Shown here in pieces: positions 1 to 64,000 of a DNA stretch of 64,000 bases (positions within the stretch are counted from its first letter, which is position 1; each line of letters opens with the position of its first letter). Location of the stretch: the NCBI GenBank assembly GCA_040954595.2, contig CM082594.2, forward strand, positions 5,193,319 to 5,257,318. Direction: 5' to 3'. The notes beneath the pieces are model-generated. The model made no database searches. It had not been told where the DNA came from and saw only the letters and a program-made list of their open reading frames with translations. The stretch is from Balanoglossus misakiensis. Taxonomy: Eukaryota; Animalia; Hemichordata. A program made the translations under genes and the position numbers.

Positions 1-27
1 TATCACTCAAGCACTGCGTAGTCTGAA

Positions 28-1196
28 CACAGGGAACTCAGTAATTTTGTTATTGTTATTGTTGTTGTTGTTGTTATTGTTGTTGTTGTTGTTGTTGTTG
101 TTAAGATTGGTAATAAAATTTTAAAAAAAATCAATGTGTCATTTCTTGCTATGTTTGTCGATGTTGTAGATAACTGTAAAAAAAAAACCCAACCATAATC
201 GTGGAAAACACGACCTAGGTCGCCGAATGTCACTACCGTCTTACATACAGGCAAGGGTGGAATCCACATGCCCTGGATCTAGGCTCATGGGCCACCTTCA
301 AGGCCCTGAAAAATCACCCCATTCACCAGCGAGCGATTAAATTATGCCACCATAGGCATTGAAATTTATCTCACTGACCTAATTTGGGCTTCACTTCATC
401 TATCGACCTGCAAACGAGTGGAAAAACGGCGATTTCCAAGTCGTACCCAGTCAAATTCAATCACATTTGAATGACGCGACCGGTGGTGATGGCTCCATTT
501 CTCTGCCTATTTAAATTGACCAATCGGGCGCCCTGTAAAGGCTGCCTCGGCCACCGCTCAACTCGTACGAGCAACACCCGGAAGTGTACGTTCTGACTAT
601 CGACTGCACTGTATTCAAGACGTAAAATGGTAGATTTTATGACAAAGTTGGGAAGTATCCATTTATCTGTATGACTCTTAAGGTTTCGCCTCCTTTTTTT
701 CGCGTTATTTTGAACGCAGTTACACGTACTCGTACGAGTTGAGCGGTGGCCGAGGCAGCCTTTACAGGGCGCCCGATTGGTCAATTTAAATAGGCAGAGA
801 AATGGAGCCATCACCACCGGTCGCGTCATTCAAATGTGATTGAATTTGACTGGGTACGACTTGGAAATCGCCGTTTTTCCACTCGTTTGCAGGTCGATAG
901 ATGAAGTGAAGCCCAAATTAGGTGAGTGAGATAAATTTCAATGCCTATGGTGGCATAATTTAATCGCTCGCTGGTGAATGGGGTGATTTTTCAGGGCCTT
1001 GAAGGTGGCCCATGAGCCTAGATCCAGGGCATGTGGATTCCACCCTTGCCTGTATGTAAGACGGTAGTGACATTCGGCGACCTAGGTCGTGTTTTCCACG
1101 ATTATGGTTGGTTTTTTTTTTACAGTTATCTACAACATCGACAAACATAGCAAGAAATGACACATTGATTTTTTTTAAAATTTTATTACCAATCTT

Positions 1197-1256
<60 letters not shown>

Positions 1257-1301
1257 AACAACAACAATAATAACAATAACAAAATTACTGAGTTCCCTGT
1301 G
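28..1301. mobile_element. Non-autonomous foldback DNA transposon with ~545-570 bp TIRs and 7-bp TSD (Galileo/P-superfamily-like)
   Basis: 28-571 is the near-perfect reverse complement of 729-1301, differing mainly in (GTT/AAC)n length. The spacer is 572-728. Termini are CACAGGG...CCCTGTG, flanked by the direct repeat GTCTGAA at 21-27 and 1302-1308. Confidence 0.85.
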
Positions 1302-1790
1302 GTCTGAAGGGAATTTCAATGGAGTTGAAAATTGATGGTATCAGGCCAAGCTTGATTTTCTTCACAGGGGACAGATTTTCAGAAAAACAGTATTCCTACA
1401 AACCTCTCAATTCTTACTAATGTTCATGAGTGCAAAGAGTGTTTTTTGAATTAAAGAAAAAAAAAGTGGATTTTCACCATCTTGGTTTCATAACACAATG
1501 ACATTGGAAAGTAACTATTGAACTGACATCTGTAATACCTACCGTAGGCCAGGCCAGTTTAGATTGCGTCCAAAATTCTTGCTTCATGGAAACAAAGGAA
1601 AAACCGCAAAACATACAGCCACGCGTGACCTCTGACCCTCCGCCACTCTCCTCCCCACTTTCCGCCATCTTTGTTGGTGAGCTGAAATCAAGTGTATTTG
1701 GTAAAATTTAGATAAATATTCATCACATTTTTTACTGCTGAAGTCTCAGAACCTGAAACAGTGATGCAGTGGAAACTCCATTAATTAACC

Positions 1791-1822
1791 CATAGACCCT
1801 AGGTCTTTCTCTAGGGTCTATG
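1791..1822. mobile_element. 32-bp mini-MITE, P-element-like (CATAGA termini, 7-bp TSD)
   Basis: CATAGACCCTAG (1791-1802) and CTAGGGTCTATG (1811-1822) form a perfect inverted repeat, flanked by ATTAACC at 1784-1790 and 1823-1829. Confidence 0.65.
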
Positions 1823-3737
1823 ATTAACCTATGATTAACCCTACTTTATTGAATGTGTTCACTCATAGAAAAACTGTTGGTGAAAAATGCTGGCTGGCGT
1901 AATGTTGATTACAGACAGTATTTAATTAAAAACTAATTTACATATGTAATTTTGCAATTATGGCTACATCATTCTGTAGAATTTATTGTACCAATCTTGA
2001 TGAAATATACATTGAGCAACTTGAATTCTATGAATCATGTGTAATGTACATTACCAGGCCCTTTCTCGGTTGGTATCATTATTTTTATAGGGGTGGCTAC
2101 CTTCCAAATGGGGGTGAAAAACATTGAGTGCTCTTGCACACAACACACAACAGCAGCTTATCAACACACCCTTAGGCTGTATGCATAATAACGGTTTTGT
2201 TGAAAGCCGAATTCAAATGCAGATCAGAATTGAACAATAACGTTGGTCAATGCACCCGCACAGGCCATCATGACACTGGTTGGATTACACACTGTATAGA
2301 TATCACAGAACAAAAAGTCAGAATATTGCTAGCAGTATTTTTTTTTTTCATTTCGTAATTTCCAACAGAGAATATTCTATTAATAGCCAACGCATATTCT
2401 GTCACTCAGTACTTATCAGTGAGGGATACTGAAAACTTGAAACATTTTCCTGTATTGGACACGTGTTGATTTCTAGAGAAAACAAACATCTTTTATTTTC
2501 CCATTGCGATATTATCATCAACAACAGCAAGATTCCTCTGTTCCCTGTGCTAGCATATACATCTACATATGAAACCATTGATAAAATTGAAACAGTGAAT
2601 AAAAATGAACATTTCGCAAGCTATATCTGCCCCCACTACAATAAGCAACCCTACCGACCCTTGGTCGTTTGTAAACATGTGTTTGTCTTTGATGATGAAT
2701 GGGACCTTGAAATGTCCAAAACGACCAGCACGGGACAGCCGATGGTTGATCGCAATCTGCTGACTGCCGACAATACATTTCATTTTTTTTTTTGAACACA
2801 GCTTATTCCAATGTTTTCAACATTGGATCACGCATACTTTGGTACTCGGATCCTCTCTAGTAAACTTAGTAAACTGGACTCACCCAAACAGTCCTGGCTT
2901 CTTGGTTTCCATGCCTACACAAGCTGAAGCCGGGTCGATCGGAAGTTAATAACAGAACTATATCAACATCAAAACGTCGCTATAGTAGTTCACCAGTTAC
3001 CTGGTTACCTCAGGAGTTCTTGGACCCAAGATTTAATTGATGTACCAAACTACAATACATCTACAGACCCAAGATTTAATTGATGTAGTACCATACTGTA
3101 CAGTTCCCAGTCTCTCGGAGATGCTTTGGTGCAGGGACCTTGGGCCGCGCGCGCGTTCGGCGTACAACGCGTTCTGCGCGCGCCCCTTGGTCTCATGGCG
3201 CCCTCTATAGTCGCAAAAATAAAAACCGGAAGAGTGGATGTCGCATAAACAAGAGAGAAATTCCCGTCACTTTTGGTCGTGTGCATCTGCGGAAGACAGG
3301 CAAGTCATTATTTATACCTCTTCCCTAGGATAACATTGTATGATAAGAGTATATTTTCTTAGACAATGTTAACACAGACATTTGGTGAACTGCACGGCCG
3401 GAGCACTGGTTTTCTGTCCGATTTTTGGCGTCTACGAAATTTAAACGCAGGGTGCATTCTTGCAACAGATACATCACGTACATGAGCCTGGAAGCTCCCA
3501 TCATATTGACCAGCAGCAAACACTATTTCGCATTTGGTAGCCATATCACAGATAAATGCAGTCGCTCAAGTCAAACTAAAGTTCGCGGAGGTGGGGTGGA
3601 CAGGAGGGGGAGGGGCTAAGAGCAGACTCAAAATTTTGTTTTAGGATGCGGCTCACTATACAGGAGGATGTTTTAGGAATTGTAGTTTTCTGTCAATTAA
3701 TCCCTAAAAGTTCATTATAAGAGGAAGTTAAGTCAAA

Positions 3738-4005
3738 GACTTTTACATATACTTTTCATGTGAATATATGAACTTCCCTATTTCATTTAAATCAACAAAA
3801 CTTGACTTTTAGTATACTCATTTCATGTGAATATATGAACTTCCCTATTTCATTTAAATCAACAAAACTTGACTTTTAGTATACTCATTTCATGTGAATA
3901 TATGAACTTCCCCTTTTTCATTTAAATCAACAAAACTTGACTTTTAGTATAGTACACATTTCATGTGAATATATGAACTTCCCTTTTTCATTTAAATCAA
4001 CAAAA
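3738..4005. repeat. Tandem repeat, ~67-bp unit, ~4 copies
   Basis: TTTCATGTGAATATATGAACTTCCC... recurs at 3754, 3821, 3888 and 3959. Confidence 0.9.
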
Positions 4006-4087
4006 AACTTTTTTTATTCCTCTTACTGTGCAGCTTACAAGGAATGAAATGCTAAGGTGATACTGGTCGGTGATCCACTCAGAAACT

Positions 4088-7000
4088 ATGTCCTGTCAAA
4101 CAGTAGGCCACATTTTCCTGTTTGTGACGCTGATCTGGATATTTGTTGACATCCAAAAAGTTGGCCTCTCGCACGGACAGACTACTGACGATGATGTTAG
4201 TGACGAACAAGAGAATATTGATACTGAATTTCTGCAAGCAGTCTTTGGAGGGCTTGGTAAAGACATTTAACCTTTTTCTCTAACTGTACATTTTTTGTGT
4301 TGATTACATGTATGTCAAAACTTTTGTATACGTCATAAAGCTTTATTTTGTATCCTTGGTGCTTTTTTCACTTCTGTCTATAATAGTCACTTTTGGTGTC
4401 AGGGTCATAGCAGTATAAATTTAGAGAAGTAATGTTCTTGAATCGTCTGACCAGGATAATGATTTCCTTGTAATATAGAGTTAGAAATAGTGTAAGAAAT
4501 AGTGAAACCCTATTATAGGCATTGATAGTTACATTTTGTACATTTGTTCAACTATATCTTGTGTGCTGTGTCATTCCTTCCGTGTACATTTCAAATAAGT
4601 TGAAATATGTGAATCTTGTTTTCTCTGAAATGTTGTTGGCTGAAGAGGAAACTTTCAAATGTAAGGGTATGTATAGATAGATGTGATTGTGATACATTTC
4701 CTTTGCAAACCTCTGTAGGTCCTGTGATGAACCCACCTGATGTCAAAGATGAAAGTGAAATAAACTCATTGCCCAGTGACAAAACGCCCGAACAAATCCA
4801 CATTTCATACGGTGGCCAACCGTCAGAGATGATCGTGATGTGGTCAACGGCTGTACCGGCTTCCTCGGTTGTGTGGTATGGACTTGCGCCCGATAACTAC
4901 ACCCTGAAGTCCACTGGAGAATATGTCCACTTCACACTTGGTAACCCAGATGGTTTGCAGTATGTACACAGAGTTTTGTTGACTGTAAGTTATAGTTACA
5001 AACAGTGATATCATATAAATGATTAATGATGTGTATTGGCTGTTATTAAAGGTACACAGTCAGTCACCTATGCAAATTTAGCCACAGCTACCATGGAAAG
5101 TTTAGATCCAGCCAATCAAAGATTTTCAGATGACCCTCCTTTTTGAAGTAATTAACGTAATTTTTTTATATCTTTGTTCAACGTCAGGGTTTGATACCAG
5201 GAAGAAACTACTCATACAAAGTTGAGAGTGATGACAAGCATAGTGATGGTTTCGTCATGACAACCATGATAGAAGGAGAGGTAAGCCAATATGACCATTG
5301 TCCTCCCATTCTATTCTTTTCTTTCAACATTTGGCCACCACTGATAGTAAATCAACTGATTGATATTGATTGGATACATGTGTGAACTGATTTGTTGAGT
5401 GGAAAAGGAGTTATAGCTTGTACAGTACAGTGAAACCTGTCTATTAAGGACACCTCTGGGACCAGAAATATGTCCTTTATAGAGAGGTGTCCTGATTAGA
5501 AAGACGTCTGTGATGACAAGTTTCATTGTGTATATACTAGTACTTCCTATCCTATTGTTACACACTATCATTTCTCTGTTGACAGGACTGGTCTCCATTG
5601 CTGTTAGTGTATGGTGACATGGGTCGTAGAGGAGGAGCCCCCTGTCTGAAGTTACTGACTGAGGAATCATTATCAGGGAATGTGGATGCCATAGTACATG
5701 TTGGTGATTTTGCGTATGACATGCATGATGAAGGTGGAAAGGTTAGTGATAGTCTGGAAGTTTAGTGTCGTAACAAAGAAATGCCAATGCTTGTGTGAAA
5801 AAGTGCCAAGACCTGAAGCAACTTGTGTTGTCAGGTTATAGTTTCATCTAGTACCAGTACATTAAAACAACTAAAGAGAATTTCATGTTTTATTCTGTGT
5901 ACAGGTTGGCGATGATTTCATGAATCGTATCCAGACCATGGCAACAAGGGTCCCATACATGACGGTTGTTGGAAATCACGGTAATCAGCTATCCTATTCA
6001 ATATACATTTTAGAATGACAACCCTTATTTCTCCATGCTTCAAAATTTATCAACTGCTTTTAAACAAATTTGGACGGTATTTGATTGACCAGACCAGTAC
6101 GTTTCTATGGAGACTGAGAAGATTACCGGAACCTACATGTGGTGGAAATAATTAAACAAAACTCTATTGTTTTCTTCTACAGAAATTGCAAATTATTTCA
6201 GCCACTACAGGTATAGATTTTCAATGCCCAATGTGGCATGGCCTATCCCAGAAGACAAAATGTGGTATAGCTTTAACATGGGAAAAGCTCATTTTATTAG
6301 GTAAGTTGACTAAAGTTAGGACTTTCATGTTCCAGGTATAACCCTATCGCCCACCAACTCCTAGTGTTTGAGTCCACCCATAAATATGGGATTGTAGCAA
6401 ATGTTGGTCGAAAGGTTTATTATAATTTCAAATAAAATTTTCCTGAATATTTCACACTGTAATCTTTGCTTGTTTTTGTCTGACGGCAGTTATTCAACAG
6501 AAGTCTATTTCACCGATGGACCAATAGAGAGACAGCACCAGTGGCTACTGCAGGACCTGCAAGAAGCCAATGAACCGGCGAACCGTGCAAAGCGCCCATG
6601 GATTATAGCCATGGGCCACAGACCAATGTATTGCTCGAATACCGATAATGACGACTGCACCCGTCGAGACTCCATAGTCAGGGCCAGGTATGTTGCATGT
6701 GTTCTTTTGCTTTTATCTCGGTGAAAATGACTGGGTTTAGTCATTTGTCCCTTTGCAGCCTCTAACAGAATAAATTGAACAGCATTTAGATAATACTGAA
6801 GGTGATAGTGAGGGCAGTATCATGAATTGTAGCCTGCACTCTCTGACCATAATATTAATCTTCAGAGTGACAAGTTGATGAGCCATGGACTAGTTCCACG
6901 AAACTATTTCCATGGTCCACACCAGAATTATGTAAACCTCTTTCTTTACCTTCTGTGTGTTGTGTTTAGCTACATGCATATCTCTGGTGAAATTAAGTTC

Positions 7001-9181
7001 AATGCTAACTTTCAATTTTAAAAACTTTAATCATATAGTGTTTATCATGTACATATGGTTTGAACTCATCTGGGTATAGAAAGCATATGACAAAATAATG
7101 CGGCCGGGCACAATTTAAAAATTAGTGTATTTTATTTTCTTCTTAGTTCCCTGTAGTTATCCAGCTTATTTCTTTTTCACAGCCTTGAGGATTTGTTCTT
7201 CGATCAAGGTGTCGATGTCATCATAGAGGCCCACGAACACTCATATGAGAGACTGTGGCCGGTGTATAAAGAAAAAACATTCGCAGAGCACTACGTCAAT
7301 CCGAGAGCTCCTATGCACATCATAAGCGGCGCAGCAGGATGTAACGAATTTGATGGTGTGTGCGTAAATGCAATTGTTGGTCGGAGAGGTAAGAGTTTTC
7401 TCTGTCCGTACTCATCCACACATTTCTTCTTTATTCCAATAGCCGTAATTTCATCAGCAAATTTGTCGTGTTTAGCAAGTCGTTGAGTATTACCCAGGGG
7501 ATGGCACCGAAATGAAACCTCGCACAGAGATCTAGTGCAGATGTGTTATTCTAGTTTGAAAGTGAGATGCGCGGGTTATGTAACGAATTTGATGGTGTGT
7601 GCGTGAATGCAATTGTTGGTCGGAGAGGTAAGAGTTTTCTCTGTCCGTACTCATCCACACATTTTTATTTTTTATTTTTTTTATTTCTATGATGCATCCT
7701 TGGCAAACACGGAAAGTATAACTACATAGGGTAGGATGACTGAAACAGGTGCAAATCACCTATACAAAATGGCAGCCTAGATACAACATCTGTGATAGAG
7801 TCTAGACAAAGGTCCAGCTGTTAAAACTATCCGTGAATGTGCGGTTACAATATCAGAAAACCATCAGAGCTGTGAAACTAAACCTATCTTTATAATGTAG
7901 AGTCAAGCAGACATCAATGAAACTCAGACAGGCAGCTCACCATAGCAGATCCACAGCCCACTAGATCATTCAGTACACGTTCAAAATAATGAGGAATTTT
8001 GTCTCGTATGCATGCAAAATGGCACACATGCTTGATAAATATATCGCAGCTTATAAATATAATCTATTGCCAGACTGGGTGGCCTAGCCTGCAGCAGCCG
8101 GTGCTATTCTTATCTATGGACACTGTGTCAATGATCAGCCAACCACAAATTTATCATATTGCTTTTCCTGTGTCCTTTTTATCAAAACTTTAATATTTTT
8201 GTTAATCTGTCCATCAAAAATGGGGGATATCCTGAAAGATGGGCTTTGACTGTTCATGTATTAAAGTAACCCTCATACCTGAGTTCTGGAAATGGCATGC
8301 TTTTTCCAGTCCGACACCAAAGTTACCTGTCTCTAAGTACATATGTAATTTCAAATACATATTCTAGTGGTTCAGGGAATTTCTAACTATACACAGTCAC
8401 CTATGAAAATTTGATCACAGTTACCATGGAAAGTTGAGATCCAGCCAATGACAGATTTCTGCGGGTTGTCAACAAGAAAAAAAGGGCATCACCAAACGGC
8501 CGGTCCATTTGAAGACAGATGTTCTAACCATATGTGGTCATGTGTAAATTAACCCTAATGCTACTGGGTGTCAAGTCCCTTAAAATACGTATTTGCCACT
8601 TTTTCTTCTAAAACGTATTTTAACTGTCTTGACATGGCTCTCATACGTACTTAGACACACTTGGCAGTCTGAGCCCCCTGCACTGGTTTGTACTGTATTG
8701 GTCTGAGGGTCTTGTATAGGCCCTACTGATTAACATGCACTAGGGAGTCTAACAGGCCTGGGAGCCAGGATTCTAGGCACCCTGGAAATCAAACCAGTTT
8801 CAACTAACTTGGGCAGCGTTAGGGTTTTAAGGGTGATTGCATACCTTCAAATGTGACCAGGGATCTGACAACCTCGTTGGTTTGTTCACTTCAGGTGACT
8901 GGTCAGCATTCCGGGCGTGGCTGCCGGGCCTCTACGGCTTTGGGCGACTGAACATTGTCAACGCCACTCACATACATTGGGAACAAGTGGTTGCCCTCAA
9001 TGGGCAAGTCCTTGATTCGGTGTGGATCGAACAAAACCACCACGGGCCGTTTGAAATGTCCGAAGAAGAAGAAAAAGAACTGCAAAAAGAAATACTTGAA
9101 AAAGAAGAAGAAGAAACCAACTGGTTGTCTGAGTGGTTGGGGGATAACTTTAATGAAGATGGCGACACTGTGGAAATATAA
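4088..9181 (+). CDS. ACP7: Purple acid phosphatase, acid phosphatase type 7-like (secreted metallophosphoesterase)
   Basis: Nine GT-AG coding exons with compatible phases: 4088-4256, 4719-4984, 5188-5280, 5586-5741, 5905-5980, 6183-6300, 6490-6687, 7183-7388, 8895-9181. It has a signal-peptide-like N-terminus, a PAP N-domain (PEQIHIS...W) and the metal-ligand motifs GDMG, GDFAY, GNHE, GHRP and AHEH. Confidence 0.92.
5046..5130 (+). mobile_element. Dispersed repeat fragment (TTAAAGG start, Kolobok-like MITE); related copies at ~8388-8460 (+) and ~9455-9625 (-)
   Basis: A shared core CAGTCACCTATG...TACCATGGAAAGT...ATCCAGCCAAT occurs in three places. The TTAA-AGG terminus resembles Kolobok ends. 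Confidence 0.5.
7578..7664 (+). repeat. 87-bp local duplication of an ACP7 exon 3' end plus its splice donor
   Basis: Near-identical to 7339-7425, including AGAG/GTAAGAG. Confidence 0.9.
8553..8824. mobile_element. piggyBac-like MITE (CCCTAATGCT...AGCGTTAGGG)
   Basis: TTAA precedes the CCCT terminus and there is an imperfect 10-bp TIR. The right flank reads TTTTAA. Confidence 0.5.
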
Positions 9182-10625
9182 TACAATATTATGATACAAT
9201 ACCAACCGTGAACTATCATTAATTTCGGCCCATGACATCACATCTAATTTGCATACTGGAAAAACATTAATTTTTGCTGGGATTTCATTTAGGTGTTTTG
9301 ATGTTTGGGGCACATTCACTAGGTTTCAAGTTCATGAATTCAGCTATAAAGCTATGAATTCTATTGTAATTTTATATTTTCACTGGGGTTTAATTTAACA
9401 GATTTTATCAATCGGCAAAAATAATGAAATTACAACCCAGTGGAATATTAAATGGTTAAAGGAGGGTTTCCAAGTCTTCTGATGACCATACTTTTTGCAT
9501 GGCCACCCAATGAAAATCTGTGATTGGCTAGAACTCCACATTCCATGGTAACTTTCTAAATTTCCACAGATGAGTCACCAACGAAAATTCAGCCAAGTGA
9601 AGTCACTGTGGCTGTATTCCTTTGACTCAGACGTTCAAATTCTGAATGATACTTGTGATTATCAGTGATTGCTTGTCATGATAATACACCAGTATTTCTC
9701 GTCAAATTTCATTGTTTTGTGCTCTGGTGTGAAAAGGTTAAACTTGAGGGCCATGTCTTTAGAGGTCCAACTTTACCATAGCAAAACAATGGATTTGGAC
9801 TTGACCATATAGTGGTCAAAGGGTTAAAGCAGTGAAACTGGCAATCACAGTAAAGGATAAAGTACTACGTGTTATGAAGAGTAATTTCCAGTGATGTCAT
9901 ATTATTACATGTATATAATGTCTGGTGTTTCTAACATTGAGTACCAGTACTTTCTCCACAAATGAAAGACAGAGGCTTTACTTTATTTTGTAGACAAATG
10001 TTTATTTTATTGTTTCCGCAATCCAATATAGCTGACAGAGTATGTGTACTTTCATGGGTGGACCAAAAAATCGGGTAATCTCAGTGTTTGTAATCCATGT
10101 GTAAGAATAAGTTTAATTTAAAAAAAGGCTATGTACATTTTCAGACCTTTATGGCAAAGTTGCAGGAGGAATATCAGAATACCATCAGTGCACGTCATAT
10201 ACCACTAATACTTGGATTTAAATTAATTAAGAGAGAATTTGAAAGTTGCAATAAAATGATTCCAATAACTCAGGTTTCCACTACCAGTATAGCTTGGAAG
10301 CTGGGTAATCGTACATAGAACTGGCTGGACAGAATTCTGTCAAAGTTTCTGGAAGGATATACAAAATTCACTGCAGAACCCAGCCCCATCCAAACTATGC
10401 ATCCAAGTGTTAAAATATATAAAAACATTTAAGCTGCTTATGAATTCAATAAGTATGTATAAAAACAATTTCTCATCTGAAACAAAACTAATACCATCAA
10501 AATATTCTTTTACATGAATTCTTTCAACACCAATATCTGGTACAGCTCTATAAGTTTCAGTCCTATTTTGGACTTGCGTTCATAGGGGATTCTTAAACTT
10601 GCAAAGTTCAGGCGATATTATATGC

Positions 10626-13371
10626 TCAGCAACAGTCGCCCTTGGATTTTTTTGCATTGATATTGTCATTTTCATCTTCTAGACATATTCTAGAATTCTG
10701 CGCTGAAAAGTCTACACTTCCGTGGTATTGGACCAATCTGGACACGTTCTTGCTGGGAGCCCTCAGTGTCCGGGCAACAGCTGTCATTGTCTCATCCACG
10801 TTTTCACCTGAAAAACAAATAAATGCACAAACAAACCAAAATTAACCATGTCATCAATGGCCAAAACAATAAAGGCCTTATCCTGAGGTAATTATATTAG
10901 AAAATTTATCTCTAAATATACAGTAACAATGTTTTTGCTCATTGAGCCAACTTGGAGATTGGCAGAATTTTACTTAAAAAGGGGTCAAATGAAAACAGAA
11001 ATTTTTTCATCAACCACATCATGTTGGAGTACATACACAGCTGTCACACTGTATACGCTGCATAAAGTTATTTGATTTGCATGCCACTGTCCTGGAGCAA
11101 CCTTTCGCAAAAAAAATGTACAAAGAGAAAATGCAAAGTGAATCATTCATTTCCTTGCCTGATTTTGCTGACAATGTAAATATATGCTCTATGTTGTGAG
11201 TAGCTGCAAAGTCCTTCACTGTTTCTTCGTTGATGAGACTAGCTTCATCACTTTTATTTCCAAACAGAAAATGGACAGCTGAGGGCAAAAAAAGACAGAT
11301 AAACTACGTTTAACTTGTGCACTAGTAATGGGTAAATACCCTCTGGGGTTGTGAGAGAATTCTAGTAGTTCCCAAGGTGTGCAATAAGGTTGTTCACTTC
11401 ATTTCAATTTGCCATACTGGCATATTCTACATGCAGAACAAAGACACCAGATTCAACATGGCTGTCACTACAGTTCTTTGTAACTATGGCAACATAAGCA
11501 GCCACATCACCTCCATCAGCGTATTCCTCCGCATCTCTCACCCACTGCGATAAGTAATGTAGCGACGACGGGTCATCCATGCTGTATATTAGGGCCACTG
11601 CATGGGCACCCCGATAGTAGTTCTTCGTCAATGTTCTGTATCTCTCAACGCCGGCTGTGTCCCATATATTCAACTGTTAATGTAAAACATTGAGCCAGTC
11701 AGTCAACAGTATAGTAAACATTACCTCTGAGGTGAACTGTGGTCTGTTCTAAAATTTTACAATGCGTCAATTTGATTTTTATCAAATGACGAAACAGGAA
11801 TGGATTTGAGTATTTGTTTTGTGTCTGCATGTCAGGGTAACACACTGTACATGTAAATACCACATGTCACTGTTGTCTCGGGTAAAGAATAGTTTTTGGA
11901 AACTTTCCATCAATTTGAGCAAATGGGGTAATTCTTGCATCATCCTGTTTGTGTTGATTGCACCCCACTGATTTATTTAAGCAATAAAACACCCCCAGCC
12001 ATGGTATACCACGAGATTTTGACCAGTTCACGACATATACGCACGAGCGATAGCGAGTGCGTATATGGAGTTGAACTGGTCAAAATCGAGTGGTATACCA
12101 TGGCTGGGGGTGTTTTATTGCTATTATATTATGCCAGTATATTGAAACTTTGCATAAAACATTTTAAAAAGGCATTTTCTTTGACTATGATATATGACTG
12201 TGGTATATGGCTAATATATCACGGTCACGTGTCGTGTCTCGACCAATCAAATAGCGTGATTTACACCATCAATATACTGGTATAATATAATAGAGGACAG
12301 ACAACATCACAAGTTTTTTAACAAAGATTCCTGCTGGGGCATTCTGTGATATGTATTTGGTCAAACTAAAATTTATGACATCCTTTATCTGAAGAAGCCT
12401 CACAACACTGGTCCCACTGTATGCCTGTGTGGGGATGGTCACATTTCATTAATTATTACCACCGAAGAAGGCCACTTAAGGTCAGACTTACAAGCATTTA
12501 ACCAAGCAGCTGAGGTCACAGACTTACAAATTTTATGGTAGTTTGTGAGGTTTGCGTGGGTGTTGAATTCTAACAACTGTGTCTAAAGTGAACACCTTCA
12601 GAACTCAGAAAATCAATCAGTTTGTGCTTTTTACGGTCAGGTTCACCTGGATGATAGATAGAGTTATCTTGATTGTACTTTGGAACAAAGCATTGGACGT
12701 GACAGTCCCGCGAACTATACCATTGTGTATGAACTGGCCGGGGAGGGGTCACTGTGTACATTGCTACATTGTGTTACAAACACGCTGATACATACACACA
12801 CGCGCGCGCGCATACATTGTCCTACTGGATAAATTGTCCTACTGGTATTACGCACGGTGTAACCCGGAGATTTCTCCGCTACCGCAACACGCGTCAGGAA
12901 TTAAACTTTGTACGCTTGCCTGGATCGTTAAAAACGCATCTTTGTCATGTTATCGTATACATGTCGGTGCGGTACAGCAATGTACGTGAAAGGGCCAGCG
13001 GACCGGGGAGTTTTATAGTTGGTAGGCCGGTGTACAATGTACCGAGGCGGAAATAGTTATTATCTCTCGCACGGTCCCGGGTCCCTCTCCGTATCAATGA
13101 TCGTCACGATAATATATTGTCTAATAAGAATACAATTAAATGTGAATCAATGAAATAATATTAATATCGAATACGATATAATCACCATTATATTTTCCCC
13201 GTCAACATGGTATTCCTTGTTGCAGTGGTCAGTATTTATCGACGATGTTTGACGCGCTTCGTCAAATATGTTATCACGCAGACGCCGGAATAGTGACGTC
13301 TTGCCAACTCCAAGTTCACCCAGCAAAATAATTTTATACGTCAAACGTCCACGAGTTCGACTTCTGTCCAT
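10626..13371 (-). CDS. Rab-family small GTPase, atypical (DTAGV instead of DTAGQ; C-terminal GDCC)
   Basis: Exons 13371-13186, 11673-11511, 11278-11159 (GC donor) and 10807-10626 join in frame. Motifs are GELGVGKTS, WDTAGVERY, YYRGA, GNKSD, SAK and a terminal CC prenylation signal. Confidence 0.88.
11972..12293. mobile_element. Non-autonomous double-hairpin repeat element (Crypton/DNA-X-type architecture) in Rab intron 1
   Basis: A near-perfect ~143-bp palindrome at 11980-12122 is followed directly by a second 24-bp inverted pair (12121-12144 and 12270-12293, one mismatch). Confidence 0.7.
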
Positions 13372-14020
13372 GCTTCACCTCGTACTCATAGCCGTCATTT
13401 TAACATGTGTATCATGTGACTTGTTTGTAAGTAGAAGTGCTTACAAGTTAAAGCACTGTGGTTAAACATTGACTAAAGTTGACCTGGGGTTAGCCTTCCG
13501 ACCCAAATATTTAGGGACCGTAGATAATGAGCACGACTAAATGTGTTTGACCCCAAACCAAAAGAGAGTTTATTTCCACTGAGAAAGGTATATAGGGGTA
13601 CTCAGTAGGATGAAGCCTACCCCCTAAAAATTACAATGTTTTATTTTTAAAAAAACTGTGATTAAAAGTCCATGTATACCCGATTTGTCAATAGCACCAC
13701 CAACGTTCAAACTATATCGGACCCCTTGTTTTAGTTCTTTTCGGGTTTAGTAGTTTTTAGGGGTTTCATTGTTTTTTGCAAGTTTCCTACTCACAATGAC
13801 GACACCAACCGCCGATATTTATAGATGGGGGCTATTTTATTTGCTACCCTGTATGTTACAATGTATAGTGAAATACATCACAGTTAAAAACAATTACATA
13901 TTCAGTTAATTTAATGGCAATACAATATCTTTTTAAGGAAGGTCACTTCATATCTCAGTATCAAGATTATTCTTCATGCAATTGTGACGGGTAAAGCTGT
14001 TTTGCAAATTGCACATGTTA

Positions 14021-14825
14021 TTAGTCTGTGTTGAAGCAATCCAGATGCAGACGATAGACACCGCCATCATTTTTCCAGATGACAATATACTTTCCGGTGC
14101 CGGCAGACGAACCGTCTTCTTTAGCCATAGCAAAGTTACCACGTTCAAAAACCGTGTCACTGCCAGAAATTCCTCCGACCTCGTCGGCATTCAACGTGAG
14201 CTTGGCGACTCCTCCAGACTTCATGCCAGAAAAGGCTGTTTCGACCGCTGAGTGGAGAAACGCATAAATAAATCAATAAATTTACAGGCCAATAAATCAT
14301 GAAAATAATTTCATAAAGTGCGGGTGTGGGAGCCCAATGAGTTACAACTTTCGGATAATTTTCTTGGCAACGTTGAACACGCCCATTTGCATGAAAAACT
14401 AGGATAAACCTTGCTGAGGATCCGAAGCCCTACCACTCCCCGATGTTTGTACAAACAAACAACACAACAACGACAAGCGCAACAACAACAACCTAAACAC
14501 TCTTCTTGGCGTTCACGATCGATCGTACTAGGGGGAGTAGCTGCTGGCTGCTAGGAAGATGTGAAATCATAGCCGACCATCCCCAACAAAGTACATGTAT
14601 TTATGTCAGCTATCTAGGCCATTAAAACAGCAAGTGTACGGTCCGTGCTACGCCGAGCTGGCAACGCCTACCTTGACGGCCTATCTGCGTGGCGCTCCCC
14701 GGGGCCATGAATTTACAATCCTCGGTGTACAGTTCGGCAAGTGCCTTGAAGTCGCCAGCGGCGTAATGCTTCATAAACTTGGCATTATTCGCTTCGATCG
14801 TGGTTTTCAAGTCAGCGTCAGTCAT
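14021..14825 (-). CDS. SnoaL/NTF2-like (DUF4440, ketosteroid isomerase-like) protein, paralogue A, ~126 aa
   Basis: Exons 14825-14672 and 14247-14021, with a phase-1 intron. Family-like motifs GDFKALAELYTEDCKFMAPG...GRQA and FERG...GKYIVIWK...HLDCFN. Confidence 0.85.
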
Positions 14826-15525
14826 TTTCGGCAACGTACTTGTAAACTGTGCAGTGTGAAATCAGACATACACCTCCGCCCTGCCCTGCATCAGCGTCCG
14901 TATGTCAATATACTTATTTTGGTCAAATTATGCTGGGTCATCACGTTGTTGAACTTTGAACTCCGCGTGGGTTCAAGGTTATGCGAATGGTGCAATGTTC
15001 AAGATCTCCGAAAATTGTAGTTTCGTGCAGCTTGGTCTTTGCACAAGCTGCGAGTTAAATTTGCTTTGATATGAAGTATTTTTTTTCCATGAAACTACAT
15101 TGTACATTACGCGTTGCACCTTATTTATAACTTTTTATACATATTTATGTATAAGTCATGCAAATGACACTTGAAGTGGAATTTACATAATATCTTGAAA
15201 TATGGATCTTCTAGAGGGGGTGGGGTGGAATGAAACCTTGCCTCGCATACTGTCCTCTTTTTTCCAAGTTATGCACTGCAAGATAAAAATAAAATAACAG
15301 CTGCCCAGTGTATGGGGTTAGGTGTACTTTATTTTTATTCTCCTACATATGTATGTACTGCATATACATTAAACCTCCCATACCACCCAAAAGCAAAACA
15401 AGAATCCATAACATAAAGACAAATACAGGATTTAGCCTTTTGTTTTGTCATTGGTTATAAAGGTGATTACCGTACATACTTTAATATCAATATCACCATT
15501 GCATGCTTGTAATGGACAACATGGT

Positions 15526-16589
15526 TTATTTGTCATAGTTCCAGCAATCACAACTCATGAGATAAACACCGTCGACTTTCTTCCAGATGGTGATCTGCTT
15601 TCCAGTTCCGGCGGACGATCCGTCTTCTTTGAACGCGGAGACGTGACCACGCTCGAAGGCTGTTTCGCCGTCGACAGACATCCCGCCGACTTCGTCTGTG
15701 ACCTCGATGAACCTGGCAAACCCGGCCTTCTTCATACTTGCACAGGCCTCTTCAACAGCTTGGTGTCGGAAACGAATAAAAGAGAATGAGATTTGAGGAA
15801 AATTTTAAAGTCTTTATTCCGGTACTGCAGGTGGACATCTGTTTCAGGTAAGATTCCCACCAGACTTTAATAGTAGTCGAGCCAGCCAGGCATCATTGCA
15901 TATGTCATTGCACATCATTGCACATCATTGCACACATCATTGCACACAACTTATCACAAACAGGTCCCCACATTTTCATAAATTCTAGATTTTTAATGTT
16001 TAATTACGGAATTTATAATTGTGAATATTACTGACAGATGAAAAATAAGATTTTCAGTCGTCAGAGTTTCCTCATATAAGGACCCCACTTGAAAAAAAAT
16101 GGATTATATAATTAACAGGAGGAAATTGTATCTTTCTGTCAACTGATTTGAAACCACCAGCTGCAGTGTTTGGATATTCGACATAAGTTGTCACTTTGTC
16201 ACTTTATGGGATTTGTGGTGGTTCCTGATTCTTCAAGTGGTGATTTTGTTGGGAATTTTTTCGTCGGCAAAGTCAGCATTCATATAAAAGCGCAGACACT
16301 GCTAGAATGACGTTAGCATGCAGAGCTCTGGGCCCAAGCCCACTCCACTTGGGAAGAGAGAGTACCACACAAAGTGAACCAGTGCAAAAGCCCAGGGTAC
16401 ACCGACCTCTTTGTGACTGTAAAATGTAGGCTTACCTTGGCGGCCTATCTGTGTAATCATTCCAGGGGCCATGAATTTGCAGTCCTCTGTATACAGCATG
16501 GCTAGTGACTTGAAGTCGCCGACGTGGTACAGCTCACCCCACTTGGCCAGTTGGGTTTCCAAGGCGACTCTCAGATCAGTCTCGGCCAT
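15526..16589 (-). CDS. SnoaL/NTF2-like (DUF4440) protein, paralogue B, ~128 aa
   Basis: Exons 16589-16436 and 15758-15526. It has the same 154-nt first exon and intron phase as paralogue A. Motifs GDFKSLAMLYTEDCKFMAPG and FERG...GKQITIWKK...CDCWN. Confidence 0.85.
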
Positions 16590-17119
16590 TTTGACTACCC
16601 GGGTGTTGACAGAATCAGGCTGAAGTTGTTGTTTATTGTACTGTGCTCAAGGGTCAGCTAAGGTCATATTGGTGGCGCGACCTTTCAATAACCTAAGGGG
16701 TGGGCCAATTTGATGCCGGGGGGAGTTAAAAATGTTTGTCTTTGTACTGCAACTGAACATTTTGCTTCCAGGGAGGCCAAATATTGCTGTAATCCATTCA
16801 TGTGATAGCATTTGCATGCTAGATCTTCACCCATATTTGTCGACATTGATGTAGTACCTTCAGGGAGTGTTCAGAATCTACGAGGGGACAAAGAGATGTA
16901 TTTCTCTGAATTTCTCAATTTTCTGCTATATTGAAAAGTCTTCATTGAAAACAGTTGTCACTCATAAGTTTTAGGGGGCTGGGTGTACCAAGAAAGAAGT
17001 CCACACCTGACACAAAATTAAAATTAAGAAATGGCCACCTTTAATGCAAATATACAACTGTTTGACACAGCGTTAACACCACACTTTGTGTCACTTTTGG
17101 TACACTGAACTACATGCTG

Positions 17120-20100
17120 TTATGAAGTAGAGTCTGTTTCGATGTTTATAAGTTTTGTCATGACATCAGAGAGGTCAAAGGGCAATGGATAAGTTTCATC
17201 TGCATCTGTCCAATACGGCCGATAGTCCGGTGTGTGCTCTGGTGGTATTTGGAAGAGGTCACGATCTGAGAATCTGTGAAAGAGAGAGAGAGTTGAAACG
17301 TTTACACCTTTCTTTCTGCAAATTACATTTTTTGTACCAATGTGTACAACATAGTGTACCAGTATACTTTTCAGACACAATCTGATTAAATGATTGTCGG
17401 ACGTAACTCAAACCATTGGGCAATGTTCATTTGGCTGTGGTTCTTATCTACTGCTGTAAGAAATTGTATGTTCCAAGCACAGTCTATACCCAGCATGTTT
17501 GTGTTGGTAAATTGCAATGGGCAGTCTACTGTAATAGTCCAATGTGTGTGTGAGGTGTCAGTATCCAGGCGCTGTATTGTATGCACATGAATAAATGCCC
17601 TGGCATTTAATTTAACCCTTTCATCCCCAATACCTGTCGAGTGGACCGACTTTACCCATGGAAATGACCAGGGTGCGGACCAAACTATTCGGGTGAAAGG
17701 GTTAAAAAGTCTTGAGCAATTTCTTGAGGAAGGACACTTACCTATTCATCCAGTGATTGCGTGATGATTGCCTCGTCGTGATCGCCAACAGCAGTGTTTG
17801 TGCCAGCGATTTATTCTTCTCTTCAACTGCGACATCTATGGCTAATTTTGTCTGAAAGTAGACAGTGCAATATTTCACTTCAGTGTTCCTCTCAGTTAGA
17901 CTCAGCCCGAGAAGACGCAGATTTTTGCAAAAATGCTTACATAAATGCGTTGCTCCCCTTTAAGAAATCATGTTTAACATTAGAATCAATATTAGAAAAA
18001 AACACTATGCAAGGTGCCTAAAAAACAACAAATACCAATTACAAGTTTACTTCCATCAACTAACTCACCATCACTTCCATCTGATGCCAGTGGTTTTCCA
18101 GCTCCTGCATGGGATCGATCCAGTACTCGCGTTCCTTGGCATGCTGAGCTCCTTGCATCCAAAATTGTCGCAGCCACTCAAATTCCACCTGAAAATACAC
18201 GCGAGTACTCTAATCAACCCTGATGAAACCCCAAGAATATAATTACATATACATGTGCTACAATTTCTTTACATCCTGTCTCGGTACTGAGTGATAGGAT
18301 TGTACACATCATTTTAAACATTGCTGCATTCCATGGGCTACTTTATGCTACAAGTTTCAAATATCAGCAGAGCAGAGCAGAGTCGAACATGATGCACGAT
18401 CCAGGCAGAAAAACACTGTCAATATAAATAGCAACAAAACAACAATAACCCATGAATCTGTGACTACCTCAAAATCTCACCTCATTGTGGACTTCTTCTG
18501 TAAATCTGATTGTTTCACATTCAATCGATTGCAGAGACACACGTCCGTTGCTGTCTTCATTGCGGTTTTCCAACGCTTTATGACATCTGTGTTGTATGTC
18601 CGACAGCATGTCACACTGGTGGACACAGAAGATAGAAAACAAGTCAATGTAAATAATAAACTATTACTACACTTTAAGATTTCTGTCTACGTGCTTGTTG
18701 TCAAAATGAGTCGAAACTACAACAACTCTGGCATACAAGATTGGTATTGGGTGTTGCTGCTGTTTTACAATTCTAAAAGTCACTGGCCAATAACTGGCCA
18801 AATTTGCAAGTGGTTAATCATATCATACTGTTAGTCAGTTGTGAGTGTAAAGGCTAAGTCCGCACACTATGGTGTTAGTTAGGACAAAACATGACATACA
18901 GAGTATTTGAAGGTGCATATTCACTCTTCAAACTTTGAAGTCACAATTCTATGTGATTCTGTGCCCAACCTGTGGTAATAATTTGTACATGTAACCGTGA
19001 CAACATCATCTGACTTGGACGACATTGTCATTACCGGTAATTCACTAATCCCCATATTTTGCCTGGTAATATAACATACCTTTGTCATCCTGTACGTAGC
19101 ACTATACCTTGGTGCAGACCCGGCAATGACGCAGTGCTGATGCGTGTCGTTCATGGTGTCCAACATGTAGTAACATTCTCCATCGCTAAGTGGCGTGGCG
19201 ACAGCTGTAATATCCGTGTTCCACGCAACTTTCAGACCAATCTTCCATTCTTCATCTTCCTCTGATTCAGAATCTGTGAATATTATGAATATAAATGCAA
19301 AAACAATTGCCATATCATAAAACAGATACTGAGATTACGGTATATAAAAGATACAATGCTACATGTCAGGACTGTTCTCCATTGTATTCTAAGCAGTGTG
19401 CCCTCTAACAAACATAAACAAAAGCTTTGAGCCACTTTGATGATTTCTAGTCAGCCCTATACCTTTACATGTATCATGTATAATTTTCTCAAGTCACCAG
19501 TGGGTTTGTTGAGTCAGTGGTATATCATAGGGGCTTAGAGGGCACACTGATTCTGAGTGAGACTTCTGCCTTGACAAAGACAGTAGCATATAGCATTTTT
19601 GATCAACAGACAAGAACATTGTGTGTTTTGACATCTGTTCAGTGTTTGATAAAATGCCATACAGCAACTCCTAAGTAAGTTACCATTGCTGCTTGTCAGA
19701 TGAGGAGACTGATGGACTGTTAAGAATTAGTTCGAATGCGAAGAAGTAATTCTCAGTGTATACTTACTCCGACAGGTATGGTTGTAGACGGCCACAGTGG
19801 AACCCTGCACTAAACCCTCGTCGCTATGCCAACTGACAGCCAATCTGCCCATGCCAAAGTACGGCTCTGGTTTCAAGTGCACGCGACGTGGATCCATGTA
19901 ATTCAGAAGGGTCAGGTTGAAACTGCTGTTCCGTTCAATCACATCGCCGGCGTCGCTTTTCCCACTGGAGTGTTCCAGAGGATCCGGTATGTCCACATTT
20001 TCTGTTTCGGTTACATCTTCAGTCTCTCGTTTTGAACCCACACTTGATTTGGCACTCTTCTCATCATGCTCCCTCAGTTTCTGCACCACCAGATGTTTGC

Positions 20101-21278
20101 TGCGCTCGCAGAAATAACTGTTCAACTCTTTGAAGACACCGCACGCCTTTTCGATGTCGTTACCCGGCCGCCTCCCCGCGAAGGACCACGGCAACGTAAA
20201 CAGTCGCAAATTGAGATACTTGTACGTCAGACCAGGCTCACCAATCAGAGTCCTCGATACTTGAGTCAGAATGGTTTTGTTGTAGATTTTGACTCTGTCT
20301 TGATAGAAGTAACCATGGTTACACAGTGTTTCAAAGGCCCATTGAATTCTCTTGTGAAAGTCAGACGGTATGTTTTCTTTGGGCTGCACCACGAAATTGG
20401 AATAGCTCTCTTTTACCTGCAAGGAATGAATAAGTGTAATTACAACAAATGCTCAGTATTAGATTTGCAGCAATTTACAATTCAAGAATCATTAAAATGA
20501 GCTATACGCTGTTCACTCTGACATAGGAATTTAATCCTAAAATTTGTCAGTAAGTTTGCCAATGTGTGTGATATAAAATCATGCTCTGGGCATTTCTTTT
20601 TTCATAATACAAGTACATGTTATCTGAATTCTGACACAACATTGGATAAATATGTGGCAGCCTGAAAGTCAGTTCACTACTACATGAAAGAATCTGATGA
20701 AACTTACCACTCGTTCATACTCTTTGCAGGATGGTGTAAGGAACTCACAGTGGTTTTGTAAATTCTGAATTAAGGTCTTCTTCTGTCAGGAGAAATAAAA
20801 GGGTGGGATTAAAACAGAAGCGGTTCAGAAAACTATAGCATAGGCAGGAATTAATTTGTCATGTTTATAAGATCCCAGTGTGTCATCCAGAATATTGGGG
20901 GGGGGGGGGGGGACATAATACACTGTAATAATACACTGACCCCCCCCCCCCCCGAAAAATTACTAGTGCCCCCCACCACTACCTACCTCAACATGACTTA
21001 ATCTTAGATGCGATCGCGGAAACTAAATACTTACAATCATGTACTAGCTGTGGGTGTGTACGTGTACGTCGGTCCTACGTTACAACGTACACACTGTGTA
21101 GTGTGTACATGTACTTGACTGTTAGCTGTTGATGACAGACTTTCCGCGATCGCGATCGAGGGAAAGAAGTGGCCCTCAGTTCACGATAGAAAATCATTTC
21201 TCTTACCTTTGCTCTCTTCCTCCTCTTTTCCTCGATTTCGTCCGAAGTTTCAGTTGTCTCTACCCCGCGTTTTAACAT
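17120..21278 (-). CDS. FTO: Alpha-ketoglutarate-dependent dioxygenase FTO (m6A/m6Am RNA demethylase), ~502 aa
   Basis: Eight GT-AG exons join into a 1509-nt ORF: 21278-21207, 20782-20708, 20416-19768, 19273-19080, 18615-18481, 18188-18069, 17851-17742, 17273-17120. FTO-specific motifs: VSRTLIGEPGLTYKYLNLRLF, TLLNYMDP, LKPEPYFGMG, VSWHSDE, THQHCVIAG...PRYSATYR, EEVHNEVEFEWLRQFWMQG, RPYW...PLPFDL. Confidence 0.96.
17616..17701. mobile_element. piggyBac-derived MITE (~85 bp, TTAA TSD); family members at 46953-47037, ~36843-36930 and ~9740-9823
   Basis: TTAA-CCCTTTCA...TGAAAGGG-TTAA, with a shared internal GGACCAAAC-like core among copies. Confidence 0.75.
19394..19549. mobile_element. hAT-type MITE in an FTO intron; a second copy, inverted, at 53345-53504 in a UBXN6 intron
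   Basis: TIR CAGTGTGCCCTCTAA...TTAGAGGGCACACTG with 8-bp TSD ATTCTAAG/ATTCTGAG. The internal sequence is shared with the 53345 copy. Confidence 0.8.
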
Positions 21279-21988
21279 TTTCTTGAGCTGTCATCACGAA
21301 CGAGCAATCATTTCAGGAAGTAAACAAACACATGACCTATGACCCTTTAGGGTCAAGCAAAGTTGTGAATGCTGAACAGTCACAGTCGTTTGTGTTTACA
21401 TCAATCCCTTGGTACAAATATTTTTTTTATAATGTTAACACATTTTACAATATTAAATATTAAATAAAAAGCGTACGTAATCTATAAACTGTATGTACCC
21501 GTTCCCAGGTATGGAGCGCCCTCAAACAAACAACCTTCGACCTTTGACCTCATGTTTGCGACGGAACAGCCATGTGTGCAGCCCAAACAAAAATTACCTC
21601 TAACTACCACCGCAACGAACACCCGTGGTTGTCCAAACCCCAGACCTACAAGGAGGAGCCCGAATCCACATGGAAACTACGGTAATAACATTATATTTTG
21701 CATGTGTTTCATTCGCTTCGGCATCGCTTTTAAGTTGGTCGCCATGTTGGAAAATGTGGTGCATCCTGGGATGGATGCGGGTCAAGATGTGAAACAGAAT
21801 CTGCTGGCTGAATTGGTTTCTAAGCAAATTCTCATGTTGGCACGAGCTTATTCAGTGTCTATAAAATAATTTATCTGTCAATTTTCCAGAGTTCAGTGAT
21901 GGGGTCGTCCAACTCATGCCAAGGTACATCCAGCAGTAGCCTCCGGATCACATGATCTTAGATCTGGAACCTTGTCACTAGGAGAGAT

Positions 21989-22631
21989 ATGGATCACAGA
22001 ACATTTACAACAATGGTGGATGTATGGAAGAGGAAACTGGCAATGCTGTACTCAGGTGAGATTTCTGTTATTTAGAAATAAACTATTACTGTCACAAAAT
22101 TGCTAGTTATTTTCTTGCATAGTTAAATGATATATAACAGTGACACCCTAAATTCAATTTTAAAGATTATCATAATCTGAAATGATTGTTTTGTAAATGA
22201 TTGTCATTGTTATCTTAATTTGTCCAACTCCAAGTCAATCTTTAGAAATAAGTAAGTTTTTGTGAATTTTAGAATGACCCTAGAAATATAATCTGAAATC
22301 ATCACACAAAATGACTGACTTGCTGGACATGAAGTCTGAAATCACCACCATAATTACTGACTTGGTTTGCAATTTTTGTATTTCTTGCATATGACCAAAA
22401 GAGAACGGTCGCGGCGTCCTGAAACCCGCCCAAGAGCTGCCCCAAGTGCCGGAGCAGAGACCCCCGCCGCCACCAGGCATCCCTGCCGGACACCCGCAGC
22501 AGAGGGCCATCAAGGAGGAGGACACTGTCCCGCTGACCCATCTAGACGACGGCATCGACCAGGCCCGCTACGTGCAGGATATGGTGGCGCAGTGCTGCCC
22601 CCAGCAGTACGTGGAGGGCTGTGTGTACTGA
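21989..22631 (+). pseudogene. Orphan PEA3/ETV1-4-5-like C-terminal exon (22402-22631) lacking the ETS domain, possibly spliced to an unrelated upstream exon (21989-22055) as a 98-aa chimeric ORF
   Basis: The GC-rich segment translates to ...IKEEDTVPLTHLDDG...QCCPQQYVEGCVY*, resembling the ETV1 C-terminus as recalled (INEEDTVPLSHFDE...CC...YNEGYVY*). No ETS-domain exons lie upstream. A 3'UTR-like tail carries AATAAA at ~23432. Confidence 0.6.
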
Positions 22632-24370
22632 TCCGATCGCGTCCAGGACGTTGCTATAGCTACGAGTACTTGGCTACTCATTGTTTCAAAACTTGTACAC
22701 ATTATATACATAAGCCAATCAGAGGCTGCGTTATAGCCAGATGATTAGCCATGTGACCAATTGGAACACTTCTTAATAACCAGCCATGTGATCAATTTCC
22801 TCTTCAAGGATTGGTCTGAGCTGTGATTTTCTTTTTTAAAACTTAACAATTTTGTCATCTGTTGGAAAATAACAAACCATTTTAACATTTTTTTGTTGAA
22901 TCTGAATGAATTCAAGAAATTTCCAAATTACAACATTTTGGAATTACTGTACAACTTTCCGGGGGATCTGTGTCTGAAAAGGAACGATGAAAATGTATTT
23001 TTGTAGTTTTTGTTTTTCATGTTTGCGTCAACTTGTAAATGGGCATGTAAATGGCCCGATAGAAGTACCAGACACCCTAGATGAATGAAAATTCACAAGT
23101 TCTGACTTGTTCTTACCGGTGATAAAGATCTCTATATTTCTAAAGTTTTGAGGATGGTCGCGGATTATACACGGATTGTGTATCAAATATGACTTCCCAC
23201 ATCACTGAGGGGGTCTTATGAAAACTGCAGGTTCTATCTGTGACAGAATCTTCATCCACTGCAGATCATGAAAATGTTTGCTTTTTGGTGACACGTAACT
23301 ATACACTGTTCAATATGTCGACTTCTTCCAATTGTAGTCCTCTCTATTATCCTGTACAAATCCAAGTCTGTTGCCTTGACAACAGACAGCAGATTTTTAA
23401 GATTTGTATTTTGATCATACCTTGCTATTTGAATAAAAACTTTTGTAAATACAAAATGAGATGTCTCTGTAACTTTTATTTGCTTGTGGTTCTAAGTGCC
23501 GAAAAATGTCCGTTTATAGAACCACCATGTTTCTAAGGGCCAAAAAATGTCTGACCATTTTTTCCGTCATTACTTAATTTTTCCGAATGTTTTTATATTT
23601 AATTTGAATTTTTATCATATTGATACCGATTGAATATTGTTTGATCATTTTATAGCGCTTTCAGCTATACTGAATTACATGACATGAATTAGATTTCTTA
23701 CATCTCCCGCCAGGTGGCATGTTTCAAGATGGCATCGTCTCTTTCTCGCACAGTGCCCTCTGAAGACGAGAGTAAGAGTAAGAGAGTCTGGGTAACCGAG
23801 ACTTAGGGACCGTTCAGTTTTTACGGCAGGGTGGGGGGGGGGGGGGGGGGGGGGTCGGCAAGTTTGTGTCACGGGTTTTCAAAATCAGGCCGACCCCCCC
23901 TTCACCCAGCACCCAAAAATATGATGACCCCCCCCCACGCTGAAAACATTCGCCGTCCTGATCCTATGTACACTGTATGCAATAAAGGGAACGAGGCTCC
24001 TCACACCTCAATTATAAATTTCTTTAAGTAATCGAATTATATAATAATATCGTTGCAATAAAGAAATCTATGAACAACATAAAATGACAAGTCAATACAA
24101 TAGTTGCTAGAATTGGTAAAACAAGAAAAGTGGGGGGTGGGGGGAAAGAAAATTTTGTAAAATACGGTGCTTAAAGTTGCATTTTAATGAACTCAAAAGC
24201 AAGGCAGGACAAATTTTGATTTTGCCACTCCACTCTAAGTAAGCATAGGGGTGGGGTGGGAATAAGTCTGCCCTGGTACACTACACAGGCGCTCAAGACG
24301 ATCGCTTCGCGATGGGGTGGGGGGATCGGTTCGCGTTGGGGTGGGGGGGCTCAGTACCCCTAAAATATAA

Positions 24371-27300
24371 ATTTTTGACAAAAATCATGGATTATAGCTC
24401 ATGAAAATCATCCAAAAATGACAATTTTTCGACTTTGCGAAATATCAAAATGTCTTCATTTTTTTGAAAAAACCATGGGTTATAGCTCATGAAAATCATC
24501 CAAAAATGACAATTTTTCGACTTTGCAAAATATCAAAATTTCTTCATTTTTTTGAAAAAACCATGGGTTATAGCTCATGAAAATAAACCAAAAATGACAA
24601 TTTTTCGACTTTGAGAAATATCAAAATTTCTTCATTTTTTTGAAAAAACCATGGGTTATAGCTCATGAAAATCATCCAAAAATGACAATTTTTCGACTTT
24701 GCGAAATATCAAATTTTCTTCATTTTTTTGAAAAAACCATGGGTTATAGCTCATGAAAATCATCCAAAAATGACAATTTTTCGACTTTGCGAAATATCAA
24801 AATTTCTTCATATTTTTGAAAAAACCATGGGTTATAGCTCATGAAAATCATCCAAAAATGACAATTTTTCGACTTTGCGAAATATCAAAATTTCTTCATT
24901 TTTTTGAAAAAACCATGGGTTATAGCTCATGAAAATCATCCAAAAATGACAATTTTTCGACTTTGCGAAATATCAAAATTTCTTCATTTTTTTTAAAAAA
25001 CCATGGGTTATAGCTCATGAAAATCATCCAAAAATGACAATTTTTCGACTTTGCGAAATATCAAAATTTCTTCATTTTTTTGAAAAAACCATGGGTTATA
25101 GCTCATGAAAATCATCCAAAAATGACAATTTTTCGACTTTGCGAAATATCAAAATTTCTTCATTTTTTTGAAAAAACCATGGGTTATAGCTCATGAAAAT
25201 CATCCAAAAATGACAATTTTACGACTTTGCGAAATATCAAAATTTCTCCATTTTTTTGAAAAAACCATGGGTTATAGCTCATGAAAATCATCCAAAAATG
25301 ACAATTTTTCGACTTTGCGAAATATCAAAATTTCTTCATTTTTTTGAAAAAACCATGGGTTATAGCTCATGAAAATCATCCAAAAATGACAATTTTTCGA
25401 CTTTGCGAAATATCAAAATTTCTTCATATTTTTGAAAAAACCATGGGTTATAGCTCATGAAAATCATCCAAAAATGACAATTTTTCGACTTTGCGAAATA
25501 TCAAAATTTCTTCATTTTTTTGAAAAAACCATGGGTTATAGCTAATGAAAATCATCCAAAAATGACAATTTTTCGACTTTGCGAAATATCAAAATTTCTT
25601 CATTTTTTTGAAAAAACCATGGGTTATAGCTCATGAAAATCATCCAAAAATGACAATTTTTCGACTTTGCGAAATATCAAAATTTCTTCATTTTTTTGAA
25701 AAAACCATGGGTTATAGCTCATGAAAATCATCCAAAAATGACAATTTTTCGACTTTGCGAAATATCAAAATTTCTTCATTTTTTTAAAAAACCATGGGTT
25801 ATAGCTCATGAAAATCATCCAAAAATGACAATTTTTCGACTTTGCGAAATATCAAAATTTCTTCATTTTTTTTAAAAAACCATGGGTTATAGCTCATGAA
25901 AATCATCCAAAAATGACAATTTTTCGACTTTGCGAAATATCAAAATTTCTTCATTTTTTTAAAAAAACCATGGGTTATAGCTCATGAAAATCATCCAAAA
26001 ATGACAATTTTTCGACTTTGCGAAATATCAAAATTTCTTCATTTTTTTTAAAAAACCATGGGTTATAGCTCATGAAAATCATCCAAAAATGACAATTTTT
26101 CGACTTTGCGAAATATCAAAATTTCTTCATTTTTTTAAAAAAACCATGGGTTATAGCTCATGAAAATCATCCAAAAATGACAATTTTTCGACTTTGCGAA
26201 ATATCAAAATTTCTTCATTTTTTAAAAAAAACCATGGGTTATAGCTCATGAAAATCATCCAAAAATGACAATTTTTCGACTTTGCGAAATATCAAAATTT
26301 CTTCATTTTTTTGAAAAAAACCATGGGTTATAGCTCATGAAAATAATCCAAAAATGACAATTTTTCGACTTTGCGAAATATCAAAATTTCTTCATTTTTT
26401 TGAAAAAACCATGGGTTATAGCTCATGAAAATCATCCAAAAATGACAATTTTTCGACTTTGCGAAATATCAAAATTTCTTCATTTTTTTGAAAAAACCAT
26501 GGGTTATAGCTCATGAAAATCATCCAAAAATGACAATTTTTCGACTTTGCGAAATATCAAAATTTCTTCATTTTTTTGAAAAAACCATGGGTTATAGCTC
26601 ATGAAAATCAACCAAAAATGACAATTTTTCGACTTTGAGAAATATCAAAATTTCTTCATTTTTTTGAAAAAACCATGGGTTATAGCTCATGAAAATCATC
26701 CAAAAATGACAATTTTTCGACTTTGCGAAATATCAAAATTTCTTCATTTTTTTGAAAAAACCATGGGTTATAGCTCATGAAAATCATCCAAAAATGACAA
26801 TTTTTCGACTTTGCGAAATATCAAAATTTCTTCATATTTTTGAAAAAACCATGGGTTATAGCTCATGAAAATCATCCAAAAATGACAATTTTTCGACTTT
26901 GCGAAATATCAAAATTTCTTCATTTTTTTGAAAAAACCATGGGTTATAGCTCATGAAAATCATCCAAAAATGACAATTTTTCGACTTTGCGAAATATCAA
27001 AATTTCTTCATTTTTTTGAAAAAACCATGGGTTATAGCTCATGAAAATCATCCAAAAATGACAATTTTTCGACTTTGCGAAATATCAAAATTTCTTCATT
27101 TTTTTGAAAAAACCATGGGTTATAGCTCATGAAAATCATCCAAAAATGACAATTTTTCGACTTTGCGAAATATCAAAATTTCTTCATTTTTTTGAAAAAA
27201 ACCATGGGTTATAGCTCATGAAAATCATCCAAAAATGACAATTTTTCGACTTTGCGAAACATCAAAATTTCTTCATTTTTTTGAAAAAACCATGGGTTAT

Positions 27301-30300
27301 AGCTCATGAAAATCATCCAAAAATGACAATTTTTCGACTTTGCGAAATATCAAAATTTCTTCATTTTTTTTAAAAAACCATGGGTTATAGCTCATGAAAA
27401 TCATCCAAAAATGACAATTTTTCGACTTTGCGAAATATCAAAATTTCTTCATTTTTTTGAAAAAAACCATGGGTTATAGCTCATGAAAATCATCCAAAAA
27501 TGACAATTTTTCGACTTTGCGAAATATCAAAATTTCTTCATTTTTTTGAAAAAAACCATGGGTTATAGCTCATGAAAATCATCCAAAAATGACAATTTTT
27601 CGACTTTGCGAAATATCAAAATTTCTTCATTTTTTTGAAAAAAACCATGGGTTATAGCTCATGAAAATCATCCAAAAATGACAATTTTTCGACTTTGCGA
27701 AATATCAAAATTTCTTCATTTTTTTGAAAAAACCATGGGTTATAGCTCATGAAAATCATCCAAAAATGACAATTTTTCGACTTTGCGAAATATCAAAATT
27801 TCTTCATTTTTTTGAAAAAACCATGGGTCATAGCTCATGAAAATCATCCAAAAATGACAATTTTTCGACTTTGCAAAATATCAAAATTTCTTCATTTTTT
27901 TGAAAAAACCATGGGTCATAGCTCATGAAAATCAACCAAAAATGACAATTTTTCGACTTTGAGAAATATCAAAATTTCTTCATTTTTTTGAAAAAACCAT
28001 GGGTTATAGCTCATGAAAATCATCCAAAAATGACATTTTTTCGACTTTGCGAAATATCAAATTTTCTTCATTTTTTTGAAAAAACCATGGGTTATAGCTC
28101 ATGAAATTCATCCAAAAATGACAATTTTTCGACTTTGCGAAATATCAAAATTTCTTCATATTTTTGAAAAAACCATGGGTTATAGCTCATGAAAATCATC
28201 CAAAAATGACAATTTTTCGACTTTGCGAAATATCAAAATTTCTTCATTTTTTTGAAAAAACCATGGGTTATAGCTCATGAAAATCATCCAAAAATGACAA
28301 TTTTTCGACTTTGCGAAATATCAAAATTTCTTCATTTTTTTGAAAAAACCATGGGTTATAGCTCATGAAAATCATCCAAAAATGACAATTTTTCGACTTT
28401 GCGAAATATCAAAATTTCTTCATTTTTTTGAAAAAACCATGGGTTATAGCTCATGAAAATCATCCAAAAATGGCAATTTTTCGACTTTGCGAAATATCAA
28501 AATTTCTTCATTTTTTTGAAAAAACCATGGGTTATAGCTCATGAAAATCATCCAAAAATGACAATTTTTCGACTTTGCGAAATATCAAAATTTCTTCATT
28601 TTTTTGAAAAAACCATGGGTTATAGCTCATGAAAATCATCCAAAAATGACAATTTTTCGACTTTGCGAAATATCAAAATTTCTTCATTTTTTTGAAAAAA
28701 CCATGGGTTATAGCTCATGAAAATCATCCAAAAATGACAATTTTTCGACTTTGAGAAATATCAAAATTTCTTCATTTTTTTGAAAAAACCATGGGTTATA
28801 GCTCATGAAAATCAACCAAAAATGACAATTTTTCGACTTTGAGAAATATCAAAATTTCTTCATTTTTTTGAAAAAACCATGGGTTATAGCTCATGAAAAT
28901 CATCCAAAAATGACAATTTTTCGACTTTGCGAAATATCAAAATTTCTTCATTTTTTTGAAAAAACCATGGGTTATAGCTCATGAAAATCATCCAAAAATG
29001 ACAATTTTTCGACTTTGCGAAATATCAAAATTTCTTCATATTTTTGAAAAAACCATGGGTTATAGCTCATGAAAATCATCCAAAAATGACAATTTTTCGA
29101 CTTTGCGAAATATCAAAATTTCTTCATTTTTTTGAAAAAACCATGGGTTATAGCTCATGAAAATCATCCAAAAATGACAATTTTTCGACTTTGCGAAATA
29201 TCAAAATTTCTTCATTTTTTTTAAAAAACCATGGGTTATAGCTCATGAAAATCATCCAAAAATGACAATTTTTCGACTTTGCGAAATATCAAAATTTCTT
29301 CATTTTTTTGAAAAAAACCATGGGTTATAGCTCATGAAAATCATCCAAAAATGACAATTTTTCGACTTTGCGAAACATCAAAATTTCTTCATTTTTTTGA
29401 AAAAACCATGGGTTATAGCTCATAAAAATCATCCAAAAATGACAATTTTTCGACTTTGCGAAATATCAAAATTTCTTCATTTTTTTGAAAAAACCATGGG
29501 TTATAGCTCATGAAAATCATCCAAAAATGACAATTTTTCGACTTTGCGAAATATCAAAATTTCTTCATTTTTTTGAAAAAACCATGGGTTATAGCTCATG
29601 AAAATCATCCAAAAATGACAATTTTTCGACTTTGCGAAATATCAAAATTTCTTCATTTTTTTGAAAAAACCATGGGTTATAGCTCATGAAAATCATCCAA
29701 AAATGACAATTTTTCGACTTTGCGAAATATCAAAATTTCTTCATTTTTTTGAAAAAACCATGGGTTATAGCTCATGAAAATCATCCAAAAATGACAATTT
29801 TTCGACTTTGCGAAATATCAAAATTTCTTCATTTTTTTGAAAAAACCATGGGTTATAGCTCATGAAAATCATCCAAAAATGACAATTTTTCGACTTTGCG
29901 AAATATCAAAATTTCTTCATTTTTTTGAAAAAACCATGGGTTATAGCTCATGAAAATCATCCAAAAATGACAATTTTTCGACTTTGCGAAATATCAAAAT
30001 TTCTTCATTTTTTTGAAAAAACCATGGGTTATAGCTCATGAAAATCAACCAAAAATGACAATTTTTCGACTTTGAGAAATATCAAAATTTCTTCATTTTT
30101 TTGAAAAAACCATGGGTTATAGCTCATGAAAATCATCCAAAAATGACAATTTTTCGACTTTGCGAAATATCAAAATTTCTTCATATTTTTGAAAAAACCA
30201 TGGGTTATAGCTCATGAAAATCATCCAAAAATGACAATTTTTCGACTTTGCGAAATATCAAAATTTCTTCATTTTTTTGAAAAAACCATGGGTTATAGCT

Positions 30301-33300
30301 CATGAAAATCATCCAAAAATGACAATTTTTCGACTTTGCGAAATATCAAAATTTCTTCATTTTTTTGAAAAAACCATGGGTTATAGCTCATGAAAATCAT
30401 CCAAAAATGACAATTTTTCGACTTTGCGAAATATCAAAATTTCTTCATTTTTTTGAAAAAAACCATGGGTTATAGCTCATGAAAATCATCCAAAAATGAC
30501 AATTTTTCGACTTTGCGAAACATCAAAATTTCTTCATTTTTTTGAAAAAACCATGGGTTATAGCTCATAAAAATCATCCAAAAATGACAATTTTTCGACT
30601 TTGCGAAATATCAAAATTTCTTCATTTTTTTTAAAAAACCATGGGTTATAGCTCATGAAAATCATCCAAAAATGACAATTTTTCGACTTTGCGAAATATC
30701 AAAATTTCTTCATTTTTTTTAAAAAACCATGGGTTATAGCTCATGAAAATCATCCAAAAATGACAATTTTTCGACTTTGCGAAATATCAAAATTTCTTCA
30801 TTTTTTTGAAAAAAACCATGGGTTATAGCTCATGAAAATCATCCAAAAATGACAATTTTTCGACTTTGCGAAATATCAAAATTTCTTCATTTTTTTGAAA
30901 AAACCATGGGTTATAGCTCATGAAAATCATCAAAAAATGACAATTTTTCGACTTTGCGAAATATCAAAATTTCTTCATTTTTTTGAAAAAACCATGGGTT
31001 ATAGCTCATGAAAATCATCCAAAAATGGCAATTTTTCGACTTTGCGAAATATCAAAATTTCTTCATTTTTTTGAAAAAACCATGGGTTATAGCTCATGAA
31101 AATCATCCAAAAATGACATTTTTTCGACTTTGCGAAATATCAAATTTTCTTCATTTTTTTGAAAAAACCATGGGTTATAGCTCATGAAATTCATCCAAAA
31201 ATGACAATTTTTCGACTTTGCGAAATATCAAAATTTCTTCATATTTTTGAAAAAACCATGGGTTATAGCTCATGAAAATCATCCAAAAATGACAATTTTT
31301 CGACTTTGCGAAATATCAAAATTTCTTCATTTTTTTGAAAAAACCATGGGTTATAGCTCATGAAAATCATCCAAAAATGACAATTTTTCGACTTTGCGAA
31401 ATATCAAAATTTCTTCATTTTTTTGAAAAAACCATGGGTTATAGCTCATGAAAATCATCCAAAAATGACAATTTTTCGACTTTGCGAAATATCAAAATTT
31501 CTTCATTTTTTTGAAAAAACCATGGGTTATAGCTCATGAAAATCATCCAAAAATGACAATTTTTCGACTTTGCGAAATATCAAAATTTCTTCATTTTTTT
31601 GAAAAAACCATGGGTTATAGCTCATGAAAATCATCCAAAAATGGCAATTTTTCGACTTTGCGAAATATCAAAATTTCTTCATTTTTTTGAAAAAACCATG
31701 GGTTATAGCTCATGAAAATCATCCAAAAATGACAATTTTTCGACTTTGCGAAATATCAAAATTTCTTCATTTTTTTGAAAAAACCATGGGTTATAGCTCA
31801 TGAAAATCATCCAAAAATGACAATTTTTCGACTTTGCGAAATATCAAAATTTCTTCATTTTTTTGAAAAAACCATGGGTTATAGCTCATGAAAATCATCC
31901 AAAAATGACAATTTTTCGACTTTGCGAAATATTAAAATTTCTTCATTTTTTTGAAAAAACCATGGGTTATAGCTCATGAAAATCATCCAAAAATGACAAT
32001 TTTACGACTTTGCGAAATATCAAAATTTCTCCATTTTTTTGAAAAAACCATGGGATATAGCTCATGAAAATCATCCAAAAATGACAATTTTTCGACTTTG
32101 CGAAATATCAAAATTTCTTCATTTTTTTGAAAAAACCATGGGTTATAGCTCATGAAAATCATCCAAAAATGACAATTTTTCGACTTTGCGAAATATCAAA
32201 ATTTCTTCATTTTTTTGAAAAAACCATGGGTTATAGCTCATGAAAATCATCCAAAAATGACAATTTTTCGACTTTGCGAAATATCAAAATTTCTTCATTT
32301 TTTTGAAAAAACCATGGGTTATAGCTCATGAAAATCATCCAAAAATGACAATTTTTCGACTTTGCGAAATATCAAAATTTCTTCATTTTTTTGAAAAAAA
32401 CATGGGTTATAGCTCATGAAAATCATCCAAAAATGGCAATTTTTCGACTTTGCGAAATATCAAAATTTCTTCATTTTTTTGAAAAAACCATGGGTTATAG
32501 CTCATGAAAATCATCCAAAAATGACAATTTTTCGACTTTGCGAAATATCAAAATTTCTTCATTTTTTTGAAAAAACCATGGGTTATAGCTCATGAAAATC
32601 ATCCAAAAATGGCAATTTTTCGACTTTGCGAAATATCAAAATTTCTTCATTTTTTTGAAAAAACCATGGGTTATAGCTCATGAAAACCATCCAAAAATGG
32701 CAATTTTTCGACTTTGCGAAATATCAAAATTTCTTCATTTTTTTGAAAAAACCATGGGTTATAGCTCATGAAAATCATCCAAAAATGACAATTTTTCGAC
32801 TTTGCGAAATATCAAAATTTCTTCATTTTTTTGAAAAAACCATGGGTTATAGCTCATGAAAATCATCCAAAAATGACAATTTTTCGACTTTGCGAAATAT
32901 CAAAATTTCTTCATTTTTTTGAAAAAACCATGGGTTATAGCTCATGAAAATCATCCAAAAATGACAATTTTTCGACTTTGCGAAATATCAAAATTTCTTC
33001 ATTTTTTTGAAAAAACCATGGGTTATAGCTCATGAAAATCATCCAAAAATGACAATTTTTCGACTTTGCGAAATATCAAAATTTCTTCATTTTTTTGAAA
33101 AAACCATGGGTTATAGCTCATGAAAATCATCCAAAAATGACAATTTTTCGACTTTGCGAAATATCAAAATTTCTTCATTTTTTTGAAAAAACCATGGGTT
33201 ATAGCTCATGAAAATCATCCAAAAATGACAATTTTTCGACTTCGCGAAATATCAAAATTTCTTCATTTTTTTGAAAAAACCATGGGTTATAGCTCATGAA

Positions 33301-35108
33301 AATCATCCAAAAATGACAATTTTTCGACTTCGCGAAATATCAAAATTTCTTCATTTTTTTGAAAAAACCATGGGTTATAGCTCATGAAAATCATCCAAAA
33401 ATGACAATTTTTCGACTTTGCGAAATATCAAAATTTCTTCATTTTTTTGAAAAAACCATGGGTTATAGCTCATGAAAATCATCCAAAAATGACAATTTTT
33501 CGACTTTGCGAAATATCAAAATTTCTTCATTTTTTTGAAAAAAACATGGGTTATAGCTCATGAAAATCATCCAAAAATGACAATTTTTCGACTTTGCGAA
33601 ATATCAAAATTTCTTCATTTTTTTGAAAAAACCATGGGTTATAGCTCATGAAAACCATCCAAAAATGGCAATTTTTCGACTTTGCGAAATATCAAAATTT
33701 CTTCATTTTTTTGAAAAAACCATGGGTTATAGCTCATGAAAACCATCCAAAAATGACAATTTTTCGACTTTGCGAAATATCAAAATTTCTTCATTTTTTT
33801 GAAAAAACCATGGGTTATAGCTCATGAAAATCATCCAAAAATGACAATTTTTCGACTTTGCGAAATATCAAAATTTCTTCATTTTTTTGAAAAAACCATG
33901 GGTTATAGCTCATGAAAATCATCCAAAAATGACAATTTTTCGACTTTGCGAAATATCAAAATTTCTTCATTTTTTTGAAAAAACCATGGGTTATAGCTCA
34001 TGAAAATCATCCAAAAATGACAATTTTTCGACTTTGCGAAATATCAAAATTTCTTCATTTTTTTGAAAAAACCATGGGTTATAGCTCATGAAAATCATCC
34101 AAAAATGACAATTTTTCGACTTTGCGAAATATCAAAATTTCTTCATTTTTTTGAAAAAACCATGGGTTATAGCTCATGAAAATCATCCAAAAATGACAAT
34201 TTTTCGACTTTGCGAAATATCAAAATTTCTTCATTTTTTTGAAAAAACCATGGGTTATAGCTCATGAAAATCATCCAAAAATGACAATTTTTCGACTTTG
34301 CGAAATATCAAAATTTCTTCATTTTTTTGAAAAAACCATGGGTTATAGCTCATGAAAATCATCCAAAAATGACAATTTTTCGACTTTGCGAAATATCAAA
34401 ATTTCTTCATTTTTTTGAAAAAACCATGGGTTATAGCTCATGAAAATCATCCAAAAATGACAATTTTTCGACTTTGCGAAATATCAAAATTTCTTCATTT
34501 TTTTGAAAAAAACATGGGTTATAGCTCATGAAAATCATCCAAAAATGACAATTTTTCGACTTTGCGAAATATCAAAATTTCTTCATTTTTTTGAAAAAAC
34601 CATGGGTTATAGCTCATGAAAATCATCCAAAAATGACAATTTTTCGACTTTGCGAAATATCAAAATTTCTTCATTTTTTTGAAAAAACCATGGGTTATAG
34701 CTCATGAAAATCATCCAAAAATGACAATTTTTCGACTTTGCGAAATATCAAAATTTCTTCATTTTTTTGAAAAAACCATGGGTTATAGCTCATGAAAATC
34801 ATCCAAAAATGACAATTTTTCGACTTTGCGAAATATCAAAATTTCTTCATTTTTTTGAAAAAACCATGGGTTATAGCTCATGAAAATCATCCAAAAATGA
34901 CAATTTTTCGACTTTGCGAAATATCAAAATTTCTTCATTTTTTTGAAAAAACCAAGGGTTATAGCTCATGAAAATCATCCAAAAATGACAATTTTTCGAC
35001 TTGGCAAAATATCAAAATTTCTTCATTTTTTTGAAAAAACCATGGGTTATAGCTCATGAAAATCGTCAAAAATCGACAATTTTTCGACTTTGGGAAATTT
35101 CAAAATTT
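24371..35108. repeat. Satellite array, 88-bp unit, ~120 highly homogeneous copies
   Basis: Unit CCATGGGTTATAGCTCATGAAAATCATCCAAAAATGACAATTTTTCGACTTTGCGAAATATCAAAATTTCTTCATTTTTTTGAAAAAA, with starts at e.g. 24561 and 24649. Units at both ends are degenerate. Confidence 0.98.
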
Positions 35109-36970
35109 GGCCTATTTTTGATTTTTATGCAGGAGACAGCCAATCAGGGACTTGCAATCATTCCAATAAAACCAATCAAGAAAAAGCAACTAATTATGAA
35201 AGTAGCACATCAGATACACGTCCCGTACCTCAACGACCAAGTTGTGATTTTGAGCATTTTATCATTTTGACACCCAAATTTGAGCCATACAGAAGGAATT
35301 AACACAAAGCCATATTAGAAAATCAACCACTGAGACGCTGGGACATTTGATGAAAATGTATCTTTTTATTTAAACCCAAAATATCATACAGTCAGTTGAG
35401 AGGGCTCAGGTACATTTTAAGCATGGATACATAAGTTTTGAATAGCTTAGTTAAAGTTATATGAAAATAGAGTACAGCAAACATATATATGACAAAGAAA
35501 AGTGGAGGGAATCTGCTTCAAATGTGTCTTTTAAAATCACACACAACTTGCATTATTATTTACATATACAGTACATGTGTCAATACAGACTGGACTGAAG
35601 GGCTCTGGGACGGACTATTCTACTTTTGCTGTACATCATATACTCTAAAAACCGAACGTTGTCTCTCATCATTTCTGATGTTTCCATGAGTGTATAAGTA
35701 GTAGATAAATTACACTTCTTTAAATAGAATCTCAGGACATACTTGTACAGATATCATTGACACCAAGATCAAAATGTACTTTCCAAAATTTACAAACTTT
35801 ACAACAGTAGGGTAAGTGATTCCTCATTTTCAAATTTCAGTCGGAGAGGTTTACGTGTAGTCATTAGGATTGGCAAATTTCAACAACAAAAAATAGAAAT
35901 CACGGACGTCCATAAAATTGGAATTTATACTCTCAGAATAAAAGCTCAAAAATATATTTTCTTGTTCTCAACTAACCATTATCTCACAAGTTGTGTGAAC
36001 TATGGTAATACATATACAAACATATTATTAAGTACGGTAACTACTGCTTGTGATGGGGTAAAAACCTAAATGAGACAAAGTCACTATAAATAATTATCTA
36101 TCACATAAGAAGTGTTTTGTTGTCAACTGACGCTAGACATTGATGTAGTCCTTGTGTACATGTATATGCATTCCACGCACCTTAATTAGAATTTCCTGTA
36201 TGTACCAAAAATTATTTTCATTGAATGTAATATTTAGAGGCAGGGAGTATCACATGACTGGTCCTGTCAGCAAGCAACATTGACATAGGAATCATCATAA
36301 CCAGAATATTAAACTAACACAAGACATCAAATATTCTGTCAGGTGATCATAACTTGCCCCTTATGGTCTACTGGTTTCATTGTTGTGTTTATCAAGGTGA
36401 TTTCACAGTAATTTCTTCCATTACAGACTGACCTTCATACTGTCCATTCTTTAAATAAATCATGTCAAATCAATAATTCTGATATACATATATCTCACAT
36501 TAGTCAAGGCAAATTATTTACAAATTTATAGTACAGACCTCATCATTCGTATGATTTTTAAGTATTCAAGGCAAGAGGTACTCTTTCACATCTGTTCGAT
36601 AATTTGGGGGGGGGGGGAATGCCCAATAATCAACTAAAATCAATTGTAAAATTATTCTTGAACGGCATCAGTGAAAAATAATGTCCATAACTTATTTTTT
36701 TAATACTGCAAAATCATAAACATCAATAGAATTTCCAGTGTTAATAAAAACATATTGATCAGTGTCTGCTTCATGTGAAATGGTAATTTCTTGGGAAAAC
36801 CTTGCCACTAGAATAATCATGTAATTATAGGCACCTATTTAACCTTTTCGCCCCCATTTCCCTGTTTTAAAGGTCCGCCATTGCTGTTGAAAACAATGGG
36901 AGTTGGACCAAACCATTGGTGGTGGAAGGGTTATAAGAATCCCTGTGTAACCTCTTCAAGAGTCATCAGT

Positions 36971-39900
36971 TCATTCGATCGTGTCGCCTGGATTGGGAAG
37001 TTCTTTCTCGACCGCTTTCAAGGCTGCTAGGCACTCCACTGTCACGTTCAACACGGCTATCACTGTCTCCGAATCATCAGCGTCGTACACTGCAAGAAAA
37101 CAGGACGATATCTTTTACAATCCTTCAAGAGAATACTGAGGAACAGTTTAAATCACGCAGGTTATTTACACTGCGAGAAAACATGACAATATCTTTTACA
37201 ATCCTTCAAGAGACCACTGAGGAAAATTTTAAATCCCGCAGATTATTTTTGCAATCTCCGCGACAGACTGTTGGGGTTGGCCTAAAACTGTACCTCACAA
37301 ACAGACAACAATAACGGTTCACTTGATTCAAGACGACAAGAGTAATTCTGTTCATTTCTCAACAACATGTCACCAGCAACTGGCTAGAAATAAACGTGCA
37401 CACGGAAGACCATATTTGCAGAAATATTAAATTTGTTTTCAATATCACATCTCTTACCGTCGATCTCCTGTTCAATGATGTCTCTTTCTTCACTCAATAT
37501 TTGTCTGACATCGATATACGCATGTCCTATGTCTTCACAATCCAGACTCTGATGGTCTTCTGGGGGTTCACTGACAACAGTGAATCTGATCCTGTGAATT
37601 ATCAGAACACCAATAGTTGGAGTTGGCAAATTTGCAAGCATTGTTACACATGTAATATTGTTCATTTGAGTACATGTATGTGCAATGCAAAGCAAATGGG
37701 TGCATGGTTTGGCTTGATTCTAATTTTTGGTTCCAAAATGAAAGTTAATTTTTTCCCAAATGATGACAATCTATCTGCATATACTCACTTTCCTTCTGAT
37801 GGGTCTTCTGGTAACAGCATACTGGCCAAGTAGTCTCGCCGTAACTTGTTGTTTTCTGCATCGACGTGAAAAGCTGAAACGCAAAACACAGACAGAGTCA
37901 CATGAGTCTACGGTGAATTCGTTGGAAGTTGGTCAATCTTGTCACCATACACTGGTGACGTGGTGTTGTATACCTGATGATTATTCCAGGTTGGCAAGCC
38001 AAATAATTTCACAATACATCAATAATGTATACAGTTATGTTTGTCTTCAGAAAATGAAGGCACAGCAGATTATGTTACTAAACCTGCAAGTCTAACACTT
38101 GATATGAAACTACCGGTAGAATTTTGTTTTATTTCAACCCGCTGGTTAAGTTCTGCAAACCTGCACACACTGTAGAACACACGTACAGGTATATTTTGTG
38201 AACATCTTTTATTTTGGTTCCGACAAACAAAGCACATAATTCCTGATAAAACTTGACAACACAAGATTTTAGACCTACCCTTTTTGAAGTTGAAGTACAC
38301 CGGCTGGTTTTGCTTGGGCTTGGGAAGAGAGAAGGGAGTTTCCAACTCGGACGCGTCCACTCCCAGGAACCGATACTCCACGTACAGTCGCTGGACGTTG
38401 TCATCCTCCATCACGGGGCTGTCTTCGTCCATGGTCAGGGAGAATATTGTCACCGTGACAACGTTCTCGTTCTGAAAAACACAAAGTATGTATACTAGAG
38501 CTTTCCGCAGACAATGACATTTCACACTTCTCTGATAATTTGCTTTTCATTCTTCAATACTGTCTGAGACACGATTTGGCTATTGTTCTCGTCTAACTGT
38601 TACACATGGCCGCACACATGGTCTATATTTCTGCCCAAGGTAGTAGGAGGGAATGCTTAACTATACAGAGCCTGGCTTGGTGAAGATGATTCAAGTAACT
38701 GTTTCAATGAGAAACACTGTAATGCACTTACATCAACGGCAGACGGCGCTCTCTTGAACGATGGGGTCATGACGATGTTATCACTTTCACTGTCTACAGA
38801 CAGTTCATCAGCTTCGTCGTCTGTACCTTTGTCTTCGGGCATAGGAATGCTCACTTCTTCCTGAATACTTGTGTCCGTTTCTGCAAAAAAAACCCCAAGA
38901 AATATCATCAACGTTAATTCTTGAACTCACAACCATGATTTCTGCCAGTGATTTTCGAGGAGTTACCACTTGGTTTTTAGTGTCCAGCCACTGTCATCTT
39001 TAAACATTATAATGTCCTTCAACAATTCCTCTCATAAGATCATCAAAACCAGTATTACAATTAACATACCTGCATTCGATTCCTCATCATAAGCCTCACC
39101 ATCATATTCATGTGATTCTTCTTCAAACATGGTGTCTTCAATAGGCTGTTGTTTGTTCATTCAGACAAGAAAACAAAAATCGTTTACAGTTCTCATCTCC
39201 ACCTCAAGTGTGCATCTCATGAAAATACACTTCTTTTCATAGTGTTCCAGTGTTGACGAGTTTTAACTTAATTCATTGTAATAACTGATGCCATACTTCC
39301 CCAGCAGTACACATTTACCAAAGGACTACTAGCATCACAGAACTCATACGGGACTGACTTACCTGCTGTTTGTTGTCTTCAGTAATCGTTTCATCATCAC
39401 TGTCTGATTTCCTCTCGTCCGCAGCCGTCGATGTGTCTGACATCTCTTCTATGGTTGGCCTGGCAACATGCATTGTGCTTTCACTGATGGTTGATGGCTA
39501 CATCAGCACGAATAAAAAAGTACCAGGTTACAAATGTAGAAATATAAACAAGAAACGCAAAACAGAGTGTGAGTACCGTAATCACTCTATCAGTTCAACC
39601 GCTCCATTAATTCAACCACCCACTATTCTTTGGAAAATTAATTATTTTTTAACCTTCAATTGTTTGACCACTGATTAAAATGCATGCGTTGATATGTGTA
39701 TTTTTCATGAAGATATCTGCAACTTAGACCTTCCAAGGTATTCAGAACTCACTGATTTTATTGTGTGTGACCTCAAACAGTTCAATTCTATCATAAATAT
39801 CACCTAAACTACATGCTGATAGTGCATACAATTCATGCCATGCAAACATGCCCCCTGAAAAATTATTGAAGAACTTTGAGTGACCAATTTTGTGTTATGT

Positions 39901-41173
39901 TATTTTTATTCTATTAGTTTGTCTTTTCACAAATCATATTTATTTTTTTCTGGTCGAACTGATGGAGTGATTACGGTATTTTAAAATCCATTTCTATCTA
40001 AGCTGACAGAGTGAAGTGTTTCAGGAATGCTTCAATCAGCGAAGCTGATTTTTCTTGTGAATTATGGACATTTCAGTGCTACATGCAGTAGCCAACTTCA
40101 CACAGACGGATAATTATGCTGATTTTTGTATGTGTATACACAGGCAATGCCTTACCTGTATTATTGGTTCAACTTCAACCACCTCTTCTTTTTTCTTCGG
40201 TTCCACCTGCCAAAATCATTATAACATTTTTTTACAGAAATCTAAATCATACATTTATACAAGTGTCCAAATACCATGTGACACAGTGAAATACAATTCA
40301 ATGCTGCAGTACAATGCAATACAAAACATGACACAACACAAATCAAATCACAGCACCACACTATACCATACCACACCACACCACAGCACTACATGACAAC
40401 ATAGTACAACACAACACAACACAACACAATACAACACAACACAACACAACACAACACAATTCTGCATTGGTGAATACTGCAACTGTCAAAATCACACCAG
40501 GAAGGAAAAATTACCTGAAGTGAGACTCGCTTGGCTGCAGTCCTAGGCGTGGGTTTGGGTTCAGCATCTGACGGCTTTTCCGCCGGCATGGGTGTGGACG
40601 TTGCAATGGGTGGATGTCTGGGCCCTTTCACTGGTGTCTGTGTTAAGGACTGTTCAACCGCCTTTGTTGATGCTCTTGGGGAGCCACCCTAAATCAAACA
40701 ATGCAAATTGTAATTAACGAGGAAAAAGTCTCAAAATGTCAATATTATTACAGATGTATAGATGTGCTGCCCTAACTCTGCTTCTTCGCACAACTTGAAA
40801 ATGAGAATCAGATATCCTTCATTTTTTGACATACAAGTAGGGTTGAAGGTGTATACAGCAGCAAAATATGGTACTTTTTCTCCTTGTAAAAGTACTAGAC
40901 TGACTACTACACAAACACAATTTGGTCCAACCCTATTGTCAATAGTGAACTAGAAAAAGGGTAATTTAGAAAATAAGGATTTTTTAAAACTTTGAAGACA
41001 TGATGCGTACCTTGACTTGTTTTGCAGAAGGTGAAATGGTCTTGGGTGGAAAGTAACTGTACTGCCACTTTAACTGCATATCCATTGTGCCGTTACCTTT
41101 ACCAGAGGACTGTGAAGGAATAGAGGATAAAACTGAGTGATCATATAATGTCTTTGATTATAATCAAATGGAT

Positions 41174-41228
<55 letters not shown>

Positions 41229-44200
41229 AGAACAAAATTACTGAAAATAAAAACTGACAAAAATTTGACTAAGCAGCTGCAGTATCTAAGATTACCACCT
41301 ACCGTTTTAAGTTCAAATGTGCCTTTGATAGCTTTGTCGTGCGCCAGACTTATCAACGGAACTTTGGCAACACCAAGATACGCCACCTCCTCTGGATCAG
41401 TATCATCAAACACATACACTGAAAGCATCTGTAATGAGAATGTGAAGTCAATAGTCATTACATGTTGTATATGAATTATATATTCTAAATAATGATACAA
41501 CACACTTGTATGATGAGTAGTGTCTATTTCTCAATACTCATGTCAGTCAGTACCCACTGACTTTTTCTGGATGTATTTGCGAACCACTTGGCTTAGCAAT
41601 CACTCCACCAACATAATTACTCTAAGAGTCTCACCTCTGTTTTGAGATAGGTGTCCAAGTCCTCGTTGACTGGCACAGGGTACATCTTGCTGTCGTTGAA
41701 CTCTGGGTTGTTGCTGTTTGGTATGATCACCGAGTCGTGGTCTTCAAAATCAAAGAATCTGTACACGCAGTAGGGACTTGGTTGAACTCCTGTGAGGAGA
41801 TATACATTGTACATAATTCAGATCATGAATTACATACAATTAAATGTCATGTAGACTAACAGTATGTCCCAATCACAGTCAGCTGACGTGCAGAGATTGA
41901 CCTTATTGAGTAACCTTACCATCTCTCCTGGCCTTTATGTTTGACACTCTGATGACCTTGACGATCAGCTCATTCAGCGATTTATCCCTCGTTTCTGATT
42001 GGGCGGCTGTCTCTAACGCCTTAATGGCTTCTTTTGTTGCTTTGGTATTCGCTGTCATGTAACCCAGTGCCTTAGTTCTCTCCTGTCGGGGAAAAGAGAA
42101 ATGTCCTCAATTTCATTTTCAGTCCATGGAGGTCGTTGTACCATTTCAAGTTGTGGCAGTCCAGTGGTTGCACAAAAATATACAATGTACCAAAACATCA
42201 CTGATTTGTACTGTGAGTACTCTGTTTATTTCAGCTGCAAACCTGATACACACTGATACTAGAGAGTCACAAATAGTGTTTCTTGTAAAAAAACTGAGAT
42301 ATTTCTTACCCTGAACAGCCTCAGTGCTTGGTCCATGGGCACACGTAGTCTAACCCAGTATGCTACTTCACCATAATTTGTACCAACGCGCCCACCAGAT
42401 ACACCTGCAGTGTCAGAAAATATAATACGGCAACATTTATTGGGTGTCACACAGCGAATATAATGTGGGCCATCCCAAGCAGAAAGTGTCTTGGAGCGCG
42501 ATACTTATGACCATAAGACCCCTTTCTGCTTAGGATGGCCTATGTAACAAAGCTGAATTTATTTCTTACAGACCTCTGTTGTTCAGAGACAACCGACCCA
42601 CCTGTAAGCTGTGCAGTACTGTGCAATCTTCCGTGAGGCTTCTCCAGGAGATCCCGGAATCTCAGCTGGCAAGCAGCCACCGTTTTGTACTCCGTGCCCA
42701 GGGCTTGGTGCACCTCCAGCGTAGTGGACTCCTTCATCAGGTGGTGGAGGAAGAAATCGTCCACGGTCACCACGTACTGAGAGGTGAAATCAAATCCTGG
42801 CCTGCAGAAAAAAATTTTCATTGAAATATATTTAGATACGTCAGTTGGTTTGAAAATTTGAATTGTGGGTGGGTGTTGTCCCATCTGGTTCCCATGGTAA
42901 CTATGTGGCTGGTGTTATATACATATTGGCAAACAATGCATCATAACTTTTTACAACGTTGCCAAGTTACTTGGATGTAACCATTCTCCGTACAGAGATT
43001 GTAGCTACCCTAGCCACACCCCTAGCTAGATTAGAATTATCCTCGCGCTACAATCTCTGTACGGAGAATGGGGTATAACATGTATTGGTGGGCAGGGTCA
43101 CCCTGAACAGTAGGAACAATGTCACAAACCTTTGACAAATACTGACTTTAAATTCAACTTACCGGTCTCCCTTCAGGACTGGTGTTGATTGAACTTCAAA
43201 TTCAAAGAATTCATAAGTGACGAAAGTTGAAGGTTCCTCATCGCCCATCTCTCGAAGAGCGTCTCTGCTGTACGTGATCTGATACAGAAAGTTGGAAGTG
43301 ACATCAGTGTTCAAGTGAATGTCAGAGAATGATGATGATGTTGTTATCGATAATCTGATCCAGTGAAATTACGCATTCAAAACGTTGATGTCTTCATTTG
43401 TTAGAAATGCTATGACTTGGTCATACTTGAACATTCACTTTACACCACTCTGCATCCAAATTCTGAAAGTTCAGTTTTCTGTCTGAATTGATTTCGCTAT
43501 GACATTGAGAATAACTCACCTGTTGGACGTGGATTTCAAACACATTTTGGCCTCTCTCTAGTTTGACCGTTTCATCAATCTCTTCAAACTGATCATCGTG
43601 CTAATCAAGGAGAGAGCACAAAAAATGATGATGTTAGTGGTATGACTATACTGCTGTGGATAATTATTTCCAAAATGCAATTAATGCCTCATGTAAGATA
43701 TTTTATCAGCTCACTGCATATGGCTACACTTTCTGACACAGATCATTTGAACTTTGACCCCTCACAGAAATAATACATGCCCTTTAACCTCATTCCTAGT
43801 AGCCTTAAAACAACTTGCTCAGTGACGTACCTCAAATACATCTTTGAGTTTGATCTGTTTGGTTCCATATGCAATGTCTTTAAGTTGATGTTCAAGTTTC
43901 TATAATAAAAAGAAAAGAAAAAACACAATCAGTTATCTATTGTTGATTTTTTGAATTATATATGTCTTTGAACAAGCAATAGTCCAATGACTTCAGTAGA
44001 AGAATATGCATTAAATTATCATGAATACAAAAAATATGACATCATTTTTTTTAGATGACACTCACTCTAATCCTTGTAGCTCTGATGTCCAACATCTGCG
44101 CATATTCTCCCAGTTTGGTGTCGTATTCTCTCTTGTAATCGTCTAATCTCTGGGTGGCGTTTTCGACTTCCTGTTGGTAGTCGGAGTTGATCTTATGCTG

Positions 44201-47200
44201 AAGAATCAACATATTTCTAGTCTTCTCCAGTTCCTCCGCCGTCTCTGCATGCTCAGCTTGTAGTGCAACTATCTGGTGTTTCAAATCTGTCAAAGAAAGA
44301 GGAGTGTTTCAAAGTGCTGTTACAAGAGGAGGTCGTTTACAGTTGAACAATTTTTAAGTACGTTTCAAGAAGTCAAACAGTATAGACAGCTTTTTTGTAT
44401 CAAACACAATCGACACACACACAAAAATTCAAAAGATATCCCTTTAATAAATCTACTGTATTCAGATTTACTGAGTATTGTAATTTTTCAGTTCATAGTA
44501 AATTCCACCAAATGGAGAACTGTTACTTCTCATTTCATAATGCACATAACAAATAGTCTTGCAATTATAGTACATGTATACCTTTATTCAGTTCTTCATC
44601 CACCTTTTCTAAGAATTCAAGCTCTTGGCTGCCAGCCTCTTTGCGTTTCTATAAGGAGAGAGAGAAAAAGATGACAATGCAGAGTATAATCTACATAGGG
44701 AATGGGTTGACAAAAATCATCAAAAGGAGGTCTACAATGCATATGAATTTCAAAAGGATCTGTATTGAAGCAGGTATGAAAAAATAGCGTCAAGGACACT
44801 GTGGTCCCATTTGAGGACATAGCACATAGCAACATAGCAATGGATGGCAAGATATGGAAAAGTAGGTCAAAGGTCACCTGAGGTCATGCAAAATTTGGGC
44901 AAGAAATTTTGACCCTATACTGGTCCAAGTTGAACAAAAACCAAACCTATAGCCCTATTGGTTAGCCTGTAATTAGGTATGCACATAATTAATGAGATAT
45001 GCAGGTGTCACAGGTGACCCATATTTTGGCTTTTAAATTTTAGTCCCAACCCTCCAAACGCGAAGTCTGTATCTGCTCTGGATGCCAAGATATGATAAAG
45101 TAGGTCAAAGGTCACCTGAGGTCATGCAAAATTTGGGCAAGAAATTTTGACCTTATACTGGTCCATGTTCAATAAAAACCAAACCTATAGCCTTATTGGT
45201 TAGCCTAGGATTAGGTATGCACATAATTAATGAGATATGCAGGTGTCACAGGTGACCCCCAATTTTGGCTTTTCAATTTTAGTGCCAACCCTCCAAACGC
45301 CAACTCTGTACCTGCTCTAGATGCCAAGATATGGTAAAGTAGGTCAAAGGTCACCTAAGGTCATGCAAAATTTGGGCAAGAAATTTTGACCCTATACTGG
45401 TCCATGTTCAACAAAAACCAAACCTATAGCCTTATTGGTTAGCCTGGAATTAGGTATGCACATAATTAATGAGATATGCAGGTGTCACAGGTGACCCCCA
45501 ATTTTGGCTTCTCAATTTTAGTGCTAATCCTCCAAACGCCAAGTCTGTACCTGCTCTGGATGCCAAGATATGGAAAAGTAGGTCAAAGGTCACCTGAGGT
45601 CATGCAAAATTTGGGCAAGAAATTTTGACCCTATACTGGTCCATGTTCAACAAAAACCAAACCTATAGCCCTATTGGTTAGCCTGGAATTAGGTATGCAC
45701 ATAATTAATGAGATATGCAGGTGTCACAGGTGACCCATATTTTGGCTTTTCAATTTTAGTCCCAACCCTCCAAACGCCAAGTCTGTACCTGCTCTGGATG
45801 CCCAGATATAGGAAAGTAGGTCAAAGGTCACCTGAGGTCACCCAAAATTTGGGCAAGAAATTTTGACCCTATACTGGTCCATGTCCCACAAGAACGAAAC
45901 CTCTAGCCCTATTAATTAGCCCGGAATTAGGTATGCACATAATTAATGTGTTAAGCAGGTGTTACAGGTGAGCCCAAAAATTTGCCTTTTATTTTGGCCC
46001 CATTGTGCTCACTGGCCAATAGACAGTCACTGTACAGGACTATTGCACAGACCAGAATTCCACAATAAGACGTGGACATAGCTTAACCATAGAGGTATAA
46101 GTAAAGGTATAAATTTAATAAAAAGACTAAAAAATTCATAAAAAATAAAACATCCATGATATCAACTTAACACTTACAGGTCGGTGTGAGGTTGACATAA
46201 GGTACATACATATCAATTTTCAAAGCAATCTGACCAGTAATTGTTGACTTACAGAGTTTTGATCAATTTCACATTTTACAAGCTAATTTGCATATTTTTG
46301 GGCCTGGCAACTTCGTTTGGACAAACTCCCATCTACAGCCCAGCCTGCACCTACACACCAAATATTGAGGTGATACGCGCAGCGGTTTTCAAGTTTTTGA
46401 TGTGGACGGACATACAGACATACATCCATACATCCATACATCCATACATCCATACATCCATACATCCATCCATCCATACATACATACAGACGCAACCCAT
46501 CCCATAAGGTCCCATGGTATATAGGCCTATACCAATGGGACCTAAAAACAGTTAGTCCACTTTCATGACCACTGAGTGACCCTACATCCTGGCATTTTGT
46601 AGGTATAGAACAAACCAATAGGGCAGACCCAATTGCTAATATAACTATATGGATTGCACATACATCGTACAAATAAATTAGCAATAAAGTCACACTGACT
46701 GAATTCAAGCTCACCTTGACAAGGATCAGTGCCTCTTCCAGCTCCTGGAAATCGACGGCGCTTTCTTTTGTGAAGAATTTCATCTTTTCTTGCAGCTCGT
46801 CAAGCTGTTGTTTTGTGGAGTAATATCGGATTTGGGCCTCTCTGTGTTCTTGTTCTAACTTTTCTCTGGTCTCTGCAGGAGTGGAAGCATTAAAAGTATT
46901 TTAAATATCCAATTTATTGTGAAAAAAATTCCTGGTTTTGGATGCAGGTTAACCCTTTCACCCCCAGTTCTCTCTCGAGAGATCAAACTCTACCATGTGC
47001 AACAATGGATTTGGACCAAACCATGGTGGTGAAAGGGTTAAGGATGTAAAAGCCTTGGGGACAGATTTTCAGAATAGTGACAATCCTCCAATCTTTTAAA
47101 TTCGTTGCTAACATTAAAGCGTGTGAGGAGTTTTCTTGGTATCAACACTGTCTACTGTCTCACAGAAAACGGGTTTGGATGAACAAATTCAAAAACAACA

Positions 47201-50200
47201 CATCACCTGAAAATGAACCCAGAAAGACACTTACCTCGCTCATCGGTGAGTTTGTCGAGGATGGTATTCTTATCATTCAGATCTCCCTTCAGAGTGGCTT
47301 CCAACTGAGCTATCTGTAACTTCAACTGTTTGTCATTGGCGCGGTACTGTCTTTCCCTCTCTGCATCAAAGGCACTGAAAGAGATGCGAGGCACATCATA
47401 TGAAAATGTATTCTCACAGAGAAATGTTTTGGATACTTCACTGATAGTTCCCAGTGGTATATCAATGCTACTCGGGTTGCCAATCATGTTGGGGTCTTGA
47501 AAATGACCTATTGAACTTCAAATATTGTTTGTGATACAAGTAACTGTAGTTCAGATGATGGTAATTCTTCATACAAAAGTTGTCCAAGTCTGCGAATTAC
47601 CTGTTCAGAAGTTTTTCATTAGCTTCCTTCAGGATTTCCCTCTCTCTCTCCAAGTCAGATATTCTTTCCTGAAACTGTATTTTGAAGATGAAATAATCTG
47701 ATTAGTGTGGAGGTTCATTTCACTTTATCATACCTTGATTCTGATGACATAGTTTTATGGTTGACGTACATCTTGTTCACATTCCTCTTTGTCACCGAAC
47801 AACTGGGGTTGTTATTTTGCCTAAAGTCCAATTGATATGTCAAGTAAAGGCGGTATAGAAACCAAGATAATCTTGTGCTTCCTTAGTCCATATGTGTCTA
47901 TTATTTATTCTTTGTGACCACTCAGTATATCCCATCATAGCATGTGCACTATAATGAATTTTCCGAAATCACACTACATCTGTATAAAGAGATCTGCAAC
48001 AGACACTATACTGAAATCAAGAGAATTTTTTAAATAAAAAGGACTGACCTCACCGAGCTGTCTCTGGGTGATGGTGCCACTCTTCAATTCACTCTGCAGA
48101 GTCACCACTTTGTTTTGTTCCGACTGCAGCTGCCTCGTCAACTTGTCCATCTCCATGATCACGGCTTCGTGGCTGCCTTTCACGGTACGCAGATTCTGAA
48201 CACACAGAAACACATCAATGAAAATTAGTCACTATACACTGTCAATGTGTAAAATTAAATGACCTGACCAGCATTCTGAGAAGGTATCATCAGTTACTAA
48301 GAATGAAGAGACACGAACTTACATCTTCCAGACTCTGGTACTGTGCCTGCATCCCAGTCAGTTTGGTCGCTTTCTCTTTCAGTTCCCTCTGAAGTCGGAT
48401 CAACTCCACATTCTCCTGGATGTTAGTTCTGACGTGCAAGTAAAAAAGAAAAGGACATAAGAGTTTAGTAACAAACACAGAATGTGTCACAGGCATTTTA
48501 TTTTGATGTCTACCATTCTTTGCATTCACCATTGACAACCACAGGAACGAGATATATCATTGAACATGTGGCTATATGTGGATATAATGTCACTGGACCA
48601 CACAGTTTTGTATACAGATGCATCAAGCATTTGTCTAGTCTCACACACTGTCTGTGATACCCAAGCTAATTGTTCGACATTGTAATACAATATACTTGTT
48701 TCACACACAGTTTGCAAGGTAAACTGAAATTTACTGTATCTCACTCTCAGTGTACATGTAATGCACTACCACTTTGCAAGGCATCTAACAAGCTGCCTGG
48801 CTTCTTTGAAATATGGTGACATCACGGAAGGGTAGGTCTTACCTCTGCCCAGCTGACATCTCTGTACGTAACCTCAGCACTTCATCCTCATGCTCCCGAA
48901 TGCGTCCCTCCGCCTGCACAAAATACAAATGATATAAATATTGCACTGCTTTGAACAATGATTAAAACACCACAACAAACAATGTACAGGAAAAATAAGA
49001 TTCTGGCAAAAACTGCTGGATTAGTCAAAGTCCTGCAGTGATTACTGGTGCACCACATGGTGACCAAAAACCCTCACAGGACAAAAATGTACCTTACCTG
49101 ATCTCTGAGCATCTCTGCATCATGTTCCATGATCTGAATCTGGTCTTGAAGTTGCCTTATGTAGTCATCTCTGTAAGAGAGAATACAATATGGAAAATAA
49201 TGTCAACACGATTATAAGCAATATTCTGTGTTCAGTACAGGGCTGAGCACATCCAGTGGTCTGAGGTCTAGAATAACTGTACAATCAGCCCCCTCCCCCC
49301 AAAGGTTGTTGCAATTCTTGTATTACAATGTACTTACAACTGTTTGTTCTCAGCTCTTGCTTCTTCTAATAGACTGTGTCCGTATCTTGGTAAGACATCA
49401 TTCCTGAATGCACGCGGAGTTGCAGACCTGTGGGTTTCAAATTCAAAGTATTAATGTAATGAACAATTGGGTAATGTGTCTGATTTCAGTGAATTCCTTG
49501 AAAAAGTTAATTTACATACTTAGCTCCTTCGCCTTGTACTCTGAGTCCCCTCTTGATTCTGTCGGACGGAGGTGGTTTGGGGCCTCTTCCCTGTTGAAGG
49601 GCAGCAAATAAAACTCAAATAAAACTACATCGTACATCCTGAGAATTAAACTTATTCAGCTACGTATATCTACACATTAACTATAGAAAATGCGGAATGT
49701 ATGACATTAAAAAATATTGATGAAAACACACAAGCCATTTTCTGTACACAGAAAAAACATGATTTTCACATCAGATACTTACAGTATCAATCCTGGAATT
49801 GACATAGGTGTAAGGGTCTGTCCTCTTGGCCCCCTGTGTTGCCAGTTGTTGCTTAGCAACCATTAGCTACAAAAGCACAGAAGATGATAAATGTTAAAGA
49901 AAGTACTAGAGGAACGAAAACAAGAAAATGTGTACGCATTCGGCCCATCTTCACATTTGGCAAAAATCTTTCAATCTTGTCTATTGTACTAAGGCTATGA
50001 CAACTTACCTTGTTTCTGAGTTGTTCATTTTGCTTTTCCAAATCCCTCACTTTTTCATGTAAATCTTCCAGCATCTGTTCCGTTTCGATGTCTCGAACTT
50101 TTCCTCCGCCTATCCCTTCACGATGCTGAACTTTCTTCTTGTCATTCACCAACCTGAGAAGTTTGGTGGCCATCCTAGGAAAAGTAAATGATAGGCTATT

Positions 50201-50903
50201 ACTATACTGAATTCGGGATAAAATGTGACAAACTGCAATACACTGCTTACTTTACAAGAATAGGTTTATAAATTTGTTCCTGAATTTACCATGTTACAGT
50301 AGTTGTAAATATTAATTGACTTGGTGGTAATATACATAGGCAAAAACAACAAATCACACAGCAAGATGTCTGGAAACTAAATTTATTACGCCACCAATGA
50401 AACTGACAGGTGCTCATAAGAGAGCTACTCAGTATTACCTCTTGATTTTGTCCTCTTGTTTTCTTCCATGTTTCTTCAACACAATATTGTCTTCATACAA
50501 CCTGAGGTATTTATCCTCCAATTCATCTCGACTCCACTTGGCAATGGCTCTCCTCTGCTGGCCTTGTTTGTGTTCAGCATCGACTGAAAGAGACATAAAC
50601 GTACATCACGTAAGCGAGAGAAACACTGTGAAATTAAACAATGATTATAATAACTCCAGTTGTAACAATATACTGGCTATCTTTAGCAGAAGAATATACT
50701 GTTACATGTTACATGTTACATGTTACATGTTACAGAAAGTCAAAAGTTATGACATTGTAAATGTTGGATAAAAAGGAAAGAAACATACTTCCATCTTCTT
50801 CCAGGTTGACGTAACCACCGGCTCCATATTTACCAGGGTTATCTCTCACAGGTTCATCATATGCAGTTTCGTCTGCTACCGGTGCGTATGGTGGACCAGG
50901 CAT
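36971..50903 (-). CDS. RPGRIP1L: Protein fantom / RPGRIP1-like ciliary transition-zone protein (coiled coils plus three C2 domains), roughly 33 coding exons
   Basis: ATG at 50903 ([21 protein letters not shown]). Exons encode [16 protein letters not shown]...[120 protein letters not shown] and SEPPE...DCEDIG. The last exon is 37089-36971. A non-coding first exon has its donor at ~51532. Confidence 0.95.
40300..40460. repeat. (ACAAC/ACACC)n pentanucleotide microsatellite
   Basis: Directly visible intronic tandem pentamers. Confidence 0.8.
41174..41228. repeat. (ATC)n microsatellite
   Basis: Directly visible, in an RPGRIP1L intron. Confidence 0.9.
42981..43071. mobile_element. Short MITE-like hairpin with 25-bp perfect TIRs
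   Basis: CCATTCTCCGTACAGAGATTGTAGC ... GCTACAATCTCTGTACGGAGAATGG. Confidence 0.65.
44680..46548 (+). mobile_element. Helentron-associated non-autonomous element (HINE-like) carrying 5 copies of a 238-239-bp repeat
   Basis: Subterminal inverted motif GGGAATGGGTTG (~44698) and CAACCCATCCC (~46493). Tandem units at 44861, 45099, 45338, 45577 and 45815. (CATA/CATC)n microsatellite at 46410-46490. 3' hairpin AGGTCCCA...TGGGACCT (46507-46543) followed by an A-tract. The left boundary is approximate. Confidence 0.72.
46953..47037. mobile_element. piggyBac-derived MITE with TTAA TSD
   Basis: TTAA-CCCTTTCACC...GGTGAAAGGG-TTAA. Confidence 0.8.
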
Positions 50904-51719
50904 GTTTTCATCAATTTCTTGACCAACTTCCTCTATATGATAGTTGATACAAAAGAAGACGAGAAACGTCACTCAACACAATATTTATGAAGAATCTCAA
51001 AATGAACATTTATCGAATATTACAGGTACAAAAATCCTCTCGATGGAAACAGTGTTCCATTATCTTATACATGAATGATGTTCTGAAAACTACAAACGTT
51101 GCATAATCTCTTTGTTTACAATATACATTGTGTTATTACACAATATTATTGTTATTGTTTATCTAAGCCTAGGGGTACAAATAACAGCAAACTTAATAGT
51201 GTCAAAATAATAGACAGTTTCTCTTAAGATTTCCTGGGCTCTGCACAAATGCTTATCTCCAGCCTACAATTTGAAATCGACATTGGTTACTCAGGTATGA
51301 CATTCGTTGGATTTCAGTACTTGGATTGAGAACTGACCACTTGGCAATATTCCAACGGATGGATCTGTGTGCACACACACATGAAACTACCGTTTGAATA
51401 TTGCCATTTATTAGTGAAATTACAAGATAATACGGTATTTAAATGCAATGCATGGTTTCAACTTTGTCAACAAGATACAGTAGTCTGATATTTAAAATTC
51501 GTACACCTTGGCTTTTAATCGATTACCCTCACCTGAGATCGATTCGTGATAGTTCAAAATAAGCAGTGATAGAATACTTACAAAATGACCACAGCTGCAG
51601 CACAGTTGGGTACGCCTAAACGACGTGTTTGTCAATGTTTGGGATCTACTTCGGCTCCATTAACTTCCACAGTTATTATGAAGTACAGACGAACCCCACT
51701 ACAACAAATATTTCGGTTT

Positions 51720-51800
51720 GGTTACCTCAATGGGCATGCGCATTACTCTGGTCAACGCAGAAGGGAATATAAAATACGCATGCGCAAGCTTCGCTAGCTA
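51720..51800 (-). promoter_or_regulatory. Probable RPGRIP1L promoter with two NRF1-like GCATGCGCA motifs
   Basis: GGGCATGCGCA (~51732) and ACGCATGCGCA (~51776) lie in a CpG-richer stretch just upstream of the non-coding exon whose donor is at ~51532. Confidence 0.45.
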
Positions 51801-52593
51801 CGAGCTCGAGAAGCTACGTCATTTTCTCGTGGAAAACTCGCTCCTGCGACTCTCTCAGATCACCTCTACAACTGTTTAACGTCCCATTGCCCTCAGCAAA
51901 GCTCTAATAACATTGGCACGGAAGTAAAGACATGCAAAGATTCACCGCACCTGTATAACACCGTTAGACCTTTTACCAACTGTACTGTGTATGGCGTGCT
52001 CAAATCCACCGTAGAGGGCGGTATTATGGGGATCCCCCCCCCCCCCCCCCCCCAGGGTATTAGGAGAGAACCATGGTTACCGGGGAGGGTTACTGCAAGA
52101 AAAAGATGCACAATTACTTGTAACTGTGAATATTATTATGCCATGATAAACCCAATGGCCATGTACATTGTTGTATGTCTTTTAAAACTTGGGGAGCTAG
52201 TACAAAAATACACCACCATCCAATATGCATCATTTAAACTTCTATATATTTATTGATAATACTCTGTCAAGTGAAGTGAAATATAAATGTGTGTACAGCC
52301 AGCGTGGTGTCAATAACAATTTGTTGGACTGCCTTGCCCGGTAACCTCATAAAATTCGTCATTAATGTAATACAAATGAAGCAACTATTAAAATATTTCA
52401 CCTAAAGTGTCTGTGGGGAGGTGTACAGCAATAAATTATGGTCATAAAAGATTTTAGACAAAACGGCTTTGAATCTATCATATAAGATAACCTAAGGAGA
52501 CATGAAAAGTTCTCTCAAAATCATCTGACTGAGTATAATCACCACCACCATCACCACCCTTTCATTGCCAAGGAGTTACAGATTTGTCGCTGG

Positions 52594-55357
52594 CTAAAGT
52601 GATCGAACCAAATCTAGTAGTTCTGATTTCAGATATTTCTCTTGAGCACTGCCTTGCACGGCAGCAATGTCTGACATCACTGATTGGTCCCATGAAAAGT
52701 TCACGACAGCCGCAGGCACCTACAGAGAGAAAATAGAACAATCAAAATTCTAGGATCCACCAAAGAAGCAGTTTCATGGGAGTATACAAGGCAAATAATG
52801 TCATTTGTAACAGAAATGACTGTGTAGTATATGAGTACCACTGCTGATAGCCTCATTTATGATGCAAATATTTTTCACAACATTTTATGATAGTGATTTT
52901 GAACATGTTCCAGGGTTGCGTTTCATGTCATTCCTTCACAAGAACTTGCACTCCAGGAATCAATTATAATTCCAGATCTTTCCGGGATTTTTTTCCAGAA
53001 GATTTAATAATGAACCCTTTCCATGATGAAACAACCATGGTAAACAAAGAGCTGACCACACTCACCAGCTGCAGTGACACCAACATGGCATCCTCTTCCG
53101 TCAGCTTTTGTCCCGTTGATGTACTGAGAACGAAAGGCATCCAGTCATTCTCCAAGTTCTCTCTCACAAATTCAAGCAGCGTTGAAAGCTTCTCTCTGAC
53201 CCTGAACACACCTGTAATGTTAAAAGGAAATGAATATTTGGCATTCGTCACAGAAATCATAGTTGTGGGATTGATGACAAGGGTTTTATCATTCACAAAA
53301 TAAAGGCAGGAGCCCTGCACATGACTTATTGGACATGTCGTATGCAGTGTGCCCTCTAAGCCCATATGACGTGCCACTGACTCCACAAACTCACTGGTGA
53401 CTCAAGAAAATTCTCCACAATACACGCAAAGGTATGGGGCTGACTCAGAGAAATTCATAAGCTTTCAAAGCTTATAAAAATTATGTTTGCTAGAAGGCAC
53501 ACTGGTCATACATGAGTCCAATAGTTCTGTAGGACCTGGACTGAAAAAATTAAGCATTCAAGACAAACCTTGCAAAATGATGCCGTCAGGAAACTTGATC
53601 CTGATAAGTGTGTAATTGTATTTTCTAATTTCTTTCTGTTCCTCTCGTTCCCTCATTGCTTTTGTGCGAAGCATGGCTTGTCGCTCCACTGTTTCTGACC
53701 TGAAAAACAAAAATCCATGTTTCAATTAATTTTTTTTAAAACTGTTTTGAAATGCATGTAATTGTATTCAACTAGTCAAACCTCTGTTAGTGGCCACCTC
53801 TATATAGTGGCCACTTTGTTACAGTCCCTGTGCAATTCACATGTGCATTAATTAACCTCTATATAAAGGCCACCTGTCTATAAAGGCCAGTTTAGGAAAG
53901 TCCCTTGACTGGCCACTATAGACAGGTCCGACTGTAATTTCATATTTTGAGATGTCTGTTTCCTGACCAATATTTACCGTAACTGCTGCTCTTTCTTGAT
54001 TTCGTCAGGAGTTAAGTTGTAGAACTCGTCTGGAAGCTGGAAATTGCTGACGCTGCCAGATGTTTTGAAAACTTGGAGGCTTCTGTCTAGTTTGGGCCGC
54101 ACGGGCTCTGTTGACACTAATGTTTCTCTGACTGCAGTGAGTCTGTCTGTATCTTTGGCGAAGTCATCGGGCAAAACAAAGAATTCTGCTTCAGCATCTG
54201 TAAGCAAACAGGAAAATTCATGGATTAAATGGTTGTTGCATTTGGAATGACCCAACATTGAGGAGGAATTCTCTGCTCTTTTCTACAAAGAAAAAACAAC
54301 AAACAGATGAAGGCAGCACTTGAAAGCTAGTTTTGCCAGGAATTACTGATTTTATAGACATCCATACAAATCAGCTGTTACAATGTCAATGTCATCTAGA
54401 CTATGGCTGCATCCTGTACCTGAAGCAGACTTGGAATATGAGAAGTTGTAATCCATCTGCACTTCACAACATATTTTATGAAACCATATCAAACTCGATA
54501 TTTATGAAAGTCAATCAGTCCCAAGCCAAACGAACCAAATTCTTAGCATCACATCTACCTTGATGTTGAAGAAGCTGTCGTGAAAATCCAACCGCTTGCA
54601 AGAACTCTTCATATCCTTGCAGACTGGCTACCCTCTCTTGGAATGCTTTATTCTGTACACGCACTTTCCTGAATTTTTCATCAGTCGGGTTGCTAATGAT
54701 ATTGTCTAGATATCTGTAAGCAATGGAAATTATGATAATCAGTGACTGACTTTGTGTATCACATTTTCTGTACTTTGTACCACAGTTCCTTCAAACATAT
54801 TTTCACCACGAAAGCAATACGAGAATTTCACTTACTTGCAAATTGTTTCTACGCCAACTTTGACTTTGTCTCTGTCTTTGTTTAATGTGTGAATCATTGC
54901 ACTGGAAGCCAAGATAGGATCATCTCCTAATTTCTGAGCAAAACAAAGAAATGCATTCAATGATTACGTATTTATGTAACAACACTAAAAAGCTAAGACT
55001 CTGCTGGATGATCAAGTCATTTGGCTGTTCATACAAAGAACACGTCAATCTTCTGCTCCTCTGCAAGAACGTAACTGCCAACAAAATGAGTCTTTGGTCC
55101 TCCTCCATGACACAGCAAGTGTGTCATACACCCATTCTCATTCTGAAAATATTTCTAAAAGCACAGAGATGTAATTATTTTCAGGCATACTTACCATTAG
55201 CAGACACTCCTGTATATGAGACTCTATCTCAGTTCTAGGGACACACTTTGGGCTCAACGAACAATAAAACATCACTTTTTCCAAGGACAGCATTGGTGCA
55301 CTGTGTAATTTTGTCTCCTTGGGACCAGTCTGAAGAAAACAAATACAAAAGATTTAA

Positions 55358-55398
<41 letters not shown>

Positions 55399-55422
55399 CC
55401 ACCACCACCACCACCAGCATCG

Positions 55423-55479
<57 letters not shown>

Positions 55480-56540
55480 CTGAATCCATGATGAGTTTGA
55501 GAAGCAACATTAATATTTCATCTTTCAACTGTTGGTACTGGACTTGTAAAGAGTTAGTAGACACAGGTTTACCCTCAAACACAGCGTGCTTAGGTAAATA
55601 CCAAAGCCCATCATGAAACTTACTGGTTCTCTTGACGATGTGGCTGCTGCTGCTTCCAATGCTAACTTTTCTTGTTCCATTTCCCGTCGGACTGAAAGAC
55701 AACATATTTCTTCTATTAAGACTTAAAGCAAGTTAACTGTACTATGATTACGGCCATTATATGTAAAAATCTTGTGACTGTATATCTTAAATATACTTGT
55801 TTTATTGTGAGAAATCTTAACGTCAAACTAAAGGGGGCACTTAAACTCTGTGTTTTTTATATGACAATCTCTCTGTGCTAAATTAAATTCTTTTCCACAC
55901 AGTACAGTCACAAGGAGCAATTATTTTATTATCTGCATGCATTTTGATATTAGCCAACCAGAGTAGATGAAACAACTCATTTATGGACTGACCTAGCTGA
56001 CCAAGATAGTTCAGCATGGGATGATGCTATAATATTGCTTAATCATACCTTGAGCCTGGATTGACTTCTTTGATGTTCCAAGTTCACTGTCTTGTTTTTG
56101 CTGCTGTATCCTAGCCAATGCGGCAGCTCCTGCTGTCTGTGAGTCCTGGGTGGGCGCGCTTCTGGATGCGGTTGAGGATGGCTTTGATGTACTTGCATTT
56201 TTAGAACTAAAGAATGATGCAGATGTTATTAGTTTCATAATAACAGGACTGTGATACGGTAGGGCATTTTAGCCAGGAATTTTGCGACGCTTGCATGTAT
56301 ATGTATGGTTCGATGAATAACAGTGGAGGTGACATCACTGCAGGTGTTCCCTCAGCTGATCCAGCTCAGCTGTCAGCTGACAATGATTGTACATCACTAA
56401 TGTGTGTTGTAAACAAAAATAGCAGGATTTGTATGTCACCGTTGTACTTACCCGGAAGAGGTGTCTTCTGTCAAACTGTGGCCGCTGCCTGCTTTCTTGA
56501 ACTTGTAATCTAGTTTCTTCTTCTCGAAAAATTTCTTCAT
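52594..56540 (-). CDS. UBXN6: UBX domain-containing protein 6 (UBXD1; PUB + UBX, p97/VCP cofactor)
   Basis: N-terminus MKKFFEKKKLDYKFKKAGSGHSL; VIM-like AGAAALAR; PUB domain (YLDNIISNPTDEKFRKVRVQNKAFQERV); LPDEFYNLTPDEIKKEQ, MLRTKAMRE and YTLIRIKFPDGIILQGVF. The last exon VPAAVVNFSWD...ELLDLVRSL* ends at 52594. Confidence 0.93.
53345..53504. mobile_element. hAT-type MITE (same family as 19394-19549)
   Basis: CAGTGTGCCCTCTA...TAGAAGGCACACTG, with internal similarity to the FTO-intron copy. Confidence 0.75.
53773..53936. mobile_element. Tc1/mariner/pogo-type MITE; an inverted copy at ~61844-61995 and a related fragment at ~5426-5510
   Basis: AGTCAAACCT...AGGTCCGACTG-TA termini. Internal GTGGCCAC repeats and AGGAAAGTCCCTTGACTGGCCACTA are shared in reverse complement with 61865-61890. 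Confidence 0.7.
55357..55478. repeat. Compound (ATC)n/(ACC)n microsatellite in a UBXN6 intron
   Basis: Directly visible; it generates the spurious poly-M and poly-I ORFs. Confidence 0.9.
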
Positions 56541-57822
56541 TTCGAAAAATGACCATTAGATTGTTAATTTTTCCCGAAAATTAATTACTAATGATCTGTG
56601 GGATGGACGTCGCTCCCTTCGGATTTGAGACTACTTAACTCAGTCGTATTTTGTCCTCAACACGTCTACCTAGCTGTGATTGGCTGATGCAGAAAAAAGG
56701 GGTCAGGGGTCAAAATAAAGACCCTCTAACTTAACAGGCATGATATCTTTCTCAGTCGACGACTGAACTTTTACACTTGTGGCCAGTAAATATGTGTACA
56801 CAGTCACTACACCTCATATAGCAAGCACAGCTCACAATTAGGACAATATTCCATGACAAAAACATTCCATAAACATTACCAAACTTGGTATCACTTCCTC
56901 ATTTTGGGCCATACTGCTGGCTCACCACTGCAGTCATACCAAATAGAAACCAGCAGTCATCACATCATACTTGTTCTTTCCTGGTAAAAACACACTACAG
57001 ACATGAAATTGTGTAGGGTATATTTAATGCTGACTAAATAACTGATGCTGTTACATTTACACGATCGCATCAATATTACATTTCTAAAAACATACACAAA
57101 TCAGATATTGATATTGAATGGACAAAGTCACCATCTTTTCATGATATTTTTTAATCATGTTTTTCATATGAGAACTTGTTTGTACTATCGGTCATAGGAA
57201 CTCTTACATATAACTTCTTTCGCGGCACCATTTTTGGTTTGTACCCACACTACAGATAGTGTACACAAGGGTTACAAGACACTACTTAAAGATTTTGAGA
57301 ACTTAAAGTTTTAACCTCACATGTCAACAATTCCCACTGTCAAATCTGCAGCACAGTGGCAAAGGAGGAAACAGCTATTGCACAAATGAGCTGGAAGCAA
57401 CCACAAAGGATTTTTGTTTTGTGGTAACTTGCAGCATTTAAGAAAAATCCCCCATTTGGTAATTAATGCATTCTTTGCATATACAAGTCTAGGTCATTAG
57501 ACTTGGTGTACACACTGACACATGATCTAGTCTCACTTTACAGTACAATGACACTGTGATAACTCATTTCATTTCCACGAAGTCTAAAAAACTTGCTAGT
57601 TGAAACCCACTGACTGACACAGGAGATGCCAATGTCTCTCATGATAATCCTGGAACGGGTCGCCCTAGAGATTTTACCATGGACAGCAGAGAGTGGAATC
57701 CATAGTCTACTGTTTGGTCCACTCAGTATTTACAAATTGCCCGTAGTGGGCTATGGGAGAACAACGTCAGTCTAAGTACAAATAATTTATTCAGGTGATA
57801 AACTGCGTAAGTTAAACTTCTT

Positions 57823-59489
57823 CTATCGGAAAGATGGCAGGTTTGGCAGCTGGATGTTGGATGGTAAATTTGGAAGGTTGATATTCTTGACTGCTGACAT
57901 CGCCCTCTGTGGTGCGGCCGAAAGACCAGCCTGTGAAGAGATAAACAGAAGAAGATCAAGGCCCATGCTGACTGTTGAACAAATTAGAAAATAAACGTAT
58001 ACTGAAGTACTAATCACATGTAGTTATGTGTACAAGCCTCTCTATAAATGCAATGTGACAACCTGTGAATAATAGGTATTTTAATCTTTTTGTGGTTTCG
58101 TATAGATTTGACTGAACACAACCATATTATATGAGATCCTTACCTCTTGTTTCTCAAGTTTATTCTGTTCTTCCGTACGCGTCAATATCTCTGTCATGTT
58201 AGTTTCTAACACCATTCCACCCATGACTAGCTCTGCTAGGATAAACTGTACCTGTGAGATGAGAAGACAGGTCGTTAGTGTGTCTTGCCCGCCAGCTACA
58301 AAAACATATGTCTGTATCACTGTATAGGTTATGGTGGTACTAGTAGGTGTGTAATAACGAAAAATTACGTACTTTATCAACATGGAAGATCAGGTCCAAC
58401 TCGCAAACATTTTCAAAACATTTGTCTAGTGTTTCCACAAAGACCTGCAGAGAAAAAAACAATAGAACACATTATTTCATACTTGCCATTCAAGCATTTG
58501 TGTATTTGCCCTTTACGTGCCGAGTATGGCTTTGGAAAAACTGATAAAGTCCTGGAAGATACAATACCGTTTATTTTGGCTACTACATGGTAGATGGATG
58601 GCATTTGAGGGGAACAGTCACCACACAACAGAACACTAACCTGTATGAGATCCAGGATACCAAGTTCACTTTCTGAAGAATCAACACAGAACACAAAATA
58701 CAGAGTAGCGTAGTGACGGTAGATAATCTTGTAATCAGAACCTCCAATCAGACTGAAAGAGAACAACAAATTTTAGTTTAGAACTGTTCATCTAGCCAAG
58801 GTTTTTTGGCATGTGCTTGGTTGCAAAACTAAATTTTCATGGTTGACGAAACCTGGTCAGTATATTTGCACTGTCCCGTCAATGTTTACTCCCAATAGCA
58901 TCCCCATTAAAAATATTGTTCAAATTTGATGCATATATATCATCTGTGGTGTAGCAAAGCTTACCTTCCTCCTTCAAGGAAATTGCAAACATTGTCATCT
59001 CTCTTGGAAACTAGATGGAAAGTCTCTCTGATGATCTGTTGTTGCATGTCTTCACTCTGCAAAGACAAATTAAATTCATTAAATGTCAACTTCAGTTTGG
59101 CCTGTTCTTGTACAAAAACGTCCAAACATAACTGATTATGCTACAGTTTGATATGTACACAGTACATGTACATTCCAAATGTCTACAATGTCCATTTCCA
59201 ATCTCTCTTTCCCCCTCCCTCCCTCTCTCGCTAGCTCCCCCCTACACGGTAATTGTAATATCATTTCACTGATACAGGTACGTCTACATCCTGGTATACT
59301 TTAGCCTACATGTAATCCCAAACGCCTGCTATTTAAAAGGGTAAAATCAATATGATGACAGATCACAATCTGTTCATTATTATGGAAGTGTACTTCTCGT
59401 ATCAAATGAATTGTACTTACATAGTGCGTGAAAAATTTCGACAGCCTTGGCTTCCCATGGTTGTTGAAAACTAAAATCGCTTTTATCAT
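57823..59489 (-). CDS. AP3S1: AP-3 complex subunit sigma (AP3S1/AP3S2 orthologue), ~186 aa
   Basis: Exons 59489-59421, 59056-58965, 58752-58641, 58444-58373, 58251-58144 and 57930-57823 give 561 nt. Motifs MIKAILVFNNHGKPRLSKF, YRHYATLYFVFCVDSSESELGILDLIQVFVETLDKCFENVCELDLIFH, VMGGMVLETNM and AVKNINLP. Confidence 0.95.
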
Positions 59490-59549
59490 TTTGTAGGTTT
59501 CCCGAAGTCGAATTCCGATCAATGCTGTCTGATAAAACAGATATCGTGA

Positions 59550-59650
59550 CGGATCCCGGAAATGGAAGTACACCCTGGCAAAATGGCGGACCGAGTAATG
59601 CCGGAAGTGGTGAGCCTACGCGTATATGTTAAAACGACCCTGATTGGTCA
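59550..59650. promoter_or_regulatory. Housekeeping-type promoter of AP3S (ETS, YY1 and CCAAT motifs)
   Basis: CCGGAAAT (~59556), AAAATGGCGG (~59580), CCGGAAGT (~59601) and CTGATTGG (~59640) lie 70-160 bp upstream of the AP3S ATG. Confidence 0.5.
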
Positions 59651-61843
59651 GGAAAGTGGCTATGTTAGATTAGACTTTGAAGGATTAGACCATAACCAAT
59701 TAGTTGAATTACTACGGATCTGGCTCCAATATCGGGGCCGGGGATCGTTTGTGGGGTCCACAGTTCTCGGGGGACCCAGGAACTTAGTTAAAGTTTGATG
59801 ACAACTATGTCAAACACATTCTAAGCAGTCTTAAAATTTCCCTGTAGCATTACATGTGCTGCACCAGACCGCACGCCCGCGGGCGCACGAACTCTCCAAA
59901 AATCTGCACGGTGCGGATATTCCCAACACAGGGGGCGTGATTTCCAGAGCGGACTTGGCCAATCGACTGAGTAACATGCAACTGCCTACATATCCCTCAC
60001 CAAATAATCGAATTGTTTTCCCTAGGGGTGTTTTCATTGATATTTTCGGCGGCATCAAAGTATTTAGGGATCGTCGGGTTTTCCAGGCATCAAAACTAAT
60101 CCACTGATTTAATGATAGTGTCATGGAAGAGGAAAATAATCTGATGCTGGACTCTGACACATCATGATGGGTGTGTTAATACCTGTCCTCCAGCTAGTGA
60201 TCAAAATATAGGCTTCATCTCGAAGGATAATTGCGGCGACGCTTACGGATTTAAAATAAACGTTGTGAGCAATGTAACATTTACCCTCAACTGACAAGCC
60301 CACACAGATTTCACTCTACAGGAACCGTGACTGATGATAATAAGCTGCAATCGGACTGTAGCAGGGTTTACCAATTGAATGAAGTTGTCTAAACACCCCC
60401 CCCCCCCAAAAAAAAAAATATATCACTGAGGTGAAAAGTGACCATATCCATGAGTTTAAAACCGAATGAACTTTATCATGAAATATGCAGGCATGTATTC
60501 CCACACCACAGTGTCACTATGTTTATAAGTACCTGCCATTTGCGAATTGTTAGTGTACAGAATCTATTTCGGGCTCGAGTGCTTCGTTAATTTAATTAAA
60601 TTTAATTATTTTGTTTTCATTTCAGGCAGATCTATGCGATCGATCAAAATGTCCACGTCGGCTTTGCCTCAATCATTGCTTTGAAACAAACAAACAAACA
60701 AACAAACAAGTGCTTACTGTACCATACCATACTTTACGATAAACCTACAGTTGAATGGAATTTCCATGGACATTTACTTATAACAGAATTATCGAGGAAA
60801 TTTAATCTGTCGATTTCTCGCTAATTCTCGAGAGTTTAAAGATGATAAGGCGATTAGAGAAGCGTTGTAGTCTTTTGTTTTCCGTTCGAAACTGCCTCCG
60901 GGTAAATCAGATAAAAAGTGCATCTTCATTTTCCAGAGAAATTGGAGTGTTTGTACAAGCTTATTGGGCTGCCTTGATCCTACGCAAACATCATCGTCCA
61001 AATGGCTAACCAGGAGAGGCTTATTCAGCGCGACCGTCGTGTCGTTTCCTGTGTTAATAGCTGTTCCTTGAATTGCCAGAAATCGAGATAATGGCTTTGG
61101 ACGAGTAATTACCGCGTACTTACTCAGCAATTTTTTTGGCTTCGATAGAGTAAGGGGGTGAATTGCCCCGTGTTTCAGGCCCGATCAAGTCTCACGCGTC
61201 AGGCTTTTTTTACGTTACCATGGTGAACACAGCTTCGTTTTGGGCTGCATTCCAATTAATGTTCGATGATGGTATAGGACTATACAATGTAAGTGATGCA
61301 AATGTACGAGCACAGCCACAGAAATCAGTAAGAAGCGAATCGGTGGCTCGTTTGGCGAGGGCGACCTACAAAATGTGATATCAATTATCCCCAGTGACGT
61401 TCGGCTATATTTTCAGTACGCTTCCCTCTCCCGTGTTCTAGTATCAATATTGGTTTCTTGTTCTTCTCTGGACAGATTTATGAGATATTCACGTGGCCTC
61501 CCAGAAAAGCCTGTATATGTATATGAGCGCGGACTATGGTGCGTCCACCATCATATGAGTAAAGGCCATTGTTATTGGTGACAAACGAATTCAAGTCCAG
61601 ACTTGAATTCAATGCTCAACAATAGCAACGCTGATTACTACAAAGGCCTTTGTTGAAAAACCAACTGATACTGGGCCATATGACGATTCATAGAGTGGAA
61701 CAAGACGCCACAGTTGACACATAATAAGAATAGCCAAAGTTGGAGTAAATGGAGATTTACACCTCTCCCATTAGCTGTCCGTTATTTTGTTCAGTATGGA
61801 GAGTAGGCCAGAATGATCGCGCATTTAAGTCGGACCACTCAAA

Positions 61844-61995
61844 TACAGTCGTCGAACCTGACTGTAGTGGCCAGTCAAGGGACTTTCCTAAACTGGTCTT
61901 TATAGACAGGTCAATTAATGTACATGTTAATTGTACGGGGCTGTAATAAAGTGGCCACTATATCTAGAGGTGGCCACTAACACAGGTTTGACTTT
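61844..61995. mobile_element. Tc1/mariner/pogo-type MITE, inverted copy of the 53773-53936 family
   Basis: Reverse-complement similarity to 53773-53936 along its length. Confidence 0.65.
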
Positions 61996-64000
61996 AATCT
62001 GTAACCAAACTGCTCGTATTACTCCATCAGAACTTCGATTTCGTATACTACCACGGAGTTAGTACTCGACGTCATACAAGGATAGGTAAACCATTGCTGG
62101 GCGACTCGATTATAGGATTAAACCGATCATGCCGTCCCCATTAATCAATCGCAAAATATCGCACTGTGCAGTTACATTATTATTAATTGCGGTCCTGTGT
62201 CGTCGGTTCATTAAGCATATAGGGCTAATTTCTGTAATCTGGTGAACGGGTACACTGCCAATATGAAATTCAGTCCTTCGAACCGTCGATTTCGTTGTCA
62301 AAACCTCGGAATCCGAAACATAACCTTAAAATGAGTTAGATTAGAAAATGTAGGAAAATTTATTCTCTGAGTCTTGTGTGAAAGTGTCTCTGTATTAGAG
62401 AACACCGTTGATATTATTCATCGGTAACTTCATCATCGCCAAATGATCAAATAATTAAATTTACAAAAAAAAAAAAACACGAACAAATATTAGGGATTTT
62501 CTGAAATTTAATGGGGGGGGGGGGTAATATACTTGGCAGCTAATGTTCATTTTTTTAAAATGTAGATGTAGAATGAATGCGTGCCAAATCCAAATTTGAA
62601 ACCCGCTGTCCTAAGCCTGTTGATTTCTGTCTATGTTTTGAGGTAACTGCTGTTACACCACTTATCAACACAACGCATTAACCGTCGTAATATTACACGG
62701 TGACGTAATGAAATGTACATAAGGCCAGCGTCAAAAATAAGTATCCATATAATACCGAAGCAAATGTGACGAGGCGAGAGGGTGATTGTGTTTCTTTCCG
62801 CGGGCTTCGTTCGGGGACTGTGGGCTTACAAGTCGCCATGATGAAGGACACCGCCATTGTTTCGGCAACTCGGGGGACGAGTCGACTTTGTATTCAGCAT
62901 CGGCGTACTTCTAAGACACACCTGAGACCGGATTTACAATAATCTCCGTTTCTCTTTTTTTGCCATCTCGGTGACATGGAAGTTTTTCATTTGTTGTCCT
63001 CCTTTGCGTCTCATTTTGACATTTCCAAGATTGGAGGACTTCCGTGTGTCCAGTATGATGTATACCAAATCTCGGTGTACCGAGCTTTCCATTTGAACTT
63101 CACAGACAGTGTGGATTTCAATATTTGGTGCTTCAATACGACGCTGACAGAGATTTACATTGCGCTTTCTCGTTTAATACTGAGGAGTTTGGTGATGAGA
63201 AAAATGCGCAACTTGAATCTGCGGTTGTGAATTTGTGGTTTTCACCGCAGAGAATAAATCTCGGCGCTGCACCAACAGAAACGACTTCCGTCCCATTCAC
63301 GTCTGTGTATGGGACAAGATACCAATGCCTTCGTCACGGGTATGTACATGTAGGCCTGCAGAATTCATGGACATTGACGCATCTATCTTGTCAACACCTC
63401 TCTCTTAGACTACCCATCAGCAGATCATCAATACACACCTAGACAATAACCGGCACTATCTCTCGTGGATCCGGTCAGTTTTAGCCATTGTTTCAAAATG
63501 AAAGGCGAGAATGCCCAGCAGCTAATCTGACAACGGTCAGAGGATTCTCCTGCCCGGACATGCTCTTTGCACCGACATGCACGCTTCCTGGGTCTCGGGG
63601 GCCAGGATTCGCCCGGAACTCCATTGTTTTGATTAAAAAACAACCCCCGCATTGTGGGAAAAAGCGCTGCAGAATCGCTGCTGCATCGCTTTTTTTTTGC
63701 ATCGCCCCGACACCCCGTGCAATGTCGCTGGGGATCCGCGAGTTTATGAGGCGATCCAACCGCGGCAATAGAGTCGTATAATTTTCGATAGCAACGACGG
63801 CGCGCATACGGTGTGGCATGTATAGCAACGATAGCGGGGAGCTCCGCCGGTTGTGCAACGACACGTAACACATTCTATGCCTGTCAATCAAAGACGCCAT
63901 TGTGAAGTAGGTGGGACAAAGCAGCACTGTCCTTACTGTCATTGGCTTACCGCATCGGTTACGTAAGCGTCACACTGTACGTCACACGATCTACATGTGA

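Follow-up and report, generated by a model that had tools for sequence, protein, structure and literature searches.

FTO was long viewed as a gene of vertebrates and algae (PMC2241624), a view repeated in PMC10404889. Simakov et al. in 2015 (PMC4729200) assigned FTO, or FATSO, to deuterostomes and marine microbes, and their table gives one copy each for Saccoglossus and Ptychodera and none for amphioxus, Ciona, Strongylocentrotus or any non-deuterostome, the zeros including Amphimedon, Nematostella, Trichoplax and all protostomes. NCBI additionally names FTO-like proteins in Glandiceps, Saccoglossus, Acanthaster, Patiria and Lytechinus; for sea urchins, the Lytechinus proteins (P0281, P0135) stand against the zero listed for Strongylocentrotus in the 2015 table.

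Here we describe an FTO gene within a 64-kb stretch of Balanoglossus misakiensis DNA (hereafter the window). The initial annotation of this DNA had presented an invertebrate FTO as novel, a claim that does not hold, since both the 2015 report (PMC4729200) and the sea-star, sea-urchin and hemichordate database copies precede it; the gene is a new member of the group reported in 2015, and the headline claim is already published. We nevertheless regard it as highly probable that the window gene is an intact orthologue encoding a predicted nuclear RNA demethylase, which descends from the deuterostome ancestor and, likely, from an animal ancestor older still.

Gene structure and relationship to hemichordate FTOs

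The FTO gene occupies the minus strand from 21278 to 17120, spanning 4,159 nt, and is composed of eight exons (Table 1) separated by introns of 217–494 nt, all of which (7/7) have GT-AG boundaries. The coding sequence of 1509 nt specifies 502 amino acids followed by a TAA stop codon, and contains no internal stops. The uninterrupted eight-exon, 502-residue reading frame of the initial annotation is therefore borne out, its start and end coordinates being exact, as is its coding span of about 4.2 kb, which results from the short introns. By comparison, the human/vertebrate FTO gene extends over about 418 kb and has nine exons; the vertebrate boundary corresponding to window residue 303/304, which is seen in six isoform pairs, has no intron here.

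Table 1. Features of the window, with positions counted from its first nucleotide
Feature	Position	Strand	Observations
FTO exon 1	21207..21278	-	ATG; basic stretch; junction coincides with isoform breaks; no tblastn HSP
FTO exon 2	20708..20782	-	tblastn E 2.6; 3' junction coincides with Patiria isoform and sponge-like read-through
FTO exon 3	19768..20416	-	Pfam FTO_NTD E 2e-60; PDB FTO E 6e-43; equivalents of R96, Y106, Y108, L109 (nucleobase pocket), N205, H231-x-D233-E234 and, in the FTO-unique loop, K216
FTO exon 4	19080..19273	-	FTO_NTD E 6e-23; equals vertebrate exons 4+5, intron between them absent; equivalents of Y295, H307, R316, S318, R322
FTO exon 5	18481..18615	-	C-terminal helical domain begins; FTO_CTD E 0.017, under cut-off
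FTO exon 6	18069..18188	-	FTO_CTD E 4e-13, over cut-off; conserved EFEWLRQFW motif
FTO exon 7	17742..17851	-	no Pfam match alone; tblastn with Glandiceps FTO E 1e-4
FTO exon 8	17120..17273	-	stop codon; FTO_CTD E 5e-4, under cut-off
Candidate poly(A) signal	17045		ATTAAA, past FTO exon 8
RPGRIP1L (fantom)	36974..50903	-	Pfam C2-C2_1, RPGR1_C; about 30 exon-like HSPs; upstream of FTO
88-bp satellite	24372..35108	.	122 copies, 98% matches, AT-rich
239-bp tandem repeat	44841-45990		4.8 copies; inside RPGRIP1L intron
Possible small gene	21747-22631	+	head-to-head with FTO
ORF in possible small gene	22395-22631	+	GC-rich, last-exon-like
ORF downstream of FTO	16305-16589	-	directly downstream
Purple acid phosphatase (ACP7-like) exons	4613-9181	+	Pfam Pur_ac_phosph_N, Metallophos_C
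Weak UBX-domain exon and clathrin adaptor small-chain exon	52967-58772	-	UBX E 0.065; upstream of RPGRIP1L

Both FTO domains that had been claimed for the product are recovered by Pfam, namely the AlkB-like catalytic domain FTO_NTD (PF12933) in exons 3 and 4, and the FTO-specific C-terminal domain FTO_CTD (PF12934) in exon 6, with exons 5 and 8 matching below the cut-off and exon 7 placed by tblastn. Each of the 12 PDB sequences matched is an FTO. Support is weakest for exons 1 and 2, although both their junctions still match isoform breaks. The basic stretch of exon 1 is a likely nuclear localisation signal, by analogy with the K/R-rich N-terminus described in PMC2241624. Around the 5' end of the gene (21000–21300) the CpG observed/expected ratio is 1.35, versus 0.67 window-wide, as calculated in small windows. 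A missed exon was considered and rejected, as tblastn with Glandiceps FTO gives no additional FTO segment in the window; the same query detects no second FTO copy within the 64 kb.

The junctions were compared with 31 same-species isoform pairs of FTO orthologues, which are database models analysed at the protein level. For each of the seven, one or more pairs show a breakpoint, the breaks falling at window FTO residues 24/25, 49, 265, 329/330, 375, 415 and 449–452; that after residue 49 is matched mainly by Patiria and one approximate vertebrate pair. Additional isoform breaks occur at 477–479 and at 20 (two pairs each), where window FTO has no junctions. On the basis of these protein-level breakpoints, the exon–intron structure is common to vertebrate FTO at 7/7 junctions.

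In a tree of 43 rows, which like the 27-row tree were hand-picked from over 350 proteins, window FTO groups with Glandiceps (97/88), then with the hemichordates (98/94) and then within the deuterostome FTO clade (100/97), and its position within the deuterostome clade is retained in the 27-row tree (93/95). Together with an RPGRIP1L neighbour that also groups with hemichordates (100/100) and not with vertebrates, this places the source among the acorn worms and bears out the reading of the gene as a genuine invertebrate FTO orthologue; the deuterostome placement likewise upholds an FTO older than vertebrates. Exon 3 matches Glandiceps best (52%), then Saccoglossus (50%) and Acanthaster (46%). 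Over the full length, identity is 55% to Glandiceps XP_077993603.1 and 50% to Saccoglossus XP_002738337.2, which have the same two domains and are sister to it in the trees; the source is thus an enteropneust distinct from these two species and weakly closer to Glandiceps (supports 81/79 and 97/88). The window copy differs from both in three substitutions (S319A, H321Y and V323M in human numbering), in a two-residue deletion and in a longer acidic insert within exon 3. The substitutions, the deletion and the upstream RPGRIP1L gene do not figure in the initial annotation.

Linkage to RPGRIP1L

Upstream of FTO, and on the same strand, lies the gene encoding RPGRIP1L. A gap of 15.7 kb separates it from the FTO start, 10.7 kb of which is filled by the 88-bp satellite. 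The identity of RPGRIP1L by tblastn is 76.6% to Glandiceps, 75.9% to Saccoglossus and 59–66% to the named echinoderms. A tandem repeat of 239 bp is present within one of the RPGRIP1L introns. The arrangement is distinct from that of the human and vertebrate locus, where RPGRIP1L is head-to-head with FTO, the human genes being in opposite orientation with starts about 100–200 bp apart (PMC8720706, PMC5441178). The vertebrate FTO locus also has IRX genes nearby, whereas no homeodomain motif is present in the 64-kb window.

The FTO and fantom records of Glandiceps, Acanthaster and Patiria lie on contigs of equal size (24,148,329, 2,115,401 and 7,096,946, respectively), such that the two genes apparently share one contig in each species; the Patiria accession numbers are, moreover, close. 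A further fantom record of Patiria lies on a different contig, the Lytechinus FTO and fantom records come from two species, and the Saccoglossus genes are on different scaffolds (16,622 and 680,549). Since linkage is seen in the window and apparently in Glandiceps, Acanthaster and Patiria, the FTO–RPGRIP1L linkage of vertebrates likely predates vertebrates. Our literature search found no paper on RPGRIP1L–FTO linkage in invertebrates. An old linkage that does not involve a head-to-head promoter bears on why both genes stay together.

A possible small gene lies head-to-head with FTO, the candidate start codons of the two being some 470 bp apart; the GC-rich ORF that forms part of it has no Pfam match, and its Atlas matches are under 0.9. 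On the other side of FTO, the directly downstream ORF resembles what we take to be a SnoaL/DUF4440-type domain, and a Pfam search with it returned no match.

Sponge homologues and the origin of FTO

Searching 50%-cluster representatives with Glandiceps FTO gave 521 matches, the best 150 of which were taken; among 30 proteins looked up, those with a named source come from sea urchins, Corticium, Gefionella, Pellita, Aplanochytrium and Baffinella. The sponge protein, Corticium candelabrum XP_062505117.1, is named FTO-like by NCBI, is encoded on an 8.55-Mb contig and has both Pfam domains; two proteins are close relatives (61% and 69%), and Corticium forms a 100/100 clade with P0294 and P0295 in the 43-row tree. 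These three share with window FTO both domains, the catalytic residues and, apparently, two intron positions. The sponge introns are deduced from breakpoints in proteins rather than from DNA, and both are phase 0: a read-through protein of the sponge clade, P0362, matches its spliced counterpart for 318 residues, corresponding to window residues 50 to 415, and departs from it at 49|50 and 415|416, both of which are junctions of window FTO, while breaks at 415 are likewise present in P0295 and in Corticium isoform X2. The intron 3' of exon 6 is thus apparently common to sponge FTO. Corticium FTO differs in having 35% identity to window FTO, a glutamine in place of E234 and apparently one long central exon. 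When metagenomes were scanned for a sponge-like locus, only two distant loci (34–36%) were recovered.

A deuterostome candidate for horizontal transfer in the sense of Simakov et al. (2015) would have no homologue in non-deuterostome animals, yet Corticium has an FTO-like protein; of the three cases of possible transfer to stem deuterostomes that are figured, the sponge copy would eliminate one. Among the literature results listed, which cover journals other than subscription ones, no paper reports a sponge FTO.

The tree, the intron positions and the RPGRIP1L linkage indicate descent of window FTO from the deuterostome ancestor, and the comparison with sponges makes an earlier animal ancestor likely. 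We favour, with some reserve, the presence of FTO in the last common animal ancestor and its vertical inheritance, followed by loss in most non-deuterostomes, amphioxus and tunicates. In addition to the Corticium gene and the breakpoints described above, this history is consistent with the grouping of sponges with deuterostomes in the 43-row tree (81/92), a topology that is not rejected with 27 rows (AU p 0.17), whereas the AU test rejects a grouping of deuterostomes with the green-algal/stramenopile clade (p 0.02, 27 rows). FTO copies are also present in a malawimonad and an amoebozoan. On the other hand, the 27-row tree joins the cryptophyte Baffinella (KAJ1495429) and P0147 to deuterostomes (97/95) and leaves sponges outside, the sponge branch is long (1.26), the two introns are seen through proteins and share a common phase, and the sponge-like gene apparently lacks the other internal introns of window FTO. 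Many losses are also needed, given the zeros for Amphimedon, Nematostella, Trichoplax and protostomes in the 2015 table. A FastTree of 132 rows gives no resolution at the sponge–deuterostome depth.

The main alternative, which Simakov et al. (2015; PMC4729200) give as one of two possibilities, is that FTO was transferred horizontally from a marine microbial eukaryote to the deuterostome stem, in which case the sponge copy would represent a separate transfer. The patchy distribution reported there fits such a transfer, as does the sister position of the cryptophyte-containing pair in the 27-row tree, and this pair shares a K-x-A-W-D motif with deuterostomes. Yet the pair has no placement in the 43-row tree, both of its rows are flagged for odd composition, and a sister position of the main algal/stramenopile clade is rejected. 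The two introns apparently shared with sponges favour a gene that was inherited and repeatedly lost rather than acquired from algae, and we consider horizontal transfer onto the deuterostome stem possible but unlikely. The repeated loss proposed by the initial annotation fits the zeros of amphioxus and Ciona in the 2015 table, and would fit more widely still had the sponge gene been inherited. The full scenario, with FTO ancestral in animals, homoscleromorph sponges keeping two introns at the positions found in acorn worms and vertebrates, most other lineages having lost the gene and the RPGRIP1L linkage dating from the deuterostome ancestor, we judge to have an even chance of being correct. 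On this view, FTO would have originated neither in vertebrates nor by transfer to stem deuterostomes. Its linkage to RPGRIP1L is central to the human obesity locus.

A microbial FTO of 436 amino acids (P0385 cluster) is called as one ORF in metagenome contigs of up to 245 kb; a scan of viral contigs with P0385 gave no match.

Catalytic pocket, substitution cluster and predicted activity

Window FTO resembles human and vertebrate FTO (PDB 3lfm, from which the human numbering is taken by alignment) in its RPGRIP1L neighbour, in the presence of the FTO-unique loop and in the 20 pocket residues listed in PMC6386707, which contact metal, cosubstrate, base or backbone and are all identical (20/20). 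The identical positions include all eight of the Fe ligands H231, D233 and H307 and the 2-oxoglutarate ligands N205, Y295, R316, S318 and R322, the N6-methyladenine pocket residues I85, R96, Y106, Y108, L109, L203, V228, S229, W230 and E234, and the backbone residues K88 and K216; every residue named in the initial annotation is present. By analogy with human FTO, the product would be a nuclear Fe(II)/2-oxoglutarate dioxygenase, directed to the nucleus by its basic N-terminus, in which H246, D248 and H312 would bind iron, and N221, Y300, R321, S323 and R327 would bind 2-oxoglutarate. Likewise, R104, Y114, Y116, L117, V243 and E249 would hold the flipped base and K96 and K231 grip the backbone, with the FTO-unique loop keeping duplexes out, such that the N6-methyl group of adenosine in single-stranded RNA could be oxidised and released. 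We consider the gene a real orthologue that is probably functional.

The last catalytic arginine, R322, is flanked by S319A, H321Y and V323M (exon 4, positions 19100, 19094 and 19088). S319, H321 and V323 are near-invariant but not among the listed catalytic residues, and histidine is present at 321 in 169 of 172 other rows. Across 54 columns whose conservation reaches 85% or more among 165 rows from vertebrates and others, window FTO departs at three, other ambulacrarians at 2–5 and two sponge-clade rows at 7; all three of its departures lie within five residues (post-hoc clustering p ~0.0009). Our literature searches gave no earlier description of this cluster. At the start of exon 5, the two-residue deletion relative to hemichordate and vertebrate orthologues is followed by a Y-to-D change, and a conserved W-D becomes W-N. 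Together these changes could impair folding, and the three substitutions make activity less certain while leaving orthology unaffected. A-to-I editing as a cause of H321Y was discarded by reasoning, as TAC cannot become a His codon.

A weakened or decaying gene, its activity reduced or abolished by the substitutions clustered at the last catalytic strand, would account for S319A, H321Y, V323M, the deletion and the Y-to-D change all falling inside about 13 residues, but we think it improbable. Stops and frameshifts are absent, splice sites are all canonical, the alternating catalytic residues R321, S323, T325 and R327 (window numbering) are intact, Gefionella FTO carries L and Y at two of the cluster sites, and the three departures lie inside the range of other ambulacrarians. 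As the changes fall at every other position, between the R, S, T and R that remain intact, they likely occupy the opposite face of the strand, which would fit a compensated repacking. With ambulacrarian and sponge rows left out of the profile, window FTO scores 477.8 bits, level with Glandiceps (469.5) and Saccoglossus (485.5), which argues that it is not degenerate overall; its terminal branch in the 43-row tree is 0.39 versus 0.32 for Glandiceps.

An active m6A/m6Am eraser, as originally proposed, is what we infer from the residues. The likeliest target would be the cap-adjacent m6Am of snRNAs, which we favour because one preprint (bioRxiv 10.1101/2025.10.22.681652) argues that snRNA m6Am, and not mRNA m6A, is the main FTO substrate even in mammals; the hemichordate substrate is thereby extrapolated from a group where it is itself disputed. 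A compact 4-kb FTO in a manipulable invertebrate embryo would have comparative value as a test of the original substrate, snRNA m6Am versus mRNA m6A. That the enzyme is instead mainly an AlkB-type repair demethylase of 3-meT/3-meU and m1A seems very improbable, for although FTO also acts on 3mT and m1A (PMC6386707), R96 and E234, which select for N6-methyladenine (PMC6386707), are kept here. Hemichordate and vertebrate FTOs retain E234, which is absent from sea-star, Lytechinus and sponge rows (P0003 G, P0287 S, P0281 G, P0282 Q), a variation that provides a natural test of substrate choice.

Follow-up and report, generated by a model that had tools for sequence, protein, structure and literature searches.

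FTO and RPGRIP1L lie on the same strand, not head-to-head, in the acorn worm Balanoglossus misakiensis

Two intact genes with separate starts

The window analysed in this study, a 64,000-nucleotide stretch of the B. misakiensis genome with no N, carries both FTO and RPGRIP1L on the minus strand (Table 1). The RPGRIP1L stop and the FTO start are separated by 15,692 bp, and the two gene models thus bear out the earlier note, which described a same-strand, tandem pair 15.7 kb apart.

Table 1. Positions of genes and other features in the window
Feature	Position	Strand	Details
FTO coding gene	21278 (ATG)->17120 (stop)	-	8 exons, all GT-AG; 502 aa open frame
FTO exons 1-4	21278-21207, 20782-20708, 20416-19768, 19273-19080	-	
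FTO exons 5-8	18615-18481, 18188-18069, 17851-17742, 17273-17120	-	
CpG-retaining region at and upstream of FTO start	21000..21800		CpG o/e 0.89-1.43, against 0.0-0.3 either side
Orphan C-terminal tail of PEA3/ETV1/4/5 gene	22401..22631	+	E 1.2e-23
Very high-copy dispersed repeat flanking satellite	~23520..24371		Contig depth
88-bp satellite array	24372..35108		88 bp x 121.9 copies, 98% matches
RPGRIP1L 3' UTR	35365..36970	-	X3 contigs 35376-35920, 36264-36498, 36930-37091; AATAAA at 35365
RPGRIP1L (fantom) coding gene	50903 (ATG)->36971 (stop)	-	33 exons, 1310 aa
RPGRIP1L promoter and non-coding first exon (inferred)	51400..52000	-	CpG o/e 0.89-1.09; donor 51581
UBXN6-like gene	52594..56540	-	Pfam PUB E 5.4e-20, weak UBX

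The FTO gene spans 4.2 kb, with introns of 217-494 nt (median 424, 2,650 nt summed), four of which (introns 2, 5, 6 and 7) are spliced out in contigs of run X3. The Pfam domains FTO_NTD (PF12933, E 1.5e-60) and FTO_CTD (PF12934) were found on separate exons, the top matches in PDB were exclusively FTO (E 4e-43), and the protein grouped with the homologues of the enteropneust hemichordates Glandiceps and Saccoglossus in the FTO tree (support 99/96). As in the vertebrate protein, the alignment retains the HxD...H iron triad, the two 2OG arginines and the equivalents of R96, Y108 and N205, labels that we take to follow the numbering of human FTO. Judged from its sequence, acorn-worm FTO is a member of the Fe/2OG RNA demethylase family with a predicted m6A/m6Am demethylase activity. 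Six of its seven intron positions match junctions in vertebrate FTO isoforms, whereas one intron of vertebrate FTO is absent from the acorn-worm gene.

RPGRIP1L is also full length, with the coiled coil, the C2-C2 region and the RPGR-interacting C-terminal domain all present (Pfam C2-C2_1 and RPGR1_C; tblastn concordant). The protein is 73.7% identical over its length to 'protein fantom-like' of Glandiceps, and grouped with the Glandiceps and Saccoglossus sequences with a support of 100. Its introns have a median length of 226.5 nt, and two of them are spliced out in X3 contigs. The acorn-worm gene predates the duplication and is therefore co-orthologous to RPGRIP1L and RPGRIP1.

Each of the two genes has a separate CpG-rich start region. 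The region around the FTO start is likely FTO's own promoter, as predicted from CpG retention, and that upstream of RPGRIP1L likely represents a promoter with a putative non-coding first exon. A short plus-strand frame inside the former region (21572-21682) had neither a Pfam nor a PDB match and zero X3 cover. The starts of FTO and RPGRIP1L are 29.6 kb apart on the same strand, with no divergent starts within ~1 kb. The RPGRIP1L promoter is adjoined from its upstream side by the 3' end of a gene that we presume to be UBXN6-like on account of its PUB+UBX architecture. Because the RPGRIP1L start abuts this gene and not FTO, the pair is not head-to-head here, whether or not the assembly join across the satellite is right. 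Irx, Sowah and AKTIP were not recognised within the 64-kb window, and the Rfam search gave no match in it.

Debris between the two genes

No intact gene was found between FTO and RPGRIP1L in the assembled interval, in which the join runs across the satellite. The satellite and the gene fragment, which the earlier note took for the sole contents of this interval, are both real, but a high-copy repeat and the RPGRIP1L 3' UTR, ending ~260 bp from the satellite, are present as well. The junction looks recently rearranged. Without the inserted-looking 12.7-kb block composed of the gene fragment, the repeat and the satellite, the interval would be 1,379 bp.

The gene fragment matches residues 402-474 of a PEA3/ETV1-like protein of Glandiceps, which carries PEA3_N and Ets domains. 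The fragment begins just past the ETS domain, its frame is open to a normal stop, and a UTR remnant probably extends to ~23440. No further PEA3 exon was found elsewhere in the window, and the AG preceding the tail has A at -3, unlike all 39 modelled acceptors (39/39). An ESM Atlas search with the fragment yielded solely bacterial matches below 0.9. We considered a three-exon model starting at 21572, which would be a small gene of its own, complete and head-to-head with FTO, and rejected it: its last piece is the truncated PEA3 tail behind the atypical acceptor, and its first two pieces lack Pfam matches and any PDB match of weight (the first had none, the second one at E 0.99). X3 cover is absent at 21440-22739, which counts neither for nor against a gene there. 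The twofold X1 depth at the PEA3 tail was likewise dismissed as proof of a second copy, as comparable depth is seen in single-copy sequence on either flank, and contig depth does not measure copy number.

Between 23780 and 24295, within the dispersed repeat, the summed X1 contig depth reaches tens to hundreds of thousands, compared with ~15-40 nearby. The satellite next to it runs in a single orientation, in register and gap-free; 57 of the 120 units walked are identical to the consensus, and the stretches over which variants are shared overlap all along the array, without a sharp break. Two different 88-bp arrays might have been joined erroneously, making the adjacency an assembly artefact. 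The contigs compared at the flanks come from three runs of one sample, none of them spans a satellite flank end to end or the array, and one flank is the very high-copy repeat, as such a mis-join would have it. Nevertheless, the gap-free, singly oriented array with overlapping variant ranges argues against two sources, and a random mis-join is unlikely to unite genes that lie on one chromosome in relatives and side by side in vertebrates. We thus regard an artefact as very improbable.

Linkage in other ambulacrarians

A previous survey regarded FTO as a deuterostome novelty, with one gene each in Saccoglossus and Ptychodera and none in amphioxus, Ciona, Strongylocentrotus or any non-deuterostome in its table (Simakov 2015, PMC4729200); we saw nothing there on the synteny of FTO. 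The absence from amphioxus probably takes this animal out of the cross-species comparison proposed in the earlier note. In contrast to that table, FTO records are now also present in sea stars, one brittle star and sea urchins other than Strongylocentrotus.

FTO and fantom were found on one scaffold in six of eight other ambulacrarian assemblies, where sharing means an identical scaffold length in the records of both genes. Three FTO-bearing species (Amphiura, Lytechinus pictus and L. variegatus) were left out of the count, as the records compared included no fantom from them. The shared scaffolds are those of Glandiceps (24,148,329), Asterias rubens (22,717,387), A. amurensis (28,598,918), Diadema setosum (40,416,633), Acanthaster (2,115,401) and Patiria (7,096,946). 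The genes are on separate scaffolds in Saccoglossus (FTO 16,622 bp, fantom 680,549) and Diadema antillarum (FTO 280,522 and 104,884, fantom 833,689).

The order of RefSeq records served as a ruler, on which a short distance suggests proximity and a long one can be read either way. In Patiria, XP_038078582/591 (fantom) and 604/612 (FTO) are near-consecutive (steps of 9, 13 and 8), leaving at most about one record between the genes, a situation expected by chance at ~1% under an assumed record density. Patiria also has a second fantom copy, on a scaffold of 18 Mb that showed no FTO record. For the remaining five assemblies in which the genes share a scaffold, the FTO-fantom gaps were 42, 70, 491, 574 and 715 records. 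In one of the 73 parts of the Lin 2024 supplement, records from other chromosomes stand among those of the largest one, and of two pairs of near neighbours in Schizocardium, one has closely numbered records in two further species and the other distant ones; record order is, on this portion of the supplement, only partly usable.

A common chromosome is itself expected from macrosynteny. PEA3, too, lies on the same Glandiceps chromosome and is nearer to FTO by record distance (125) than fantom is (491). If record order follows position, the two genes are non-adjacent in five assemblies. A genome scan also picks chance adjacencies from thousands of pairs. It is conceivable that the two genes had no more in common than an ancestral chromosome or a wide neighbourhood, and that the adjacency arose anew by intrachromosomal shuffling with the PEA3 tail as its scar. 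The large record gaps, the separate scaffolds in two assemblies and the position of PEA3 on the same Glandiceps chromosome are what such shuffling predicts, and the other neighbours differ from the human set, as the UBXN6-like, AP3S-like, SnoaL, Rab-like and purple acid phosphatase genes are presumably absent from the human 16q12 neighbourhood. Nevertheless, adjacency of two genes on a common chromosome has a chance of 0.2-0.3% per pair (gene numbers assumed), and the near-consecutive Patiria records and the common 2.1-Mb Acanthaster scaffold also count against a new adjacency, which we consider quite unlikely.

Age of the pair and history of its orientation

In the vertebrate RPGRIP1L-FTO-IRX3/5/6 locus (human 16q12.2; Hunt 2015, PMC4671217; Harmston 2017, PMC5585340), the same two genes are direct neighbours, no intact gene lying in between, but the human pair points away from a shared start whereas the acorn-worm pair runs in one direction. 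The earlier note's claim that the linkage predates vertebrates probably holds: the common scaffold in six of eight assemblies and the near-consecutive records in Patiria support it. If the linkage is ancestral, it follows that one gene was likely inverted in one lineage.

The best explanation, to which we give a probability of roughly one half, is that the pair was ancestrally adjacent and tightly linked, and that the tandem arrangement seen here was derived by a flip on this branch. One of the two genes would have been inverted after the tight linkage was established, and the PEA3 tail, the high-copy repeat and the satellite (12.7 kb) may be later insertions or breakpoint debris in an interval that would otherwise measure ~1.4 kb. 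Changes of orientation are common among ancient pairs, and the RPGRIP1L-Irx link is reported to be ancient. The direction of the inversion is drawn from a prior and the junction debris, orientation having been read in one invertebrate.

Alternatively, as the earlier note implied, the tandem state was itself ancestral, and the head-to-head arrangement with its shared promoter arose by an inversion on the chordate or vertebrate stem. All evidence for an ancient linkage favours this scenario equally; the two genes would form a tight tandem without the 12.7-kb block, each gene has a CpG-rich start of its own, and the slot upstream of RPGRIP1L is taken by the UBXN6-like gene. On the other hand, the tandem is known from one species, the interval shows recent rearrangement, and ancient pairs most often stand 5'-5' (54.8% in human; Irimia 2012, PMC3514665), an orientation from which flips are frequent. 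We consider an ancestral tandem possible but rather unlikely.

These figures also bear on the claim that the linkage had no need of a shared bidirectional promoter. The separate CpG-rich starts uphold the claim for this species; for the ancestor it is less certain, given the prevalence of 5'-5' pairs, of which only 51.4% in human keep their orientation throughout (Irimia 2012), and the rearrangement debris. A shared promoter is probably not what keeps the pair close here, and slow local gene shuffling, membership of a wider Irx neighbourhood, or both are more likely responsible. The conserved ancient microsyntenic pairs (CAMPs) described in that paper are likewise unrelated genes adjacent across phyla, with orientation shifts in some lineages; FTO and RPGRIP1L are absent from its main text, and the present pair differs from CAMPs in that its adjacency by coordinates is shown for a single invertebrate.

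RPGRIP1L lies near Irx in Saccoglossus, amphioxus and Lottia according to a figure legend (Wiegering 2018, PMC5978567, Fig. 5A), which places the vertebrate neighbourhood of this gene in a hemichordate, amphioxus and Lottia. FTO had no match in the text of that paper, to which the present window adds FTO and an orientation. We found no match to RPGRIP, Ftm or FTO in the text of Kerner 2009, nothing on synteny in Tung 2015, and, in our literature search, no article that deals with FTO and RPGRIP1L as a pair in animals other than vertebrates. Hemichordate FTO, the ancient RPGRIP1L-Irx link and the commonness of pairs that flip are already published, and no new mechanism is involved.

If the best explanation is true, the FTO-RPGRIP1L pairing is older than the divergence of vertebrates from the lineage of acorn worms and echinoderms. 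The acorn worm also offers a natural example of the two genes being intact and spliced with no shared start region. This bears on whether the human head-to-head layout is needed for function and on the time at which the Irx regulatory block took in FTO, a matter directly testable with existing chromosome-level assemblies of echinoderms and hemichordates. An attractive, albeit unlikely, speculation is that the human obesity locus was built in the deuterostome ancestor. FTO, a gene that animals would have newly acquired on the deuterostome stem, would have landed in tandem directly beside RPGRIP1L in an old Irx neighbourhood, and the shared promoter region of vertebrates and the IRX3/5 enhancers in the FTO introns would have been added later, in vertebrates.

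The small FTO introns had been taken as a sign that the IRX landscape inside FTO arose later or was lost in this lineage. This argument is weak, as the median FTO intron exceeds that of RPGRIP1L. Acorn-worm FTO does lack the long, enhancer-type introns of a bystander in the Irx regulatory block, but its introns, being no shorter than those of RPGRIP1L, reflect local compactness.

Gene models and their orientation

The earlier note had described FTO and RPGRIP1L (fantom) as tandem neighbours, and this feature is real and correctly described: both gene models lie on the reverse strand, with 15,692 bp between the RPGRIP1L stop and the FTO start (see table). The FTO frames matched the Pfam families FTO_NTD (E 1.5e-60 and 6.7e-23) and FTO_CTD, all 12 of the 12 PDB hits of the large exon were FTO chains, and alignment to an ape protein (P0211) showed the iron triad, the two 2-oxoglutarate arginines and the residues for the substrate, labelled as in human FTO, all in place. 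The RPGRIP1L product was 73.7% and 68.4% identical to 'protein fantom-like' of Glandiceps and Saccoglossus, respectively. The window proteins clustered with those of the same two hemichordates, with support of 99/96 in a tree of 17 FTO proteins and of 100 in a quick tree of 15 fantom proteins, which most likely places the animal among the enteropneust hemichordates. Four of the seven FTO introns and two RPGRIP1L introns were skipped in contigs of the run X3, catalogued as 'DNA?', which we infer from these spliced contigs to be an RNA library; the three sequencing runs (X1, X2 and X3) represent one sample.

Upstream of the RPGRIP1L start lies the 3' end of the PUB/UBX (UBXN6-like) gene (stop at 52594), and FTO and RPGRIP1L each have their own CpG-retaining start region. 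Since this neighbour and the separate start regions stand in unique sequence, the two genes, unlike those of humans, are not head-to-head in this species, regardless of the join across the satellite between them.

Features of the window, in window positions
Feature	Position	Strand	Remark
Two similar repeat-bearing blocks	6-278, 963-1340	-	near left end of window
First-exon-like frame	1477-1707	-	no Pfam match; presumably resembles a MATE/SLC47 start
Purple acid phosphatase gene	4613-9200	+	Pfam
Rab/Ras-family small GTPase gene	10629-13374	-	Pfam
Two tandem two-exon SnoaL/DUF4440-like genes	14021-16590	-	immediately downstream of FTO; weak to moderate Pfam matches
FTO	17120-21278	-	8 exons, all GT-AG; open 502-aa protein
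PEA3/ETV1/4/5 C-terminal tail	22401-22631	+	E 1.2e-23 to Glandiceps protein residues 402-474
Very high-copy repeat	~23520-24370		adjoins satellite
88-bp satellite	24372-35108		single orientation
AATAAA	35365		end of RPGRIP1L 3' UTR
RPGRIP1L	36971-50903	-	33 exons; 1310 aa
239-bp tandem repeat	44841-45990		4.8 copies; within longest RPGRIP1L intron
PUB/UBX gene	52594-56540	-	
Clathrin adaptor small-chain gene	57823-59489	-	Pfam; upstream of UBXN6-like gene; taken to be AP3S-like

The interval between the genes

The adjacency itself hinges on the satellite join, which is spanned by none of the listed contigs of X1, X2 or X3. A mis-assembly at this point appears very unlikely; the window contains zero N, and the variant ranges of the satellite overlap along the array. 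The PEA3 tail starts directly after the ETS domain with its frame still open, no partner exons were found within the window, and the AG preceding it differs from 39 of 39 modelled acceptors; we infer that it is rearrangement or capture debris. Of one X3 contig that matches 22890-23406, the first 408 letters have no counterpart on this stretch (22401-23440, +), hinting at an expressed PEA3 UTR from another locus or allele. When 110 additional frames were taken from regions of the window that had no annotation, Pfam gave one weak match and none between FTO and RPGRIP1L. The high-copy repeat, the 10.7-kb satellite and a captured gene piece (23520-35108) could be one mobile element with an internal array, for which neither terminal repeats nor a family was established. 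Without 22401-35108, the RPGRIP1L poly(A) signal would lie 1,379 bp from the FTO start.

Linkage in other species and ancestral orientation

Linkage elsewhere was judged by scaffold length and record numbers, rather than coordinates, in the eight ambulacrarian assemblies where FTO and fantom each had a record, three more FTO-bearing species without a fantom record being excluded. FTO and fantom were on scaffolds of identical length in six of the eight (Glandiceps, two Asterias, Diadema setosum, Acanthaster, 2.1 Mb, and Patiria, 7.1 Mb), and on different, short scaffolds in Saccoglossus and D. antillarum. A shared chromosome alone is what macrosynteny predicts. The fantom and FTO records of Patiria (582, 591, 604 and 612) leave at most about one record between the genes, a closeness expected by chance in ~1% of cases under an assumed record density. 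Fantom is present twice in Patiria miniata, on scaffolds of 18.07 Mb (P0126/P0173) and 7.10 Mb (P0174/P0175), with an FTO record only on the latter. Counting against tight linkage, the FTO-fantom gaps outside Patiria were 42-715 records, record order being an imperfect ruler of proximity, and PEA3 is on the same Glandiceps chromosome with a smaller record gap to FTO than that of fantom.

A new adjacency through shuffling would have a chance of 0.2-0.3% per pair within a shared chromosome (assumed gene numbers), albeit a genome scan draws from thousands of pairs; we regard it as quite improbable. Ancestral tight linkage, as the earlier note proposed, is thus likely, given the shared scaffolds and the near-consecutive Patiria records, whereas its claim that this linkage did not depend on a shared promoter is not established for the ancestor. 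In excerpts from Irimia 2012 (PMC3514665), 5'-5' pairs make up 54.8% of ancient human pairs, and only 51.4% of these keep their orientation in all species, so that a flip is ordinary. The pair may have been flipped on this animal's branch (probability roughly 0.5), a reading somewhat favoured over a flip on the vertebrate stem because of the debris at the junction; a vertebrate-stem flip seems rather unlikely. In all probability FTO-RPGRIP1L adds one more case to the ancient microsyntenic pairs whose orientation has changed, here at a locus well known in medicine.

Introns, Irx and neighbouring genes

Within the 64-kb window, no gene was recognisable as Irx, Sowah or AKTIP. Irx may nevertheless lie a short way outside it, since a figure legend in Wiegering 2018 (PMC5978567) puts RPGRIP1L close to Irx in Saccoglossus, amphioxus and Lottia; the searched supplements of that paper and of Lin 2024 gave no match. 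The separate 16.6-kb scaffold of Saccoglossus FTO is a weak point against FTO lying between RPGRIP1L and Irx there. Excerpts from Simakov 2015 (PMC4729200) report FTO in hemichordates and list none for amphioxus, Ciona or non-deuterostomes. In two FTO searches, the best 120 of 127 and of 467 hits included no sequence from amphioxus, tunicates, cyclostomes or protostomes, which, given the shortened lists, is not a test of absence. The RPGRIP1L-Irx link and hemichordate FTO are thus already published. A full-text search, its scope excluding the Irimia pair table, Maeso 2012 and the Simakov SI (which may bear on microsynteny), listed no publication that deals with linkage of FTO and RPGRIP1L in any non-vertebrate, and none that names the two genes together in the setting of amphioxus or invertebrate synteny.

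Of the seven FTO introns, six sit at isoform junctions of the vertebrate gene, as judged from the 15 informative pairs among 19 isoform pairs; one intron of vertebrates is lacking here. The earlier note had called these introns tiny and suggested a late origin, or a loss here, of the Irx landscape. Their small size holds (2,650 nt in total), and they cannot house an enhancer landscape of vertebrate size. The late origin is not established, as RPGRIP1L introns are shorter still (median 226.5 versus 424, p 0.02), and short FTO introns therefore reflect a compact genome rather than anything specific to FTO.

Numerous differences separate the X1 and X2 contigs from the window (16500-24295 and 35150-44700), among them an in-frame deletion of 12 bases near 20018 in exon 3 of FTO; they suggest high heterozygosity or a different individual as the source. 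FTO is a proposed transfer from marine microbes, and the SnoaL/DUF4440-like family beside it is bacterial-looking.
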